Assembly: GCA_965262115.1 (NCBI GenBank) | Contig: OZ253496.1 | Location: forward strand, 1,604,447 to 1,668,446 | DNA: 64,000 nt | Source of the DNA: Nitrospinales bacterium | Lineage (GTDB): Bacteria > Nitrospinota > Nitrospinia > Nitrospinales > VA-1 | Reading direction: 5' to 3' | In this document: positions 1 to 64,000 of the stretch, piece after piece | Numbering within the stretch: position 1 is the stretch's first letter | Layout of the letters: every line of letters begins with the position of its first letter | Position numbers and translations under genes: made by a program | The notes under the pieces: model-generated | The model's database searches: none | Seen by the model: only the letters and a program-made list of their open reading frames with translations | What the model was told of the DNA's origin: nothing

Positions 1-69
1 CTGGCCGCTTGCTCCATTGAGGGGCCAGTGCCATTTTAAATAACCAGTTACTCCGTCTGGAGGTTAGGA

Positions 70-1008
70 ATGAAAATAGCGCTCACCGGTATCACCGGAA
101 TGGTGGGTTCCCATCTTATTAAAAAACTTGTTGAAGATAACCCGGAAGGTTCCTCCTATAACATCAGGGCTCTTATCCGCGAAGGTAGTGTAGTAGAACA
201 TTTAAAAACCTTTGAGGATGTGGATTATATTATCGGAGGTTTAGAGGATCGGGAATCCCTTGCAAAGCTCGTGCAGGATGTGGATGTGTTGCTGCATCTG
301 GCCCATTTCCCTGGTCCGGTTCAAGCTTATGATGAATTGGTCAAGGTCAATGTCCACGGTTCCTTTGATTTGTTGGAAGAAGCCAAAAAGGCAAAAGTCA
401 AGCAGGTGATCTTCATGAGTTCGTGCACGGTGTTTGGACAAATTCTCCCCACGGTTGATAAGGAACACCCACTCGATGAAAACCACCCGGTTTGGCCCAG
501 TAGTCTCTATGGCTCCATCAAATCCTCGATCGAAGGGTTTTGCCACTATTACTACAAAAGCCGGGCGTTTGACTTAACCATCCTGCGGCCGGTCACTGTG
601 TATGGAGTGCGGCCCCAGCTTGACAAGTCCGAATGGTTTCAAACTATTGATTTCCTCGCCACAAATTACAACGTGGACGTTAAGGGCAGTACCAAATATG
701 TTTCGGTGGCTTCAGTGGTGCAGGCTATACAGAAGGTCATGGGAAACGCGGAGGCATCCGGCAAAACCTACCATCTGATCGATGGGCATATTCATAACAT
801 GGATCTTGGAAACCTGATTGTGGATACCATCGATTCATTCGGCGAAGTTGAAGGCGTCATGGGGGAAGATGGCGTGCCGATGTCCAATCAGGCGGCAAAA
901 GACCTTGGGGTTGAGTTTCCCGGTCAAGAGCGCATTGTTGAATATATCAAACTCATCCATAAGCTTCATGGCGAATATGGTGGCGAACGAAACATTCAAA
1001 ACTGGTAG
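70..1008 (+). CDS. NAD-dependent epimerase/dehydratase (extended SDR)
   Basis: N-terminal TGxTGxxG (TGITGMVGS) and YxxxK (YGSIK) motifs; 312 aa. Confidence 0.85.
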   Translation: MKIALTGITGMVGSHLIKKLVEDNPEGSSYNIRALIREGSVVEHLKTFEDVDYIIGGLEDRESLAKLVQDVDVLLHLAHFPGPVQAYDELVKVNVHGSFDLLEEAKKAKVKQVIFMSSCTVFGQILPTVDKEHPLDENHPVWPSSLYGSIKSSIEGFCHYYYKSRAFDLTILRPVTVYGVRPQLDKSEWFQTIDFLATNYNVDVKGSTKYVSVASVVQAIQKVMGNAEASGKTYHLIDGHIHNMDLGNLIVDTIDSFGEVEGVMGEDGVPMSNQAAKDLGVEFPGQERIVEYIKLIHKLHGEYGGERNIQNW

Positions 1009-1019
1009 AGGAACCAAAC

Positions 1020-1526
1020 GTGTCGTCGCTCACATCCCAGGCATTCATCGACCGGTTGATCCATGAAAATTTTAGATTCTTTACCGGGGTTCCCTGCTCG
1101 TTGTTATCAGGCCTGATTTCATACCTGGAAGAAGTTGAAGAAGCTAAATACATTCCATCAGTGCGAGAAGATGCTGCGGTTGGTCTGTGCGCGGGTGCTT
1201 ATCTTTCCGGCTCCCTGCCCGTCCTGCTGATGCAAAACTCGGGACTGGGTTATTGCCTCAACGCCTTCACCTCGCTCAACCTGATTTACCGTATTCCTGT
1301 TTTGGTTATTATGAGCTGGCGCGGTCAGGGAGGAAAAGATGCCCCCGAACACATCATCATGGGAGACATCAATCAGAAGCTTCTCGAAACCGCTGGCATG
1401 GACTACGCGGTGTTAAAGCCGGACAACTGCGATCAGGTTCTCGCAACCGCCATGCGAAAAATCAATGTGGAAAAACTTCCTTATACGCTTCTTGTTAAGA
1501 AAGGGTTGTTTGATGAAAGGCACTGA
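1020..1526 (+). CDS. ThDP-dependent decarboxylase alpha subunit (phosphonopyruvate/sulfopyruvate decarboxylase type)
   Basis: GVPCS, REDAAVGLCAGAYL, LMQNSGLG and SWRG..KDAPEH motifs. Confidence 0.85.
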   Translation: MSSLTSQAFIDRLIHENFRFFTGVPCSLLSGLISYLEEVEEAKYIPSVREDAAVGLCAGAYLSGSLPVLLMQNSGLGYCLNAFTSLNLIYRIPVLVIMSWRGQGGKDAPEHIIMGDINQKLLETAGMDYAVLKPDNCDQVLATAMRKINVEKLPYTLLVKKGLFDERH

Positions 1527-2079
1527 GGCATTTCAGGAGTTACTGCCCTTGTTGGGAGACGAACCCGTGATACACGCCAATGGATATATTTGTCGGGAGT
1601 CGTTTTCCTTAAAAGACCGGGAAGCCAATTTTTATATGATCGGTTCCATGGGGCTCGCCTCTTCTATTGGACTGGGTGTGGCTTTATGCAAGACGGAGCA
1701 GAAGGTGATCGTGTTGGATGGAGATGGCAACGTGTTGATGGCTATGGGTACGCTTGCCATGATTGCGGCAGAAGCCCCGAAAAACCTGGTGCACGTTGTG
1801 ATCGACAATGAAGTGTATGAGTCAACAGGAAGGCAGCGCTCTATTTCTAATGCGGTGGCTCTTGAGAAAGTTGCCAAAAGCTCCGGTTACCGGCAAGCCA
1901 TGCGAGTCGAGAAAAGAGAGGAAATCAAACCGGCGTTTGAAAAGTTGATGAATTCCGAAGGGCCGGGTTTTCTGTTGATCAAGGTGGATCCATGTTTCGA
2001 TCCGAAAACAGGACGCGTGACACACACACCGGAAGAAATTACCACACGTTTCATGCGGTCAGTGACCGGGGACCACTAG
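1513..2079 (+). CDS. ThDP-dependent decarboxylase beta subunit
   Basis: NFYMIGSMGLASSIGLG and ThDP-binding GDG...DN motif; ATG at 1513 overlaps the end of the alpha gene. Confidence 0.85.
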   Translation: MKGTEAFQELLPLLGDEPVIHANGYICRESFSLKDREANFYMIGSMGLASSIGLGVALCKTEQKVIVLDGDGNVLMAMGTLAMIAAEAPKNLVHVVIDNEVYESTGRQRSISNAVALEKVAKSSGYRQAMRVEKREEIKPAFEKLMNSEGPGFLLIKVDPCFDPKTGRVTHTPEEITTRFMRSVTGDH

Positions 2080-2111
2080 CACGGGATTTTCTTCCTTAAC
2101 CTTCGTGAGCC

Positions 2112-2192
2112 TGTGATATCCCCTCCGCTAAATTCATGCCCGGAACGGGTATGTGATGTCCTCTTCCTTAAACTTCATGCCCGGAACGGGTA
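2112..2192 (+). repeat. Two tandem ~40-bp modules (2112-2151, 2152-2192)
   Basis: TGTGATATCCCCTCCGCTAAATTCATGCCCGGAACGGGTA then TGTGATGTCCTCTTCCTTAAACTTCATGCCCGGAACGGGTA. Confidence 0.9.
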
Positions 2193-2217
2193 GAAGGGGT
2201 AATAAATTGATAGGCAT

Positions 2218-2508
2218 TCAAAGAGTTGTCTCGGCTTGATGGGTTCTTGCCAACTCCCTCCCACGGGAGTGGGCTAGGCTAGGATCGACTTCAGCGCCCG
2301 ACGATGATTCCGGTGCTGTCGTATTGCCCGCTTCGCCACTCAGTTCAGCAGCTTGGTTGACGGGAGGAATAGGACTGGTCTGAGCTTCCTCTGTGGTCGT
2401 GCCTTGAGACTCCGCCGATGCTGCCGGACGAGCGTCTTTATTTCCTTCGCTTGTTTCTGTGGTCTGTTTTTGAGCGGCAGAAAAATTTCCCAGGCTTGAA
2501 ACTTTCAT
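2218..2508 (-). CDS. Low-complexity hypothetical protein, possibly truncated
   Basis: Follows the flaG-like gene on the same strand; S/T/E/A-rich; ends next to the repeat block. Confidence 0.45.
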   Translation of the reverse strand: MKVSSLGNFSAAQKQTTETSEGNKDARPAASAESQGTTTEEAQTSPIPPVNQAAELSGEAGNTTAPESSSGAEVDPSLAHSRGRELARTHQAETTL

Positions 2509-2557
2509 AACGCATCTCCCCTTTATTAGAAAATCTGTTTAGCTTTTCGGCGCAAAC

Positions 2558-2887
2558 CTATTCCGTGATATCGCTAACACTGTCCCGAATAGCGTTTTTC
2601 AATTGTAGTTCTGCTTCAGAGGGAACGGACTTAACCACCTTTTGGGTCTTCGGGTCGATGACCTGGAGAACCACATCATTGTTCTCCGTGACCGAAAATT
2701 TTCTTTGTCCGCTGCTTGCCTCTGCTAAAACCTTGGCTTGAGCAGACAGGTCAACAGAGTCTCCTGCTGATTTTAGTGCAGGAGCTGCAACTGACTTAGA
2801 CCCCGTGTCCCCCGAAGAGGGCTGCGGTTTGGATGTAGGAGCTTTCGGATTTCCAGCTGCGTTAACGGCCTGGCTATCCATGTGCAT
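2558..2887 (-). CDS. FlaG-family protein
   Basis: C-terminal FSVTENNDVVLQVIDPKTQKVVKSVPSE resembles the FlaG domain. Confidence 0.65.
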   Translation of the reverse strand: MHMDSQAVNAAGNPKAPTSKPQPSSGDTGSKSVAAPALKSAGDSVDLSAQAKVLAEASSGQRKFSVTENNDVVLQVIDPKTQKVVKSVPSEAELQLKNAIRDSVSDITE

Positions 2888-3205
2888 TTCCTCTACTCTT
2901 TATTAATAAGAGCACTCTTTAAACTATTGAAAAAAGGATATATTTCCTTATCCCCTTGCGTGGTGCATTTTTTGCCCAGTACACGCATTCTTCTTAACGG
3001 TAACTTGAGGATTAACTTTAGAAAAACATTAAAGAAATACAGTGAAATCGTGCCCTATTTTTGGATAAGGTCTTTGCGGGCTCGATAAGGCTTGAATTGA
3101 ACCTCTTTAGCAGTTATGATACCGGCTTGAAAAATAATTGAAAACAAAGTGGTTCGGGGAGTTTTATCTGAATTTATAGGGTCTTGTAACGCCGTTTATT
3201 GTGGA

Positions 3206-4954
3206 ATGAAAGAATTTTGTAAAATCCTGAAATATGCCAGGCCGTATGCCAAAAGCCTCATTTTCGCGTTTCTTTGCCTGGCTTTGACCTCGTTGATCAA
3301 CCTGGTATTGCCTTTGATTGTCCGCAATATGATCAACGCTTTGATCGTATTAAAAAACAGCGAGGTGCTGGATGGCCTGGCATGGGATTTAATCATCATC
3401 ATTGGTCTGCAGGCTGCGTTTGCGGTCACGCATAATTATATTTTTGGTTTCGTGGGTCACAGGATGACCACGGATTTTCGCATCGAATTTTTTGCCCATA
3501 TTCAATCCCTTTCATTGCGCTTTTTTCAGGAACGCCGGGTGGGAGAAATTTTATCCCGCATGAGTAACGATATATCTGTGATCGAGAATGCCCTGGTGAC
3601 TATTCCTGTTGCCCTGCTACGCCAGAGCATCACCTTGCTCGGGGCCATGACGATCATTCTGTATCTGAATTGGAAATTGACCGGACTCATTTTACTTATA
3701 CTGCCTCCCCTGATGATTTTTGCGCGGGTGTTTGGGCGACGGTTAAAAATGTTTTCGGAAAAACTGCAGGATCAAGTGGCGCAGGCGGTGGTGGTTCTTG
3801 AGGAAGTGATATCGTCTATTAAAATTGTCAAGTCCTTCACCCGCGAGCCTTATGAGCGCAACCGTTTTCAGGGCAAAATTGAAACGGCCTTTGAAAGAGC
3901 GGTGGACAAACTCAAAGTGTCTGCTTTTTTTGGTCCGTCCATACTCGGGCTCACTTTTTTGGTTTCCGCATTATTGATCTGGTATGGCGGATATCAGGTG
4001 ATGCAAGGGACGACGACCCCTGGCGAACTGGCGGCTTTTTTCCTGTACGCCCTGATCATTGCGGGACCGATCGGAACGTTTGTCCGGTTGTATACGCAGA
4101 TTCAGGAAGCCTCGGGTTCCATCTGCAGGGTCTACGAGATTCTCGATACCCAGCCGATGATTCAAAATCCGGAGAACCCGGTCGCGGTTGGGAATTTAAT
4201 GGGACGCATTCAATTCGAAAATGTTTCTTTCGGTTATCGGGACACTGCGGAGGTGATTCATGATGTCAGCTTTGATGTGCTCCCGGGGCAGACCGTTGCT
4301 CTGGTTGGTCCCAGTGGGGCCGGCAAGTCCACCCTCATCAAACTGTTGTTCCGCTTCTTCGATCCGTATTCCGGGGCCATTCGTCTGGACGAACACGATA
4401 TCCGCACTCTGGACCGGCGAAGTTTTCTCAGCCAGATTGCTCTGGTTCCCCAGGAAACGCTATTGTTCGGGGGAACAGTGAAGGAAAATATTCTTTATGG
4501 CAAGCTCGATGCGACTGAGGCAGAACTTAAAGAAGCCGCGCAAAAAGCCAACGCGCATGAATTCATCATGAATATGGAAAAAGGTTACGATACGGTTGTT
4601 GGTGAGAAGGGAACAAAACTTTCCGGGGGAGAAAGGCAGAGGATCGCCATTGCCAGGGCCATCTTAAAAGACCCGAAAATTCTGGTTCTGGATGAAGCGA
4701 CTTCTTCTTTGGATAACCGGTCCGAATCCCTCATTCAGGATGCTTTGGAAACTTTAATGGCCCACCGCACGACTTTTGTCGTCGCGCATCGCCTGAGCAC
4801 CATCCATAAAGCGGATCAGATTATGGTTCTGGATAAGGGAAGCATTGTTGAAGCGGGTCAACACGAGGACTTGATGAATAAAAAGGGCCTGTACCACAAC
4901 CTGTATACTTTGAAAATGCTCGAGCCTACCGCGCATGAAGGAGTGGATTTATAA
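3206..4954 (+). CDS. ABC exporter, fused TMD-NBD (MsbA-like)
   Basis: Hydrophobic N-terminal half; Walker A GPSGAGKST, LSGGERQR signature, ILVLDEATSSLD. Confidence 0.92.
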   Translation: MKEFCKILKYARPYAKSLIFAFLCLALTSLINLVLPLIVRNMINALIVLKNSEVLDGLAWDLIIIIGLQAAFAVTHNYIFGFVGHRMTTDFRIEFFAHIQSLSLRFFQERRVGEILSRMSNDISVIENALVTIPVALLRQSITLLGAMTIILYLNWKLTGLILLILPPLMIFARVFGRRLKMFSEKLQDQVAQAVVVLEEVISSIKIVKSFTREPYERNRFQGKIETAFERAVDKLKVSAFFGPSILGLTFLVSALLIWYGGYQVMQGTTTPGELAAFFLYALIIAGPIGTFVRLYTQIQEASGSICRVYEILDTQPMIQNPENPVAVGNLMGRIQFENVSFGYRDTAEVIHDVSFDVLPGQTVALVGPSGAGKSTLIKLLFRFFDPYSGAIRLDEHDIRTLDRRSFLSQIALVPQETLLFGGTVKENILYGKLDATEAELKEAAQKANAHEFIMNMEKGYDTVVGEKGTKLSGGERQRIAIARAILKDPKILVLDEATSSLDNRSESLIQDALETLMAHRTTFVVAHRLSTIHKADQIMVLDKGSIVEAGQHEDLMNKKGLYHNLYTLKMLEPTAHEGVDL

Positions 4955-5002
4955 TTCCGTTTGCAAAAATAGGATCGAGTTTTGAATTAATGGCGGAGGG
5001 GG

Positions 5003-5416
5003 TTATTCTCCCGGGTCGGCGCCAATTAAAAATCCGATCAAGTGAGCTTTTTTCTCTGTGTCACCACGATAATAAGTGCGCACCAATCTCTGAATCAGCT
5101 CATTTAACGTCGGGTCTTCTCCGTAAGTTTCTATAGCCTCGTTGACACAGGGCTCTTCACCGCCGGGAGCGTGTTGCGTTTTCTTGATAGGCCCCTTCCC
5201 CGTTAGCAGCCAGATTATATTGAGATCCGTGTGTTGATAAAGTTTTGCGATCGTGTCTGCCGAAGGTAAAGACTTGTTATTCTCGATATCTGATAAAGAA
5301 CCTTGGGAGATTTTGATCAATCTTGCCAACTCGAAAGATTTCAGTGGCAAAGATTTTCTCCACTGGCGGAGTCGGGACCCTAGAAATTTAGCTGTTCCTG
5401 ATTTTTTTTCTTGCAT
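5003..5416 (-). CDS. XRE-family HTH transcriptional regulator
   Basis: ELARLIKISQGSLSDIENNKSLP helix-turn-helix and NIIWLLTGKG; start taken at MQEKK. Confidence 0.8.
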   Translation of the reverse strand: MQEKKSGTAKFLGSRLRQWRKSLPLKSFELARLIKISQGSLSDIENNKSLPSADTIAKLYQHTDLNIIWLLTGKGPIKKTQHAPGGEEPCVNEAIETYGEDPTLNELIQRLVRTYYRGDTEKKAHLIGFLIGADPGE

Positions 5417-5790
5417 TATACGGCATACCAAATTATGATTGACAATGTCTAATTGCGGCCTTGAAAAATTTAAGGTCCTCCGAAGCCTACAGTTAAGTTC
5501 CTGGCGAATACCATTTATGTGCCAATTATGTGCCAAAAACGCGATATTATTCTAGTCCTATAGGAAAACTCAAGAACCTGATTCCCCCATTCTTCAGCGT
5601 ATAACCAGGTTCGAGCGGGAAAGCGTAAGATCAAAATATTGGAAGGATATCCAACCCTGCAATCGTTTGTACTTCTATAATTCCCCAAAATATTGCAACC
5701 GTCAATCTTTTTTCTGGTTTTTGGCGTTTTAAAATTTTTACATGGATGTAAAGGAAAATATGGCGAGGCGGAAGGTGTTTATGGATGTAT

Positions 5791-6069
5791 CTAAAAGTCC
5801 AGAGGTAAGGAGGAATTTTTGGGTAGAAGGATTTGGAAAAAACCTGCTTCTTCCTGAAAGAAATAATTTTCTACATTTAAAAGCACAATAAAAGGAAAAA
5901 TTTCTGGAAACGGATTCCCCCAGACTTCATGCGCGTTGCTGACCATTCCTTCGTCCCAAATATTCAATCCATATTTGGAGAAAGACCAGAAATAGGCCGC
6001 CAAGGCCAGATAGAGTAGAGAGACCCGGCCCCATCGTTTGACAGCGGTCTGTTCAGAAGGATTATTCAT
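5791..6069 (-). pseudogene. N-terminal remnant of a membrane protein (GT-C-like LNIWDEG motif)
   Basis: One TM segment plus WDEG, then the sequence loses protein-like character; directly downstream of nagZ. Confidence 0.35.
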
Positions 6070-6071
6070 TT

Positions 6072-7151
6072 TTATTCTTTGAAAAACGCCCGCATCTCCC
6101 GGGCGAGACTCTGGTTTTCCGCAAGAATATTTTCAAAATTCAGATCGTCGTTTTTCGGGGCTTTCAGTTTTTCTTTCACCTTGAAAATTCGAGCCAGAGA
6201 TTGCTCGATATTGGCGCGGGGAATTCTTCCGCTTTCAATGCCGTGAATCATCGAATCCTGAAGGGTGGTTACTTTTTTCAGATCGTGGCAAATGAGAAAC
6301 ACATCGATGCCGGCCTGGGTTCCCAGTTCAGGGATGGACTCCAGTTTATCTTCGATGGCCTGCATCTCCAGATCGTCTGACATAATCAGGCCTTCAAAGT
6401 GCAGAGAGTTCCTCAGCACATCATTCATAATAGAGTGGGAAAACGTAGCGGGGCGCTCGGCATCCCAGGCCGGGTAGACCACATGCGCCGTCATGATAAC
6501 TTCCAGTCCCTGCTTGATGGCATGGGCGAAGGGGATCAATTCGGTTTGTTCCAATGACTCCCGTGTTTGCTCAACTCTAGGCAGAGTGAGATGCGAATCC
6601 TGCGAGGTGTCCCCATGTCCGGGAAAATGTTTGCCCACAGGAATGACCCCGGCGTCATAAAATCCGCGAATCACTTCGGCCCCCAAACGCGCCACCTTTC
6701 CCGGGTCGCTGTCCAGAGCCCTGTGCCCAATTATAGGATTATCGGGGTTGGAGTGGACATCAAGAACCGGTGCGTAATCCATATTAACCCCGACCGCGCG
6801 CATTTCTCTCCCCATTGCCAGTCCGAACCGGTAAGCGAGGTCCTCCGAGTTGGCCTGCCCCAGGCACGACATGGGGGGGAATTGGGTGAAAGGTTCACCG
6901 AGCCGGGCCACCCTGCCGCCTTCCTGGTCCACCGAAATGAAAAGCGGGGGGATTTCTGCATTATTAGCGGCCAGTGACTGCAGGTCGGTTATCAATCGCC
7001 GTAGCTGGTCGGGATTTTTATAATTGCGCTCGAACAAAGTCAAACCGCCAATGCCCTGCTCAACAATCAGTTCTTCGGTGCGGGCGTTGAGGGAGGTCCC
7101 CTCAAATCCTGATACAATCATTTGGCCGGTCTGTTGTTTCAGCGAAAGCAA
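6072..7151 (-). CDS. nagZ: Beta-N-acetylhexosaminidase (GH3)
   Basis: SVDQEGGRVARL, KHFPGHG and IMSDDLEM motifs. Confidence 0.93.
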   Translation of the reverse strand: MLSLKQQTGQMIVSGFEGTSLNARTEELIVEQGIGGLTLFERNYKNPDQLRRLITDLQSLAANNAEIPPLFISVDQEGGRVARLGEPFTQFPPMSCLGQANSEDLAYRFGLAMGREMRAVGVNMDYAPVLDVHSNPDNPIIGHRALDSDPGKVARLGAEVIRGFYDAGVIPVGKHFPGHGDTSQDSHLTLPRVEQTRESLEQTELIPFAHAIKQGLEVIMTAHVVYPAWDAERPATFSHSIMNDVLRNSLHFEGLIMSDDLEMQAIEDKLESIPELGTQAGIDVFLICHDLKKVTTLQDSMIHGIESGRIPRANIEQSLARIFKVKEKLKAPKNDDLNFENILAENQSLAREMRAFFKE

Positions 7152-7285
7152 AAGGAGTCTTAAGTCAGGGTAGCGTTGATGAACAAGCCAGATTGGCCCA
7201 AAACGTTGCGGCGAGCGGGCAGCGTTGCCCGGTTCGGCACCCGTATGTTACCATAACTTAATAACTCGTCATAAATAAGGAATGT

Positions 7286-8536
7286 ATGTTGCGCAGAGTC
7301 GTCATCACCGGTCTTGGGGCAGTCAGCCCGAACGGCATCGGATTAAAAACTTTTTGGGAAAATACCTGCAAAGGCATCAGCGGTATTGACCGTATCGCCA
7401 GCTTCGATGCTTCCGCCCTGACCTGTCAAATCGCCGGTGAGGTGACCCTGTTCGACCCGTCGCTTTATTTCTCTGTAGCAGATTTAAAAAAACTGCCGCG
7501 TTCCGTCCCGCTGGCCGTGGCGGCGACCCAGGAAGCCCTGGTCAATGCAGGGATTGATCTCGCCTCTTTTTCGGAAGAAGATTTTGAAGGGCTGGGGGTG
7601 CTGGTCGGTAGTGGCGGGTCCGGATTCGACTACTCCGAAAAACAGTTTGAAATTTATTTTTCCAACCAGAAAAAAAAGATCAGTCCTTATGCCATCTCTA
7701 ATTCACTGGTCGGCATGCTATCGAGCGAAATTTCCATGCACTTTGGCTTCCAGGGCCGGAGCCACGTCATCTCCAACGGATGCACCAGTTCCTCCGATGC
7801 TCTGGGTTACGCGTTCAATACCATCCGGTTCGGGCAGGAAGACTGGTTCGTTTCGGGTGGAGTAGAATCCTGCGTCACCCCGGCAATGATGCAGGGATTC
7901 GAAAGAATGAAAGTCAACCCGATGAACTATAACGATTCTCCCACGCGCGGGTCGCGTCCTTTTAACCGCGATCGGGAAGGATTTGTTCTGGCCGAAGGTG
8001 CCTGGACGGTCATACTGGAGGAACTCGAACACGCCAAAGCGCGCGCGGCAGAAATCATCGCCGAGGTTGTGGGCTATGGCACCACCTGCGATGCCTACCA
8101 TCGAGTCGCCATCATGCCCGACGGCAAGCAGTCCTCAAGAGCTTTGAATCTTGCTTTGAAGGACGCCAGGGTGAACAAAGATGAAGTGGACTATATCAAT
8201 TTCCATGGCACCTCAACGTTGCTCAACGACAAAGTCGAAACCCTCGCAGTCAAGCGCACCTTTAACAGTCATGCCATGAACATTCCGTCCAGTTCCACCA
8301 AGTCCATGGTTGGGCACCCGCAAGGCGCGTCGGGAGCATTGGGCGTGACCGTCTCGGCGCTGTCGTTAAAAAACGGCATCCTGACCCCCACCATTAATAT
8401 GGAAAACCCGGACCCGGAATGCGACATGGATTATGTTTCGAATGTAGGAAGAGAAGACAGGCTGAATGTGGCGATCAGCAATTGCATTTCGTTCGGATCA
8501 AAAAATTCTACCATCGTCCTGAAAAAGTTCCACTAG
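7286..8536 (+). CDS. fabF: Beta-ketoacyl-ACP synthase II
   Basis: RRVVITGLG, SNGCTSS (catalytic Cys), INFHGTST, KSMVGHPQGA, SFG. Confidence 0.88.
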   Translation: MLRRVVITGLGAVSPNGIGLKTFWENTCKGISGIDRIASFDASALTCQIAGEVTLFDPSLYFSVADLKKLPRSVPLAVAATQEALVNAGIDLASFSEEDFEGLGVLVGSGGSGFDYSEKQFEIYFSNQKKKISPYAISNSLVGMLSSEISMHFGFQGRSHVISNGCTSSSDALGYAFNTIRFGQEDWFVSGGVESCVTPAMMQGFERMKVNPMNYNDSPTRGSRPFNRDREGFVLAEGAWTVILEELEHAKARAAEIIAEVVGYGTTCDAYHRVAIMPDGKQSSRALNLALKDARVNKDEVDYINFHGTSTLLNDKVETLAVKRTFNSHAMNIPSSSTKSMVGHPQGASGALGVTVSALSLKNGILTPTINMENPDPECDMDYVSNVGREDRLNVAISNCISFGSKNSTIVLKKFH

Positions 8537-8879
8537 CCCTCTAGCGAGGGATGCAACGAGCGGCTGACACTCGCTCCCCTCCCGAGCCATAAAACCGCAA
8601 AAATGATTCCCTCCCTTCATAGGGAGGGATTAGGGAGGGTTGGCTTGTCATGCTGAGGCCCTCGAAGGGTGCCCCTTCCGTTCCCTGTGCCAAACCTGTA
8701 AAATCCCTCCTTAAAAAAAATATACAGAGAGAAATTCTGGAAAATGCTTATAATATGCGTGAATGATTTGGAGAAGGTCTGCCTATAGTAATATTATTTT
8801 CACTTGAGAAAATTGATAATAAATACCTTAAAATTAGCTCTTCTATTCTAGAACCAAAATTTTTTAACGTCTTTTGTTA

Positions 8880-9950
8880 ATGAAAAAACTAAATGTTTTA
8901 TCTTTGTTTTCTGGTGGTGGTGGCCTAGATTTAGGGTTTGCTGCTGCCGGATATACTATATTTGCTTCTATTGATATTGATGCTTATTCTTGCAGTACTT
9001 TAAGGCTCAATGCTGGGAAAAAGAAATTTTTTGATCATTTGAATGTTACCCAAGCCGATTTGACCAAAACAAACTCCGATAAATTATTATCAGGATTTAA
9101 AACAAAAAAGAAAAAGATTGACGTTGTTATTGGAGGTCCACCCTGCCAAGCATTTTCTGTCTTTGGAAGAAGAGGAGGGGTAAATGATCCTCGCGGAAAC
9201 CTTGTGTGGGATTTTATTAGAATTATTAAAGAAGTTGACCCAACAGTATTCATTTTTGAAAATGTTGTGGGCTTAAAAACTATACATAATGGGACTCTTT
9301 ATCAAAACCTACTTGAATCATTAACCATTGATGGGAAGTATGTCGTTTCTGACCATAACTATGAAATGGCAAATTTTGGGATACCTCAATTTAGAAACAG
9401 AATATTTTTTATTGGTTGGAAAAAAGGTAAAAGAATTCCACCTATGGTTCAAAGCCATGGGGAAGTAGGTTTATTTGATATTAATCCCTTTGTGACAGTG
9501 AAAAAGGCTTTGAAAGGGTTACCTAAGTTGGAAATTTCCAAAAGTTTCCCTAATCATGTTGGGCGAAAGCATAGTTTGAGAATCATCAATCGATATAAAA
9601 ACTTAAGGTTTGGTGAGCGAGATTCAATTACCAGAATCAACAAATTAGATCCGAACCGACCAAGCTTTACAATTATTGTTGGCTCTGATGCTGGTGGAGG
9701 TAAAGGGCATGTTCATCCAATAGAACCTAGAGAGGTTACACCAAGAGAATCCGCCCGTGTTCAGACTTTTCCGGACTGGTGGAAATTTTCTGGCACAGGA
9801 AGGCACGTAATAAGACAAGTTGGGAATGCGGTCCCTCCATTATTTGCTGCCCAACTTGCTGAACATATTAAAAAATATGTGTTTAAATGTAAAAAAATAC
9901 AAAATTACGATGACCTGTTAGATAAATTAGAATTAAACCACTTAAAATAA
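8880..9950 (+). CDS. DNA (cytosine-5)-methyltransferase
   Basis: LFSGGGG, GGPPCQAFS, FENV, QFRNR and VGNAVPP motifs; AT-rich. Confidence 0.95.
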   Translation: MKKLNVLSLFSGGGGLDLGFAAAGYTIFASIDIDAYSCSTLRLNAGKKKFFDHLNVTQADLTKTNSDKLLSGFKTKKKKIDVVIGGPPCQAFSVFGRRGGVNDPRGNLVWDFIRIIKEVDPTVFIFENVVGLKTIHNGTLYQNLLESLTIDGKYVVSDHNYEMANFGIPQFRNRIFFIGWKKGKRIPPMVQSHGEVGLFDINPFVTVKKALKGLPKLEISKSFPNHVGRKHSLRIINRYKNLRFGERDSITRINKLDPNRPSFTIIVGSDAGGGKGHVHPIEPREVTPRESARVQTFPDWWKFSGTGRHVIRQVGNAVPPLFAAQLAEHIKKYVFKCKKIQNYDDLLDKLELNHLK

Positions 9951-11450
9951 ATGCCAATAAAGGATTTATTCAGCCATAAAATTCATTCTGGAGGAGATGA
10001 TTGGCCGGATAAACTGATAGAACTGGCATTTTTATTTAATGAGTTTGACGGTCAACCTTATGACCGAGATAAAATTGAATCCCGCCTAAAAGAAATTAGC
10101 CCTAGATATTCCTTTGTTGCCAGGGACGCGTCAAAATTTAGAGATGAATATAGTGCATATCCAGCATATTTTGGTTTATATCACCAAGTGCTAGAAAATG
10201 GTGTTTGGATAATAAGGTTGAGTGATACTGCTAAAAGGTATTTGATACAAGAAGAACCCGATGTAGGTGCTTTTTTAAGAATTCAAATGACCTTGTTCCA
10301 ATACCCAAATGGTATGGGAGCAACATATTATTCGGGAGGCGATGGAATTCGAGTCCAGGCAAATACATGTAGAAAAACTCTAGGATATATAAATGAGAAT
10401 ATCCATTTATCTCCCCTACGTTTAATAGTGATCGCCCTAAAGGCTGACTCGAAAATCAGAAAATGTTCCTTATTTGACGCGCAAATTTCCTATAAAGAAA
10501 TTTTTGCACTAGCCAATGATCCCAATGTGAATACTTTAACTTTGCCTTCTATTGGTGATGTGGAAAAGTCAATTAACAAGATTAGAGACGGAAGGATAGA
10601 GCCGCCTCAACGATTTGAAAGCAGATTTCATCTGTTAAAGCATTTGGAGATATTTGAAATTGGCAATCAACAAATTCGCCTTCGCAAACCGGCAAATGAA
10701 TTGGACGAGGCGGATATTAAGTCCAAATTTGAAACCATTAGCCAAATAACCCATAAGTTTAAGGGGTTTGATAGAGTGGGTAATAAGGAAAAATTAGTTG
10801 AAAAAATAAAGTCGGGAGAATGGTCAAAATACTTTGATGGGTTAAACACATTAAAGCTTGAACAGGTAATGATTTTAGAATCAGATGTCATCAAAAAAAC
10901 AGAAGAAATGTCCACGAGGGAAAAAATAATTGATATCCAAATTACCCCAACTAAATATCCACTGTCAAATAGAGGGGAAAGACCTTCTGCCCCAAAACCA
11001 ACTAATCGAAAAAACGAGTTTGCTGACCCTGAAGTCACTCGAATTAAGAGGGAGCGTAGAAATTTGGCGCATAAAATTCTTGTAGATAATATGCATGAAT
11101 TATTAAAACAGCGTGGTGCTAGACCGATGGAAAATGCGCATATTGATTTATATGGAAAAATACCAGATGACGGTTCTTTTTTGTTCGAGATGAAAAGTAC
11201 GGGCGAAAAGCTTATTGATCAAGTTATAAAAGGAATTGGGCAACTTTATGAATATAGATATAGGTATAAAGATAAATTGAATAAAGACGTGAAATTATGT
11301 TTAGTTTTAGAAAAAAGTCCCGATGACTTTCCTTGGTTAATTGATTATTTATGCGAGGATAGAAAAATCAATCTTTGTTGGTTTGACGAAAAAGGAAATT
11401 TATCTTATCCCGAAAATTGTAAAGAGGCTATGCAGGAATTACTGCGGTAA
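9951..11450 (+). CDS. Putative cognate restriction endonuclease (C-terminal PD-(D/E)xK-like domain)
   Basis: Abuts the MTase stop; HIDLY...FEMKS motif near the C terminus; same AT-rich composition. Confidence 0.65.
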   Translation: MPIKDLFSHKIHSGGDDWPDKLIELAFLFNEFDGQPYDRDKIESRLKEISPRYSFVARDASKFRDEYSAYPAYFGLYHQVLENGVWIIRLSDTAKRYLIQEEPDVGAFLRIQMTLFQYPNGMGATYYSGGDGIRVQANTCRKTLGYINENIHLSPLRLIVIALKADSKIRKCSLFDAQISYKEIFALANDPNVNTLTLPSIGDVEKSINKIRDGRIEPPQRFESRFHLLKHLEIFEIGNQQIRLRKPANELDEADIKSKFETISQITHKFKGFDRVGNKEKLVEKIKSGEWSKYFDGLNTLKLEQVMILESDVIKKTEEMSTREKIIDIQITPTKYPLSNRGERPSAPKPTNRKNEFADPEVTRIKRERRNLAHKILVDNMHELLKQRGARPMENAHIDLYGKIPDDGSFLFEMKSTGEKLIDQVIKGIGQLYEYRYRYKDKLNKDVKLCLVLEKSPDDFPWLIDYLCEDRKINLCWFDEKGNLSYPENCKEAMQELLR

Positions 11451-11591
11451 ACTCTCCAATTGCCCTTTGACGTAGCTTAGCAGACAAGCTACCCCCCCCC
11501 CTCAATCCCCCCTTGTCAGGAGAGGAATTATTCTTGCGATTTTGTGGCTCGGGAGCGAAGCGAGCGTCTGTCATTCGTTGCCGCCGGTGGC

Positions 11592-11843
11592 TCACCTGTA
11601 AGGCATTTTATTGCCTTGCAATTGTTTGACAATATCGGTCTCGAATTGGTTTTCTACTCGGACGAATTCTTCAAACTCCTTTGGACTTTTGAAGTCAAAC
11701 ACCTTGGGTTCTTTTTGTCCGCAAATTTCTTCATCCTGTTCAACGGTTAGCATATTATTTTCTACGGACTTTATCACGAACTTTTTCCGCGTTTTAAACT
11801 TGGTGAAAATTTCCTGATAAACGGGTTCCAGATTGAGTGCCAT
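11592..11843 (-). CDS. Small conserved hypothetical protein
   Basis: Protein-like 83-aa ORF with a plausible RBS (AGGAGA) upstream. Confidence 0.65.
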   Translation of the reverse strand: MALNLEPVYQEIFTKFKTRKKFVIKSVENNMLTVEQDEEICGQKEPKVFDFKSPKEFEEFVRVENQFETDIVKQLQGNKMPYR

Positions 11844-12044
11844 GAAACGTCTCCTGCTAAATATTTGTATCAATTCTTGAGTATTAGAATTTTAACTTTC
11901 TGGCAATCCAAAATCAAACAATTTAGGCTCGTTTCAAGTAAATCAATGTTTTCCCTTTGGAAATTTTATGTTAGGCTATGCTCGGTAACACGGTGGATGA
12001 TTCCTTAGCTACCGTTTTACCCGGTCTTATCCGCCCTTTCTGGG

Positions 12045-13517
12045 TTGTCCCACTATTATTTTTTTCTCATCATGACAAATCAAATATCCCTCAACCGTTT
12101 AGCAGAAACACTCATTCAAGAATCGAGCACTCCATTCAGCACGGAAGATTTTGCCAAGAGTCTGGAAGGGCGCTGGCAAAAGCAAGTTTCTGATTCCGCC
12201 ATGAAGCGGTTGAAGAAAGTTTTGCTCAACCATTCATCCTTGATCGGGATTCATGACAGAAACTTCATTCCCTTTCGCGCGGTGGTCGAAAAAATCGGTC
12301 ATGTTTCGTTGTCGGTGCAGTTAGGTGCCTGGGAGTTGAAGCAGGGCATCCTGATTCCCGGACATCGCTTGATTCCATTTTTGCCGCCGAACCTTGAAGA
12401 GAGTGAGTTGACGTTTCAGGATGCGGATGGGAATAAAATCCCAAAACTGAAAAGATCCTATTTTATTCAGAATGTTGTCCCTTTTTATCAGTACTGCTCG
12501 CGTTTTCCGGAAGAGATCAAGATCAATGAATGGATTCCCGGAAAAAGTTGTATGACGGTTACGGTCTGGGACATGCAATCCTTATATAAAAACTTCTCAT
12601 CCCGACCGGGGGATGCTCTGTTGATCGATCTGGTTGACTATGAAAAGGGGATCTATCGGGTTCGCCCCTATTCTTCGCGGCAATACCGGTTGGACCGGTT
12701 GCGCATGCGGGCGCTCTATATCGCTTTGGCGACCCAGATGGACCCACTTTGTCAGGATGAAAAATTTTGTTCGACCGGACTGGAAAAACAGTTATTGCGA
12801 ATTCTCTTTTCTATGGACGCGAAAGTGTTTCGCGAGGTGGATGTTTTTTCTGTGACGGAATTTTTGGAGTCCCTCAAGGAGTGGACGGTTGTTGGGCGTG
12901 AGGCTGGCGGGGTGCAAATGGTACCTGCATGGCAAACCGATCCCGGGCCTTTCATTCGTGCGAATGCCAACCGGGCCGTGAATGGCGAATTGGGGTCGCT
13001 GAACAAAATATTTAAGGATTTACAGTTGGCTTTTGATGCGTTGGAATTCAAGTCTATGCTTTATACGGTCATGGCTTCGGACAAGTACAAACTGGAGGCA
13101 GTCTTTTTTCTGCTGTTCGGGGGTCAGGGAGATTTGTTTACCGATAAGAAACAGCATGAGGCGTTTTACGGTTATCTGCGCGAACTGTTGTTCAAAATTT
13201 GCGAGGACCTTAAAACCCGCGAGTCGCATTTGATCGCGAATTTGCGGGAACAATGTGTGGATATCAAGTTCAGTCTGGTCGGGGTATTACGGTTTCTCGA
13301 AGACAGGGAAATTGGATTGGAAGATTTGCCTGCGGACTTATTGAACCAGATCATCGAGCTGGATCATTTTTGTACCGATACCCTGCATCGGTTTGCCGAG
13401 AGGGAATGTCCGCCAGACCTGAAATTTGTCCGTGATTTGCGGGTGGCTTTGAAAGTGGTGCTGCCGCAACTGTCAATAGTGGAAGAGGAAGTCTATTCCC
13501 GCCTGGCTATTTATTAG
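12045..13517 (+). CDS. Hypothetical protein (~490 aa)
   Basis: Long ORF with typical composition; no motif recognised with confidence. Confidence 0.75.
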   Translation: MSHYYFFLIMTNQISLNRLAETLIQESSTPFSTEDFAKSLEGRWQKQVSDSAMKRLKKVLLNHSSLIGIHDRNFIPFRAVVEKIGHVSLSVQLGAWELKQGILIPGHRLIPFLPPNLEESELTFQDADGNKIPKLKRSYFIQNVVPFYQYCSRFPEEIKINEWIPGKSCMTVTVWDMQSLYKNFSSRPGDALLIDLVDYEKGIYRVRPYSSRQYRLDRLRMRALYIALATQMDPLCQDEKFCSTGLEKQLLRILFSMDAKVFREVDVFSVTEFLESLKEWTVVGREAGGVQMVPAWQTDPGPFIRANANRAVNGELGSLNKIFKDLQLAFDALEFKSMLYTVMASDKYKLEAVFFLLFGGQGDLFTDKKQHEAFYGYLRELLFKICEDLKTRESHLIANLREQCVDIKFSLVGVLRFLEDREIGLEDLPADLLNQIIELDHFCTDTLHRFAERECPPDLKFVRDLRVALKVVLPQLSIVEEEVYSRLAIY

Positions 13518-13528
13518 AGCCCTTGGCG

Positions 13529-13611
13529 TACCCCTCTTCGGGGCATGAAGTACCCGTGCCGGGCATGAAGGTTAAGGGAGAGGACATCACAACTGATGAG
13601 GGGTCATAACA
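13529..13611 (-). repeat. Nested modules: 41-bp module (13551-13591) inside a 42-bp module
   Basis: Removing 13551-13591 rebuilds TACCCCTCTTCGGGGCATGAAGACTGATGAGGGGTCATAACA. Confidence 0.85.
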
Positions 13612-13706
13612 TGCTGCCAATGAGCTTGCACTTTATCTGGCTAGAACAACACGCTCGGTTTGACGGGTCCTTGCTATCTGCCCCCAGCGACACGCTGGCT
13701 CCACGC

Positions 13707-15029
13707 CTAGTGGGCTTTGCCGTTGAGAGTGTGGCCTGATACCTGTTCGACCTTTACGCTTACCGTATCTCCGGGCTTCATGCCCTCCCCCCCTTCGATA
13801 TTCACGTTCCAGTATTGTGGAGTTCTTCCCTTGAAAATATAGCCGGGTTTGGAGGACCGGCCCTCGATCAGCACTTCAACATTCTTTTCTATGTGAGGTT
13901 GGCCCTGTTCGGCGGTCAAACGATTTTGCAGGGCGATGGTTTCCTGCAGTCTTTGCTTTTTGGTTTCTTCGGGCACTGAGTCGGTCAATTCATTGGCCGG
14001 GGTTCCGGGTCTGGGGCTGTAGGCAAACATGAAGCTGCTGCTGTAGCCGATCTCCTGCATAATTTTCAGCGTGTCCTCAAAGGCTGACCCGGTTTCGCCG
14101 GGAAAGCCGACAATGATGTCGGTGGAGAGGGCGATGTCCGGCACTTCTGATTTCAGTTCCATCAGTAAATCGCGGTACTCCTCAATCATGTGGTCGCGGC
14201 GCATGGCTTTGAGCACTTCATTATTGCCGCTCTGAACGGGAAGATGCAGGTGGTTCATCAGGATGTCGATGTCCCGATAGGCTCGAATCGTCTCGCGGGT
14301 GAAATCGTTGGGATGGCTGGTGGTGAAGCGCAACCTTTCCACTCCGGGGATTTCGGCGACGCCGTATAAAAGTTCATGAAACGGTATGGGGTTATTGAGG
14401 CCCCGCTTGCCGTAAGAATTCACGTTTTGTCCGAGCAAAATGATTTCCCTGGCGCCGTGTTCCACCAGATGGCGGATTTCCCTATAGAGATCCTCTGGTT
14501 CGCGCGACTTTTCCCGGCCTCTTGTGAACGGAACCACGCAGAAGGTGCAAAATTTATCGCAACCTTTAATGATATTTACAAAAGTGCTGGGTCCAGGGGC
14601 TTTGGGCATGGGCAGTTCGGGAATGGTATAGGCTTTTTCCCGGTCAAACCCGGTCCAGACAAAAGATTTTCCAGTATCGCGCACCCGATCCACGGCCTGG
14701 GCAATGCCGTCTACCTGATCCGGCCCCATGACGAAATCCAGATAGGGCATGCGTTGCAACAGTTTTTCCCCATCCTGTTGGCCCAAACACCCGGTCAAGC
14801 CCAGAATCAGGTCCGGATTCGCCATTTTTAAAGGCTTTAGCCCACCAAACAAGGAAAATGTTTTTTGTTCCGCCTTTTCCCGGATCGAGCAGGTATTGAC
14901 CAGAATCAGATCCGCATCCTCTTTTTCCTGGGTGCGCCGGTAGCCGGAATGGAACAGGATGAGTTCCATCCTGTCGGTATCGGCGACATTCATCTGGCAG
15001 CCAAAAGTATCCAAATAGACTTGTTTCAT
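13707..15029 (-). CDS. miaB: tRNA-2-methylthio-N6-dimethylallyladenosine synthase
   Basis: TFGCQMN, NTCSIREKAE, radical-SAM GCDKFCTFC, C-terminal TRAM-like domain. Confidence 0.95.
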   Translation of the reverse strand: MKQVYLDTFGCQMNVADTDRMELILFHSGYRRTQEKEDADLILVNTCSIREKAEQKTFSLFGGLKPLKMANPDLILGLTGCLGQQDGEKLLQRMPYLDFVMGPDQVDGIAQAVDRVRDTGKSFVWTGFDREKAYTIPELPMPKAPGPSTFVNIIKGCDKFCTFCVVPFTRGREKSREPEDLYREIRHLVEHGAREIILLGQNVNSYGKRGLNNPIPFHELLYGVAEIPGVERLRFTTSHPNDFTRETIRAYRDIDILMNHLHLPVQSGNNEVLKAMRRDHMIEEYRDLLMELKSEVPDIALSTDIIVGFPGETGSAFEDTLKIMQEIGYSSSFMFAYSPRPGTPANELTDSVPEETKKQRLQETIALQNRLTAEQGQPHIEKNVEVLIEGRSSKPGYIFKGRTPQYWNVNIEGGEGMKPGDTVSVKVEQVSGHTLNGKAH

Positions 15030-15299
15030 AAGGGAGAATGTAAGGGAATCGCTCGGCCTTTGCAACTGCCATTTAGCTGAAGCCAGAAAAGGCGGCAAAA
15101 GACCCGTAAGGGCCGAAACAATAAGTTTATATAAATTAATAGTTAATCTATAAAATTCCCATAATTTTGTTGAAAAGTTGGTGTATTTGAAATAAGATTG
15201 CGGTATTCCATAAAAAAGCGGGGTCATGACCCAAAAGTATTTTAGATAGCCGTCAGACCGAATAGCACTGGAACTATTTTTTTCTTAGGGGGATTTACT

Positions 15300-15551
15300 G
15301 TGGCCAAAACCAATAGCGTCCGGGCAATTCGGGAAGCTAAGATGATGAGCAAGGCCGAGCTGGCTAGAAAGGCTAGCGTGACCGTTCAAACGATTGATCG
15401 TATTGAAAAGGGAAACGATTGTCGGCTCGATACCAAGCGAAAGGTCATCTTGGCTCTCGGGTATAAGCTCGCGGACCGGACAAGGATTTTTGATTCCGGA
15501 AATGACAACTCTGCTCCAGCACCGGGAAAAGGAAAGTCAAAAAAAATCTGA
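15300..15551 (+). CDS. Small XRE-family HTH regulator
   Basis: MSKAELARKASVTVQTIDRIEKG; upstream of pilM. Confidence 0.8.
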   Translation: MAKTNSVRAIREAKMMSKAELARKASVTVQTIDRIEKGNDCRLDTKRKVILALGYKLADRTRIFDSGNDNSAPAPGKGKSKKI

Positions 15552-15890
15552 ACTTTATTTAATGGGGTTTCTATTGTGAAGATCAGGGCGGGTTCACATG
15601 TTGAGAATGTGGGAGTTTAAATTGAGTTGTCTCTTAACGCTTATCGGAACCAGCGCGGAGGACTTGAGTGTCATGCTGAAAAAAAGTTTACACATGGGTT
15701 CGAGTGATTTTTTATGAAAAGTGATAAAAAATCACTCACTTATTGGTGAGGGGCCGTTGAGCAATAATTTTTAAACACCTCATTTTTAAAGAGGTTGTAG
15801 GTAAAAGGCGGGTTTGGTACAGGGTTTGCTGTTCAAAGAATTGATAAGCCCTTTAGTGGTGAATAGTAAAGAAATTTTTGTTGGGATTTT

Positions 15891-17039
15891 ATGTTCTTAT
15901 CGAAAAAAAGTCCATTAGTGGCCATCGACATCGGGTCTTCTTCCATCAAGCTGGTTCAGTTGACGGAGTTCAAGGAAGGGCAGTATGAACTGACCCATTT
16001 TGGAATGATGCCATTGGCTGAGGAATGCATTGTGGAGGGGGTGGTTAAAAACCCCGGGCTGGTAGCACAGACCCTGAAAAATTTAATCAAAGCCGAAAAA
16101 ATTCAAAGCCATTATGCCGTTTCTGCGGTTGCTGGAGAAGCGGTTTTTATAAAAAAAATAAAAGTTCCGGTAATGTCGGAAGAGGAGCTTTCTGCAAAAA
16201 TAACCCAGGAAGCGGAGCAATATATTCCCTTCGATATTGACGATGTGGCACTCGACTTCCAGATATTGGGCGCAATAACTGTTAATGAGGAATACGAAGG
16301 TTCGGAAGAATCTGGATTTAATGAAGAATCTCAGGGCAACGATGAACAAAAAGAGGACTCCAGTGAGGAGGTGGAGGGGGTGATGATGGAAGCCCTTCTG
16401 GTGGCGGTTCAACAAGATGTCATTGATGAGAGGACGGATATTCTTCTGGAGGCGGGTTTGAAACCGGCCATCATTGATCTGGATGTGTTTGCCTTGATGA
16501 ACGCGGCACGGCTGACCAATGATTTGTCCTCAATGGGCACTATCGCGCTGATTGATCTGGGGGATTCCTTCACCCATGTCAATATTATTCAGGATGGGGC
16601 AATGGGTTATACCCGGGATATTCCTGTTGGAGGAGGGTATTTAACCAGTATGCTCATGTCAAAATTCCGGGTTTCTTTTAAACAGGTTCTTGACATAAAG
16701 CGAGGCAAGTTTTCTTCGGAGGTTGAGGAAGAGGAGGTCATCAAAACCATTGTCCAAGCCTATAAGAAAGTTTTAGATGAGGTACAAAATTTTTTCAAAT
16801 ATTTTAGCACCCTGTCCAATCACCAGATTGAGAGAGTTTTGTTATGCGGAGGGGGAAGCATGATTCGAGGGTTGGATGGCTTTTTTGCCGACTATTTAAA
16901 GGTGCCCGTAGAGGTTATGGATCCCATGCGGAGGATCAAAATCAATCCCAAAGACTTTGACCAATCGTTAGTCGATGAAATGAGTGGGTTGTCCACGGTT
17001 GCCCTGGGTTTGGCCACAAGGAGGTTTGACTATACATGA
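15891..17039 (+). CDS. pilM: Type IV pilus assembly protein PilM
   Basis: AIDIGSSSIK actin-like motif, EAEQYIPF, LCGGGS, ALGLA; first gene of the operon. Confidence 0.93.
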   Translation: MFLSKKSPLVAIDIGSSSIKLVQLTEFKEGQYELTHFGMMPLAEECIVEGVVKNPGLVAQTLKNLIKAEKIQSHYAVSAVAGEAVFIKKIKVPVMSEEELSAKITQEAEQYIPFDIDDVALDFQILGAITVNEEYEGSEESGFNEESQGNDEQKEDSSEEVEGVMMEALLVAVQQDVIDERTDILLEAGLKPAIIDLDVFALMNAARLTNDLSSMGTIALIDLGDSFTHVNIIQDGAMGYTRDIPVGGGYLTSMLMSKFRVSFKQVLDIKRGKFSSEVEEEEVIKTIVQAYKKVLDEVQNFFKYFSTLSNHQIERVLLCGGGSMIRGLDGFFADYLKVPVEVMDPMRRIKINPKDFDQSLVDEMSGLSTVALGLATRRFDYT

Positions 17040-17692
17040 TTCGAATCAATCTCCATGATTATCGCTATGATCTGAGAAAGATTGAGATCCAAAAGCGGGT
17101 GGTCAAATGTGCCGCGATTATCATAACCGCGACTCTTTTAATCATCGTGAGTTGGTTGGTGGAGCAGGTTCGCCTGGATTCGATAAGAAGTGAGACAAGC
17201 AAAGTGAAATCTCAGGTCGCGGCTTTACAAAATCAGGTTAAAAAGGTCCGTGCCATGGAGGCCAGGCAAAATCGCATGGAGACTATTATTACGGGAATTG
17301 AAGGTTTGATAGAAAAACAAATGCCTGCGGGCACCATTGTCAGCGATTTGAATATGGCAATTCCTGAGGGCCTCTGGTTGGTCTCCATCATACAAAGAGA
17401 CACGAATGAACTTCGATCAAAGAAGGTTCCCGTCATCCTTTTTGATGACCCGGCAAAGAAGAAGAGAAGGAAAAGAGGGAAGAAAAAAGTAAAACTCCCA
17501 AAAGAGTTTGTGGAGGTTGTGGGCTATGCCTTAACTGAAAAGGAAGTGGCGCAATACATGCAAAGCCTGCAGAAAATTTCTTATTATGAAACAACGTTCC
17601 TGCATAAATCAATGCAGTCAATTATTGGGGGTCAGGCGGTTTATAAATTTACTATTTATTGCCATATGCCGGAAAAGGAGAAAGCGGCTTAA
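17036..17692 (+). CDS. pilN: Type IV pilus assembly protein PilN
   Basis: MIRINL start, one TM helix, coiled coil, IPEGLWL. Confidence 0.88.
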   Translation: MIRINLHDYRYDLRKIEIQKRVVKCAAIIITATLLIIVSWLVEQVRLDSIRSETSKVKSQVAALQNQVKKVRAMEARQNRMETIITGIEGLIEKQMPAGTIVSDLNMAIPEGLWLVSIIQRDTNELRSKKVPVILFDDPAKKKRRKRGKKKVKLPKEFVEVVGYALTEKEVAQYMQSLQKISYYETTFLHKSMQSIIGGQAVYKFTIYCHMPEKEKAA

Positions 17693-17704
17693 TTTATAAC
17701 GATT

Positions 17705-18389
17705 ATGGAAAAACTTTTCGACAAATTACCCTACGATGATCTTGAGGGGATCAAGGTGACCCATTTGCTGGCAGGAGCAATAGGTGTTGGTTTGGTGTTG
17801 TTCCTTGCCTATTATTTCACTTTGTACAGTGCCACCCATAAAGAATTTAAACAGCTGACCAGGCAGAAAGCAGGAGCGGAGAGAACCCTTAAGGAATACA
17901 AGACTGTTGTGGCAAAGAAAGGCCTGGTGGCAAAAAATATGGTCCGCGTTAAGGGCAAGTTCGATGCGTTTAAAAATCAAATGCCCAGCCAGGATGAGAT
18001 CCCCAATTTGATGCAAAGATTAATGGCGTTTGGCAAGCATAGGAATATCAAAATGACTGCGTTCACTATGGAGGAAGGTGAAGTTGAGGATTTTTATAAA
18101 GAGATTCCCTTTAAAATTCAGCTTACTGGGGGACTATGGGTCACGCTCGATTTCATTGAATATGTGCAGAATCTTTTGCGTCTTGTTAGTTTTGAAAACC
18201 TGACATTGCAGGGCCAGAAGCCTTCCGCTTCTAACGTGGGGGATGGGGGGGGCTTTCGTGGGCTCATTGAAAACTACTTTAACGGCAAAAACCTACTCGT
18301 TTCTGGAAGGCGCTGAAACTCGCGGAATGAAAAAAAAGGCACCGCCTAACTCTAAGTCGGCAAAGAAGAAAAAGAAAAGTGGTCATTAA
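17705..18389 (+). pseudogene. pilO: PilO, frameshifted at a G8 run (about 18245-18252)
   Basis: TM plus coiled coil, MPSQDEIPNL, FYKEIPF; removing one G continues as AFVGSLKTTLTAKTYSFL to TAA at 18387-18389. Confidence 0.8.
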
Positions 18390-18401
18390 GCTTTTGAGGG
18401 G

Positions 18402-19875
18402 ATGATGTCGAAGATGAGAATCAGGTCTTATATGAAAACTTTGTTTTTCCTGTGGGTAGCCCTGATAGGGGTCCAGCCTCTTTTGGCTTCTGCGACGACT
18501 CCTTCTGTTCAGGAAGACCTGCGTTCCCGGAACGACAAACTTAATATTCTATTCAGACTCAGTGGGCTTGATGATGTTTTTGGGAACATCGAATCTGTTG
18601 TGGAAATGTCAGGGAATATTGATGAGGATGCTTTGGCGCCGGGTCATGATGAATTTGCCAGGAGAATCATGCGCCAGGCCTATTCGCCTGGAAAGTTTTA
18701 CCGTGCTCTGAGGCGACCCTTTATTGAAGACTATAAACCTCAACATATTCGTTCGGCGGTTCAATGGCACCGAAGCGCATTGGGGAAAAAAATCCGGAGA
18801 CTTGAAAATGAAGCGAGTCATCCCGACAATAAGCTGGCGATGAAATTGCTCACGAAAAAGTTATCGAAGCCCCCCCCCCAGTGAAGAGCGAATAAGCCTG
18901 GTGGAGAGGATTGAGAGCTCGACCTACAGGACGGAGGCTGGGAAAACACTTTTTCTGGGATACGTCACATTGATGCATCCCTTTAATAAAAAAATTGATG
19001 CGAGAAGGCTCCGCAAAATGTTGAGAGCTTTAGGGGAAAATATTACCGAGCCCATGCGGGAAGTTGTTTTGCGCAGCCTGCTCTTCAGTTACCGGGGTAT
19101 TAAGAATAAAGACCTTGAAAAATACGCCAAATTTTTAGGCTCCCAAGCTGGTCAATGGTTCAGCCAGACAACGTTGAAGGGTTTTAAGAATGGAATTAAA
19201 AAAACAGCCTATCAGGCAGACCTCATTCAGGTTGAGTTGTTAAAGGAAATCGATTCTGGCGGACCCGGCTATCCTTTGTTAAGGGACTTGGCCCCGCCGG
19301 GACAAAGGCACCTGCTGATTGTAAGGCGCGACCCTTTCCAACCTCTGGTCAACAAGGGCGGACTGGTTGATTTCTCCGAATTTGAGCGAAAGTCCATGGC
19401 TCGCTTGTTCGGGGGTGAGCTTGGAGATATTCCGCCGCTTGCCTTGTTGGTATTTGAGAAAATTGAAGACCAGTATCCGGAACTCTATAAGAAATTGAAG
19501 CATTTTGGGCACTTGTTCAATAACCGGGAAGAATTGGAAGAGCTCGGAGATGAGGAATATACCGATTCCGTAGAAAGCTATCGCAATGTTCTGGAGAGGT
19601 CTGCTGATATCCAAATGGAGTTGTCGCCCCTGCAAGTTGAATATGACTCCCTTCGAATGACAGGAGTTATCCTGAAAAAATTGGAAGCGGTGGCTATGTT
19701 TGAGATTGACACAACCGGATATGCGGTGAGAAAAGGAGACCTGGTTGGTCCTTCTTTCGGATATGTGGAAGAAGTGCTGGATGGCCAGGTAATTGTGGTC
19801 GAAGAGTTCAGGGATTATCTCGGTAATATCCTGACAAACCAGAAAATTATCCAATTTAATCAGGGCCCATCTTAA
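18402..19875 (+). pseudogene. Large protein with C-terminal PilP-like domain, split at a C10 run (18870-18879)
   Basis: ORFs 18402-18884 and 18901-19875 join when the run is shortened; C-terminal LRMTGVI...GYAVRKGDLVG is PilP-like; lies between pilO and pilQ. Confidence 0.65.
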
Positions 19876-19893
19876 CGATGGTAATTAGAACTT

Positions 19894-21824
19894 ATGAGAA
19901 AACAAATGTTCAAAAAATCCTGTTACTTAAAGATAACTTGCCTTTTGCTATTTTTAGTTAGTTGGCCGGTGGTACCAGCATATTCCGCGGTGCTGCCTGG
20001 GGACCATCAGTTGGAGTCCGCGTTACTTCAAGAGCCGGGTATTGGCCAGGATGGAAAAAATGCGGTGCCATTAACGGCATTAGCTCAAAACCAGAGCGGA
20101 AGTTCAGTGAATGGGCCCTTAGGGCAAATTGTTTTTATCGACACAAAAGAAGACGGGCGAAGTGCTATTGTTTCCATCGAGTCCACACGCCCTGTTCAAT
20201 ATACTGCGTTTAAACTTTTGCATCCGCTCCGGCTGATTTTGGATTTCCCGGAAATGGATCAAGGAAACCTGACCAGTCGTATTCAAGTTGATAAGGGGAT
20301 CGTAAATTCCATCCGCCCCATTCATTTTAAAGAGGCAGGCGTATTGCGTCTGGAAATCGTTCTCAACCAATCGGTGGACTATGAAATTAAAAAATCGGGG
20401 AAAAATAAATTAATCGTTCGCTTGCGATCCTCAGAGCAGGCATCGGGTCAGCAAATGGCCCAGTCTTCGTCCAATGGGACTGCTGACAAGTCTGGTAATG
20501 ACGCGTCCACCAGGGATAAAAAGGTGGATGTTGCTGAAGATTCGTGTCGTCCTATGCTCTACGGAAAGAAAGAAGAGATTTCTCTGGATTTTCAAGACGC
20601 CGATGTCCGCAACTTTATTAGAATTTTCGCAGAGATCAGTGGGTTCAATGTCATTCTTTCTCCTGAAGTGGGGGGGGGTCCGTAAATATTAGAATGGTGG
20701 ATGTGCCCTGGAACGAGGCGATGGAAATCATTCTTTCTAACAGCGGTTTGGGACGGGAATGCTTCGGGAACAATATTGTTCGTGTTGCCAGCAAAACGAC
20801 TCTTGAGTCTGAGGACAGTGCCCGAGTTGCTGAAAAATCTCGCATTGTAGCAGAGAAGGCCGCTGAACGGAATGGAGCGGATCTGGTCACCGAGGTGGTT
20901 CGCCTTGACCATGCATATATTGCCGAACTTTTGGCAAGTCTCACCGCTTTAATGAGCACCCGTGAGGACGCTAAAATCACCGTGGACAGCCGCACCAACA
21001 CGCTCATTTTAAATGATCTGCGGACGCATGTGGATGACATGCTGGAGACCATAAAGGTTTTGGATATTCCCACAGCCCAGGTTTTGATTGAGGCGAAGAT
21101 TGTGGAGATCAGTAAATCATATATCCAGGAACTGGGAGTTCAATGGGGTGTGAACGGTACTGTGAGTAATGGCAATACAGTCATTAATGGTGCAAATACT
21201 GCGAATACTGCTACCAGCGGTCAGAACTTTCTGGTGGATTTGACACAAAATTCGAATATAACAGCAGGAAGCGTGAGCGGGGTTGACTTGATCTTCGGAG
21301 GAGGCATTTTAGGGCATGGATTGAATTTGGATATCCGGCTGGAAGCTCTGGAGACCGAGGGTAAAGGGCGGGTTCTCTCCAGTCCCAAAGTCACGACTGC
21401 GGACAATAAAGAAGCCAGAATAAGTAGCGGACAGAAAATTCCTTATCAGGTTACCTCGGCAGAGGGCAACTCGATCCAGTTTGTTGATGCCGAGCTCAGT
21501 TTGACTGTCACGCCTCATGTCACCTCCGACAATAAGGTTTATATGATTATTGACGCGACCAAAAATGCCGCTGATTTTGCGAATACGGTATTAGGCATAC
21601 CGACCATTACCGGCAGGGAAACGCATACGGAAGTTTTAGTGGGGAATGGAGAGACTACCGTTTTAGGCGGAATTTATGAAAGCACTTCAACTGAAAACAA
21701 AAAGGCAGTTCCGTTTTTATCTAAAATACCACTTTTAGGCTTGTTGTTCCAAAGCTATGCTGATTCCGATACGATTACAGAGCTACTGGTGTTTATCACT
21801 CCCACCATAATTGAAACAAATTGA
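19894..21824 (+). pseudogene. pilQ: Type IV pilus secretin PilQ, split at a G9 run (20670-20678)
   Basis: AMIN domain (PLRLILDF), ISLDFQDADVRN, QVLIEAKIVE, VPFLSKIPLLGLLF; G7 restores EVGGSVNIRMVDVPW. Confidence 0.88.
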
Positions 21825-21906
21825 GTTCTGTGCTAAAGCCTGTTTAAATTAAGGTCGGGAAAAACATCACGCACGGAAATTCTCATCTAAAGAAAATAAT
21901 AGGAAT

Positions 21907-22977
21907 ATGCAACGTTTAGGCATCGACCTGGGTGAAAGAAGTTATGACATCCTTATTGGCCCTGGTCTTAGAAAACGGGTGGGTGAGTTCCTCAAGCCTG
22001 TCTTTAAACCCAGTCGTGTTGTGGTCATCACCCACCCCTCTATCAATGGTCTCTATGGCGAGGAGGTGGCGGAGAGTTTTATAGCACAGGGATGGACCAC
22101 CGACATCATCGAAGTCCCCGAAGGCGAATTCTCCAAGAACCTGAGCCAGGCGGAAAAATTATACGACCACCTGCTGGAATTGAATTGTGACCGAAAATCC
22201 GTTTTGGTGGCTTTGGGTGGCGGAGTGATTGGAGATCTGGCGGGTTTTGTCGCGGCGACTTATCAGAGAGGAATTCCTTTCATACAAGTGCCGACCACTT
22301 TACTTTCCCAGGTTGACAGCAGTGTTGGAGGAAAAACAGCCGTCAATCATCCCAAGGGGAAAAATATGATTGGGGCGTTTTACCAGCCGCGTCTGGTCGT
22401 GGCGGATCTGGAAACTCTCAGGACGCTTCCCCAGAAAGAATACCGGGCGGGACTGGCAGAGGTGGTCAAATATGGGGTCATTGCCGATGCCAGACTTTTT
22501 GAGTTTCTGGAAACTCATTATAAGGAAATTCTCAACCTTGATCATAAATCCCTTACCCATATCGTTGAAACCTCCTGCGCTATAAAGGCGGGAGTGGTTG
22601 AAAAAGATGAGCGGGAAAACCATTGTCGGATGATTCTCAACTTTGGTCATACTTTTGGCCACGCCATCGAATCATTGACGAAATATACCCGATTTATTCA
22701 TGGAGAAGCGGTGGCGATGGGAATGGTGCGCGCGGCACAGCTGTCTCATTCAATAGGAAAATGTTCCGAAGAAGTCCCAAAGCGACTGGAAGCCTTGCTG
22801 AAAAATCTGGGTCTGCCGGTATATATGCCGGGTCTGGATTCCTCAGCCGTGATTGAATCTTTGTATCATGATAAAAAAACCATAGACCATAAAATAAGGT
22901 TCATTCTGGTCACTGAAATCGGCTCGATCGAAATCGTGGACCAGATGCCGGAAGAGGAAATTTTAAAAGTGCTTTAA
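21907..22977 (+). CDS. aroB: 3-dehydroquinate synthase
   Basis: ALGGGVIGD, PTTLLSQVDSSVGGKT, LNFGHTFGHAIE. Confidence 0.95.
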   Translation: MQRLGIDLGERSYDILIGPGLRKRVGEFLKPVFKPSRVVVITHPSINGLYGEEVAESFIAQGWTTDIIEVPEGEFSKNLSQAEKLYDHLLELNCDRKSVLVALGGGVIGDLAGFVAATYQRGIPFIQVPTTLLSQVDSSVGGKTAVNHPKGKNMIGAFYQPRLVVADLETLRTLPQKEYRAGLAEVVKYGVIADARLFEFLETHYKEILNLDHKSLTHIVETSCAIKAGVVEKDERENHCRMILNFGHTFGHAIESLTKYTRFIHGEAVAMGMVRAAQLSHSIGKCSEEVPKRLEALLKNLGLPVYMPGLDSSAVIESLYHDKKTIDHKIRFILVTEIGSIEIVDQMPEEEILKVL

Positions 22978-23058
22978 GAAAGTTCTGACGACACTTTCGG
23001 TGAAATGCCAACGGTGAAAACTTTAAAAGTGCTTTGAGTTGGCTATAAGGACTAAAAT

Positions 23059-23726
23059 ATGTCAGCCAGACAAACAATACCGGTGTTGATTTTTTTTGCA
23101 TTGCTATGGATTGTCGATGCGGATGCCGCTATTTACAAGTGGAAAGATGAAAACGGAAAAACCCATTTTACCGATGACCCCACCAAAGTTCCGGAAGCAT
23201 TTCGCAAAAACCCTTTTGTAAAAGGTAGTACATCCCGAAAAGAAACTCCAAAGTCCACAGAAAAAGAGGGTCAGGGTGAGGAGACCTCCGAGAAAAAAGC
23301 TCCTGTCGAAAATAAAAAAAAGAAGGCCCGGAGGAAGGTCTAACGGAGGCACAGCGTTCTGCCGTTGAAGCCGCGATAAATTTTCTAGAAGCGGATATCC
23401 CCCGATACGAGAAACTTTATACCTATCCGCCCAGCCGGAGCAAGTTTCGTATGATAAAGCAGACCATGGCCAGTGCGACTGCCGAAAAGCAGGGACTTTT
23501 AGGACAAGTGAGCCAACACGATGTTCCCGAACTCAAGGCAATTGCCGGGTTCCTGGAACCGAGCATTGCTGCAGATGAAAAATCCCAGAAAGTCATGCCG
23601 ACCACCATTACTTCGACTCGCCAAACCCAGACGCTGATAAGCCGGTTGAAGGGTGAAGCCGAGACGGAAAAACTGCTTCTGGAAAAACTGACCACTGCTC
23701 TCAACCCTCAACACAAAAACCACTAA
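23059..23726 (+). pseudogene. DUF4124-family exported protein, split at an A8 run (about 23314-23321)
   Basis: Signal peptide plus IYKWKDENGKTHFTDDP; correcting the run reads through to the 23451-23726 ORF. Confidence 0.7.
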
Positions 23727-23812
23727 CTGCTTTTGGGGCTGACCCTGATAACACTGAACAGGAGAACCATACTTATGAACTGCCAAGTGCTAAACCTGAG
23801 GAGCTTATTGCC

Positions 23813-24307
23813 GTGAAAATTTATGGATTCTCGCCAATAGCCGATGAAAAGGCAACAGTTCTGATCCTGGGTACAGTGCCTGGTAAAGAATCGTTAAGAA
23901 AAAAAGAGTACTACGCAAATCCACAAAACAGCTTCTGGAAAATAATTGGAAAATTATTTGAGCTTGAAGGCACTGCAACCTACAAAGAAAGAACGGAAAT
24001 ATTAACGAAAAACAAAATAGCGTTATGGGATGTCATCAAGTCGTGTGAAAGGAAAGGAAGTCTTGATCGGAAGATAAAGGATGATACTCCAAACGACTTT
24101 GAATCTTTTTATAGCAGTCACCCATGCATAAGATATGTCTTTTTCAATGGTAAGAAGGAAGAAACGGCATATGAAAAAATCCTCCAGCCAATGCCGTCTG
24201 AGATCAAGTATTCCAGGCTTCCTTCAACAAGCTCTGCAAACGCTAGAATGTCGTTTAAGGATAAATTGCGGGAATGGTCGTCAGCTATTAAGCGAAAAAC
24301 ATTATGA
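23813..24307 (+). CDS. Uracil-DNA glycosylase superfamily (DNA-deoxyinosine glycosylase type)
   Basis: LILGTVPG, YYANPQNSFW, LWDVI, FFNG, LPSTS. Confidence 0.85.
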   Translation: MKIYGFSPIADEKATVLILGTVPGKESLRKKEYYANPQNSFWKIIGKLFELEGTATYKERTEILTKNKIALWDVIKSCERKGSLDRKIKDDTPNDFESFYSSHPCIRYVFFNGKKEETAYEKILQPMPSEIKYSRLPSTSSANARMSFKDKLREWSSAIKRKTL

Positions 24308-24379
24308 GACCTTGGATCCTTCGTCTCCCTAAAGGGACGTGCCAGACCTTCAGCTCATCGAGGATGACAAACTGGCGTT

Positions 24380-24474
24380 TCTTGTCATTCTGAAGAGCGT
24401 ACGCGATGAAGACGTGATATTTCACCAAAACTTTCGTGCCCTGAAAGGGTAATCTAGGGTTACGCAAAGGTCTC
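24380..24474 (+). repeat. Composite repeat: GTCATTCTGA arm, 39-bp module (24413-24451) and TTACGCAAAGGTCTC end
   Basis: Near-identical block at 54452-54542. Confidence 0.8.
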
Positions 24475-24585
24475 CCTGCCAAGGGGCTTGCCAATCCTGA
24501 TTTGTGGGTTTAAATTAATCCAAGCAGATGGTATGGATCGCCCTGCTCTTTTTAATGTTCCTTCAACCTTCCGAGGATTCCGGCC

Positions 24586-26065
24586 ATGGCAATCAAAACC
24601 TATAAAAACTTTATAGATGGGAAATGGGTAGCTTCTTCCAGCGGTGAAACCTTCGACAATATCAACCCCGCCAACCACAAAGAAATTCTCGGACGTTTCC
24701 AGAAATCCAATACGAATGATCTGAATAAAGCAGTGAAGTCCGCCGTCAAAGCCCAGGAAGGGTGGAGAAATCTGCCGGCCCCTAAACGTGGCGAAATTCT
24801 TTTCCGGGTGGGTGAACTGCTGACCAAACATAAAGAATCCCTGGCCAGGGACATGACCCGTGAAATGGGGAAGGTTCTCAACGAAACCCGTGGCGATGTT
24901 CAGGAGGCGATAGACCTGACCTATTACACAGCCGGGGAGGGCAGGCGACTGCTGGGAGAAACGGTTCCCTCTGAATTGAATAACAAGTTTTGCATGACCG
25001 TTCGAATGCCGGTAGGAGTGGCGGCGGCGATCACGCCCTGGAATTTTCCCATCGCCATTCCATCCTGGAAACTGATTCCTGCCCTGGTTTGCGGTAATAC
25101 CGTTGTGTTCAAACCTGCCAGCGACACTCCCCTTTCAGCCTATCGTTTTGTAAAACTCTTTGAAGAGGCGGACTTGCCACCAGGAGTCTTGAACTTTGTC
25201 ACCGGTTCAGGAGCAGAAATCGGCGAACCCCTCACAGAGCATCACAGCATCGATCTGGTTTCTTTCACCGGTTCGACCGACACCGGAGCGATGGTGGCAC
25301 ATAAATGTGCCTGGAGCATGAAACAATATTCTCTGGAAATGGGCGGTAAAAACGCCATCATCGTGATGGACGATGCCGATCTCGATCTCGCTGTGGAGGG
25401 CGTGGTATGGGGAGCGTTTGGAACGACGGTGCACCGCCTGCAGCCGTGTCATAGTGCATAAAAAAGTCCTTAAAAAATTTACCAGCCGCCTCCTCAAACG
25501 CACAAAAACGCTTCGCTTGGGAGATGGGCTCAAAAATACGACCGATGTTGGACCGTTGATCAACGAAGCACAACGGCAGAAGGTTTTGAGTTACTGCAAG
25601 ATCGGTGTGGAAGAAGGAGCCAGGCGGCTCATAGGTGGCAATGTTTATAAGAAGGGTAAGTGCCGGGACGGATTCTTCTTTGAGCCGACCTTGTTTGCGG
25701 GGGTGTCTCCGAAAATGCGCATAGCGCAGGAAGAAATATTTGGCCCGGTGTTGAGCATACTGGAATGCAAGAGTCTGGAGAATGCGGTGGAAATCGTCAA
25801 CGATTCCAGGTTTGGATTGTCATCGGCGATTTATACCCGGGATGTGAACCGAGCCTTCAAGGCCATTGAAAAACTCGACACTGGCCTCACCTATATCAAC
25901 TCTTCCACCATAGGGGCGGAAGTGCAACTCCCGTTCGGCGGTACCAAGGGAACGGGCAATGGTCACCGCGAAGCCGGGACCACCGCGCTGGAAATTTTTA
26001 CCGAATGGAAATCGGTGTTTGTCGATTACAGCGGCACTCTGCAAAAAGCTCAAATAGAAGATTGA
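24586..26065 (+). pseudogene. Aldehyde dehydrogenase, frameshifted just before the catalytic Cys (about 25430)
   Basis: ITPWNFP, FTGST, LEMGGKN in frame 1; CTACSR, EEIFGPV, PFGG in frame 2; the expected GQR before the Cys is missing. Confidence 0.88.
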
Positions 26066-26216
26066 TGAATTAAACTTGCAAGCGCCAATCGATAGATTCC
26101 TGATTCAACGATTGTTTGTTTCTATGTTAGAATTCCTACTACCAGCCGCTACTCGTTTTTGTAGCCACTGCCTGCGGTATTAAAGTTATAAACCTCAATC
26201 CGGAACGCAACGATCC

Positions 26217-27029
26217 TTGTTAAATCATAAAGGTCAAGATTCATTGCCACCCCTGCCAAGTGGCTTGAAATTTTCTATATTATCCAGCGGTAGTGGTGGC
26301 AATTCGGTTTATATCGAGGCAGGCGGAAAGCGTATTTTAATTGACGCCGGCTTGAGCGAAAAAAAACTCTCTCAACGCATTGCTCATATCGACCGATCCT
26401 TGAAGGGATTGGATGCAGTGTTCGCCACGCACGAGCACTCCGACCACATCCGTGGTATGGGCCCACTATTAAGGAAACATCAACTTCAGCTCTTCACCAC
26501 TGAAGGGACTTTTAAGCAAGCCAGTTCTACAATCGGAACGGTTCCCGGTTTCAATCCGATCCGCGCCGGACAACCTGTTGAATTCGGCGAGTTGGTGGTG
26601 GAACCTTATGCCACCCCTCATGATGCGGAAGAATCGGTGGCCTTTGTCATCCATTATCGGGGATTGCGTCTGGGCCTTGCAACCGACCTTGGGAAAGTAA
26701 CGCGAGAAGTTACAAGCAAACTACAAAAGCTGGATGCCTTGCTCATCGAGTCTAATCACGATGTAGACATGCTGGATGCTGGGCCATATCCCTGGGTCAC
26801 AAAGAGAAGAATTAAAAGTGATGTCGGGCATCTTTCCAACGAAGCCTGTGGCGAACTGTTGTCATCGGTCAAGCATTCCGGATTGCGGCTCGTCGTGTTG
26901 ATGCATATGAGTGAGACCAACAACCATCCGGAACTGGCCCGGATCACCGCCCGGCAGGCTCTGGGGCAGGACACGCCGGAAATGATCATCGCCGAACAAA
27001 ATCATCCCACCCCGTTAATGCCTCTCTAG
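26217..27029 (+). CDS. Metallo-beta-lactamase-fold hydrolase (YycJ/WalJ-like)
   Basis: SGSGGNS, THEHSDH, ESNHD, GHLSN. Confidence 0.85.
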   Translation: MLNHKGQDSLPPLPSGLKFSILSSGSGGNSVYIEAGGKRILIDAGLSEKKLSQRIAHIDRSLKGLDAVFATHEHSDHIRGMGPLLRKHQLQLFTTEGTFKQASSTIGTVPGFNPIRAGQPVEFGELVVEPYATPHDAEESVAFVIHYRGLRLGLATDLGKVTREVTSKLQKLDALLIESNHDVDMLDAGPYPWVTKRRIKSDVGHLSNEACGELLSSVKHSGLRLVVLMHMSETNNHPELARITARQALGQDTPEMIIAEQNHPTPLMPL

Positions 27030-27099
27030 CGAGAAGAGAGGCGACTGGCAATGGCCCTATCTGGCTGACAAAGAGTTGCCTCGGCTGAGGAAGAAATGT

Positions 27100-27262
27100 T
27101 CGCATCCCTCCCTTCATAGGGAGGGACTGAGGGAGGGTTGGATTATGATTCCGTAATAAAAATCCACACCCCTCCGCGGCTACGCCTTGCCTCCCCTCAT
27201 GAGAGGGGAGGATCAATGAGGGTCTCGGGTTGTGCAAAGGTCTCCTCATGAGAGGGGAGGAT
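27100..27262. repeat. Cluster of CCCCTC...GAGGGG palindromic repeats plus a TIR-like end (27230-27244)
   Basis: CCCTCCCTTCATAGGGAGGG also occurs near 8610; the CCACACCCCTCCGCGGCTACGCCTTG arm also occurs near 47850 and 53015. Confidence 0.7.
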
Positions 27263-27308
27263 CATTTGTCACCTTATCTGAGATTTTGTCCATGCCCAGT
27301 GAAAATTC

Positions 27309-28616
27309 ATGAATGATATTCGGGATAAAGTAATTGGCAGTTGGTTTGGCATGGTGGTTGGCGATGCCATGGGCCGATCTGCGAAAGGATTGAAGCCCGC
27401 TGCCATCCGACAGATTTTTGGGGCGATGGATGACTTCAAGGATGTGCGCCCGATCATGGGAAAGGGGATTAAAAATTACCGCATGCAAGGTTTGTATGGA
27501 GCTCCCACCCAATGCGCTCTGGCGGTGGGCGATGCTTTACTTAAAAACAAAAAAAAGTTTCTGTCGGAATCGGCGAAAAACTTTCAGGAGCTTGCAAAAG
27601 CGGGGCCGGAAGGCTATTTCGGAGTTTACCGCAACCACTCGGCTTGCCTGTGGCGGACGGTGGATCTACTGGATGACCGGGAGGAGGGGCAAGTCTCGGA
27701 ACAGAACTCTTCGACCTCCCTGTTTGTCAATCTGGCCGTTCCCCTGGCTTTGTTTCAGGGCAAATGGTCCAAAACTCTGGCGAGGCAATGTTTTGATGCT
27801 TGCCTGTTGATGAGCCGGAACCGGTTTGAAGTAGTGGGAACCGTGTTAACCGGATTTTTAGTGACTCGGTTTCTGGCTTTAAGTCCCGAAGAGATTTCCC
27901 TATCTGATATTTTGCGGGAGGCGGAAGAAATATGTCGTCAGGCGGAAGCGGACTATCAGTCGAGATTCCCGGAATCGGAAGACGGTGGGCTTAAGGACTC
28001 CAACGCTTTTAGCGGAGCCCTTAAGGGAATGGAGGAAAAATTTAACGAACCGGATCTTTTGCAATGGCTCCCGGAATATTCTAACTCTTTCACCAAATTG
28101 GAAATCCGTCACCCTTCGCAAGGGTTTGTGATGACTTTGCTGCCGCTGGCTTTGTACTGCGTGCTTCACCCGCCGGAGCCGGGTTTCGCTTCCACTCTCA
28201 CGCATTCTCTGGGTCATGGGCGGGAGACGGAAATGCTGGGGGCCTTGGTGGGAGCTTGGGCCGGAGCGCTGTATGGATTCGATAACATCCCGGCTTCCTG
28301 GAAAAGCGGATTGGTCAATGCCAGGGAAATCCGACTGCGGGCAGAGGCTTTATCGGTTCAGCGCAGGAAAAAGGAGCAAAAAGACCTGTTCGATATGGAA
28401 GCGGGGCTGACCGCCAAGGAGTTTGAAGAGGGCAAACGCAACCTGCCGAAAGAAACGAAGAAAGGGATTCAGATAAAATTGCAGGATCTCTGGGATGAGG
28501 AGGAAGCTCCCCTCCCCTCGAAAGAGGACAGGGCGGAATGGAGAAAATTCCAGAAGGAAAAAACCAAGTCAAAGCGGGACCGCCGCAAAAATATCCCCTC
28601 AGCGGACGATTTTTAG
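27309..28616 (+). CDS. ADP-ribosylglycohydrolase-fold protein, divergent
   Basis: GMVVGDAMG and GALVGAWAGALYG...IPASW motifs; charged C-terminal tail. Confidence 0.75.
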   Translation: MNDIRDKVIGSWFGMVVGDAMGRSAKGLKPAAIRQIFGAMDDFKDVRPIMGKGIKNYRMQGLYGAPTQCALAVGDALLKNKKKFLSESAKNFQELAKAGPEGYFGVYRNHSACLWRTVDLLDDREEGQVSEQNSSTSLFVNLAVPLALFQGKWSKTLARQCFDACLLMSRNRFEVVGTVLTGFLVTRFLALSPEEISLSDILREAEEICRQAEADYQSRFPESEDGGLKDSNAFSGALKGMEEKFNEPDLLQWLPEYSNSFTKLEIRHPSQGFVMTLLPLALYCVLHPPEPGFASTLTHSLGHGRETEMLGALVGAWAGALYGFDNIPASWKSGLVNAREIRLRAEALSVQRRKKEQKDLFDMEAGLTAKEFEEGKRNLPKETKKGIQIKLQDLWDEEEAPLPSKEDRAEWRKFQKEKTKSKRDRRKNIPSADDF

Positions 28617-28793
28617 CCCCCTCCGAGCCTAAAACTGGCGCAAAATCAAATCTCCCCCTGATCGGGCATAATCCCTTAAATGATTGAAAATAAATGTTTA
28701 ATTTTTTGCGTTTGGGGTATAATGAGGCATCCCAATTCTGGCTGACTATTAGATCGTTGCCTTCTGATTTTCTGATTTTGAAAGGAGAACCTG

Positions 28794-29350
28794 GTGAATA
28801 TTTTTAAGGTTGCAGCTTTATTTATCTTTTGTTTGGCGCTCCCCACAGGGGTGTTGGCGGATACGCTGCCGACTGAAAAGCAAATCGCGAAACCTGCAGT
28901 GAAAGCTGAAACGGCAAACCCTGCGGCTAAGGCTGGAAAAGCCAAACCCGCCACGATGGCCAAGGTAGAGACCGCAAAACCTGTCACTCCAGTGAAGGCA
29001 GAGCCAGCCAAAAAGAAGGCAAATCAAGTTGCTACTTCGGCTAACAAAAATGCGAAAAAATCCAAAGCCCCTGCCAGGGCCAGAAAGAAAAAACCGAAAG
29101 GCCTGGTCATCGGCAAAAACCTCAAAGTAGGGATGTCTCTGAGCGAGGCGATCAAATTGCTCGGCATCACCGGCTCCATAAAGATCAAGCGTGGAACGGA
29201 ATCCAAACTCGACAGCATTTCCATTGAGTACGCCAACCACGGAATCGTTATTCATTCCCTGAATGGCAAAAGGCAGATTGAGGCTTTGGAAATTCTGCCC
29301 ACGTTTAAGGGAAGCTTTGCTGAAGGTGTTAAAATAGGAGCAAAGGTCTC
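28794..29350 (+). pseudogene. Exported Lys/Ala-rich protein, apparently truncated before IS3
   Basis: Signal peptide, AKP-rich linker, LKVGMS motif; the sequence turns into repeat DNA at about 29339. Confidence 0.55.
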
Positions 29351-29802
29351 CCTCGGAGGGGAGAGGAACTTAATAGTTGAGGAGTACATCCACCTACGGA
29401 AAAATATAACATGATCTTCCCCTGAATTGGTGGACACATCGAAAAGTGTGGATAATACACTTTTGGAGGTGTTTTTATGGGAACCAAACGCAGGAGTTTC
29501 AGTAAAGAATTCAAGTTAGAAGCGGTTCGATTGGTTATTGAAGTAGGCGATAGCATTGCCCGGGTGTCCCGGGATCTGGGAATCCGTTCTGCCCTTCTGG
29601 GTCGCTGGAAACAGGAGTATGAGGAGGATCAGGGGAATGCGTTTCCCGGCAAAGGACAGCTTAAGCCGGGAGATGAGTTGCAGCAGTTGCGGCGAGAAAA
29701 CGCTCGCCTTCGTATGGAGCGGGACATATTAAAAAAGGCGGCAGTTATCTTTGTGATGTCCTCTTCATTTGTCTTCATGCCCCGAAGCAACTGTGTTAAA
29801 TG

Positions 29803-30960
<1,158 letters not shown>

Positions 30961-32112
30961 ATGAACAACATACAAGGGGTACTCGAAGGGTTCCCAATGA
31001 GATATCGGTTTATACGGGATCATCGAGAAGCATTTCCGGTAAGCCCGATGTGCCGGGTTCTGGAAGTGGGACGAAGTGGGTTCTATGCCTGGCTGAGCCG
31101 CCCCGAGAGCCTGAGGAGCCGTGAGAAGCAGCGATGGGTTGATGAGATCAAAACCGTTTATAAGAAGAGTCGCCAGACTTATGGCAGTCCCAGAATTCAT
31201 GAGGACTTGAAAGACAAGGGATATGCCATTGGCAGGCATCGTATTGCCTGTCTTATGCGCGAGCATGGAATCGTTGCCAAGCACAAAAGAAAGTTCAGGG
31301 TGACAACCGATTCCAAACATAATCACCCGGTGGCAAAAAACAAACTGCAACGGCGGTTTAATGTTGCTGAGCCCGGTCAATGCTGGGTTTCGGATATCAC
31401 CTATATCCCGACTCAAGAGGGCTGGTTATACCTTGCGGTGACGCTGGATTTATTCCACCGTAAAGTTATTGGTTGGGCCATGGATCGTTGGATAACCCGT
31501 TGGTTGGTAATGAGAGCTTTAAATATGGCAATGAAGAACGGCGGCATGAAACCGGGATTGATTCACCATTCTGACCGGGGGGTTCAATATGCCTGCAACG
31601 ATTTTCAAGCCTTGCTCAATGTTCATGGGATAGAGTGCAGTATGAGCCGGAAGGGCGATTGCTGGGATAACGCCGTGGCGGAGAGTTTTTTCCATACTCT
31701 CAAAGTGGAACTCATTCATAACCGGAACTACAAAACCCGTCAGCAAGCAAAGAAGGATATTTTTGAATATATCGAAGTGTTTTATAATCGGCAACGCCGT
31801 CACTAATATCTCGGCTATCTCAGCCCTGCCGAATTCGAGAAACAGGCCTATGCCTCTTAACTAACTGTCCACTAAAACAGGGGAAGATCAGTGCCCCAGT
31901 CGATGAATGACAGCCTGGCTAAATACCCTGAAAGGGGAATGTATTTTTCCCTCAAGTAAAACGTGCTGGTTTCGGCGCATGTCTTCGCCAAAAACAGCAA
32001 GCTCATCAGCCATCAACTCTACAAAAAGCGCTAGGCGCGCGGCCAACTTGCAATAGCTAAGACTGCTGGCAATAATACTCTTGGCTTGCCCGGTTGCTTC
32101 TCGAGGCCATTT

Positions 32113-32191
32113 TGTCATTCTGAGGAACAACGTGACGAAGAATCTCGCCTTGCGCTAACCTGGAGATTCTTCGCTATCGCTCAGAATGACA
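32113..32191. repeat. Palindromic REP-like repeat, empty of module
   Basis: TGTCATTCTGA...CGAAGAATCT / AGATTCTTCG...TCAGAATGACA. Confidence 0.85.
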
Positions 32192-32353
32192 GACAACGAG
32201 ATCACCCCTTCGGAGCAAAAAGGCAAATGAGGGGACATAACACGTACCGCGACTTGGACAGGTTTAACCACCTCCTTGACAAAGAGGGGTCCTAGAGTTT
32301 TCCAGCACACCTTCTTAAGCCGATATAAAGATTACCAGCCAGAAATGCTATTG

Positions 32354-33580
32354 CTAGCTGGCCCCACGCCGAGTGGAGAGGGCGAAGATGGCGTCGCGGG
32401 CTAGTTCAAAGGTTTTAGTGTTATTGCCGTTTCCTGAATGCCGCGCATTTTCCAGCAACAAAGAGTGAAGTAGCGGGTGTTGGGGCAGGTTGTTCTCCAG
32501 CAGGTCTCGGGCTTTATCTTCCAACCCGTGTTCCAAATAAAAGGTAGACAATAAAAGCACCAGCAGGGATCGGTCTTTCGGGTTTGCGGCTTCCAGAGAT
32601 TCTTCATAGGTGCGCAAAAGTTCCTGATAGTCATCGGATTCCCTGAGCGCGATTTGCGAACGCACCAGGCAGGCGCTATCACTGGTTTTTTGGAATCCGG
32701 TTTTCCAGATTTTTAACGCCTGCTTTTGTTTTCCGGATTCAAGATAGGCATCGCCCAATGACAAGTAGGCCGGCAGGCATTGTTCAGAAGTGCGGATTGC
32801 CTGTTTAAATTCGGAAATAGCGCTGTCCCGGTTTCCCGCTTGCAGACTTTTCTTGCCGAGCTCAAAAAGGAATTGGCCCAGATTGGTTTGCTCCTTTTCC
32901 CATTCTTCATTGTTTTCCCGTAGAAGAGGCAAAACTTTTTTCTGCAGGATGCAAACTTTTTTCCAGTCTTCCTGTTTCAAATAAATGTCACGAAGGTGGA
33001 GTAAGGGGGCGGCCGTTCCCGGATTCATCTCTTGCATTTTCTGGAGTAGCGCGATTTCCTCGCTTTGGCGGCCGGTTTTGGAATAGGTATCCGCCAGATC
33101 AAAGAGCGCATGGATGTTTCGCGGCTCGAGGGCAAGAGCTTTCTTATGAAAAATTTCTGCCTGCCCGGGTTTGCCTGTGGCAGACAGGATTCGCCCTATC
33201 AGGTTGAGCGCGCCGACATGTTCTGGAGAGGTCTCGATGACCTTTTCGATGAGGTTTTGCGCTTTGCCCGTCTTGCCGCAGATAAAAAAACTTTCTCCTT
33301 TTTCGAACAGGGTTTCAATCCGGCGGTTTCTTTTCTCGATCCGGTTATTTTTAAAACCGATTTTCCAGCGCGTCAGCGCGTTTTTTAAATTAAAAGTCCA
33401 AAACAGGAAAACCGTAACCATCACACCGATAAGGATAGAACCCAATAAAAGCAGAACGGTGGGTAACTTCAGCGACTGGCTTTGGGTGATGTGAATTACC
33501 GAATCATGAGGATTCAGGAACGCCGTATAAATGGAGAGCAGTGCAAAAATCAGAAAGACGATGATTTGCTTCAAGGACAC
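32354..33580 (-). CDS. LapA-like TM domain fused to TPR repeats (LapB/YciM-like)
   Basis: Two N-terminal TM helices followed by several TPR motifs. Confidence 0.65.
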   Translation of the reverse strand: MSLKQIIVFLIFALLSIYTAFLNPHDSVIHITQSQSLKLPTVLLLLGSILIGVMVTVFLFWTFNLKNALTRWKIGFKNNRIEKRNRRIETLFEKGESFFICGKTGKAQNLIEKVIETSPEHVGALNLIGRILSATGKPGQAEIFHKKALALEPRNIHALFDLADTYSKTGRQSEEIALLQKMQEMNPGTAAPLLHLRDIYLKQEDWKKVCILQKKVLPLLRENNEEWEKEQTNLGQFLFELGKKSLQAGNRDSAISEFKQAIRTSEQCLPAYLSLGDAYLESGKQKQALKIWKTGFQKTSDSACLVRSQIALRESDDYQELLRTYEESLEAANPKDRSLLVLLLSTFYLEHGLEDKARDLLENNLPQHPLLHSLLLENARHSGNGNNTKTFELARDAIFALSTRRGAS

Positions 33581-33975
33581 GCCTGGTTCTCCTCGAGCGG
33601 GTTTTCGTCATTGATGCTGATGGCCTTGGGGTTCTTTTCCCTTTCGCTCAGGCACTGGGTGCAGAATTCCGTGTAGGGGACCACTTTCAGCCGGGCTTCG
33701 GGAATAGCGCTTTCGCATTGGGCGCATATTCCATATTCCTCTTCGCTGATTTTTTCGATGGCCGTGTCAACTTGTTTGAGTTTTTGCCATCCCTGTTCGC
33801 CCAGTTCCCCTTCCATCCGACGGTTGTAAGCGCGCGCGGCATCGTCGCTGATGTCGGCCATTTGTCCGATATCGTTTTCTTTTACATTATGGTTCGACTT
33901 TTCAACACCCCCCAGTAGCTCGGACCGGATGGATTCTAATTGGGAACGAAATTGCGCTAATTTTTTTTTGTTCAT
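33571..33975 (-). CDS. TraR/DksA C4 zinc-finger protein
   Basis: DISD acidic tip, YGICAQC...ARL..VP...FCTQC. Confidence 0.88.
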   Translation of the reverse strand: MNKKKLAQFRSQLESIRSELLGGVEKSNHNVKENDIGQMADISDDAARAYNRRMEGELGEQGWQKLKQVDTAIEKISEEEYGICAQCESAIPEARLKVVPYTEFCTQCLSEREKNPKAISINDENPLEENQACP

Positions 33976-34009
33976 AGGTGTGGTTTAAAGGTGAAAGGGT
34001 AATCTCGGG

Positions 34010-34363
34010 TTACACAAAGGTCTCCTTGATAACAGGAACATCACCCCATAGACGTTCGAGGTCGTAGTGAAGGCGGACTTTTTTATGGAAAACATGCACT
34101 ATTAAATCTCCAAGATCGACCACCACCCATGTGCCTCCCGAATAACCTTCTACAGCAAAGGGTTTATTGCGGGTCTGGTAATACTTGTCGAGGATGGCAT
34201 CAACAATAGATTGAACGTGAACCTTGGAGTTTCCACTGCAGATCATGAAAGCATCTGTCAGGTCCGAGCGGTTCCGCAAGTCCAGGATGAGAACGTCAAA
34301 AGCCTTTTTTTCCGCGGCAGAATCAACGGCCAGCTGTTGAAGAGCGCTTAATTTTTCTCTCAT
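34010..34363 (-). CDS. rsfS: Ribosome silencing factor
   Basis: KKAFDVLILDL, ICSGNS..HV, WVVVDLGDLIVHVF, YDLERLW. Confidence 0.93.
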   Translation of the reverse strand: MREKLSALQQLAVDSAAEKKAFDVLILDLRNRSDLTDAFMICSGNSKVHVQSIVDAILDKYYQTRNKPFAVEGYSGGTWVVVDLGDLIVHVFHKKVRLHYDLERLWGDVPVIKETFV

Positions 34364-35050
34364 TCAAACCATAATTGGAGGGGACTCTGTCCGGTATAAT
34401 TGATGTTTCATAATATAATGATCAACCGCAGGGGGCAACAAATTTTTGATTTCTTTTCCTGCTTGTACCTTAAGCCGGATTTCTCTGGATGAAATATCTT
34501 GTGCTGGAATTTGATATAGCTGTATGGTTTTCCCGGCAACTGGATTCAAAGTTACAGGAAGGTTATTATTTTCCAGAGGATTTTTTTTGATTCTCAGTGC
34601 CTGGCTCAATTTAGCCGGAAGCACCAGCTGGATGCCTGGCCGTGTGCCTGCCAGCACGTGGCAAAGTTTTAATATATCGGCAAAGCTTTTCCAGGTATCC
34701 ATCAACATGAAGGCATCGGCCCCAAGAATCAGAAAAAGATCCCAGTCGGGACGGCTTTCCTTTAACCGGGATAATGTTTCAATGGTATAAGAAACGCCCA
34801 CTTTTTCAATTTCCAGCAAATCAATGGAAAACGCGGTTTCCCGCTCAAGGGCCAATTCAAGCATGGTAACGCGGTGAAGCGAAGAGGCAGGCCGGTCATG
34901 CGGCTTGTGCGGAGACTGGCTCACAGGGATGAACAAAACTTTTTGTAAATCAAAGAGTTGCATTGTCTGTGTGGCCAGGCCCAGATGCCCGTGATGGACG
35001 GGGTCAAACGTTCCTCCCAGCAATCCCACTCGCTTTAATTCGCTATTCAT
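34364..35050 (-). CDS. nadD: Nicotinate-nucleotide adenylyltransferase
   Basis: GGTFDPVHHGH, SYTIETL, ILGAD, ISSREIR. Confidence 0.93.
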   Translation of the reverse strand: MNSELKRVGLLGGTFDPVHHGHLGLATQTMQLFDLQKVLFIPVSQSPHKPHDRPASSLHRVTMLELALERETAFSIDLLEIEKVGVSYTIETLSRLKESRPDWDLFLILGADAFMLMDTWKSFADILKLCHVLAGTRPGIQLVLPAKLSQALRIKKNPLENNNLPVTLNPVAGKTIQLYQIPAQDISSREIRLKVQAGKEIKNLLPPAVDHYIMKHQLYRTESPPIMV

Positions 35051-35361
35051 ATTGCAAATCGTTTCATAAACCTCTATATATGGCAAGGGATAATGAGTTT
35101 ATGGAGCCCATTTTTTTTGAAACCCTCTCACTTTTGACAAAACCTGGCAATGAAACTGACAAATTTTGTCAGTTTCATTGTGGGACCAAGGTTTAAAATT
35201 TTCCCTGAAGAAGAAAAAATTTATAACATATTCAAAGTAAAGAGGTTATAATAAATAACCGCGATTGTCATTTAGAAGGCATGGGTCTTGCTGAGTAAGC
35301 AGGTAACTGTAAATTTTGCCATCCCAAGTTTCTTTTGTTAAACATAACGGAGGAGTAGAAA

Positions 35362-35754
35362 ATGCTATCCAAATTTAGACGGGTTCGAGGAGAAAAGGGT
35401 TTCACCCTGATCGAGTTATTGATCGTTATTGCCATTATCGGTATTTTGTCCGCTATCGCGATTCCCCAATTCAGTGCTTACAAGAACAGGGCTTATCAAT
35501 CGGATGTAAAAGCTCATCTGCATAACCTGTTTCTGGCCTGCAAGGCTTATTGGGCAGATAAAGGTCCCACGACGGCTTGCGCTCCTACTAGTACCGGTGT
35601 TGCTAACGCGACTTATGGTTATGCCACGTCAGTAGATATTGGCTACACGACTCCTAATACCACAGAGGCTAACTTTAATGTCTCGGCTGTCCACACTGAT
35701 GATGCCTCTTCTACGTCATACAGCATTGATGCAAATGGTGTGATTACCCCATAG
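35362..35754 (+). CDS. pilA: Type IV major pilin
   Basis: Class III signal KG/FTLIELLIVIAIIGILSAIAIP. Confidence 0.88.
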   Translation: MLSKFRRVRGEKGFTLIELLIVIAIIGILSAIAIPQFSAYKNRAYQSDVKAHLHNLFLACKAYWADKGPTTACAPTSTGVANATYGYATSVDIGYTTPNTTEANFNVSAVHTDDASSTSYSIDANGVITP

Positions 35755-35767
35755 GTTTTTGTGACGG

Positions 35768-35822
35768 GAATCCCCCCCCCCCCCCCCCCCGCGCGCGTTG
35801 GGGGGGGGGGGGGGATTTTTTT
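35768..35822 (+). terminator. Intrinsic terminator-like hairpin with C19/G15 homopolymer arms
   Basis: AAT-C19-GCGCGCGTT-G15-ATTTTTT directly after the pilin stop. Confidence 0.55.
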
Positions 35823-35871
35823 GCTCGATCCGGTATTATTTCGTTTCAGAAAGTTAAGGCGGTCCTGGAAT

Positions 35872-35982
35872 GAGAGGCCTTTGCATAACCCGAGATTTAC
35901 CCCATTCTGGATTGCTTCACTACGTTCGCAATAACAGCGCAATCGTTCAGAATTTCGATTTTTCGACTTATGCAAAGCTCTC
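35872..35982. mobile_element. MITE-like element with GAG(A/G)(C/G)CTTTGCATAA terminal inverted repeats
   Basis: Left GAGGCCTTTGCATAA, right TTATGCAAAGCTCTC; the same ends recur about 10 times in the window. Confidence 0.7.
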
Positions 35983-36012
35983 TTAGAATGAAGGAAAACA
36001 TCCTGTCCCGTT

Positions 36013-38286
36013 ATGGGGTGCCCATGCTGCCAGTCTGTTTTTATCCTGTTCTTCTACCCGGTTTTGTTTGAAAGCAATACTTTCTTCTTCCGGGACATCC
36101 AGAATTTCGCCTATCCCATGAAATGGTATCTTGCCCAGGTATGGGCAGCGGGGGAGTGGCCCTACTGGTATCCCTACCTGTTTCAGGGCATGCCTTTAAT
36201 GTCGTTGATGCATCCGGGAGTGTTCTATCCGCCTTCGGTCATATTTTTATTAGATAATTTTTCTTTCGCCTTCAACGCTTACTTTCTTTTTCATCATCTG
36301 GTCCTGATGGGGTCGGTCTATGCCCTTTGCCGGTATTGGGGCAGGTCGATTCTGGCCTCCCTCGCGGCATCGCTGACCGTCCTTTTGGGAGGCTACTTTT
36401 TGTCGCTGGCCTCGGTTTACAACCAGTTCCAGTCTGCTGTCTGGTTGCCGCTCATTCTTATGATGTGGCAGAAGTTTGCCGCTGGCGGCAGGTTGAAATA
36501 TTTTTGTGGCGCTGTGGTTTTTCTGGCTTTTCAGGTTTTAGGCGGCGGACCGGAAAACGCGATTTTTTCCGTCCTGCTGGTTTATGCCCATTCGCTTTAT
36601 CTGGCGCAGGACGAAGAACGGGGGTTCAAACAAAAAAGCCTGGCCATACTGGCGCTTATTCTGGGTTCATTGGCTCTTTCGGCCCTGCAATGGGTGTCCA
36701 CCTATCAGTTACTGCAAGAATTAGTGCGTGGCGAGGGACTTTCCTACCTCAACAGTACCCGATGGTCGTTAGCACCCGATGCTTTGCTCGACCTGTTCCT
36801 GCCTGAAAATTTCATGCGTTTTCTCGAAGGGGACGGAGGACCCATGAATTATTTTATACACAGTTTGTATATGGGTATTGTGCCGCTGTTTTTTTTGTCC
36901 GGTTGCCTGTTGGTAGGCAGGGAGCAAAAAGCCATCCGCTTCTGGCTGGTGGTTTTTGGCGTGGGGGTATTTTTTGCCATGGGCAGGCTCAATCCGTTCT
37001 ATGCGCTGTTTCATGAATGGGTGCCCCTGTTCAATATGTTCGGTTACCCGCAAAAGTTCTTTTTCTTTTGCGCTTATGCGTTGGTGTTTCTATCCGCTTT
37101 TGCTCTGGACCGGTTTGTCCACGCTATTATCCATAAAAAACCGGAAATGAAAAAACTTTTGCTCGCTCTCCTGGCTACTACGATGATGGTCGCTGGAATG
37201 TTTGGGGCTCACTCCAACCGCGCCGGGCTCGAAAGCCTGATGATTTTATTGCTCCTGGCGACCAGCATTTTTGCCCTGTATTTAAAAAAAATAAACCGCG
37301 CCGGATTCTTCTCTCTTCTCCTGCTTTTAATGGTGATGGACCTGATGGGCAAAAACTCCATGCTGATGCCTATGATCGACGGGAAGTTCTATAGCGAGCC
37401 TTCTCCACTGGCAAAACGCCTGGGCGGAGAGGCTGACTCATTCCGCATTTATAACGGAAGACTTTTGCAAAAACCGGTGCGCAAAAAGGCTTCTTCTGAT
37501 CTGACAGAAGCCGGGTCGCCCCAACCCAGGCAATCCCTTTATAATAGGCTGAGTATTCAGCTGGCCGGGCGTGACGAGATCCGTCCAAACATCGGGGCGA
37601 TTTATGGGGTAGCTTATGCCCAAGGGATAGACACCATGGCTATGAAGGAAAGTTTATATTGGAATGAATTGTTTATTTTGTCTGATATCCCGAAAAAGAA
37701 AAGAATTTTAAAACGCAGTAATGTGAAATATTGGGTGACAGAAGACTACGAACAGGTTCCTTCAGACCAATACCCAAGAGGAATAAAAAAGGTGAACGTG
37801 TTTGAAGATGCCCTGCCACGTGCGTTTCTGGTCGGTCAATCCGCAACGGTGCCGAACAGGGGGAAACTACTCGATGTTTATTACAATGCGGCGTTCAATC
37901 CGCTGCGGCAGGTTCTGTTGACTGAGCCGGTCGAGATGAAACAAACAAAAAACTTTTCCGGCCAGGTTGAAAAGATCGAATATGGCCAGAATCGGGTGCA
38001 TATTGAAACCAGCCAGAACGAAGAAGGCTTTCTGGTTCTGCTCGATACCTATTTCCCCGGCTGGAAGGTTGAGGTGGACGGAAAGCCCGAGCGCATCCAC
38101 CGTGCCAATTATTTTTACCGGGCCGTCCGGTTAGGGCCGGGCAGCCATCACATCAAATTTTCTTATGAACCCGCAGGGCTGAGAATGGGTCTCACCATCA
38201 GTGGCGTGACATTCATGTTATTACTACTAGCCGTAGGGGTAGCGTACCGTAGCAGGAATGGAAGGCAAAGGGTTAGCGCGGCTTAA
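36013..38286 (+). CDS. YfhO-family multi-TM protein (putative GT-C glycosyltransferase)
   Basis: FFRDIQNFAYP, WYPYLFQGMP, many TM helices, C-terminal LLDTYFPGWKVEVDG...GSHHIKFSYEP. Confidence 0.8.
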   Translation: MGCPCCQSVFILFFYPVLFESNTFFFRDIQNFAYPMKWYLAQVWAAGEWPYWYPYLFQGMPLMSLMHPGVFYPPSVIFLLDNFSFAFNAYFLFHHLVLMGSVYALCRYWGRSILASLAASLTVLLGGYFLSLASVYNQFQSAVWLPLILMMWQKFAAGGRLKYFCGAVVFLAFQVLGGGPENAIFSVLLVYAHSLYLAQDEERGFKQKSLAILALILGSLALSALQWVSTYQLLQELVRGEGLSYLNSTRWSLAPDALLDLFLPENFMRFLEGDGGPMNYFIHSLYMGIVPLFFLSGCLLVGREQKAIRFWLVVFGVGVFFAMGRLNPFYALFHEWVPLFNMFGYPQKFFFFCAYALVFLSAFALDRFVHAIIHKKPEMKKLLLALLATTMMVAGMFGAHSNRAGLESLMILLLLATSIFALYLKKINRAGFFSLLLLLMVMDLMGKNSMLMPMIDGKFYSEPSPLAKRLGGEADSFRIYNGRLLQKPVRKKASSDLTEAGSPQPRQSLYNRLSIQLAGRDEIRPNIGAIYGVAYAQGIDTMAMKESLYWNELFILSDIPKKKRILKRSNVKYWVTEDYEQVPSDQYPRGIKKVNVFEDALPRAFLVGQSATVPNRGKLLDVYYNAAFNPLRQVLLTEPVEMKQTKNFSGQVEKIEYGQNRVHIETSQNEEGFLVLLDTYFPGWKVEVDGKPERIHRANYFYRAVRLGPGSHHIKFSYEPAGLRMGLTISGVTFMLLLLAVGVAYRSRNGRQRVSAA

Positions 38287-38333
38287 TGAATTCGTTGAAT
38301 AGAGTTTGTTTTTAAACCCGCAAGGAAAATAAG

Positions 38334-38483
38334 ATGAAGCTGGTCAGTCTACTCCCTTCGGCAACAGAGATTCTGGTAAAACTCTGGTTGGAGGAAAACC
38401 TCGTCGGCGTGTCGCATGAATGCGATTATCCCGAGACCGTCCGGTCCCTGCCTCGTCTCACTTCCACCCGTGAGTCATCCTGA
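38334..38483 (+). pseudogene. N-terminal fragment of a cobalamin/siderophore-binding (BtuF-like) protein
   Basis: My translation is MKLVSLLPSATEILVKLWLEENLVGVSHECDYP..., which stops inside the repeat starting at 38474. Confidence 0.75.
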
Positions 38484-38548
38484 GCTTGTCGAAGAACGAT
38501 GCGTAAAATTTTATACTTAGAGCCACCCTTCGACAGGCTCAGGATGAC
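38474..38548. repeat. Palindromic REP-like repeat, empty of module
   Basis: GTCATCCTGAGCTTGTCGAAG ... CTTCGACAGGCTCAGGATGAC. Confidence 0.85.
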
Positions 38549-38559
38549 GGTAAAGGTTG

Positions 38560-39141
38560 GTCACAACGCCCGGAACTGGCGGCGGATGGCAAGGAGCATC
38601 AGGGCGATGATCGTGGGACCGATCAGGTGTTGCAGGGCAACGATAAACTTTGGCCCAACGAGGATGCCCCCTTGATTTGAAAGTCACGGTCCCAGCGTTG
38701 CAGGGTTAACGCCTGCAAGGTGAGCACAGCGGAACCCGTCCCCCTGAAGACGGTATTGCGGTACCACTTCTCCGTTTGCGCGGCTTGTTGACGTGCTACG
38801 GTTTTCGGCTCGATCCAGACCCAGTTAATAGAGGCGAACACCAGCCATACCGCTATAAAACTTACTAGCGCCTGTTGCCATTTTTCTCCGTAGCCTGAGA
38901 CGATTTTGTAAAGTTGTGTCAGTGTCAGGTATTTAAAAAGTGGCAAATAGTTGGATATAGGTTTTTCCTCCCACGCCAGCATTTGAGCTTTACGGTGTTT
39001 TTTCGAAGCGACGGCCTTTGAAATTGACATCGCCGATCTCTTCTCCGTAAAGCGATTCCCTCTAGCGAGTTTGTTAAGCGCTTCTTTCTGGGTCAGGGGT
39101 TCGGGCATGGTTGTGGGTTGTTTTAATTCCCCTCCTGACAA
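38560..39141 (-). pseudogene. C-terminal membrane-domain fragment (ion-channel-like tail), frameshifted
   Basis: LYKIVSGYGEKWQQAL...; continues in another frame as IGPTIIALMLLAIRRQFR; no N terminus. Confidence 0.5.
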
Positions 39142-39194
39142 GGAGGGGTTAGGGGAGGTTTATCAAATAAACCCCCTCAATCCCCCTTATCAGG

Positions 39195-39419
39195 GGGAAG
39201 TTTGCATAACCCCGGATTACCCCCCTCCGGGGCAAGAATTCAAAGGTCAAATATCACTAGCTCAGCATGACAATAAAGGGCTGTTTTGTCATTCTGAGGA
39301 ACAACGTGACGAAGACGTGATATTCGTGATGGCCTCTTCCTTAAACTTCATGCCCGGCACGGATATTTCCTTAAACTTTGTGCCCCGCAGGGGTAATCTC
39401 GGGGTTATGCAAAGGTCTC
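39195..39419. mobile_element. Composite MITE with three modules (39218-39258; 39316-39395 containing nested 39325-39365)
   Basis: TTTGCATAACCCC...GGGGTTATGCAAAGGTCTC inverted ends around REP-like arms. Confidence 0.8.
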
Positions 39420-39485
39420 TTAAGGCGGGGGGGGGGCTGGAATTATCTATTTGAAAATAAAGGAGCAATTCGATACAATCCGGGC

Positions 39486-41147
39486 ATGGGTATCGAAAAA
39501 GATTTCATTGTAATTGGTTCTGGTGTGGCGGGGCTGACCTTTGCGCTCAAGGTCTGCAAGTTCGGTTCGGTGGGAATCGTTACCAAGGACGCTTTGGAGG
39601 AGTCGGCGACCAAATATGCCCAGGGCGGTATCGCCTCGGTGATGGCCGGGGACGATTCGTTCGAGTTGCATGTTCAGGACACGGTGGAAACCGGGCGCGG
39701 ACTCTGCCACGAAGACTTCGTGCGCATCGCCTGCCGCGAGGGTCCGGCACGAGTGCGTGAGTTGATCGACCTCGGCGCCCAGTTCGACCGCGTGGGCGGT
39801 GCCGAGTTTGATCTGGGAAAAGAAGGCGGACACTCCAAACGTCGCATTCTGCATGCGAATGACCTGACGGGCTGGGAGATTGAACGCACCCTCATCAAAG
39901 CGGTTCACGCTCATGACAATATAGAAATATTTGAACACCATATGGCTATCGACCTCATCACCCGGGCTAGGCTCGAGGAGAAAATTCAGCCGGGTAGCGA
40001 CCAGGACGAGGTGTTGGGACTTTATGTCCTGAACCACCCGACGCAAAAGGTCGAGACGATGGTGGGCCGGGTCATTCTCATGGCCACCGGCGGCGCGGGC
40101 AAGGTTTATCTTTATACATCGAATCCGGACACGGCTACCGGTGATGGTGTTGCGGTGGCTTATCGGGCCGGAGCGCAAATCGCCAATATGGAATTTTTCC
40201 AGTTCCATCCGACCTGCCTGTTTCACCCGAAAGCGAAATCGTTTCTCATTTCGGAGACGGTGCGGGGCGAGGGCGGAATCCTGCGTTTGCAAAACGGCGA
40301 CACGTTCATGGAGAATTACCATTCTTTGGGTTGCCTGGCTCCCCGTGATGTGGTGGCGCGGGCCATCGACTACGAAATGAAAATGAACGGCGACGACTAC
40401 GTCCTTCTCGATGCGACGCATCTTGAGGGTTATCGCATTCGTGAGCGCTTCCCAAATATTTATAAAACCTGTCTGGAATTCGGATTTGATATGTCGCAGG
40501 AGCCTGTTCCCGTTGTGCCGGCGGCGCATTATATGTGTGGTGGACTGGTGGTGGATGTCAACGGTCAGACCAATATTAAAAGGCTTTTTGCCAGCGGGGA
40601 GGTGTGTTTCTCCGGTTTGCATGGCGCCAATCGGCTGGCCTCCAACTCCCTGCTGGAAGGACTGGTGCTCTCGCACCGTGCAGTGGAAAAAGCGGTGAAG
40701 TTGTTTAAGGAAACCAAAAATTCTAAAAGCCCGTTGGAGCGGATTCCTGAATGGGACCCCGGAAGCGCGGTGGACAGTGACGAGTCGGTCGTTGTATCAC
40801 ACAACTGGGACGAAATCCGCCGGTTGATGTGGAACTATGTTGGCATTGTTCGTTCCGACAAGCGTCTAAAACGGGCTGAGCGCCGCATTCAACTTCTGCT
40901 GGAGGAGATTCAGGAATATTACTGGAAATTTAAAATTACCAAGGACACCCTGGAACTGAGAAACATCGCTATCACGGCGCGGTTGATCATTCAGGGGGCG
41001 ATGACCCGAAAAGAAAGCCGGGGTTTGCACTATAACCTCGACTACCCGGAACCCGATGACGCGAACTGGAAACAGGACACGGTTTTCCAGAGTACGGTTC
41101 ATCGATTGATAACCAAAACCAACCCGAGAATTGTGACCCATGAGTGA
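39486..41147 (+). CDS. nadB: L-aspartate oxidase
   Basis: VIGSGVAG, YAQGGIA, EGGHS..RILH, QFHPT, PAAHYMCGG, GLHGANRLASNSLLE. Confidence 0.95.
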   Translation: MGIEKDFIVIGSGVAGLTFALKVCKFGSVGIVTKDALEESATKYAQGGIASVMAGDDSFELHVQDTVETGRGLCHEDFVRIACREGPARVRELIDLGAQFDRVGGAEFDLGKEGGHSKRRILHANDLTGWEIERTLIKAVHAHDNIEIFEHHMAIDLITRARLEEKIQPGSDQDEVLGLYVLNHPTQKVETMVGRVILMATGGAGKVYLYTSNPDTATGDGVAVAYRAGAQIANMEFFQFHPTCLFHPKAKSFLISETVRGEGGILRLQNGDTFMENYHSLGCLAPRDVVARAIDYEMKMNGDDYVLLDATHLEGYRIRERFPNIYKTCLEFGFDMSQEPVPVVPAAHYMCGGLVVDVNGQTNIKRLFASGEVCFSGLHGANRLASNSLLEGLVLSHRAVEKAVKLFKETKNSKSPLERIPEWDPGSAVDSDESVVVSHNWDEIRRLMWNYVGIVRSDKRLKRAERRIQLLLEEIQEYYWKFKITKDTLELRNIAITARLIIQGAMTRKESRGLHYNLDYPEPDDANWKQDTVFQSTVHRLITKTNPRIVTHE

Positions 41148-43470
41148 AGAAAAAACAGTACATATACTAATCCGAGATTTTTTTGGTGTGATTGCGCTCG
41201 CCTTCACTGTATTTAGCTTGATGGCGTTGACGACTTTTTCCCCCGATGACCCGTCTTTCAATAAAAGCATTACCGGGGTGAACGTGGCAAACTCTGCCGG
41301 CAGGGTCGGAGCTTATTTTTCCGATGGACTGGTCCGCGTCTTTGGCAGTGGTTCATTTTTCTTTCCGGTGATCACGGCGCTTTTAGGTTGGGCTTTGATT
41401 CGGGGAAAAGATTTTCACAACTGGGTGTTGATTTTAAGTTCGGGGGTTTTATTTTTGATCGGACTATGTTCTCTGCTCGCGATCCAGTTCGAGGTCGATC
41501 CGTTTTTTGGTTCAGCGGTTCCGGTCGGCGGTTTGGTCGGCCATGGCCTTGGTGGATTTCTGATGACATGGTTGAATGCTTCAGGAGCAGTGCTGACCTT
41601 GATCACTTTATTGTTCGTGGCCTTTCTGGTGATGACGCGCATTCCGGTCAACGCTCTGGTGGAGTGGATCGGAAAAATATTCCAAGCCCTGGCTGCAGTG
41701 TCAATATTGGGGGCGAATGCAATAAAAAATATGACTTTGAAAAGCTTGTTGGCCACCCGGACTTTGATGGAAAAATTTCAAACGGTGCGAGAGGGGATGC
41801 AAAAAATTAATAAAGCGGCGCCGGTGATCGTCACCCGTACCCGGCCTGAACCGGTGGTGAAGATTGTAGAGAAGACAAAGAAAACCAGGGAAGAAAAAGT
41901 CGAGTTTGTTGTTCAGGATCATTTTGCTTTCATGAGTTCATCTGGTAAATATCAGGTTCCTCCACTTTCCTTGTTGGAAGACCCTCCACCGGATAAAGAT
42001 GTTCGGGCGGATAAAACCCGCGACGAGATTCTTGCCAGCAGTGCCATTCTGGAAAAAAAGTTGTCCGACTTTGGCATTGAGGGGCGGGTGGTTCAGGTTC
42101 TGCCGGGTCCGGTCATCACTTTGTTTGAGTATGAGCCGGCGCCGGGGGTCAAGGTCAGCCGCATCGTATCTCTGGCGGACGACCTGTCGTTGGCTATGCG
42201 TTGTGTAGGGCTCCGCATTCTGGCTCCTGTACCGGGCAAGCCGGTGGTGGGCATTGAGATTCCCAACCTGCGGCGCGAGACCATTTATTTTAAAGATGTC
42301 ATGACATCAGATGTGTTTCAGGAGTCGGAATCCAACCTCACTCTGGCGATTGGCAAAGATGTTACCGGCGAACCGGCGGTGCAGGATCTGGCGACCACGC
42401 CGCATTTACTCATGGCGGGTTCGACCGGGTCGGGTAAAAGTGTCGGGCTCAACGCCATGATCTGCAGCATCCTTTTGAATGCCACGCCAGATGAAGTCAA
42501 AATGATCATGATTGATCCGAAGATGCTGGAGTTGTCTATCTATGATGGTATTCCGCATCTTATTTCCCCAGTGGTCACCAATCCTAAAAAAGCTGCCGCC
42601 GCACTGCAGTGGGCGGTCAACGAAATGGAATCGCGTTACAAAATGATGGCCGAGTGCGGAGTGCGCAATATCGGCGGCTTCAACGAGCTTGCGGAGAAAC
42701 TGCAAAAGGAATATGAACTGGAACTGAAAAAACGCGAAAAAGCCAATAAAGGGTTCAAGCCTACAAATGATGAGGGCGAGGAAGAAGAGGAGATAATGCC
42801 GGAACCGCCCACGAAACTCCCCTGCATTGTTGTGCTGATCGATGAGTTGGCTGACCTCATGATGGTTGCATCCAAAGGGGTGGAAGACTCGTTGACCCGG
42901 CTGGCGCAGATGGCACGGGCCGCCGGCATTCATCTGATCGTGGCCACGCAACGACCTTCAGTGGATGTCTTGACGGGAATCATCAAGGCTAATTTCCCCG
43001 CACGTATGTCTTATAAAGTCACCTCTCGGGTGGACTCCAGAACCATTCTGGATGCTATGGGTGCCGACAAACTTCTCGGTAAAGGCGATATGCTGTTTCT
43101 GCCTCCTGGGACTTCCAAACTTCACCGATTACATGGGGTAATGGTCAGCGATGCGGAAATTCAACGCATTGTGGACTTTATCAAGAAGCAGGCGAAACCG
43201 CATTATCAGGAAGATATTTTCGAGTCGGTGGTTCAGGAAGAGAAGGGCGGAGGAGAAGAGGAAGAACCGTTTGACGAAAAATATGATGAAGCTCTCGCCA
43301 TTGTTGCGAAAGACCGGCAGGCTTCCATTTCTTACATACAGCGGCGATTAAGAATAGGCTATAATCGGGCAGCTCGAATCATTGAAACCATGGAGAGAGA
43401 AGGGGTGGTGGGCCCATCTGATGGAGTTAAACCCCGCGAAGTCTATGTCAGCCCGATCAAAATTGAATAG
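41140..43470 (+). CDS. ftsK: DNA translocase FtsK
   Basis: N-terminal TMs, PHLLMAGSTGSGKS, IDELADLM, QRRLRIGYNRAARI gamma domain. Confidence 0.95.
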   Translation: MSEEKTVHILIRDFFGVIALAFTVFSLMALTTFSPDDPSFNKSITGVNVANSAGRVGAYFSDGLVRVFGSGSFFFPVITALLGWALIRGKDFHNWVLILSSGVLFLIGLCSLLAIQFEVDPFFGSAVPVGGLVGHGLGGFLMTWLNASGAVLTLITLLFVAFLVMTRIPVNALVEWIGKIFQALAAVSILGANAIKNMTLKSLLATRTLMEKFQTVREGMQKINKAAPVIVTRTRPEPVVKIVEKTKKTREEKVEFVVQDHFAFMSSSGKYQVPPLSLLEDPPPDKDVRADKTRDEILASSAILEKKLSDFGIEGRVVQVLPGPVITLFEYEPAPGVKVSRIVSLADDLSLAMRCVGLRILAPVPGKPVVGIEIPNLRRETIYFKDVMTSDVFQESESNLTLAIGKDVTGEPAVQDLATTPHLLMAGSTGSGKSVGLNAMICSILLNATPDEVKMIMIDPKMLELSIYDGIPHLISPVVTNPKKAAAALQWAVNEMESRYKMMAECGVRNIGGFNELAEKLQKEYELELKKREKANKGFKPTNDEGEEEEEIMPEPPTKLPCIVVLIDELADLMMVASKGVEDSLTRLAQMARAAGIHLIVATQRPSVDVLTGIIKANFPARMSYKVTSRVDSRTILDAMGADKLLGKGDMLFLPPGTSKLHRLHGVMVSDAEIQRIVDFIKKQAKPHYQEDIFESVVQEEKGGGEEEEPFDEKYDEALAIVAKDRQASISYIQRRLRIGYNRAARIIETMEREGVVGPSDGVKPREVYVSPIKIE

Positions 43471-43486
43471 GGTTTTCGGAAAGAAT

Positions 43487-44356
43487 TTGGTTATCCTGCT
43501 GGTGCTGTTTCTTTTGGTTACTTTTTGCGCAACGCAGGTCAGTTTTGCGGGGATTTACTCCTACCGGGACGACAAGGGCAAAACCCATTTTGTCGATAGC
43601 CTCTCCAAGATTCCCAAAAAGTATCGCAAAAAAGAAAAAGGGGTTCGCAAGCTTCCTGATGCGCGGAAAGTGGCTCCCCAGACTTCTTCCGCTTCAGGAC
43701 ATCATATGGAACTTCCGGGAGCGGTTACATCAAATGAAGAAATCCAGGTTCCCCTTATTCCCACTGGTAGTGGGAATTTTCTCGTCGATATCGTTATCAA
43801 TGGAAATATCGATGCGCGGTTAATGCTCGATACCGGTGCCTCCTTCATCACCCTTACTGAAGATATTGGTGCTAAATTGGGGATCACGCCTTACTCCGAC
43901 AATGCCGAGATGCCTTTCAACACTGCGGGCGGAGTAAATTGGATGCCGCTGGTGGCGCTGGAAACGGTTACGATGGGCGGCGCCAAAGCCCGGTGGGTTG
44001 AAGCGTCTATCAACAGCCATATCAAGGATATTGATGGACTGTTGGGAATGAGCTTTCTTGGGGACTTACGCTTTGCAATCGACCGCGTCAACGAACGTCT
44101 CACTTTAAAACCTTTGCAGGGTCCTGACGAACTGACGTGGGATGACAAGCCGGGGAACTGGTGGAAAAGCCGGTTCGATCATTATAAAAAGTCCCTGCTG
44201 AGTTTTTTTGCCCAGGCAAGAACCTACAAGCGCAAGGGACATGAAAAGGCAGGGAGCCTGGAGAAGGCTGCAGATTTTTATAAGGACCTGAAGAAGAAAC
44301 TTTTATTCAGGGCTTCCACTTCCGGCCTGCCAAACCGTTTTCGGCCGTCGTCATAA
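43487..44356 (+). CDS. DUF4124 plus retropepsin-like (clan AA) aspartic protease
   Basis: IYSYRDDKGKTHF; LMLDTGAS; GLLGMSFL. Confidence 0.8.
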   Translation: MVILLVLFLLVTFCATQVSFAGIYSYRDDKGKTHFVDSLSKIPKKYRKKEKGVRKLPDARKVAPQTSSASGHHMELPGAVTSNEEIQVPLIPTGSGNFLVDIVINGNIDARLMLDTGASFITLTEDIGAKLGITPYSDNAEMPFNTAGGVNWMPLVALETVTMGGAKARWVEASINSHIKDIDGLLGMSFLGDLRFAIDRVNERLTLKPLQGPDELTWDDKPGNWWKSRFDHYKKSLLSFFAQARTYKRKGHEKAGSLEKAADFYKDLKKKLLFRASTSGLPNRFRPSS

Positions 44357-44366
44357 TTGGTGAGCC

Positions 44367-45140
44367 ATGCAAGGTTCCACTGCCGCTGACCAGGACGATT
44401 TTCTCTTTATCCTGTTAGGGGCCAGCAACCTGGCGCGGGGCTACTCTGCCCTGACCCGAAAAATTTCCCAAAATATTTCACGAGTCGAGTTTGTCAACGC
44501 GATGGGACCAGGCCGAGGTTATTGCGCCCGAGGAGGATTGTTTAATTTCACCTATTCTCCCATTGGTGAATGCCGGGTCATGGAATCTGCCAAAGCTTAT
44601 GCGGAACGTGGTTCTCGAATAGCGGTACTATTGACCGATATCGGCAATGACATCATGTATGGAGTGCCCGACCCATCTCTCATTAAATGCCTGGACAGAC
44701 TGATCGAAAAATCCCTGCAATGGAACGCCGAGGTCTTTGTGACTTCCATTCATGTGGATGTGTCCAAAGATATAGGAAAGGCCTCCTTCAAATTATTGAA
44801 GGCCATCTTTTATCCAAAAAGTCCGGTGACTTTTGAGCAGGCCGATGCGGCGGTAAAAAAGGTAAATCATTACCTTGAAGAAAAATCACGGCAGAACGAG
44901 CGGGTTCATTGTGTGAGTGGACTGGGCGCATTCTGCGGCATGGATAAAATCCACTACAGCCTGCAAAAAAGTCATCTTGCCTGGTCGCGTATTGCCGATG
45001 CAATGCTTTCGGCGCTGGGTGTGGCCTCCGCTGGGAATGTTGGTCCGGGTTCCGTGATAGTTTCTCTTTTCCAGGGCCTGAACCACCTGATAGCTTCTGA
45101 TATGCTGAGGATCAGAAAAAAGCCAAAAGGGTTTTTCTAG
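44367..45140 (+). CDS. Hypothetical protein, SGNH/GDSL-like
   Basis: LLGASN, DIGND and DKIH motifs. Confidence 0.6.
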   Translation: MQGSTAADQDDFLFILLGASNLARGYSALTRKISQNISRVEFVNAMGPGRGYCARGGLFNFTYSPIGECRVMESAKAYAERGSRIAVLLTDIGNDIMYGVPDPSLIKCLDRLIEKSLQWNAEVFVTSIHVDVSKDIGKASFKLLKAIFYPKSPVTFEQADAAVKKVNHYLEEKSRQNERVHCVSGLGAFCGMDKIHYSLQKSHLAWSRIADAMLSALGVASAGNVGPGSVIVSLFQGLNHLIASDMLRIRKKPKGFF

Positions 45141-45178
45141 AAATTTTTATTGGCATTTCAGGATGCCGGGGATCTTTT

Positions 45179-45919
45179 ATGGGACATTGTCTTGCCATTA
45201 TCCGGATAGGGGCGTACATCGTTGTGTTTGTTGTGTTCGTGATGATCGGTGTGTTCGGGCATGTTTTGTTTTTCATGTCACCACCACGACTTTTAAGATG
45301 GATCGTTTTCTTCGAGCAATGGTGGGCCCGCGTGACTTGCAGGGTCTTCAATATTCATGTGCGGATTGAAGGAAACGCAAAGATAAAACCGGGATCGCTG
45401 ATTGTCGCCAACCATGTCGGCTCGCCGGATATTTTTGTTTTGAGCGCATGCTTTAAAGGGTTCTTTGTTTCCAAAGCCGAGATCGCCGATTGGCCCCTGT
45501 TCAGCTGGCTGGCCCGATTGGGGATGACCATTTTTGCAGACCGGAGCAAACGCCATCAGGTGAAAGCTGTCATCGGGGAAATTGAGGCACGATTAAAAAG
45601 CGGGCATTCCGTGATTCTGTTTCCCGAAGCCCGGGCGACCGATGGAACCGATGTGGTGCCCTTCAAGTCGGCGGTCTTCGAGGCAGCGGTTCTTGCTGGC
45701 CGACCTGTTGTGCCTGTAGAGATTCACTATCATGACGGCCATCAGCCAACGATTGCCTATTATGGAGATAGTTTCATCAGCCATATTATGACATTGTTAA
45801 AAACACCCAGGCTTTCAGTGACGGTAACGGTGCTGCCGGAAATTTCAGCGGGCGCAGATCGGCAAACCCTGGCGGCAAAAAGTTATCGGGCCATTCGCGA
45901 TCAACACATCCACCCCTAG
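45179..45919 (+). CDS. Lysophospholipid acyltransferase (PlsC family)
   Basis: ANH.G.PD, FVSKAEI..WP, LFPE, PFKS. Confidence 0.88.
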   Translation: MGHCLAIIRIGAYIVVFVVFVMIGVFGHVLFFMSPPRLLRWIVFFEQWWARVTCRVFNIHVRIEGNAKIKPGSLIVANHVGSPDIFVLSACFKGFFVSKAEIADWPLFSWLARLGMTIFADRSKRHQVKAVIGEIEARLKSGHSVILFPEARATDGTDVVPFKSAVFEAAVLAGRPVVPVEIHYHDGHQPTIAYYGDSFISHIMTLLKTPRLSVTVTVLPEISAGADRQTLAAKSYRAIRDQHIHP

Positions 45920-45944
45920 CCGCCGGGCAACGCCCGGTGGTAAG

Positions 45945-46124
45945 GAGAGCTTTGCATAAGTCGAAAAATCGAAGAATCGAGATGCTTCGACATACCCCTC
46001 CGGGGCAAGAAAGCTAATGAAGGGATAACACAAGGGCAGTAGCCGTGATATTTTTCCTCAGTTTTTACCCGTTCCGGGCATGAAGACAAATGAAGAGGAC
46101 ATCACACGTGCCCCGCAAGGGTTA
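45945..46124. repeat. Composite repeat: TIR, 40-bp module (45993-46032), and 40-bp module (46044-46124) interrupted by an inverted 41-bp module (46066-46106)
   Basis: Removing 46066-46106 gives CGTGATATTTTTCCTCAGTTTTCGTGCCCCGCAAGGGTTA. Confidence 0.85.
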
Positions 46125-46217
46125 AATAGCATATTGCGCCGAGATGCCGATTGAAGGTAAGATTAAGCCATTGCCATTTACCCGTGGAGGAACTCCACTT
46201 TTTGTAAAGGATTCAAC

Positions 46218-46724
46218 ATGATTCATCCTTTTAAAGGTCGGAAACCGGAGATTGACGATTCTTCCCTGGTGGTAGAAAGCGCACAGGTCATCGGTGATGT
46301 GAAGATTGGCGAAGAGAGCAGTGTGTGGTTCAACGCGGTGATTCGCGGGGATGTCCATCACATCCGCATCGGCAAGCGCACTAATATTCAGGATGGTTGT
46401 GTCCTGCATGTGGCGCGCAAAACCCTGCCGCTGATTGTCGGCGATGAAGTGACGGTGGGCCATAACGTCACCCTGCACGCCTGTACCATTGGTTCGCAAT
46501 GTCTAATCGGTATGGGAGCGATTGTTATGGATGGCGCGGAAGTGGGGGGACAGTCCATCGTTGGTGCCGGTTCCCTGGTGACCCCGAACACGAAGATTCC
46601 GCCGAAGAGCCTGGTGCTGGGTACGCCGGCGAAAGTAAAACGGGAACTGACTGAAGAAGAAATTCGCGGTATCCGCGAATCGGCCGCCAATTATGTCGGC
46701 GATATTGAAACTTACCTCGATTAA
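46218..46724 (+). CDS. Gamma carbonic anhydrase family protein
   Basis: IGDVKIG, IRGDV, NIQDG..LH, VGH..TLHAC hexapeptide repeats. Confidence 0.92.
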   Translation: MIHPFKGRKPEIDDSSLVVESAQVIGDVKIGEESSVWFNAVIRGDVHHIRIGKRTNIQDGCVLHVARKTLPLIVGDEVTVGHNVTLHACTIGSQCLIGMGAIVMDGAEVGGQSIVGAGSLVTPNTKIPPKSLVLGTPAKVKRELTEEEIRGIRESAANYVGDIETYLD

Positions 46725-46729
46725 GACGG

Positions 46730-47623
46730 ATGACTGAATCTGCCCCGTTCAAGGTTCCCATTGCGGTGCTGGGCGGTAGTGGGGCCTATCATCTTCTCAC
46801 TGGGCAGGTCCTTGGTCAGGAAAAAGACTGTCAAGTTCTTCAAACCCCTTATGGCGAAAGCGCACCGATTCATCACTTCAGTTCTAAAAGCCGGGACTTT
46901 TTATTTTTATCCCGCCACGGTGAAACCGATTATTCCATCACCGCTCCTTTTGTCAATTACCGCGCCAACATTCACGCCTTGAAAAAATGCGGGGTCGAGA
47001 GGGTCATTTCCTGGTCCGGTCCGGGAATCATCAACACCACCTTCAAGCCGGGAGATTTTGTGGTTCCGCATGATATCATCGATGAAACGCGCAACCGCGA
47101 GACCACGTTTTTTAAGAATACGGGAATCGGGTTCATCCGCATGAACCAACCCTTCTGTCCGCAGATCGCCAGCGCCCTGCACGACACCCTGCACTCGAGC
47201 GGACTACCCCATCATGAACAGGCGGTCTATGCCTGCACCGAAGGGCCGCGTCTGGAAACCCCGGCGGAGATCCGCAAACTGCGCCTGTCGGGCGCCGACC
47301 TGGTGGGCATGACCCTTGCCCCGGAAGCCTTCCTGGCTCGGGAAATGGAAATGTGCTACACGCCGTTCTGCTACCTGACCAATTATGCCGAGGGGGTAAA
47401 GCCTGGAGAATTTAAAAAGGGGGAATTGTTTGAAGGCATGCAGACGGAAGAAGAACGAAAGCAGGTCGATGCAGCAATACAAAAATTTCCTCAACTGATC
47501 GGCGCAGTGTTTGAAAATTTGGATGGCGTCCCACGTACCTGCGATTGCCCGGAAGCAATGCGTCGCTACAAAGACAAAGGCCTGCTCGGCGCAGGGCCAA
47601 TGGGCCAAGACCCGAAAAGCTGA
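46730..47623 (+). CDS. MTAP/purine nucleoside phosphorylase family
   Basis: LGGSG, TPYG, SRHG, VNYRANI, EGPRLETPAE, VGMT. Confidence 0.88.
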   Translation: MTESAPFKVPIAVLGGSGAYHLLTGQVLGQEKDCQVLQTPYGESAPIHHFSSKSRDFLFLSRHGETDYSITAPFVNYRANIHALKKCGVERVISWSGPGIINTTFKPGDFVVPHDIIDETRNRETTFFKNTGIGFIRMNQPFCPQIASALHDTLHSSGLPHHEQAVYACTEGPRLETPAEIRKLRLSGADLVGMTLAPEAFLAREMEMCYTPFCYLTNYAEGVKPGEFKKGELFEGMQTEEERKQVDAAIQKFPQLIGAVFENLDGVPRTCDCPEAMRRYKDKGLLGAGPMGQDPKS

Positions 47624-47718
47624 TGAAAAAACGTTTGCTCGCCACTCACTCCCGTGGGAGGAAATATAGCAAGGCTTGATTAGGCCGAGATAACTCTTTG
47701 CCAGTGGATAGAGCCATT

Positions 47719-47932
47719 TACCCCTTCTGGGCACGTGTAATATTTCTTCATTTGCCTTCATACCCCGAAAGAGTAATCTCGGGTCATACAAAGCTCTCCT
47801 TTGTGGGAGGGGAAGCATTATTGAATCTAGTTCCTCCCCTCTCATGAGGGGAGGCAAGGCGTAGCCGCGGAGGGGTGTGGATTTTTCTGATGAAATTCCT
47901 GTTTCCGCATTTTCGACTTATGCAAAGGTCTC
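47719..47932. repeat. Repeat cluster: partial module, 40-bp module (47736-47775), two TIR-like ends, CCCCTC palindrome
   Basis: TGTAATATTTCTTCATTTGCCTTCATACCCCGAAAGAGTA; TIR-like ends finishing at 47798 and 47932. Confidence 0.7.
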
Positions 47933-48078
47933 TACGGCTAGTAGCCGTGACCGGCGAGCCGCCGGTGGCTGTTAGATGCCTCCTTAGCCTCGTGTATCAC
48001 CAGGGGGATGAGCAATTATTTTTTAAGCCGAGATAACCGGTTGAATGCTCAATAATGTTATTGCAGTCGCCTCCCTCG

Positions 48079-48369
48079 TCAGAGGGGCCAGGCTTCGAAT
48101 CCACCGGTCATGCTGTAGACCTCTTTGAATCCATTTTGTGAGAGGTATTCGGCGGCACTGCGGCTGGAGATGCCGTGGTAGCAGCAAACAATCAGAGGTT
48201 TTTCCTTGTCCGCCGATTCGATGTACTCTTTAACATTTCCATCGTTCAGAGAAACGGCGTTGGGGATGTGACCGGCGGAGTAAGACCCTGGATCGCGGAT
48301 ATCGACCACATTCGCAGAATCTTCTTCAACCATTGCCTGTGCTTTGTGAGGATCCAGTTCCTTAAACAT
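48079..48369 (-). CDS. glpE: Single-domain rhodanese (GlpE-like)
   Basis: VDIRD, GHIPNA, CYHGISS active loop, GGFEAW. Confidence 0.82.
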   Translation of the reverse strand: MFKELDPHKAQAMVEEDSANVVDIRDPGSYSAGHIPNAVSLNDGNVKEYIESADKEKPLIVCCYHGISSRSAAEYLSQNGFKEVYSMTGGFEAWPL

Positions 48370-48461
48370 GGTTTGCAATCCTTTATTAAGGTTCGGACAT
48401 CTATATATAGGATGACCAATATACATATAAGATGACCAACCCGAAAAAAAGTTCCAATTAA

Positions 48462-49154
48462 ATGCCACTCTCTGAACTGGAAAAATCTTTTAATAGCGCC
48501 AAAGAAAATGCTTCACCGGTTGAGACGGTGGCGGCGATCATTCCATTGGCCGATGCTTACCAGCAGGTTCGAAAATATGATTCGGCAGTGCGTTGCTTGC
48601 GGGAAGCGTTATCCGTAATTCGGGAAAAAGGAGAGGCCGGTCAGGAGGCGGTGGTTTTGACTGCGCTCGGCACCGCTTTCTGGGAAAAGGCGCAGCTGCA
48701 AAAAGCTTTGGACCAGTTCAGTCCGGCTCTGGACCTGTTTAAACAGTCCGGTGACAAGACGGCGGAACGAGTCATTCTGGCGATGGTGGGCATTACTTTC
48801 TGGCGCAAATGCGAATGGCAAAGAGCGCTGGAAATCCTGGCCGATGTTTTTTGCGAGGCGGATAAACTGATCGTTGATGACAGGTTCATGTCGGTGCAAG
48901 GAGCGTTGGAGAGAGGCGTTGCTACTTTGCAGAACCGGGTGCGCATGGGGCGCGAGCTTCAAGACCCTTTAAAAATTTTGCAGCCGTTGTTTTCTGGTTG
49001 CGTTTTGTATCGAGTTTTGGGAAACCGCGAGCAGTTTGAACTTTGTCTGGATGAAGCGGTGACTTTGGCGGAATCGTTAAATAAAACCGACATTCTCGAT
49101 GCCGCCCGGATTATTAGGCAGCTCGGCGCAGGGCCAGCAAGTCAAGGCCCATAG
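48462..49154 (+). CDS. TPR-repeat protein
   Basis: TPR-like helical repeats. Confidence 0.7.
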   Translation: MPLSELEKSFNSAKENASPVETVAAIIPLADAYQQVRKYDSAVRCLREALSVIREKGEAGQEAVVLTALGTAFWEKAQLQKALDQFSPALDLFKQSGDKTAERVILAMVGITFWRKCEWQRALEILADVFCEADKLIVDDRFMSVQGALERGVATLQNRVRMGRELQDPLKILQPLFSGCVLYRVLGNREQFELCLDEAVTLAESLNKTDILDAARIIRQLGAGPASQGP

Positions 49155-49224
49155 TGTCCTAAGAAAAAATTTTCTTGCCGGAGAAATTATTTTTCGTTGC
49201 CCCTACTGCCTATTGAGCCCAGCG

Positions 49225-50151
49225 TCATACTGGCTGGGCGTGACCCGGTTTAAGCCAGGTCAATTCGTTTTTGTTGTGGAACAGGTGCAGAACCCGGCTA
49301 TCAGGAATGGCGGCAAATTTGTCCGCGATGGCAAGGTCGGGTTCGCCTTTGAACTTGATCGTGCAGATGAAGTTTTTGCAGATGCCCGATTCCATCCATT
49401 TTAGAATCCATTCATAAAGTTTGTCCGGGTAACAGATCACATCCGAGAACAGCCAGTCGATGGGCCGTTCCTCAAACTCCTCCGGCACCAGCGTGAACGC
49501 ATCGCGTTTCTGAAACGAGACGCCTTTTAATTCGGCAACCGATTGAGATAAGGGTGATCGGTCGATGCTCAAAACCTCTGCTCCGCATTGTTGAATCACC
49601 CAGGCCCAGCCCCCCGGACTGCCCCCAACATCTATACAGAACTCGCCAGGTTGCGGTGTCATGCCGGTGAGAGTGAGAGCTTCATAAAGTTTTAAATAAG
49701 CGCGGTTGGGCGGCCCCTTTTTGTCTTCGACAAAATGCGCTTCGCCGTTCGGGAATGGACTGGAACACTCTGCTGATGCGAGCAGGGTGTTTTCATCCAG
49801 CAGGGTGAAGGTCCCTGGCGGGACTTGCGGTAAAGAAGCAGGAAAACTCAGGGGTTTAGAATTCACCGACGGCAGTTTTTCCAGAATCAGTTTGGCGCGG
49901 CGGTGCAGGGTGTGCGAATAGAGGCACCAGTTGCGTTGCAGGGATTTTAGTTTGTTGGCGGCGTCGTTGATCGAGTCGATTTCAAGGACGACAGGATTTT
50001 CCCAGATATTCTGCGCCCAGTGCGCCTTCCTGGCAGGTTGAGAGGAAAGCACCAGTTGGCCGTGCACCGCAACTGCTCCATTAAGTTCTTTCAATAGAGG
50101 TTCGGTGAACCCCTCCGCCGCAAGATAAGCCGATTTTATTTCGGAGGTCAT
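49225..50151 (-). CDS. RNA 2'-O-methyltransferase (RlmM/FtsJ-like)
   Basis: PPNRAYLKLYEA, DVGGSPGGW, WLFSDV. Confidence 0.8.
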   Translation of the reverse strand: MTSEIKSAYLAAEGFTEPLLKELNGAVAVHGQLVLSSQPARKAHWAQNIWENPVVLEIDSINDAANKLKSLQRNWCLYSHTLHRRAKLILEKLPSVNSKPLSFPASLPQVPPGTFTLLDENTLLASAECSSPFPNGEAHFVEDKKGPPNRAYLKLYEALTLTGMTPQPGEFCIDVGGSPGGWAWVIQQCGAEVLSIDRSPLSQSVAELKGVSFQKRDAFTLVPEEFEERPIDWLFSDVICYPDKLYEWILKWMESGICKNFICTIKFKGEPDLAIADKFAAIPDSRVLHLFHNKNELTWLKPGHAQPV

Positions 50152-50205
50152 TGACGGGATCATACCGGTTGGCATGGATCGGCTCAAGCGTTAAAGCGTA
50201 AAGCC

Positions 50206-50455
50206 GGGATTACCCCTTCTACCCGTTCCGGGCATGAAGTTTAAGGAAGAGGACATCACATACCCGTGCCGGGCATGAAGACTAATGTTGGGGATATTAC
50301 AAACATCACGTCTTCGTCACCTTGTTCCTCAGAATGACAAAATAGCCTTTTATTGTCATGCTGAGCTAGTGATATTTGACCTTTGAATTCTTGCCCCGTA
50401 GGGGTATCTCGAAGCATCTCGCTTTTCTGTTTTTTTAAGCTTACGCAAAGGTTTC
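50206..50455. repeat. Composite repeat with modules at 50220-50260, 50261-50300 and 50368-50406
   Basis: Same scaffold as 52793-52983 but with different module content. Confidence 0.85.
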
Positions 50456-50733
50456 GGAGGATTGGCTTTTTCTTTGCGGGTTTCGGGCTGTTTTTGAAGG
50501 AATCCGAGCGGCGTTTTACCCCCCCCCTCCCCACCAGCATGATTAAGGAATATAAAACAGTAGGTTAGAGGATTTTTGAGTTGCTTGCAAAGACATGCCT
50601 TTGATGCTAGAATCATCAAAGCTTGTAATTAAAGAGTTAGAGTTAATCAGATTTCAAAACTAGGAGGTAAGTGATTGTGTCGTAATCGAATAGCAGGATA
50701 GGAAGAAATATTGAACAGAGCGGGATATTTTGG

Positions 50734-52685
50734 TTGTTTTGCGCCGTAGCCTGTACGCTTGCCCTGACCGTTGGGGAGGTGCTGGCGCAATCCGTCACCA
50801 TTGACGAGGGTGATACTCACACGACTCGGATTGTATCAATGCGCACTGACGATGCCATCATCAACAATGGCACAATAATGACGCCGGATTCCTCCGGCAT
50901 TTTCTCGACGGGTGATGGCGCGACCATCACCAACATCGGCACAATAGAAGCGAGATGGGTTCATTCTGAGGGCATTTACTCGGATGCCGCTAACGCGGTG
51001 ATCAGCAATAGCGGCACAATAACGGCGACGGGCGAAGCCATTTCCGCACATGGCGATGACATGACCATCACCAGCAGCGGCTCAGTATCAACCACAGGGG
51101 TTGTTGCTCACGGTATTTTTGTGGGTGGTGATGACGCGAGCGTAATCAGCAGCGGCTCAATCTCAACGTCAGGCGGGGATTCTGAGGGTATTTTTTCGAG
51201 GGGTGATAATACGATGATCACCCATAGCGGTTCAATCTCAACCACAGGCTCTACATCTGAAGGCATTTTCTCGCAGGGTGTCGGCGCAACTATTACCAGT
51301 AGCGGCTCAATCACAACCGCAGGGATAGAGGCTCACGGCATTTTATCGGTGGGCTCTGGCGCGGCCATCACCAATGACGGCACAATCACAACGACTGGCG
51401 ATGACGCTCACGGTATTTTTGCCGGGGGTGGTGGCACGGAGATTACCATCAGCGGCCGTGTGTCTGTCAGTGGCGAGGGTTCCTATGTGGTGAAAGGCTC
51501 CGATGCGGGAGATCAAACGCTGAACCTGCTTCGTGGGGCGATGACGAACGGGGAGTTTAGTCTGGGAGAAAGCAGCGGCGATAATGATATTGCCAACATT
51601 TATGTGGATGACATCTCAAGGTCGTCGACTTACACTATCGGCGGGGCCGAGACCATCAACCTGTTCAGAGGAGAGGGAAATGCGCAGATATCTCTTCCAC
51701 TGCCGTGGGTAGCGAATGCTGATGGCGATACTGCGGCTGTGCTCGACCCGACGGGCTCGTCCGCCGAACGCATGGTGCTGGGTACGGCTACAAGTCAGCT
51801 CCACCAGTTGGTGTTTCAGCGGTTGGCAGACACGCGGCAGTCGGCGGGGATGGGTAGCGGTGCGTCTGATGGGACAACCGGCGGGTCGGGCTGGGGCACT
51901 TTTTTTGGTGCCGGGCGCGAGCGTGACGCTGACGGCCTGGCGCAGGCTTGGTCGAGCCACCGTTTTGGCGCGGTCGGGGGCTACGACATCCGCCTGGACA
52001 GCGGCCAGCGTGTTGGTCTGTTTGCCGGGGGCAGCCGTGGGCACATTGAAACCGATGCCAGATCGATTGAGACCGACACCAACAGCGGGTTTGTCGGCGC
52101 TTACGGGCAGAGCGGATTCTGGGTGGTGGCTGGGGCTTGAGCGGATCGGTGGTCGGCGGCTATGAAAGCCATAACAGCGACCGCTCCGTGTTCGACAACC
52201 TCGAAGGGGATGGAACCGCTGACGGGGGTTACCACAGCTTCTATGTCAGTCCGTCTCTGGCCCTTGCGTGGTACCATGATCTGGGAGACGGCCTTGAGTT
52301 CCGGCCCAGCGCGCAGATTGCTTATACTACGGTGAGCGGCACGACAAACTCCGATTTACGCTTCGATGACCGGGATGTGCATATTTTTGACGGCCGCCTG
52401 CAACTGGCGCTGGCGCAATCCTACGACCGGGGAGAGATTGAGTTGCGTGGCGGCGCTACGCTCACCCATTATGGTGATGACAATGTCGATGTCAGCCTGG
52501 GCGGAGGTGATCCGATCTCTTACCGGGTGCCGGGTAACGAGACCATCCCCGCCGGGTATGTGGGTGCCAGTCTGCGTTATGTTGTCAGGGACAATGTCAA
52601 CCTGGTTGGCGATGTGGAATATCACAATGGCACGGGCGGCACGGAATCCATATCGGGTTATCTGGGGCTGAGGGTTCGGTTTTAG
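50734..52685 (+). pseudogene. Autotransporter with G/S/T-rich repeat passenger, frameshifted at about 52120
   Basis: Repeats of ITSSGSISTTG..AHGIF; beta-barrel ending GYLGLRVRF in the second ORF. Confidence 0.8.
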
Positions 52686-52792
52686 GTTTTAATTTGAGGA
52701 CGCGAAGAGAGTGTTTGGGCGGTGCGGCTAAAGCTGCGCTTCCGGCAACCCCCAGCCTTGTATCGTCATTCTGAACGATTGCATTGTCATGC

Positions 52793-52983
52793 GGAGATTC
52801 TTCGTCACGTTGTTCCTCAGAATGACAAAATGGCCTTGTATTGTCATGCTGAGCTAGTGATATTTGACCTTTGAATTCTTGCCCCGTAGGGGTATGTGAT
52901 ATCCTCTTCCTTAAACTTCATGCCCCGTAGGGGTATCTCGAAGCATATCGCTTTTCTGCTTTATAGACTTACGCAAAGGTCTC
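52793..52983. repeat. Composite repeat with tandem modules 52856-52894 and 52895-52935
   Basis: Direct repeat of the 50310-50455 scaffold plus one extra 41-bp module. Confidence 0.85.
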
Positions 52984-53041
52984 CCTGACAATGGGGGACT
53001 TTTATGAATTCCAATCCACACCCCTCCGCGGCTACGCCTTG

Positions 53042-54331
53042 TGATCTTCCCCTGTTTTAGTGGACAGTTAGTTAAGAGGCATAGGCCTGTTTCTCGAATT
53101 CGGCAGGGCTGAGATAGCCGAGATATTAGTGACGGCGTTGCCGATTATAAAACACTTCGATATATTCAAAAATATCCTTCTTTGCTTGCTGACGGGTTTT
53201 GTAGTTCCGGTTATGAATGAGTTCCACTTTGAGAGTATGGAAAAAACTCTCCGCCACGGCGTTATCCCAGCAATCGCCCTTCCGGCTCATACTGCACTCT
53301 ATCCCATGAACATTGAGCAAGGCTTGAAAATCGTTGCAGGCATATTGAACCCCCCGGTCAGAATGGTGAATCAATCCCGGTTTCATGCCGCCGTTCTTCA
53401 TTGCCATATTTAAAGCTCTCATTACCAACCAACGGGTTATCCAACGATCCATGGCCCAACCAATAACTTTACGGTGGAATAAATCCAGCGTCACCGCAAG
53501 GTATAACCAGCCCTCTTGAGTCGGGATATAGGTGATATCCGAAACCCAGCATTGACCGGGCTCAGCAACATTAAACCGCCGTTGCAGTTTGTTTTTTGCC
53601 ACCGGGTGATTATGTTTGGAATCGGTTGTCACCCTGAACTTTCTTTTGTGCTTGGCAACGATTCCATGCTCGCGCATAAGACAGGCAATACGATGCCTGC
53701 CAATGGCATATCCCTTGTCTTTCAAGTCCTCATGAATTCTGGGACTGCCATAAGTCTGGCGACTCTTCTTATAAACGGTTTTGATCTCATCAACCCATCG
53801 CTGCTTCTCACGGCTCCTCAGGCTCTCGGGGCGGCTCAGCCAGGCATAGAACCCACTTCGTCCCACTTCCAGAACCCGGCACATCGGGCTTACCGGAAAT
53901 GCTTCTCGATGATCCCGTATAAACCGATATCTCATTGGGAACCCTTCGAGTACCCCTTCGTGGCATGAAGACAAATGAAGAGGACATCACAAAGATAACT
54001 GCCGCCTTTTTTAATATGTCCCGCTCCATACGAAGGCGAGCGTTTTCTCGCCGCAACTGCTGCAACTCATCTCCCGGCTTAAGCTGTCCTTTGCCGGGAA
54101 ACGCATTCCCCTGATCCTCCTCATACTCCTGTTTCCAGCGACCCAGAAGGGCAGAACGGATTCCCAGATCCCGGGACACCCGGGCAATGCTATCGCCTAC
54201 TTCAATAACCAATCGAACCGCTTCTAACTTGAATTCTTTACTGAAACTCCTGCGTTTGGTTCCCATAAAAACACCTCCAAAAGTGTATTATCCACACTTT
54301 TCGATGTGTCCACCAATTCAGGGGAAGATCA
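53042..54331 (-). mobile_element. IS3-family element copy 2 (1290 bp) with module at 53951-53991
   Basis: Both IRs present; essentially identical to copies 1 and 3; one substitution in the module hairpin. Confidence 0.95.
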
Positions 54332-54542
54332 AGATGCTTCGAGATACCCCTACGGGGCATGAAGTTTAATGGAGAGGGTATCACATACCCCTACGGGGCA
54401 AGAATTCAAAGGTCAAATCACTAGCTCAGCATGACAATAAAAGGCTATTTTGTCATTCTGAGGAGCTATTGCAACGAAGACGTGATATTTCACCAAAACT
54501 TTCGTGCCCTGAAAGGGTAATCTTGGGTTATGCAAAGCTCTC
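54332..54542. repeat. Composite repeat with modules 54345-54385, 54386-54422 and 54481-54519
   Basis: Reverse-orientation relative of the 50206 and 52793 scaffolds; ends TTATGCAAAGCTCTC. Confidence 0.85.
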
Positions 54543-54866
54543 CTGATAGGAGGGCTAGATATGGAGGCACACGACTGGCGCAACCTGTTCAATCGCTTTG
54601 ATTTATGGGGCGTCGATCAAATGCTCTCAAACATTATGTTTTACCTGGGCTGGTTGAGCATTTTCCTGGCCTGGGTCTGGTTATATAAAGTTGGCGGACC
54701 AACCCCAAAAAGGGATAAAATGATTCTAAATACCTGATCGTAAAAAATCATTAATGGACATAAACAGGCTCTTAAATTATCCTAAGCAAAAATAATTTGT
54801 GATTTTTGTTTTAAATCGATAACTCTAAAATTTTTGCCTCATCAACAATTTTTTCAGGAGGCTCCC

Positions 54867-55281
54867 ATGACAGGAATTCCGCAATCTGAACACCCAAAAG
54901 AAAAGTTAGGGGATTTCATGACCACCCCCGTCATCGCCATCGATGTGAAAGCCACCGTTCAAGAGGCCGCCCACATGATGGATGAGCAAAATGCCAGTGC
55001 CATTCTCACCACTGAAAATGAAAAGCATATTAGGAATCATCACGGAAAGGGATTTTACACGCAAGGTGGGGGGGCTCCTGTTATCCACTCTTGTCTCCGA
55101 GATCATGATCTGCCCTCTCTACACTCTGGACCGCGATAACCATATTCTTGAAGCCGCAGAATTTATGACGGACCATTACCCGGCATATCACCGTCACAGA
55201 TCAGGGCAAAGTGGTGGGCATTATCACCGTAAAAAATACATTTTCTTATTACATGAATCTGTTCGGCCTGGGGAGTTATGA
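54867..55281 (+). pseudogene. CBS-domain protein, frameshifted
   Basis: DFMTTPVIAI..., then LGIITERDF in a second frame. Confidence 0.7.
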
Positions 55282-55393
55282 TCCGTCGACCTCTGCGGAT
55301 TGAGTGCTTTCTTCAACTGGCAAGAATCTGCTCTCTGAGGGGTGGTTTATAGAGGCCCTCTTCATCCCTCCTTCTAAGGAAAATCTATAAAAA

Positions 55394-56000
55394 ATGGATG
55401 ACCTTACAGAGTTGATTAAAACTTTTGTGATTTTACTGGCCATCATCGATCCCATCGGGAACCTTCCTATTTACATTTCCCTGGCCGCCAATAAAACCGA
55501 TGCGGAGCATAAAGCAATAATTTTAAAAACCAGTTGCGCTTCGGTGGCGTTATTAACCGTATCTTTCTTGTTCGGAAAATATATTGTGGTGTTTTTCGGC
55601 ATTCAAATTAATAGGGGGGGGTTTTCCTGGTCTATATCGCTTTCACCATGCTTACCGACAACAAGACCTCCCATTCACTTTCCGAAGAGGGGGCGTTAAA
55701 GATGATATTGCTTTTATGCCCATGACCTTTCCCCTTTTTATTGGGCCAGCTGCCATAAGCCTGGTGATAATTCAATCCACCGAATTCACTCTATGGTCGG
55801 CCAAACTAATATCTATTGCAGAATTTGTCCTGATAGGCGTTCTGATCTGGATCTCTTTAAAACTCGCTAACAGGATTTTAAAATTCCTGGGAAAGGGGAG
55901 CATCAAATTCATCACTCAGGTCATGGGTTTGCTCCTGGGTAGCATGGCGATAGGGATCATTGCCGATGAATTAAAAGTTCTTCTACCCGGCCTGTCTTAG
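55394..56000 (+). pseudogene. MarC-family membrane protein, frameshifted at about 55610
   Basis: IIDPIGN in ORF 1; AFMPMTFPLFIGPAAI and QVMGLLLGSM in ORF 2. Confidence 0.8.
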
Positions 56001-56044
56001 AACCGGCCTCGTTCAGTAATAAAAACACTCTTAATTCCGGAAAA

Positions 56045-56248
56045 ATGGACATGGCCACTCTCATCACCACAAGCGTTGTTGTTATTCTTCTTTTAGGCTT
56101 TGTGGTGAACTACCTTCTCGAGCCCGACATCCGCAAAAGTTCCGTCAATATTGTGTTTTTTGCGTTTGCAATACTATTATCTTTTCCAGTTTTAAAATGC
56201 TTTATACCGGAGAGATGGGGTCGTTTGATGTCCATGAGGGGGAAGTGA
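56045..56248 (+). CDS. Small membrane hypothetical protein
   Basis: Two hydrophobic segments. Confidence 0.4.
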   Translation: MDMATLITTSVVVILLLGFVVNYLLEPDIRKSSVNIVFFAFAILLSFPVLKCFIPERWGRLMSMRGK

Positions 56249-56371
56249 AAATACTCATGGGAACCCATCCCTTTGAGTCCTGGGGAAGCCTGATTTTTAA
56301 ATTGAGCTTGGGCGGGTTTATGCTTTATGCCCTGTTCCTGAAAATAAAAAAGAGCTAGGGAGTTATTTTTT

Positions 56372-56644
56372 ATGGCAGATGAAGGTTTCGAAAAATACAA
56401 TGATGTTCCGTTATATTTCTCGCATTACTACAATTTTCTATTCATTTATAAAAGTCAGAAAATGGAGAACGGCGATCAAATATTTTTACAACTCGGTGGC
56501 AACATGGAAAAAGTTTCAGCCATGGTGGTGGACGTGAACGATCCACTCACCCTTGATGAAAAATCTGATGACGAATATGCCTATATCAAAAACAAAGACA
56601 ATCAAGTTGTCTGGAAACAGGGTATTCCCGCAGGGGACGAGTAA
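56372..56644 (+). CDS. Hypothetical protein or remnant
   Basis: 90-aa ORF; no motif recognised. Confidence 0.35.
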   Translation: MADEGFEKYNDVPLYFSHYYNFLFIYKSQKMENGDQIFLQLGGNMEKVSAMVVDVNDPLTLDEKSDDEYAYIKNKDNQVVWKQGIPAGDE

Positions 56645-56696
56645 CCCCGAATCTTTATGGAAACAACTCCTCATATGAAACAGGGGATAAAAAGAA

Positions 56697-57497
56697 ATGG
56701 CAAAAAAATATTTCACACCAAAATTTATTCTTTTTATCGCTCTTGCTCTTCCCACCGCACTCCTGATATCGCTGGACAGAATTCCTCAAAACCCGGAATG
56801 GTCGCGTTTTGCAGATCACCGCAGTTGGCTCGGCATCCCTAATTTTGGCGATATATTCTCCAACCTTCCTTTCGTCGTTATTGGATTTATGGGCCTGTGG
56901 TTCTTGTTTCGTCTTGCCGATGACGGGGGGAACGCTTTCGAGTTTTCCTGGGAAAAAGCAGCGCCAACCATTTTTTTTACCGGTGTATTCCTGACCGGAT
57001 TCGGTTCCACCTGGTTTCATCTCAATCCGGATAACGCCCGGTTGGTCTGGGATCGACTTCCTATGACCTGGGCCTTTATGGGGCTGTTCTGCCAACTCAT
57101 CAGCGATCGCGTTTCGGCCCGCGCTGGATATTTACTGGTCTTTCCTCTTGCTGGCCTTGGAATGTTCAGTGTGATCTGGTGGTATTGGACAGAAGTAACG
57201 GGGGTCGGAGATTTGAGACTTTATCTCTGGATCCAGTTCGCCCCGACGCTGGCAATCATTTTAATGCTTTTTTTATTTCCCAGCCGTTATTCTCACGGCA
57301 AAATGTACTGGGGAGTCCTGCTATGTTATATTCTGGCTAAAATATTTGAACATTTTGATGCGGCGGTCTTTCAAGCCCTTGGTTTTATCAGTGGGCACAG
57401 CCTCAAACACCTTTTCGCCGGAGGGGCGGCCTGGATTATTTTTCAAATGCTGGCACAGCGACAAACCACTTACGGCACAAAAGATGCTAAAAGGTGA
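56697..57497 (+). CDS. Ceramidase-like 7TM (CREST-type) protein
   Basis: FADHR..LGIPNF..SNLPF, GS.WFH, LVWDRLPM, SGHSLKH. Confidence 0.75.
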   Translation: MAKKYFTPKFILFIALALPTALLISLDRIPQNPEWSRFADHRSWLGIPNFGDIFSNLPFVVIGFMGLWFLFRLADDGGNAFEFSWEKAAPTIFFTGVFLTGFGSTWFHLNPDNARLVWDRLPMTWAFMGLFCQLISDRVSARAGYLLVFPLAGLGMFSVIWWYWTEVTGVGDLRLYLWIQFAPTLAIILMLFLFPSRYSHGKMYWGVLLCYILAKIFEHFDAAVFQALGFISGHSLKHLFAGGAAWIIFQMLAQRQTTYGTKDAKR

Positions 57498-57868
57498 GGC
57501 CCACATCCGCTCCGGCGACTAGATTCTCGCTCATATCAAACCTGTCACCTGTTTTGGCGGAGCGGACGGTTGCCGCTTCCAGGGGACGAACCGCCACGGT
57601 GGAAGTGCCTGAAGGCAAAGATGCTGAGGTGGTGGAAATTGACTGGGGCATTACCGAACAGGATCACGATTTGCGGGATCGGTTTATTGAACTTCTTTTA
57701 AAAAATACTGCAGATAAGTTGAAGAACGACTATATGGTCTCGGCCAAAATGTGGAAGGGGGCCCACGACCTTATGGCCGCCTGCAAAAAAAAGGTTCGAA
57801 TACTTGAAACCGAAAATGAAAAACTAAAAAAATTGAATACTGCGCTAAAGAAAAAACTAAACATATAG
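57494..57868 (+). CDS. Hypothetical coiled-coil protein
   Basis: Overlaps the upstream stop; coiled-coil C terminus. Confidence 0.5.
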   Translation: MRPTSAPATRFSLISNLSPVLAERTVAASRGRTATVEVPEGKDAEVVEIDWGITEQDHDLRDRFIELLLKNTADKLKNDYMVSAKMWKGAHDLMAACKKKVRILETENEKLKKLNTALKKKLNI

Positions 57869-57949
57869 AAATCGCTTCCATTTAATCTGCATTATTTTTG
57901 TTAATGAACACGTATTGCCTATTTTCTAAATGGATGGCACAATCATTTC

Positions 57950-58951
57950 ATGGGCTCTATATGGAAAATCGGGATTGCTGAATTTTTGTCCCTGTTATTT
58001 TTGGGATCGGGGCTGGCTTTTGCTGGTATGGATAAAATTCCTCTGGTGACGACTCCCTCCTTCGATAAACTCAGCCTCGCGACTCCCGGCTTGGTCTCGC
58101 CCTCTAAAACCAAACCGCTTAACTTGATTTTGGTAATTTCTACAACCCGGGACGAAGACCTTTCGGTATCTCCCGCTACCCATGAACAATTATTCAACGC
58201 CATTGAGGTAGAAGACCTGGAGCGAGCCGAGAGACTGCTCACCGGTTTAGACATTAATTTGCAGGACAAACGCGGCATCACGCCTCTTTACAAGTCTGTC
58301 TTTCACAACCGGTTTAATTTTGTCCGTTTATTGCTCGAACGAGGGGCAGACATCAACCTCCCCGACCACGAAGGCCTGAGCCCTCTCCATGTCGTGGCAC
58401 TGGAGGATCTGGATACACTGGTGCCTGTGCTCCTCGATCAGGGGGCCGAGTTGGAAGCCAAAGATAGTTTTGGCTACACCCCTCTCCACCTGGCCACCGA
58501 CCAGGGCAGTGTCAAAGTCGCCCATGCGCTGATCAAAAGAGGCGCCAACGTGAACAATAGCTCAGAGTGGGGCAACACTCCACTACATGCTTCCATCGCC
58601 CAGGGCAATATGAAGCTCATCAAACTTTTACTCAAAAGGGGGGCAGACATCGGCGCCATAGACAGGCTGGGCCGTTCGGCTCTGCACTGGGTGGCGGAAA
58701 AGGGCTATCTGAGTATTGCCAGGTTTCTAATTCTTGAAGGCGCTCCGATTCATCATCAGGATAACGATGGCCACACTCAACTTCATGAAGCGGCAAGGTG
58801 GGATCAACAGAAAATGGCCAAGCTTTTCCTTGTTCACGGTGCCAATGTGAATGCAAAAGGCTCAGACGGTCGGGGTCCACTACATATTGCCATCGCCAAT
58901 GGGAATATAGATATTGTCAATCTGCTTAAACGCCACGGCGCTAAATTGTAA
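57950..58951 (+). CDS. Exported ankyrin-repeat protein
   Basis: Signal peptide plus about seven G.TPLH..A repeats. Confidence 0.9.
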   Translation: MGSIWKIGIAEFLSLLFLGSGLAFAGMDKIPLVTTPSFDKLSLATPGLVSPSKTKPLNLILVISTTRDEDLSVSPATHEQLFNAIEVEDLERAERLLTGLDINLQDKRGITPLYKSVFHNRFNFVRLLLERGADINLPDHEGLSPLHVVALEDLDTLVPVLLDQGAELEAKDSFGYTPLHLATDQGSVKVAHALIKRGANVNNSSEWGNTPLHASIAQGNMKLIKLLLKRGADIGAIDRLGRSALHWVAEKGYLSIARFLILEGAPIHHQDNDGHTQLHEAARWDQQKMAKLFLVHGANVNAKGSDGRGPLHIAIANGNIDIVNLLKRHGAKL

Positions 58952-59001
58952 CAATGCTCCGCGATGATTAAAAATTCGCTCCTGCCGACTCAACTTCTTC
59001 A

Positions 59002-59322
59002 ATGAAAAATTCCGCAATTCATTTTCTGCTTTTCGCCGTTGTTTCCTGCACCGCCTTGTTTGCCATGAAATATATTCTCTGGGCCATGTTCAAATGGGGA
59101 GGGGGCGCAGCCATTGCCTTGGCCCTGGTATTTACCTGTATTTATGTCGGGAGCTTTTTTGCGGTCATTCAAAAATGGGCTGGGCATGAACAATATATCT
59201 CTAATACAGGTCTGAGATGGATTTGGGTTCTGGGTTTCCTGCAGTTGGCCGTGCTGGGAACTCTTTATCACCTGTTGCCGCAATTTTTTCCTGCACTCAT
59301 CGCAGACTTCTTCTTCGCCTGA
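59002..59322 (+). CDS. Small membrane protein
   Basis: Three hydrophobic helices. Confidence 0.6.
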   Translation: MKNSAIHFLLFAVVSCTALFAMKYILWAMFKWGGGAAIALALVFTCIYVGSFFAVIQKWAGHEQYISNTGLRWIWVLGFLQLAVLGTLYHLLPQFFPALIADFFFA

Positions 59323-59680
59323 AACCGGAAAGATTGGCAAAAATCCTCGCCCAATTGCAAAAAAACATATAACAGGTTTCATCATGCATTGGGTTCTTTA
59401 CTTTTCTTCTCATCAGGAATCAAAGCATAACTCGAACCACATCCCTGCCTTTGGCCGACCATCACCATATTGTTATAGTGATTTTTTAAAACCTGTTTTT
59501 CCGTGTAATCCGCCGCATAAGAATCGGTCAAAAACAGAACCGCGTTAGGGTGGAAACCAAGGACGCCGCCATTGGAACCAGGGTTTCGGAAAACCACAAT
59601 TCATGCTTGTTGAGGTTGAAAAAAAACAGGATGGGGTAAATATAGCCAGGATAAAGAGATGGATCACCAGAGTTCTTTTT

Positions 59681-61066
59681 TCAGGCATGGCTCTTATTTT
59701 TCATGAGATAAAGGGTTCGTTCAGAATCGCCGACTTTTTCAGACTTTATGATATTGAAAAACTGGAGGAATTCGCTTTCAAACGCTTCCTGCGTATAGTC
59801 GGGAAAGATGTCTTCCCTCGAGGCCAGTAGTTTTTGCGCCATCGGGTCTGACTTTGGAACAAATTCGATGATCAGAGATCGACAGGTGTTTCTGAAAAAC
59901 CCGGCTATCTTAGCCAACGGAACATTGTTGGATATGGCCAGATGATGGATCAGAGCTAAGGCGAGTATGGTTTCTGTCGGCCCTCTTTCCTGAAGGGACA
60001 TTCTTTCTTTATTCTCCCACCCAATACTAGGGCTGGGGTTGTTGAGATCAACCCATAGGGGAAGCAGATTTTTCTCTCCATTTTTCAGCGTTTGAAGATA
60101 ACTGGTCTCAACACAACCGGGGTCGGTGTCCATTGAAATCGTGGTTATGCCTCGGTCACTTGCAATCCTGCTGAAAACTCCTGTGTTGGCTCCCAAATCC
60201 CAAACGGTACCGGGTTTTAAAAAGTCCAGATAGCCTGCCACCTGTTTGATTTTTTGCTCCAAAAATTTTGGGACATGGGCACATTCGCTGTAATAGTTTA
60301 CCCATTCGCTTTTCCCAGGTCTCCAATACATATTTTTAATGGCAGATTCCAAACTATCTGTTAGTCCAAGAAGGGACTTTCTACTCATGGTCTGGTTGCT
60401 GGCAGCTGTTGAAGCTTGCTCGACATGTTTTGTTTGGTATCTGGCATGCAAATGAATATGCGTTGCCAAATGAAAATTGAAGTACGTCCTTCCAGGAAGT
60501 AACGATGAAACCAAGTCCAGTGGGATGCCGCTAATATATTCGCGTAACATCCGTCCGAGACTTATGTCCTTATAACTCATCAACGCCAGAGGGCCGAGAA
60601 AGTTTTCGCAGAACTGTTTGTAACCAGCCCAAGGTTCCCCCTCTTGATACTTTTCAAAAGAAAGAGTGTCGATCAATATAGGTTGTCCCTGGTAGAATTG
60701 GATGTTGTAAGCATTGGCATCCTTGAGAATCATGCCATGACTCAAGGTACGCTTTAAAATAGTCAGGGTTAGCAGAGCAGCATTTTTAAACTGAGTGAAA
60801 CACCATTCGTAGGGATAGGATATAAATGGAATAGGCTCTGGTCGAATAGTCTGATAGCCATCAGAAAAGGGAAAGTGGCTCGCGTCAACAGTTTCATGAG
60901 GGATCAATAATCTTTTGTTACGGAGCTTTTCATATAGCCCCGATTCTAAAAAATAATCAAAATTTTCTTTATAAACTGGATTGATTTGACGGTAACAGAC
61001 TCCTTCCCAATAAAAAACAAAGCCGCTTGGGTCACGAAAGGAACTGTTCTCAGTTTCTGGGATCAT
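59681..61066 (-). CDS. SAM-dependent methyltransferase with N-terminal SFRDPSG domain (NoeA-like)
   Basis: SFRDPSG, SYPYEW, LKDANAYN, VWDLGANTG, LALIHHLAI. Confidence 0.8.
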   Translation of the reverse strand: MIPETENSSFRDPSGFVFYWEGVCYRQINPVYKENFDYFLESGLYEKLRNKRLLIPHETVDASHFPFSDGYQTIRPEPIPFISYPYEWCFTQFKNAALLTLTILKRTLSHGMILKDANAYNIQFYQGQPILIDTLSFEKYQEGEPWAGYKQFCENFLGPLALMSYKDISLGRMLREYISGIPLDLVSSLLPGRTYFNFHLATHIHLHARYQTKHVEQASTAASNQTMSRKSLLGLTDSLESAIKNMYWRPGKSEWVNYYSECAHVPKFLEQKIKQVAGYLDFLKPGTVWDLGANTGVFSRIASDRGITTISMDTDPGCVETSYLQTLKNGEKNLLPLWVDLNNPSPSIGWENKERMSLQERGPTETILALALIHHLAISNNVPLAKIAGFFRNTCRSLIIEFVPKSDPMAQKLLASREDIFPDYTQEAFESEFLQFFNIIKSEKVGDSERTLYLMKNKSHA

Positions 61067-61286
61067 TTGTGTTGTTTTTGCCAACAAGATTCTTTACAAA
61101 GCTTTTAAATTTTCCCCAATAGATTTTCAAGGTGAAAAGAAATCCGAGGAGGCTCGCAATTAAGAGATGCAAAACCATGCTGCCGGTTCCAGGGTCAAAA
61201 TAGGCGTGCACATCAGGAGTCCAGCCCAAAAGACAAATTAAGGTGAGAAAAAGAACCAATGATTTTTTTGGGTGGGTACGAAGCAT
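61050..61286 (-). CDS. Small exported/membrane protein with AYFDPGTGS motif
   Basis: Signal-like helix, DPGTGS, second TM; overlaps the methyltransferase start. Confidence 0.7.
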   Translation of the reverse strand: MLRTHPKKSLVLFLTLICLLGWTPDVHAYFDPGTGSMVLHLLIASLLGFLFTLKIYWGKFKSFVKNLVGKNNTNDPRN

Positions 61287-61486
61287 GCGTTTTCCTTTTT
61301 TAGGTACAGCTTGTGAGGTTTCCGGTCTTCGGCAATAGGTTACACGTGGCTCATATCTTCCAGGATTTTACTGACTTACTCAGCTTAACGGGTTTATTTC
61401 CGCCAACCTTTATACATTATTGGGCCAAACACCTCAAAAATCCAGGCATATGCACTTGAAGGGAAGGAGATACACAGCCTCCACGC

Positions 61487-61699
61487 CTAGTTGGGGGTCC
61501 AACCGCCATCCGGTCCGCAACGGATGCAACGAACACTTTGGAAGATTTCATCCCAATCCGCATCGGTGGCAATATAATCCAGGACGCATCGCAGGGCCTT
61601 GTCTTTATCTTCCAGCTTGTATTTTTTTGTGGCATACTCCAGCATTCTTACCAGATCTTCCTGAATCTGGAACTCGACCCCGATTTTTTCACCTGCCAT
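61487..61699 (-). CDS. Small hypothetical protein with CxxC
   Basis: 70 aa ending VRCIRCG; plausible RBS. Confidence 0.6.
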   Translation of the reverse strand: MAGEKIGVEFQIQEDLVRMLEYATKKYKLEDKDKALRCVLDYIATDADWDEIFQSVRCIRCGPDGGWTPN

Positions 61700-61943
61700 A
61701 TTTATGATCCTTTCAAAAATCTATTTTGTTTGATATGAGTCTGTACACCGACTGGCTTGTTCGAATTTGTGTGACTGCAGAACTTTCTTAGTTTCCCGGG
61801 CCAGGGTTCTCAGTCATCTTCGTCAAGATTGTGCCGGAGAGGTTGGCTCCTGTCAATATGGCCTCTCGAAGGATCGATCTCGCAAATTCGGCTCTATCCC
61901 CTACCGGACGTGGCCCGGTTTTTCACTGCCTCGACGGCGAGTC

Positions 61944-62035
61944 GTGGTTTTCATCGGCCCTGCGCCGAGCAGTGGTTTTCATCGGCCCTGCGCCGAGCAG
62001 TGGTTTTCATCGGCCCTGCGCCGAGCAGTGGTTTT
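61944..62035. repeat. 28-bp tandem repeat x3 plus a partial copy
   Basis: GTGGTTTTCATCGGCCCTGCGCCGAGCA exact at 61944, 61972 and 62000. Confidence 0.95.
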
Positions 62036-62057
62036 AGTTCGCCCCTCCGCGTAGGAG

Positions 62058-62103
62058 TGGAGCCAGCGGGCGGAATTGAACCGCCGACCTACTGATTACG
62101 AAT
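62058..62103 (-). tRNA. 3' fragment of tRNA-Thr(CGT), probable att site; not a complete tRNA
   Basis: Minus strand ATTCGTAATCAGTAGGTCGGCGGTTCAATTCCGCCCGCTGGCTCCA has the anticodon loop, T arm and CCA; no D arm or 5' acceptor strand upstream. Confidence 0.85.
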
Positions 62104-62303
62104 TACAAATTGGCGTTTTTAGGAAGTTTTTGATTTCAGGCTGGCTTCCTCTATCTGTTTATTTTTTCAAGGTTTTTAGTAAACCATTATTTCCGCCAAT
62201 TCCGTTAAATCTGCTCCGGTAGGAAATTTCTATCATAAATTTATCATAGTCAAGGTCGGCTTCCGTCCTACTGGCTTTTCAATATAGGCCGCTGATTTCA
62301 CCA

Positions 62304-62780
62304 CTATAGGGAAAGCTTGTGCCATGGACATTTAGATGGTTTTTTTTTATTTAATTTTGGCTTCAAGTCATCATAAAGTGTCCTTTCATGGCAACGAGGA
62401 CAATTGGCTGGTCTACTGGATTTTGATTCAGGATCAATAAGATACTTTTTCCAACCCAAATATAAATTTAATGGATTTAGGTTTTCGTTCTTACAATCTT
62501 TGTTTATAGATCGTCCCCCTGAATGATGGCCGGTTCCTCCACCGTAAAAACCAAACATGTCAGCAATCAGGTCGCCAATTCTTGTGGCAAACCGTTCACT
62601 TTTTCCAGTGTTTCCTCCAACATATAAAATTTTATTTGTTATTTTGGGCTCTCCTCGCCATTTCTCTTTAGAAACCACGTATACACCATTATCTTTCGCA
62701 GGCCATTCTTGAGATTTATTCATGCAATTCTCTAATAAAACTTTTACTTTAAAAGGACCTATCCATTGGGGGCTCGGCAT
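62304..62780 (-). CDS. GIY-YIG-like nuclease-fold protein
   Basis: GVYVV...ILYVG spaced motif, downstream R; AT-rich. Confidence 0.55.
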   Translation of the reverse strand: MPSPQWIGPFKVKVLLENCMNKSQEWPAKDNGVYVVSKEKWRGEPKITNKILYVGGNTGKSERFATRIGDLIADMFGFYGGGTGHHSGGRSINKDCKNENLNPLNLYLGWKKYLIDPESKSSRPANCPRCHERTLYDDLKPKLNKKKPSKCPWHKLSL

Positions 62781-62863
62781 AACAATTCTGAGGCAAAGAT
62801 TTATATTTTGTGGAGATTTCCATTATAGTTACTATCAAGTCCTAACTATATAAAAATAGGAAT

Positions 62864-64000
62864 TGATCTTCCCCTGAATTGGTGGACACATCGAAAAGTG
62901 TGGATAATACACTTTTGGAGGTGTTTTTATGGGAACCAAACGCAGGAGTTTCAGTAAAGAATTCAAGTTAGAAGCGGTTCGATTGGTTATTGAAGTAGGC
63001 GATAGCATTGCCCGGGTGTCCCGGGATCTGGGAATCCGTTCTGCCCTTCTGGGTCGCTGGAAACAGGAGTATGAGGAGGATCAGGGGAATGCGTTTCCCG
63101 GCAAAGGACAGCTTAAGCCGGGAGATGAGTTGCAGCAGTTGCGGCGAGAAAACGCTCGCCTTCGTATGGAGCGGGACATATTAAAAAAGGCGGCAGTTAT
63201 CTTTGTGATGTCCTCTTCATTTGTCTTCATGCCCCGAAGGGGTACTCGAAGGGTTCCCAATGAGATATCGGTTTATACGGGATCATCGAGAAGCATTTCC
63301 GGTAAGCCCGATGTGCCGGGTTCTGGAAGTGGGACGAAGTGGGTTCTATGCCTGGCTGAGCCGCCCCGAGAGCCTGAGGAGCCGTGAGAAGCAGCGATGG
63401 GTTGATGAGATCAAAACCGTTTATAAGAAGAGTCGCCAGACTTATGGCAGTCCCAGAATTCATGAGGACTTGAAAGACAAGGGATATGCCATTGGCAGGC
63501 ATCGTATTGCCTGTCTTATGCGCGAGCATGGAATCGTTGCCAAGCACAAAAGAAAGTTCAGGGTGACAACCGATTCCAAACATAATCACCCGGTGGCAAA
63601 AAACAAACTGCAACGGCGGTTTAATGTTGCTGAGCCCGGTCAATGCTGGGTTTCGGATATCACCTATATCCCGACTCAAGAGGGCTGGTTATACCTTGCG
63701 GTGACGCTGGATTTATTCCACCGTAAAGTTATTGGTTGGGCCATGGATCGTTGGATAACCCGTTGGTTGGTAATGAGAGCTTTAAATATGGCAATGAAGA
63801 ACGGCGGCATGAAACCGGGATTGATTCACCATTCTGACCGGGGGGTTCAATATGCCTGCAACGATTTTCAAGCCTTGCTCAATGTTCATGGGATAGAGTG
63901 CAGTATGAGCCGGAAGGGCGATTGCTGGGATAACGCCGTGGCGGAGAGTTTTTTCCATACTCTCAAAGTGGAACTCATTCATAACCGGAACTACAAAACC
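62864..64000 (+). mobile_element. IS3-family element copy 3 (runs off the window) with intact, empty module at 63204-63244
   Basis: Left IR at 62864; identical orfA and orfB sequence. Confidence 0.95.

Follow-up and report, generated by a model that had tools for sequence, protein, structure and literature searches.

The window, that is, the whole stretch of 64,000 nt analysed here from a Nitrospinales bacterium (contig OZ253496.1), carries many copies of a short unit placed mostly in intergenic regions. Most copies lie within or adjoin other repeats, namely the arms of MITE-like repeats of roughly 130-150 bp that are the hosts of the units, other units, and tandems. The unit is 39-41 nt long and has the form 5'-N-GTGAT, a pyrimidine-rich arm of ~20 nt, C-N', and then TGCCC-N-GNA-N'-GGGTA-3'. 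First of all, the pattern GTGAT-N(15-25)-TGCCCNGNANGGGTA has 13 exact matches in the window versus 0 in 100 shuffles, and the hairpin-only pattern GCCCNGNANGGG has 20 matches versus 0.74 expected. When a covariance model was run on the window with filters off, 20 complete copies were found (E from 3e-14 to 2.4e-8), besides about 7 split or truncated ones; its fragments are at 29752, 39316/39366, 46044/46107, 13529, 47719 and 2085, and those at 13529 and 47719 are the 3' halves of units. The preliminary description had listed 23 starts, all of which (23/23) bear the unit or a recognisable portion of it, and one more complete copy, diverged (34.7 bits) and present also at locus L001 of Nitrospina sp. 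LS_NOB, lies on the minus strand at 32203-32242. Copies occupy both strands, as had been stated, and even lie inside one another in both orientations. Searching the whole window against Rfam 15 gave 0 matches at the gathering score, and a tRNA scan found nothing. A cyanobacterial source was considered and rejected, since HIP1 is present just once in the window and FtsK points to Nitrospinota; the genome is Nitrospina-like.

Near the start of the window, two plus-strand T-type units form a zero-spacer tandem (2112-2151, 40 nt, 47.3 bits; 2152-2192, 41 nt, 53.1 bits), which has entered a degenerate recipient unit at its hairpin loop; the two parts of this recipient are at 2085-2111 and 2193-2201. 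The complete T-type unit at 13551-13591 (minus strand, 54.1 bits) adjoins a 3' fragment consisting of the hairpin only (13529-13550, minus strand; a weak match, E 0.39). Complete C-type units occupy MITE arms on the plus strand at 24413-24451 (39 nt, at GAAGA^ATC, where ^ marks the junction) and 54481-54519. One more C-type unit in such an arm, also on the plus strand, is interrupted: a nested complete unit (39325-39365) follows its base 9, so that its two parts are at 39316-39324 and 39366-39395. Similarly, the ends of a minus-strand C-type recipient (50211-50219 and 50302-50310) flank two complete minus-strand units in tandem (50220-50260 and 50261-50301). A-type units were found at 39220-39258 (complete, minus strand, at a MITE GAGCT^ site, by the covariance model), at 50368-50406 (complete, plus strand, at GAGCT^TCTCGAAG), at 52856-52894 (plus strand), to which a T-type unit at 52895-52935 is joined without a spacer, and at 54386-54422 (minus strand), in tandem with a T-type unit at 54345-54385; the MITE copy paralogous to 52856-52935, at 50368, has the A-type unit alone. 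The complete minus-strand unit at 45993-46032 is the left arm of an inverted, REPIN-like doublet, and the plus-strand right arm is split into 46044-46065 and 46107-46123 by a nested 41-nt unit in antisense (46066-46106). Finally, a complete, diverged plus-strand unit at 47736-47775 abuts the 3' remnant of a unit in reverse orientation (47719-47735, minus strand), and L001 has the reversed unit intact.

The recognisable transposases of the window are of one IS3 and one IS110-family type. All three IS3 copies contain a unit at the overlap of orfA and orfB: copy 2 (62864 to the window end) has a complete 41-nt unit at 63204-63244 on the plus strand, 14 nt past its AAAAAAG slippery site; copy 3 (53042-54331, minus strand) has a complete one at 53951-53991, also minus; and copy 1 has the first 36 nt of a plus-strand unit at 29752-29787, the rest (GGGTA) being at 30977-30981. 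What separates these two parts is an IS110-family insertion sequence of 1189 nt (29788-30976, minus strand; its junction is ambiguous by 1 nt), whose DEDD transposase is frameshifted and which is inserted at GCCCCGAAG^GGGTA inside the hairpin of the unit. The units decorate an active IS3 beside its frameshift site and are also used by an IS110-family element as a target.

A non-autonomous module of ~40 nt that inserts precisely had been proposed, and this reading holds because homologous sites elsewhere are exactly empty or filled, as the looked-for polymorphism among relatives required. The IS3 site, which is filled in 3/3 window copies, is exactly empty in the related copies L122 and L123; these read ...ATCTT^CTCGAAGG..., with OrfA ending in ...IFSKDSQ and a stop, in agreement with the predicted restoration. 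Conversely, the MITE-arm site GACGAAG(A)^ATCTCG at 32141-32142 (plus strand) is empty in the window and filled in Nitrospina sp. LS_NOB (L001 2630-2668), the difference being one 39-nt unit between flanks ~97% identical, with a junction ambiguous by one A. The host of the nested unit 46066-46106 is intact in L003 (14349-14387), and the units at 13529-13591 are absent from the orthologous intergenic region of L125 and L003. Within the window, the empty sites earlier reported also exist, namely GACGAAGA^ATCT at 32141/2 and at 52798-52799 (minus strand, paralogous comparison) and CTGAGCT^TGTCGAAG at 38486-38487 (plus strand, paralogous comparison alone). Moreover, one syntenic block of ~22 kb has about 14 units in the window (split copies counted), 12 in L003, 6 in L001, 1 in L004 and 0 in L005. 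Of further genomes, OZ252246.1 is rich in units and OZ242182.1 poor in them. Gains of units run precisely from base N1 to the final A; for one of the presence/absence sites, loss could be as compatible with the data as gain. The metagenome contigs orthologous to the window are 76-95% identical to it, which is too distant for comparison at the population level.

As for the junctions, no direct repeats of 2 nt or more occur across 129 distinct flank contexts among the copies listed, and the two flanks agree at k >= 2 no more often than by chance, so the claimed insertion without target duplication stands. There are no terminal inverted repeats, the ends being NGTGAT and GGGTA, and at least 55 distinct left 5-mers precede constant unit boundaries. 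The flanks had also been called free of any motif, which has to be corrected, since a weak left motif, G-N-R-B-N, exists. Among the copies listed, position -5 is G in 29/55 distinct 5-mers versus a background of 24%, position -3 is a purine in 41/55 and T in 2/55, and position -2 is A in 2/55; on the right, +1 is A in 31/67 and +2 is A or T in 57/67, and this target preference is weak and drawn from flank contexts that are phylogenetically non-independent. The unit's own GGGTA end fits G-N-R-B-N, which would account for the zero-spacer tandems. The classes of site include tandems, the hairpin loops of resident units and MITE arms: at least 37 C-type copies are at GAAGA^ATC in MITE arms, each of the A-type copies listed (9/9) is at a GAGCT^ site, with two that head a tandem as well, and composites of the form ..GTGAGCC^unit^GAAGGGGTA are found in several genomes. 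Units also adjoin unique sequence, for instance at L001 8202 and window 13551. The orientation of the units relative to local GC skew is 57:52 (p = 0.70), with 8-kb skew as a coarse proxy.

The structure of the unit is strand-specific, with a hairpin of 6 bp and a GNA triloop at the 3' end of the GTGAT...GGGTA strand. According to DNA folds and the alignment, the palindromic part is the last 15 nt, and the 24-26 nt on the 5' side are unpaired. When copies were sampled without a loop constraint, GNA was the loop in 95/96, closed by C-G in 58, G-C in 22 and T-A in 6; in an alignment of 124 sequences, pair 35:39 covaries (CG 80, GC 23, UA 8), and a G.T wobble is conserved in 114/124. C(GNA)G is a well-known and very stable DNA mini-hairpin. 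The bases 5' of the stem are C-N-T-G (CGTG, CATG or CTTG), and T-G can pair with the terminal T-A. In addition, base 1 covaries with base 29, which adjoins the hairpin foot: the pair 1:29 is UA in 61, CG in 38 and AU in 5 sequences and is paired in 109/124, with a covariation score reached by 0/500 shuffles. Among near-identical cores, 109 pairs of sequences change both bases with pairing kept, and 88 pairs change just one of them with pairing lost. With base 1 paired beside the hairpin foot, folding would juxtapose both ends of the unit; the evidence for this comprises one covarying pair and one invariant pair, and as the identity of base 1 is correlated with the context of insertion too, the covariation may stem from lineage or target effects. 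For inverted doublets, a folding energy of -23 kcal/mol (z = -5.3) was obtained.

The mobilising enzyme had been placed outside the window, and no HUH enzyme was found within it. Stop-to-stop six-frame ORFs of at least 60 aa were taken from the surroundings of units, at 73 loci of Nitrospinota (~550 kb) and 102 loci of metagenomes (~640 kb), and searched with phmmer and jackhmmer, with E. coli RayT (NC_000913) and approximate sequences of IS200 and IS608 TnpA as queries; none of the three gave a hit in this ~1.2 Mb. A recombinase flanked by the same hairpins had been suggested as worth looking for, and the genes bracketed by inverted units (methyltransferase, SIS/CBS, MiaB-like, FAD oxidase, DUF484 and LRR) include 0 recombinases. 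Repeated neighbours of units come from families that are simply large (TPR, histidine kinases, ABC exporters, HtrA and LRR); bracketed genes and recurring neighbours are housekeeping genes or members of large paralogous families. Three window ORFs (12045-13517, 59681-61087 and 9951-11450) gave 0 matches in Pfam, NCBIfam, PADLOC and PDB, and the first of them was rejected as a candidate, for it is a conserved Nitrospinota core gene that is present in a unit-poor genome too.

We consider, with a probability of about one half, that the unit is a lineage-specific, non-autonomous mini-element of single-stranded DNA that is moved in trans in a REP-like or IS200/IS605-like way. We infer that the units move as single strands, in which bases 1-2 would pair with the two bases directly 5' of the hairpin foot, so that the 5' and 3' termini would be next to each other, as at a nick in an unbroken helix. 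A strand-transferase supplied in trans, most likely of HUH/Y1 type and acting as RAYT does on REPs or TnpA on IS200/IS605 ends, could then cut and rejoin both ends at one spot. Excision would give a small circle or a free unit and reseal the host exactly, and integration would prefer sites after the loose G-N-R-B-N pentanucleotide; as the unit's own GGGTA end fits this motif, head-to-tail zero-spacer tandems and insertions in or beside resident hairpins would be accounted for. If so, ~40 nt with one 6-bp hairpin would be enough for exact movement around a genome, which would bring into focus how small a substrate single-strand DNA transposition can use, the ends being juxtaposed at the hairpin foot. 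A bolder version, in which the unit is a self-contained one-hairpin ssDNA transposon of ~40 nt whose two ends are joined up by a 2-bp guide pairing stacked on the hairpin, and which is served either by an enzyme unrelated to known Y1 transposases or by a DNA-processing enzyme of the host, seems doubtful to us; if true, it would be a new minimal architecture of DNA transposition.

Four other explanations should be weighed against movement as single-stranded DNA. Gene conversion or homologous recombination, spreading or erasing an indel between larger paralogous repeats such as MITE arms and composites, is rather improbable. Many copies do lie in such recurrent contexts (C-type at GAAGA^ATC, A-type at GAGCT^, the composites with GAAGGGGTA), the 32141/2 versus L001 event is within a MITE, and the nested event is within another unit; but the IS3 insertion is in coding sequence with flanks not related to the unit and with related copies empty, the unit boundaries are identical after at least 55 distinct left 5-mers, units also lie beside unique sequence, and conversion is unable to make the first copy in each context.

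Somewhat less probable again is spread through RNA, by which a transcribed unit would fold and return to DNA via reverse transcription or RNA-templated repair. The wobble, which is G.U-compatible, and the strand-specific covariation also fit RNA, and a replication-strand bias is absent, as would suit this route; against it, there is no reverse transcriptase among the annotated window ORFs, copies end exactly on either side and show neither a tail nor a series of 5' truncations, units lie inside one another in both orientations, and C(GNA)G is very stable as a DNA mini-hairpin too. That a resident IS enzyme (DDE, IS110-type DEDD or serine transposase) moves the unit in trans as double-stranded DNA is very unlikely: an IS3 and an IS110-family element are indeed at hand, the latter inside a unit, but in this single case it uses the unit as target, the unit ends are unlike those of IS3 or IS110, inverted repeats and target duplications are lacking, and 40 bp of duplex DNA would probably be too short to circularise or to hold two transposase-bound ends. 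The idea of an immobile ancestral motif (terminator, protein-binding site or RNA element) lost by deletion, or of an assembly artefact, to which the intergenic placement and the GC-rich hairpin lend some colour, is already largely refuted by the absence of inserts from the consensus of the C-type unit and from IS3 copies of the outgroup (a polarity against loss), by the fall from ~14 to 0 copies in the same syntenic block, by the base-exact differences at three sites without flanking repeats, which deletion would not be expected to give, by the lack of an Rfam match, and by the occurrence of units in independent short-read and long-read assemblies.

Among known systems, classical MITEs of DDE type are bounded by terminal inverted repeats, duplicate their target and usually exceed 100 bp; the unit is likewise non-autonomous, multi-copy and intergenic but has none of these features. 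The IS200/IS605 elements and PATEs resemble the unit in having no terminal inverted repeats, no target duplication and a strand-specific subterminal hairpin, and IS200/IS605 also in a short left-flank motif related to the element's own 3' end. In IS608, bases beside the hairpin foot pair with the bases of the cleavage site; the logic is alike in the unit, but its paired bases lie inside the element. IS200/IS605 elements and PATEs differ in having two different subterminal hairpins, left and right, where the unit has one at its 3' end, and in being well over 100 nt; IS200/IS605 differ also in a fixed tetra- or pentanucleotide target, compared with a degenerate motif here, and in a strong orientation bias, compared with 57:52. 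Small dispersed cyanobacterial repeats (SDR4/5/6), reportedly described by Elhai and colleagues in 2008 (Genome Res 18:1484), are said to be 21-27 nt long and inserted exactly, often inside other repeats; they are said to be abundant in some heterocyst-forming cyanobacteria and nearly absent from close relatives, with no known mobiliser. If so, their behaviour is alike, in another phylum and at 21-27 versus 39-41 nt.

The kinship with REP/BIME sequences is closer than the preliminary description allowed, on account of the inverted doublets and the IS110-family targeting, although membership fails. Both are of the 20-40 nt class, with a GC-rich hairpin, mostly intergenic, clustered and without target duplication; the inverted doublets fold into a long hairpin as REPINs do, and frequent inverted dimers and clusters are found as in REPs. 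REPs serve as IS110 targets, as far as Tobes & Pareja 2006 is cited in PMC3116915, and the IS110-family element inside a unit makes the unit resemble a REP as a target for IS110/IS1111. Lineage restriction with very uneven copy numbers is likewise shared (for REP, PMC3733652). However, the palindrome of a REP spans most of its 20-40 nt and is accompanied by an unpaired GTAG/CGTC tag (PMC3733652), whereas in the unit it takes up only 15 of ~40 nt, and no GTAG or CGTC is conserved. The unit differs further in its non-palindromic 5' arm of 24-26 nt, and in how common zero-spacer head-to-tail tandems and nested insertions are. REPs go with a RAYT (Y1 HUH) gene flanked by the repeats; the search of the ~1.2 Mb around units found no homologue of it. 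The unit belongs in full neither to REP nor to IS200/IS605-PATE.

The family, whose members are among the smallest mobile DNA units seen, reshapes intergenic DNA in Nitrospinota, which are the main nitrite oxidisers of the sea. Its presence/absence pattern could be used to type strains, and a compact, exact and duplication-free insertion module could be of interest as a tool, given its enzyme. Among the matches listed, it is multi-copy in Nitrospinota only, and those outside are single chance matches with unrelated cores, with the exception of L024, which looks like a mis-binned Nitrospina contig. Head-to-head doublets are present in the window (45993-46123), L003 (14298-14387) and L014 (7069-7160), and clusters of units in L027, L041 and L054.

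The repeated unit of about 40 bp put forward in the preliminary description is real. In the window, the motif GTGAT-N(15-25)-TGCCCNGNANGGGTA has 13 exact matches and dinucleotide-preserving shuffles (n = 100) have none, the hairpin core on its own has 20 matches against 0.74 expected, and all 23 starts originally listed are a unit or a recognisable unit part. A covariance model built from 124 distinct units and run unfiltered over the window returned 20 complete copies (E 3e-14 to 2.4e-8) and incomplete ones, split or truncated, at 29752, 39316/39366, 46044/46107, 13529, 47719 and 2085; one complete unit, at 32203-32242 on the minus strand, was not on the original list. Units fall into three evident sequence subtypes, the C-type (CGTGAT..CGTGCC.., 39 nt), the T-type (TGTGAT..CATGCC.., mostly 39-41 nt) and the A-type (AGTGAT..CTTGCC.., 39 nt). 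A 28-nt repeat (TTTTCATCGGCCCTGCGCCGAGCAGTGG), present in four head-to-tail copies at 61920-62031, has no relation to the unit.

That a fixed segment of 39-41 nt is gained exactly, without duplication, in many contexts and under strand-specific structural constraint, is demonstrated by what follows. First of all, the neighbourhood of FtsK (window 41140-43470; nearest relatives 83-94% identical, all Nitrospina/Nitrospinota MAGs) was compared with Nitrospina sp. LS_NOB (L001), OZ252246.1 (L003), OZ242182.1 (L004), a further relative (L005) and a second syntenic LS_NOB block (L125); conserved gene order is evident for window 22.6-53 kb and 0-23 kb, where nucleotide identity is 80-97%. The MITE arm at window 32141/2 is empty and reads GTGACGAAG-A-ATCTCGCC, and the orthologous position of L001 is filled and reads CGTGATATTTTTCCTTAACCTTCGTGCCCCGAAGGGGTA, a 39-nt difference with a junction ambiguous by one base (A) and flanks about 97% identical across about 330 nt; this comparison fits either polarity and could be a loss instead of a gain. 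At 46066-46106, a 41-nt T-type unit lies antisense within a C-type unit, the counterpart of which in L003 (14349-14387) is uninterrupted and has the canonical 39 nt. Moreover, the units at 13529-13591 are absent from the orthologous unique intergenic region of L125 and L003.

The polarity is given by the IS3-family copies at 29412-31890, 53042-54331 (minus strand) and 62864-64000, which measure 1290 nt with the unit and are more than 99.6% identical to one another. All three carry a 41-nt unit 14 nt past the AAAAAAG slippery site, inserted in coding sequence between flanks without repeat relation, where it alters the OrfA tail and, judging from its position, could affect -1 frameshifting. Two metagenome relatives (L122 and L123, OrfB 83% identical) are exactly empty, ...GCAGTCATCTT^CTCGAAGGATTCC... 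(^ marks the insertion point), and their OrfA ends in IFSKDSQ and a stop, in keeping with the ending IFSKGSQ anticipated for an IS3 tail freed of the unit; with these as outgroup, the IS3 unit is a gain. Since all three near-identical copies carry it, the unit-bearing IS3 kept transposing, and the copy at 29412 is missing from L001. In the common syntenic region of about 22 kb, there are about 14 units in the window (split copies included), 12 in L003, 6 in L001, 1 in L004 and 0 in L005, a distribution characteristic of an element that has been proliferating recently. These exact empty and filled alleles, both orthologous (between genomes) and homologous (in IS3), are new evidence, and they bear out the view of the unit as a mobile non-autonomous element that inserts precisely. 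Direct repeats flanking the unit were not enriched at k = 2-5 in 129 distinct flank contexts (at k = 2, 4 were found where 6.2 are expected; at k >= 3, none), in line with insertion without target duplication. Gene conversion between repeat copies surely adds to the spread inside MITEs, but it can explain neither how the unit first reached each of dozens of contexts nor the insertion in IS3.

About 155 copies were tallied by landing site: MITE arms at GAAGA^ATC (38 copies; 37 C-type, 1 T-type), zero-spacer head-to-tail tandems (about 34), the hairpin of a resident unit (..GCC^..^GNAGGGG; 9), antisense positions beside ..GGCACG^ (10), inverted-doublet spacers (12), GAGCT^ sites (6, A-type, with two further copies tallied under tandems) and other contexts (about 43). 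When each distinct 5-mer was counted once (55 left, 67 right), position -5 was G in 29 of 55 against a background of 24%, -3 was T and -2 was A in only 2 of 55 each, +1 was A in 31 of 67 and +2 was A/T in 57 of 67. The earlier description of the flanks as lacking a shared motif therefore needs softening, as they show a loose preference for G-N-R-B-N^A-W; this weak target motif is a new point. GGGTA, with which the unit itself ends, conforms to this preference, and that would be a simple reason for the zero-spacer tandems. Most C-type and A-type units are hosted by palindromic, MITE-like repeats some 130-150 bp long, whose ends resemble GGAGAGCTTTGCATAA and whose arms read GTCATTCTGAGGA..GACGAAGAATC (for example, window 32105-32200, 39259-39440, 50311-50440, 52799-52995 and 54423-54560, and L003 16000-16300).

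In the hairpin (alignment columns 30-35:39-44), 96 copies sampled by anchoring on the 5′ part only, with the loop left unconstrained, have a GNA loop in 95 cases (GAA 47, GCA 28, GGA 12, GTA 8), closed by C-G (58), G-C (22) or T-A (6). In the 124-sequence alignment, the closing pair 35:39 is CG in 80, GC in 23 and UA in 8, and 114 sequences have a G.T wobble at pair 31:43. GNA loop and wobble are present on the GTGAT...GGGTA strand and not on its complement, so it is one strand that is under selection. In addition, column 1 covaries with column 29, the base directly 5′ of the hairpin foot (T-A 61, C-G 38, A-T 5; paired in 109 of 124), and the adjoining G2:C28 is near-invariant. The covariation score was reached by 0 of 500 shuffles, and slid controls collapse. 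Among near-identical units (interiors at most 3 bases apart), columns 1 and 29 change together with pairing kept in 109 pairs, against 88 pairs in which a single change loses the pairing, and base 1 is also correlated with insertion context; the signal is real, though not clean. Geometrically, pairs 1-2:28-29 stack straight onto the hairpin, which places the 5′ terminal base next to the 3′ terminal A, like a nick in a continuous helix, and at a GGGTA^NG junction, in a tandem or a circle, the same helix would arise. This end-juxtaposing covariation is also new. With standard DNA parameters, single units fold weakly; inverted doublets fold strongly (-23 kcal/mol, z = -5.3). The units at 63204-63244 and 46066-46106 are identical in the first 33 nt and differ solely by a compensatory flip of the closing pair (CCCCGAAGGGG versus CCCGGAACGGG), which hints at an exchange of entire hairpins among units.

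The unit may be pictured as moving in the form of single-stranded DNA: a strand-transferase acting in trans would recognise the hairpin and, at its foot, where the two unit ends are brought together, would cut and rejoin them, much as RAYT does with REPs and TnpA with the ends of IS200/IS605. Against this reading stand the orientation of units relative to GC skew (57:52, no strand bias), the lack of a Y1 enzyme in about 1.2 Mb and the thin basis of the possible guide pairing of the unit ends (1:29). RNA-mediated copying and double-strand transposition of the unit are less likely than single-strand movement, and a DDE-type MITE identity is rejected.

As for the mobilising enzyme, a search for a Y1-HUH (TnpA/RAYT) or other recombinase gene flanked by the hairpins had been suggested, and queries with E. 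coli RayT, IS200 TnpA and IS608 TnpA gave no match in about 1.2 Mb around units. The recognisable transposases of the window are IS3 and an IS110-family DEDD enzyme (29788-30976, minus strand; DEDD_Tnp_IS110 and Transposase_20 domains), frameshifted with its frame broken near codon 240; the other annotated ORFs are ordinary genes or unmatched ORFs, among which no recombinase signature was found, in line with a mobiliser outside the window. Genes lying between inverted units, and gene families that turn up repeatedly in the vicinity of units, have housekeeping roles or belong to large paralogous families. The IS110-family element is not plausible as mobiliser of 40-nt units. It uses the unit as a target: it sits exactly within the hairpin of the unit of IS3 copy 1, at GCCCCGAAG^GGGTA, and the counterpart in IS3 copy 2 is intact. 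The unit is accordingly an IS110-type target, just as REPs are targeted by IS110/IS1111 elements, and this case is a new point.

The unit works like REP/BIME and IS200/IS605 miniature elements, yet it fails the defining features of both. A REP is a near-complete palindrome with a GTAG or CGTC tag, whereas the unit is no such palindrome and has neither tag; IS200/IS605 miniature elements have two hairpins, a fixed target and a strand bias, whereas the unit has one hairpin and neither of the others. The closest described phenomenon would be the cyanobacterial 'very small mobile repeated elements' (SDRs, 21-27 nt) that Elhai et al. reportedly described in 2008, work cited in PMC3116915 and PMC2884548.

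A scan with the unit motif of one genome per GTDB species (596 Gb) showed that, among the matches listed, every multi-copy locus belongs to Nitrospinota, including LS_NOB and the complete Nitrospinales MAGs OZ252246.1 and OZ242182.1; this restriction, among the matches listed, is a new point. The matches listed in other phyla are single occurrences whose interiors are unrelated, which is what chance would give when 17 bases are specified in 596 Gb, and they were rejected as family members. The exception is a bona fide unit (L024, 2268-2309) on a contig labelled Candidatus Neomarinimicrobiota, whose 15-nt left flank is that of a Nitrospina contig (L091), so that it is probably a mis-binned Nitrospina contig. 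In metagenomes, at least 120 stretches matched, with family-like units in 102 of 120. The recurrence of units in independent short-read and long-read assemblies rules out assembly chimeras, the artefact of which the preliminary description had warned. In OZ252246.1, eight units lie within 4 kb (L027, 3368-7123), and five of them are spaced near-regularly (228-282 bp) in a single orientation and a common flank context, which suggests that a larger composite repeat was amplified in tandem.

As for the other genes of the window, a C-5 cytosine DNA methylase gene and a 499-aa ORF without family match, possibly a restriction enzyme, occupy 8874-11450; the syntenic block of LS_NOB (L125) lacks the two, which makes them a strain-specific island. 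Genes split into two adjacent or overlapping ORFs (18402-19875, 19894-21824, 24586-26065 and 50734-52685) are long-read assembly frameshift errors or pseudogenes: L125 has the PilQ secretin and a 488-aa pilus-cluster gene unsplit, the ORFs of the split aldehyde dehydrogenase each match one half of a single Pfam domain, and L003 has one gene of 792 aa in place of the split autotransporter. A conserved protein of about 481 aa (12045-13517), with no match in Pfam, NCBIfam, PADLOC or PDB sequences, has 158 database relatives (48-96% identical), only in Nitrospinota; its gene adjoins an 83-aa gene, and the neighbourhood of the pair differs in OZ252246.1.

Follow-up and report, generated by a model that had tools for sequence, protein, structure and literature searches.

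The segment at 2137-2192 of the window, by which we mean the whole 64-kb stretch of DNA analysed here, consists of the hairpin of a 40-nt module (2112-2151) followed in direct tandem by a full 41-nt module (2152-2192). The window holds 12 full and about ten variant copies of this module, together with copies of an IS3 element and an IS110-family element (table 1). Nine of the 12 full modules are intergenic, and the other three lie inside the orfA/orfB overlap of IS3.

Architecture and distribution of the module

The module is non-coding and reads 5'-TGTGATRTCCTCTTCMTTAAACTTCAT-GCCCn-GNA-n'GGGTA-3'. It begins with TGTGAT and ends with GGGTA, and its 3' end is a GNA hairpin of 14-15 nt, which is preceded by CAT and whose GGGTA is followed by A, T, C or G. 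Every hairpin variant listed by an earlier sequence-only reading of this DNA was found in the window with its coordinate, the numbers being starts of either modules or hairpins. Modules mostly adjoin or sit within other copies, forming tandem arrays, nested units and long inverted composites; about 46% come in tandem immediately after another hairpin end, and adjoining units often carry the same hairpin type. For example, the two modules on the reverse strand at 54345..54423 and the forward module at 54481-54519 together make up a long inverted repeat centred on a palindrome.

Table 1. Module copies, hairpins and insertion sequences located in the window
Feature	Position	Strand	Remarks
Degenerate arm remnant TCTTCCTTAACCTTCGTGAGCC	2085-2111		directly before the 2112 module
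40-nt module, variant arm TGTGATATCCCCTCCGCTAAATTCAT	2112..2151	+	hairpin GCCCgGAAcGGGTA at 2138-2151
Canonical 41-nt module TGTGATGTCCTCTTCCTTAAACTTCAT-GCCCgGAAcGGGTA	2152..2192	+	tandem with 2112..2151
Second hairpin without arm, CCCCGAAGAGGGG	13529-13545		beside the 13551..13591 module
41-nt module, g-GCA-c	13551..13591	-	site also occupied in Nitrospina sp. LS_NOB (L017)
Variant-arm module GTGATATTTCACCAAAACTTTCGT, t-GAA-a hairpin	24413..24451	+
Module in IS3 copy A, loop cut by IS110-family element	29752..29786	+	hairpin resumes at 30974
Variant-arm module, c-GGA-g hairpin with extra C	39218..39257	-
Host module of the nested 39325 unit, c-GCA-g	39316-39324 and 39366-39395	+
41-nt module, g-GCA-c, one stem mismatch	39325..39365	+	nested in another module
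Variant-arm module, c-GGA-g hairpin at 45993-46006	45993..46032	-
Module split by 46066..46106	46045-46065 and 46107-46123	+	split between arm and CGT+hairpin
41-nt module, g-GAA-c	46066..46106	-	same site empty in OZ252246.1 (L061)
Two degenerate modules	47719..47775		hairpin GCCCAGAAGGGGTA (-) at 47719-47732; GTGTAATATTTCTTCATTTGCCTTCAT-ACCCCGAAAGAGTA (+)
Two tandem 41-nt modules, g-GAA-c and g-GCA-c	50220..50301	-
Variant-arm module GTGATATTTGACCTTTGAATTCTT, c-GTA-g	50369..50406	+
Variant-arm module (hairpin 52881-52894), then canonical module (52895-52935), both c-GTA-g	52857..52935	+	tandem
Module in IS3 copy B, one stem mutation GCCACGAAGGGGTA	53951..53991	-
Canonical (54345-54385) and variant-arm (54386-54423) modules, both c-GTA-g	54345..54423	-
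t-GAA-a module	54481-54519	+
Module in IS3 copy C	63204..63244	+	between GCAGTTATCTT and CTCGAAGGG
c-GTA-g hairpins	50393-50406, 52881-52894, 52922-52935	+
c-GTA-g hairpins	54345-54358, 54386-54399	-
c-GAA-g hairpin	63231-63244
c-GGA-g hairpin	45993-46006	-
c-GCA-g hairpin	39382-39395
g-GAA-c hairpins	2138-2151, 2179-2192
g-GAA-c hairpins	46066-46079, 50220-50233	-
g-GCA-c hairpins	13551-13564, 50261-50274	-
t-GAA-a hairpins	24438-24451, 54506-54519
IS3 copy A	29412-31890
IS3 copy B	53042-54331
IS3 copy C	62863 to beyond 64000
IS110-family element	29787-30973		DEDD_Tnp_IS110 and Transposase_20 domains

The window has 17 exact matches to GCCC-N5-GGGTA where about 0.5 would be expected. As the earlier reading proposed, the GNA hairpin is real, and it extends beyond the window: 212 further matches (about 4 expected) were detected in 534 kb of module-rich loci from at least ten other Nitrospinaceae genomes, and none in 162 kb of unrelated loci. 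With up to one mismatch allowed, GCCCNNNNNGGGTA occurs 31 times in the window, compared with 11.6 +/- 3.3 times in shuffled sequences, and none of 100 shuffles reached 31. Matches to the arm pattern are almost confined to Nitrospina/Nitrospinales genomes. In two genome runs (X1 and X3), 31-mers of the module at 2152-2192 have 18-40 times the flanking or chromosomal depth, and assembly contigs end at modules. By crude ORF calls, 11 of 221 hairpins fall inside ORFs of at least 150 aa. A search of the literature found no description of Nitrospina repeats.

Several other identities were considered for these sequences. No Rfam 15 family matched at gathering score in the whole window, or at E-values up to 1 in 50100-54700, and no tRNA or tmRNA was found. 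The GNA hairpins between 39000 and 55000 lack a T-tail, which excludes intrinsic terminators; the bases that follow are ATCTCG, TGTGAT or CTTCGT, and none is terminator-like. A cyanobacterial HIP1 context is represented by one GCGATCGC, equal to chance expectation, and a CRISPR-like array was rejected on the ground that units abut without spacers.

Loop conservation and closing-pair covariation

When the five central bases were left unconstrained, n-GNA-n' was recovered in 221 of 229 hairpins (window plus Nitrospinaceae loci), which bears out the claim that the loop G and A are retained. Departures occur in about 3% of copies at loop positions 1 and 3, compared with 43% from the commonest base (A) at position 2, where A is found 127 times, C 69, T 16 and G 9. 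Thus, the G and A are approximately 97% conserved and the middle base is free, as in a GNA triloop: a first G, a third A, any second base and a Watson-Crick closure are all present at the sequence level. It is known that d(GCGAAGC)-type GNA triloops form unusually stable DNA mini-hairpins (Hirao, Yoshizawa and colleagues). The likeness to these molecules, which is one of sequence only, includes the C-GNA-G arrangement with fixed G and A and a free middle base, C-G being the commonest closure here (155/221). Nearest-neighbour folding with the DNA parameters of ViennaRNA, which include no GNA bonus, gave -3 to -4 kcal/mol with little difference between strands. The literature on GNA triloops in transposition yielded nothing relevant. 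An example oligonucleotide of the hairpin has the sequence CATGCCCCGAAGGGGTAT.

Among the 221 GNA hairpins, the closing pair is CG in 155, GC in 35, TA in 22 and AT in none, and the remaining nine are not Watson-Crick. Although variability at these two positions is comparable with that of the unconstrained loop base, 96% of the copies have complementary bases there, so that compensatory change of the closing pair, with three pair types, was confirmed (212/221). Mismatched versions were each seen just once or twice. We also gathered 72 distinct modules by the 5' arm alone, a set that is unbiased for the hairpin because of this mode of collection. In this set the closing pair is CG in 35, GC in 18 and UA in 14, with two wobbles (one GU, one UG) and three unpaired. 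Its covariation score is 0.242, compared with 0.095 in shuffles that ignore the relatedness of the copies; none of 500 shuffles reached the observed score, and sliding the partner position gave no more than 0.083. These data support the view that pairing at this position is constrained.

The covariation check suggested by the earlier reading succeeded for the closing pair, and for that pair only; there is hardly any variation at the remaining five stem pairs, at the G.T or at the loop G and A. The G.T wobble at the second pair is indeed kept in 66 of 72 modules, but it never covaries. Consequently the hairpin is conserved in sequence as much as in structure, and the proposal that structure rather than sequence is under selection holds for the closing pair but not for the five fixed stem pairs or the loop G and A. 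A strand test based on wobble-preserving changes gave 10 for the GNA strand and 6 for the other strand, which is not significant.

CG, GC and TA closing types all occur in the window, LS_NOB, OZ252246, ANT-74 and CATMOP. These types are old lineages, so that perhaps just two compensatory events lie behind the covariation signal. Moreover, transfer of whole hairpins between arms would keep the pairing without selection on it.

Insertion sites and associated IS elements

The 41-nt module is mobile, inserting with exact ends, without target duplication and in either orientation. A unit present at 46066..46106 is absent from the same site of an approximately 95% identical genome (L061), and removal of single units restores composites known elsewhere at 93-100% identity. 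For instance, removing the module at 39325..39365 restores a composite that is intact in L032, L080 and L089, and the composite at 50362-50429, which is paralogous to 52857..52935, lacks the second unit. None of four resolved insertion sites shows a target-site duplication. The sequences on the 5' side of insertions end in GGGTA, GCATG/GCACG, GTAGC, ATATT, ATCTT and others, with no tetranucleotide in common. A MITE was rejected, given that the TGTGAT and GGGTA ends are not inverted repeats and that the resolved sites lack duplications. Such exact, duplication-free insertion fits enzymes that act on folded single strands.

Comparisons of this kind also show module turnover to be fast between genomes of about 95% identity. 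The forward degenerate unit of 47719..47775 is missing in LS_NOB (L054), and the dominant loop is GTA in the window and GAA in OZ252246. One rare arm is joined to different hairpins at 2112 of the window and at 972 of L089.

The module in IS3 copy C lies 14 nt past an A AAA AAG slippery site. The IS3 module is in sense orientation and puts orfB in the +1 instead of the -1 frame, and the element kept multiplying despite its presence in the orfA/orfB overlap. A protein-guided scan revealed the empty site in 24 metagenomic IS3 relatives, with the junction ...GCAGTTATCTT|CTCGAA.... An exact-pattern metagenome scan for the module-less junction had no match because the relatives read GAAAGG and not GAAGGG, and no module-less joint was present in the genome runs of the window's organism. 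The IS3 target and the usual 3' neighbour of the module in the window genome (TCTCGAAGCAT) have the 7 nt CTCGAAG in common, so a microhomology or template-switch origin of this insertion is possible. Mitochondrial 'byp' elements are likewise mobile GC-rich hairpin insertions inside coding regions, but no sign of translational bypass was seen in IS3. A short hairpin repeat within a reading frame also recalls REPs inside genes (PMC3733652).

The IS110-family element lies in the hairpin loop of the module in IS3 copy A (CCCCGAA|...|AAGGGG, with AA on both sides). In its non-coding leader, TACCCCTT and CCCGAAG flank a small stem and match both hairpin halves, and ACAGTTGC and TGTTGT match the element's own ends. 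Both insertion at a fixed position of the repeat and matching guide segments in the leader are thus seen in the sequence. The hairpin serves as a landing site for the IS110-family element, whose leader encodes a probable bridge RNA. The target hairpin reads CCCCGAAGGGG, and other loop variants are GTA and GCA.

Comparison with known systems and possible modes of propagation

RAYTs process REPs in folded single-stranded form, and the TnpA proteins of IS608 and ISDra2 recognise imperfect hairpins and insert without duplication. The module has the basic features of a REP, being a short imperfect palindrome that is extragenic and present in high copy number. With the REP, BIME and REPIN sequences of the REP/RAYT systems compared (E. 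coli, Pseudomonas and Stenotrophomonas) it shares the character of a short (20-40 nt) extragenic repeat with dozens to hundreds of copies (PMC3733652, PMC2817692, PMC3479197). Further likenesses are a stem rich in G+C that is capped by a loop of 2-3 nt, stem changes that are complementary from one subfamily to another, dimers in head-to-head and tail-to-tail arrangement that can form longer hairpins, mosaic clusters with other repeats, restriction to a lineage and use as an IS110-family target. On the other hand, no GTAG or CGTC tag of the REP super-families (PMC3733652) adjoins the stem, GGGTAG being found in a minority. Unlike REPs, the module has a 27-nt unpaired 5' arm and a hairpin exactly at its 3' end, whole modules commonly form direct tandem arrays, divergent intergenic regions are not avoided, and the DNA examined yielded no RAYT gene.

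IS200/IS605 elements (IS608, ISDra2, PATEs) are similar to the module in lacking target duplications and terminal inverted repeats, and in having an imperfect hairpin near an end and one-strand polarity. However, they have hairpins at two ends and insert 3' of a fixed 4-5 nt target, whereas the module has one hairpin and heterogeneous 5' flanks; a miniature element derived from this family was rejected for these reasons. They are also strongly biased to the lagging-strand template. No replichore bias was detected in OZ252246.1, either for hairpins (23(+):28(-) in the positive-skew half vs 48:51 in the rest; Fisher p 0.73) or for full modules (10:16 vs 23:21; Fisher p 0.33), and neither TnpA nor TnpB was found in the DNA examined. 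The attC sites of integrons resemble the module in their recognition as folded single strands, in conservation of structure over sequence, and in stem asymmetries that choose the strand. They differ in being 57-141 nt long, in delimiting gene cassettes and in requiring attI and an integron integrase, features that are all absent here; in addition, the hairpin sequence of the module is strongly conserved.

A search for a moving enzyme in the window and the 534 kb of module-rich Nitrospinaceae loci (about 14% of one complete chromosome) found no Y1/HUH transposase of the RAYT/IS200 kind. A scan for HUH and YxxNP motifs had no match in the DNA examined, and Pfam analysis of 40 ORFs (30 from the window and 10 flanked by hairpins) detected ordinary genes only and no Y1/HUH domain. 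The largest multi-copy 'protein' cluster was a spurious reading of other repeats.

The reading that we tentatively prefer, with somewhat less than even confidence, is that the module is a REP-like mobile repeat confined to Nitrospinaceae and moved by a trans-acting, structure-specific single-strand DNA enzyme. Such an enzyme, for which a RAYT- or IS200-like HUH/Y1 tyrosine transposase would be the obvious candidate, might read the GNA mini-hairpin on the TGTGAT strand plus the fixed stem bases, cleave at ^TGTGAT and GGGTA^, and excise and re-join the module. The conserved G.T and the asymmetric loop may mark the active strand, and hairpins unable to close would fail to propagate. Nearly all persisting copies combine a paired closing position with a G-N-A loop, and the best reading of this is that the hairpin must pair for the module to propagate; its recognition as a folded single strand of DNA is plausible. 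It is improbable, in our view, that the module is instead a new one-hairpin 41-nt single-strand mobile repeat of a non-RAYT type, tolerated in the IS3 frameshift window and moved by a host function recruited for the purpose, or by an enzyme so far undescribed, through reading of the GNA DNA mini-hairpin.

An unlikely but substantial alternative dispenses with a dedicated enzyme and attributes the copies to slippage, unequal recombination, gene conversion and microhomology template switching, the hairpin promoting these events or binding a host protein as duplex or cruciform. The frequent tandem position after a hairpin end, the agreement of hairpin type between neighbours, the rare arm with different hairpins and the CTCGAAG shared with the IS3 target are all in keeping with such processes, and the different dominant loops of genomes about 95% identical suggest concerted evolution. 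Yet identical 41-nt boundaries occur at unrelated sites without shared flanks (IS3, L058, the inverted unit at 46066 and several solitary copies), slippage hardly yields inverted nested insertions, and a symmetric dimer binding duplex DNA would fix one closing base and not permit three complementary pairs. We consider it very improbable that covariation reflects inheritance only, from three founder hairpins (C-G, G-C and T-A) whose closing pair and loop are now unselected. Few events would be needed, given that the three types already exist in at least five genomes; the shuffles disregard relatedness, and five of the six stem pairs never vary. Against this, the middle loop base changed repeatedly within types (A/C/G/T in CG, A/C/T in GC, A/C in TA), one-sided closing variants amount to 9 of 221, and the contrast in departure rates between the outer and middle loop positions is unlike neutral decay.

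We assign a low probability to selection for pairing in RNA, in which the module would be co-transcribed with adjacent genes and its GNA/G.U hairpin would protect the transcript, direct its processing or form a small RNA, while copies would spread by any mechanism at hand. A G.U wobble and a GNA triloop suit RNA equally well, modules often lie just past stop codons (e.g., 33 nt beyond a gene whose end is at 2079), the IS3 module is in sense orientation, and for many described REPs a role as RNA is assumed (PMC3733652). However, where the flanking genes are co-directional, the GNA strand has 39 sense and 35 antisense occurrences, and divergent, promoter-holding regions hold 29 copies compared with 34 in convergent ones, both counts being based on crude gene calls. 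The one RNA-labelled run of the window's organism contained no sequence of this region. The missing T-tail and Rfam match also speak against an RNA role, which would leave the exact 41-nt insertions unexplained.

Among marine nitrite oxidisers, Nitrospina-type bacteria are the principal group. The modules reshape intergenic regions between genomes about 5% apart, and their turnover matters for strain typing, assembly and the evolution of promoters and untranslated regions. The family may be regarded as a natural experiment on what propagation needs, with a closed GNA triloop, three closing pairs and a fixed outer stem. Identification of the enzyme would tell whether mobility of the REP type can occur without the GTAG/RAYT scheme. 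REPs are targets of IS110 elements such as IS621, and the module hairpin offers a defined target for an IS110 element with a probable bridge RNA.

Anatomy, abundance and identity of the module

A thiamine-pyrophosphate-enzyme gene (1465-2079) has its stop codon 33 nt before two short units arranged head to tail at 2112-2192. Their arms are 27 nt long, pyrimidine-rich and start with TGTGAT; each arm is followed by a hairpin of 14-15 nt, in which the stem pairs T-A, G.T, three times C-G, and n-n' enclose a G-N-A loop. A profile search of the window derived from copies detected 12 full units, nine intergenic and three within copies of one IS3 element, and approximately 10 more with other arms or partial matches. 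The hairpin variants listed by the sequence-only reading were all found where it had placed them. With at most one mismatch, GCCCNNNNNGGGTA has 31 matches in the window versus 11.6 +/- 3.3 in shuffles, and 17 hairpin matches are exact (about 0.5 expected). The opposite strand of each canonical tandem unit (e.g., 2152-2192) reads ATG AAG TTT AAG GAA GAG GAC ATC ACA TAC CC. ... GCA TGA, a frame of 14 codons, the TGA of which overlaps the following unit's ATG, with the purine-rich AAGGAAGAGG upstream; this frame is probably a coincidence.

Coordinates of modules, carrier elements and associated repeats (window positions unless a locus is named)
Feature	Position	Strand	Sequence or remark
Decayed arm	2085-2111		upstream of the tandem pair
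First tandem unit	2112-2151	+	TGTGATATCCCCTCCGCTAAATTCAT-GCCCGGAACGGGTA, 40 nt
Second tandem unit	2152-2192	+	TGTGATGTCCTCTTCCTTAAACTTCAT-GCCCGGAACGGGTA, 41 nt
Module-bearing IS3 copy	29412-31890		
Module-bearing IS3 copy	53042-54331	-	
Module-bearing IS3 copy	62863 onward		to 64000, window end
Units whose removal restores known composites	39325-39365; 52895-52935; L039 6645-6685		L039, locus of a related Nitrospinaceae genome
Second module	24455-24486; 27225-27256; 34005-34036; 39400-39431; 47913-47944; 52964-52995; 54523-54554		
Third module	32105-32141; 39253-39315; 50311-50367; 52799-52855; 54417-54479; 24382-24412		
Further repeat	27165-27215; 47830-47885; 53015-53045		CCACACCCCTCCGCGGCTACGCCTTGCCTCCCCTCATGAGAGGGGAGG

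A genome collection was scanned with an arm-only pattern, the hairpin being excluded from the query. Nearly all matches fell in Nitrospina, Nitrospinaceae or Nitrospinales assemblies, including the complete chromosome OZ252246.1, Nitrospina sp. LS_NOB, ANT-74 and CATMOP01; the few outside Nitrospinales are gene starts which resemble the arm by chance and have no hairpin. The pattern GCCC-N5-GGGTA occurs 212 times in 534 kb of Nitrospinaceae loci (about 4 expected) and is absent from 162 kb of unrelated loci. In X1 and X3, sequencing runs of the window organism, contigs end at modules. The depth of module words climbs from about 16 to 283-633 in X1; in X3 the corresponding figures are about 297 and 6,077-10,548, implying tens of identical copies per genome. 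The organism's single RNA-labelled run gave nothing for the window region, and the other runs mapped on it are genomic DNA.

Several known classes were considered and rejected: every hairpin lacks the T-tail of an intrinsic terminator, no known RNA family or tRNA-related element matched, the modules have no spacers as in a CRISPR array, and they have neither the inverted ends nor the target duplication of a MITE. REPs are extragenic palindromes of 20-40 nt, often in dimers or mosaics, in which stem changes are complementary and a GTAG or CGTC tag is usually present; RAYT genes are linked to GTAG REPs, and CGTC REPs have no known transposase (PMC3733652; PMC2817692; PMC3479197). The Nitrospina module resembles REPs in its lifestyle and hairpin logic. 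It has neither tag, and its hairpin lies at the very 3' end, behind a long arm that is unpaired; it also occurs in direct tandem arrays, and divergent regions are not avoided. The module is thus a mobile, REP-like repeat that is specific to its lineage and carries a GNA-triloop hairpin; we file it as working in a REP-like manner outside the tagged REP families. A literature search for Nitrospina repeats found no paper.

Constraint on the triloop and its closing pair

When the five central bases were left unconstrained, 221 of the 229 hairpins in the window and loci had the form n-G-N-A-n', with A (127), C (69), T (16) or G (9) in the middle of the loop. Loops are therefore not random with respect to GNA, and their G and A are retained as the sequence-only reading had proposed. 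The closing pair in these 221 hairpins is C-G (155), G-C (35) or T-A (22), never A-T, and is not Watson-Crick in nine.

Covariation was examined in alignment A4, an ungapped set of 72 distinct modules gathered by the arm alone. The named structure pairs 92% of cells (84% in shuffles), and the covariation score is 0.242 versus 0.095 in shuffles, none of 500 reaching the observed value, and no more than 0.083 with the 3' partner slid. The predicted covariation of the closing pair (CG 35, GC 18, UA 14, wobble 2, unpaired 3) thus extends to copies beyond the window, with the whole signal coming from this one pair; the remaining five stem pairs are essentially invariant. The G.U wobble is kept in 66 of the 72 sequences, the others having G-C (3) or no pair (3), in agreement with its suggested retention. 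The observation behind the earlier reading is real and general, and its interpretation is supported in part: triloop closure is constrained, but "structure rather than sequence" overstates what is selected, given that the sequence of most stem positions is fixed.

The closing-pair complementarity might also be purely inherited. All three pair types coexist in the window, LS_NOB, OZ252246.1, ANT-74 and CATMOP; they are therefore old, and perhaps only two compensatory events lie behind the signal. One arm haplotype occurs with different closing pairs (the rare arm has g-c at window 2112 and c-g in L089, a related locus), and whole-hairpin transfer between arms could give such mixed sets and keep pairing without selection. 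Against pure inheritance, every closing-pair type shows several changes of the free loop base, each one-sided closing-pair variant was seen just once or twice (9/221), and loop positions 1 and 3 deviate in about 3% of copies. Copies without a closing pair or without the loop G...A evidently founded no lineages, and from this pattern of variants we conclude that a closed GNA triloop would be needed for propagation or retention of the module.

Mobility and the elements that carry or enter the module

Most shared genes of the window are 93-97% identical to those of OZ252246.1 and LS_NOB, and module content differs in almost every intergenic region between window 41600-57500 and the corresponding loci (L054 of LS_NOB; L061, L078 and L032 of OZ252246.1). 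Gene order shared with OZ252246.1 breaks off at IS3 copy 53042-54331: in that chromosome some 20 kb separate L078 from L032. An inverted 41-nt unit at 46066-46106 entered between the arm and the CGT+hairpin of a (+) module; the same site is empty in OZ252246.1, which has the unbroken (+) module GTGATATTTTTCCTTAACTTTCGT-GCCCCGTAGGGGTA. In silico removal of single units yields composites known elsewhere at 93-100% identity. Nested units also occur within another module after GTGATATT (at window 39325 and in the related loci L058, L039 and L077) and ahead of TTTCGT+hairpin (the 'ttcttccgtagc' class). The 5' neighbour is another hairpin end, GGGTA, in about 46% of cases and an opposite-strand hairpin plus TG or CG in about 15%; the remainder include ...GTAGC, ...ATATT and others, and no shared target tetranucleotide was found in the 5' flanks. 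Clusters with opposed units can fold into long hairpins (54335-54560, -36 kcal/mol, z = -4.2).

The IS3-family element is 1290 bp long with inverted ends TGATCTTCCCCTG...CAGGGGAAGATCA. In all three copies the module sits between GCAGTTATCTT and CTCGAAGGG, 14 nt past an A AAA AAG slippery site, and places orfB, canonically in the -1 frame, in +1; the -1 frame now runs into a TGA that overlaps the ATG of orfB. These 41 nt are missing in 24 of 24 metagenomic IS3 relatives (OrfB 51-86% identical), the closest of which read AAAAAAGGCGGCAGTTATCTT joined directly to CTCGAAAGG. The IS3-borne module, with the bounds TGTGAT...GGGGTA, has thus inserted into unique sequence and duplicated none of it. Despite the frame-shifting insert, depth (252-255 versus 16) puts the module-bearing element at about 16 copies per genome. 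Depth from orfA into the module is continuous for about 13 of the 16 copies' worth, and no module-less joint was seen in the organism's genome runs.

One IS3-borne hairpin holds in its loop an IS110-family element (29787-30973; between CCCCGAA and AAGGGG, AA flanking both sides) with DEDD_Tnp_IS110 and Transposase_20 domains and a transposase split into ORFs of 264 and 66 aa. Its 5' non-coding leader has TACCCCTT and CCCGAAG flanking the stem GGGCTTTTAAGCCC, as well as ACAGTTGC / TGTTGT matching the element's own ends, a layout which looks like that expected of a bridge RNA programmed for the GNA hairpin. The intact hairpin junction has a depth of 72.6 (versus 202.8), suggesting that only about a third of the IS3 copies retain it and that many are interrupted alike. 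The hairpin thus resembles REPs in serving as an IS110 landing site, as REPs do for IS621 (PMC11208160).

Mechanism, strand and neighbouring repeats

The module has exact ends, inserts without duplication in both orientations and prefers module neighbours, and its triloop closure and loop G and A are constrained. The best-supported account is that of a REP-like repeat which a structure-specific enzyme would cut out and insert in single-stranded form. This enzyme would require the closed GNA hairpin and fixed stem bases and cut immediately before TGTGAT and immediately after GGGTA, and the G.T would help it to choose the strand; the enzyme class, the single-stranded nature of the DNA substrate and the part played by the G.T are what we infer. 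An IS200/IS605-type mechanism is disfavoured by the single hairpin, heterogeneous targets and lack of replichore bias. A motif scan for Y1/HUH transposases in six frames of the window and loci gave no match, Pfam analysis of 30 window ORFs detected housekeeping genes, IS3 and IS110 only, and 10 ORFs with hairpins on both sides (eight with an inverted pair) are ordinary genes; this search covered about 14% of one complete chromosome. The IS3 transposase is the sole true multi-copy gene in the window and loci.

A serious rival to a structure-specific enzyme is spread by recombination or template switching: tandem copies predominate, near-identical genomes differ in the dominant loop (GTA in the window, GAA in OZ252246.1), and CTCGAAG is common to the IS3 target and the usual 3' neighbour of the module, TCTCGAAGCAT. 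A possible RNA role of the module would leave the insertions unexplained and gains no support from module orientation. By a crude ORF-based gene call, the GNA strand between co-directional genes is sense in 39 cases and antisense in 35, and 34 modules lie in convergent and 29 in divergent regions. The GC skew of OZ252246.1 switches sign near 1.3 Mb, with 23(+):28(-) hairpins before and 48:51 after the switch (full modules, 10:16 and 23:21). Orientation is thus uninformative on which strand is selected. The two hairpin strands differ by construction in the loop and the G.T position. Wobble-keeping transitions number 10 on the TGTGAT strand (C to T, 5' half) versus 6 that keep a wobble on the other strand only (G to A, 3' half), an excess which is suggestive, not significant. 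Nearest-neighbour folding gives -3 to -4 kcal/mol on either strand with parameters that have no GNA-loop term.

The second interspersed module consists of (AATCTCGGG)TTAYGCAAAGGTCTCC and then a small, variable hairpin; in most cases the module is found immediately 3' to the GNA hairpin. The third, which forms the centre of large inverted composites, consists of the imperfect palindrome CTCAGCATGACAA...TTGTCATTCTGAGGA and then AACAACGTGACGAAGAC; its long arrays in related genomes are read as spurious ORFs (a 17-member 'protein' cluster). The further repeat adjoins module clusters in both orientations. A perfect 28-nt tandem repeat (61944-62035, 3.3 copies, unit GTGGTTTTCATCGGCCCTGCGCCGAGCA) has an internal TCGGC/GCCGA stem and a diverged unit from 61920; it has no spacers, which rules out a CRISPR array.

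An autotransporter-like gene (50734-52685) contains six internal repeats of 75 nt (25 aa) at 50910-51425 and is present as two overlapping ORFs (50734-52140 and 52137-52685), with a single ORF in OZ252246.1 (L078 4467-6851). The aldehyde dehydrogenase gene at 24586-26065 is apparently split into overlapping ORFs, 24586-25461 (profile positions 1-264 of 461) and 25373-26065, which may reflect a frameshift or a pseudogene.
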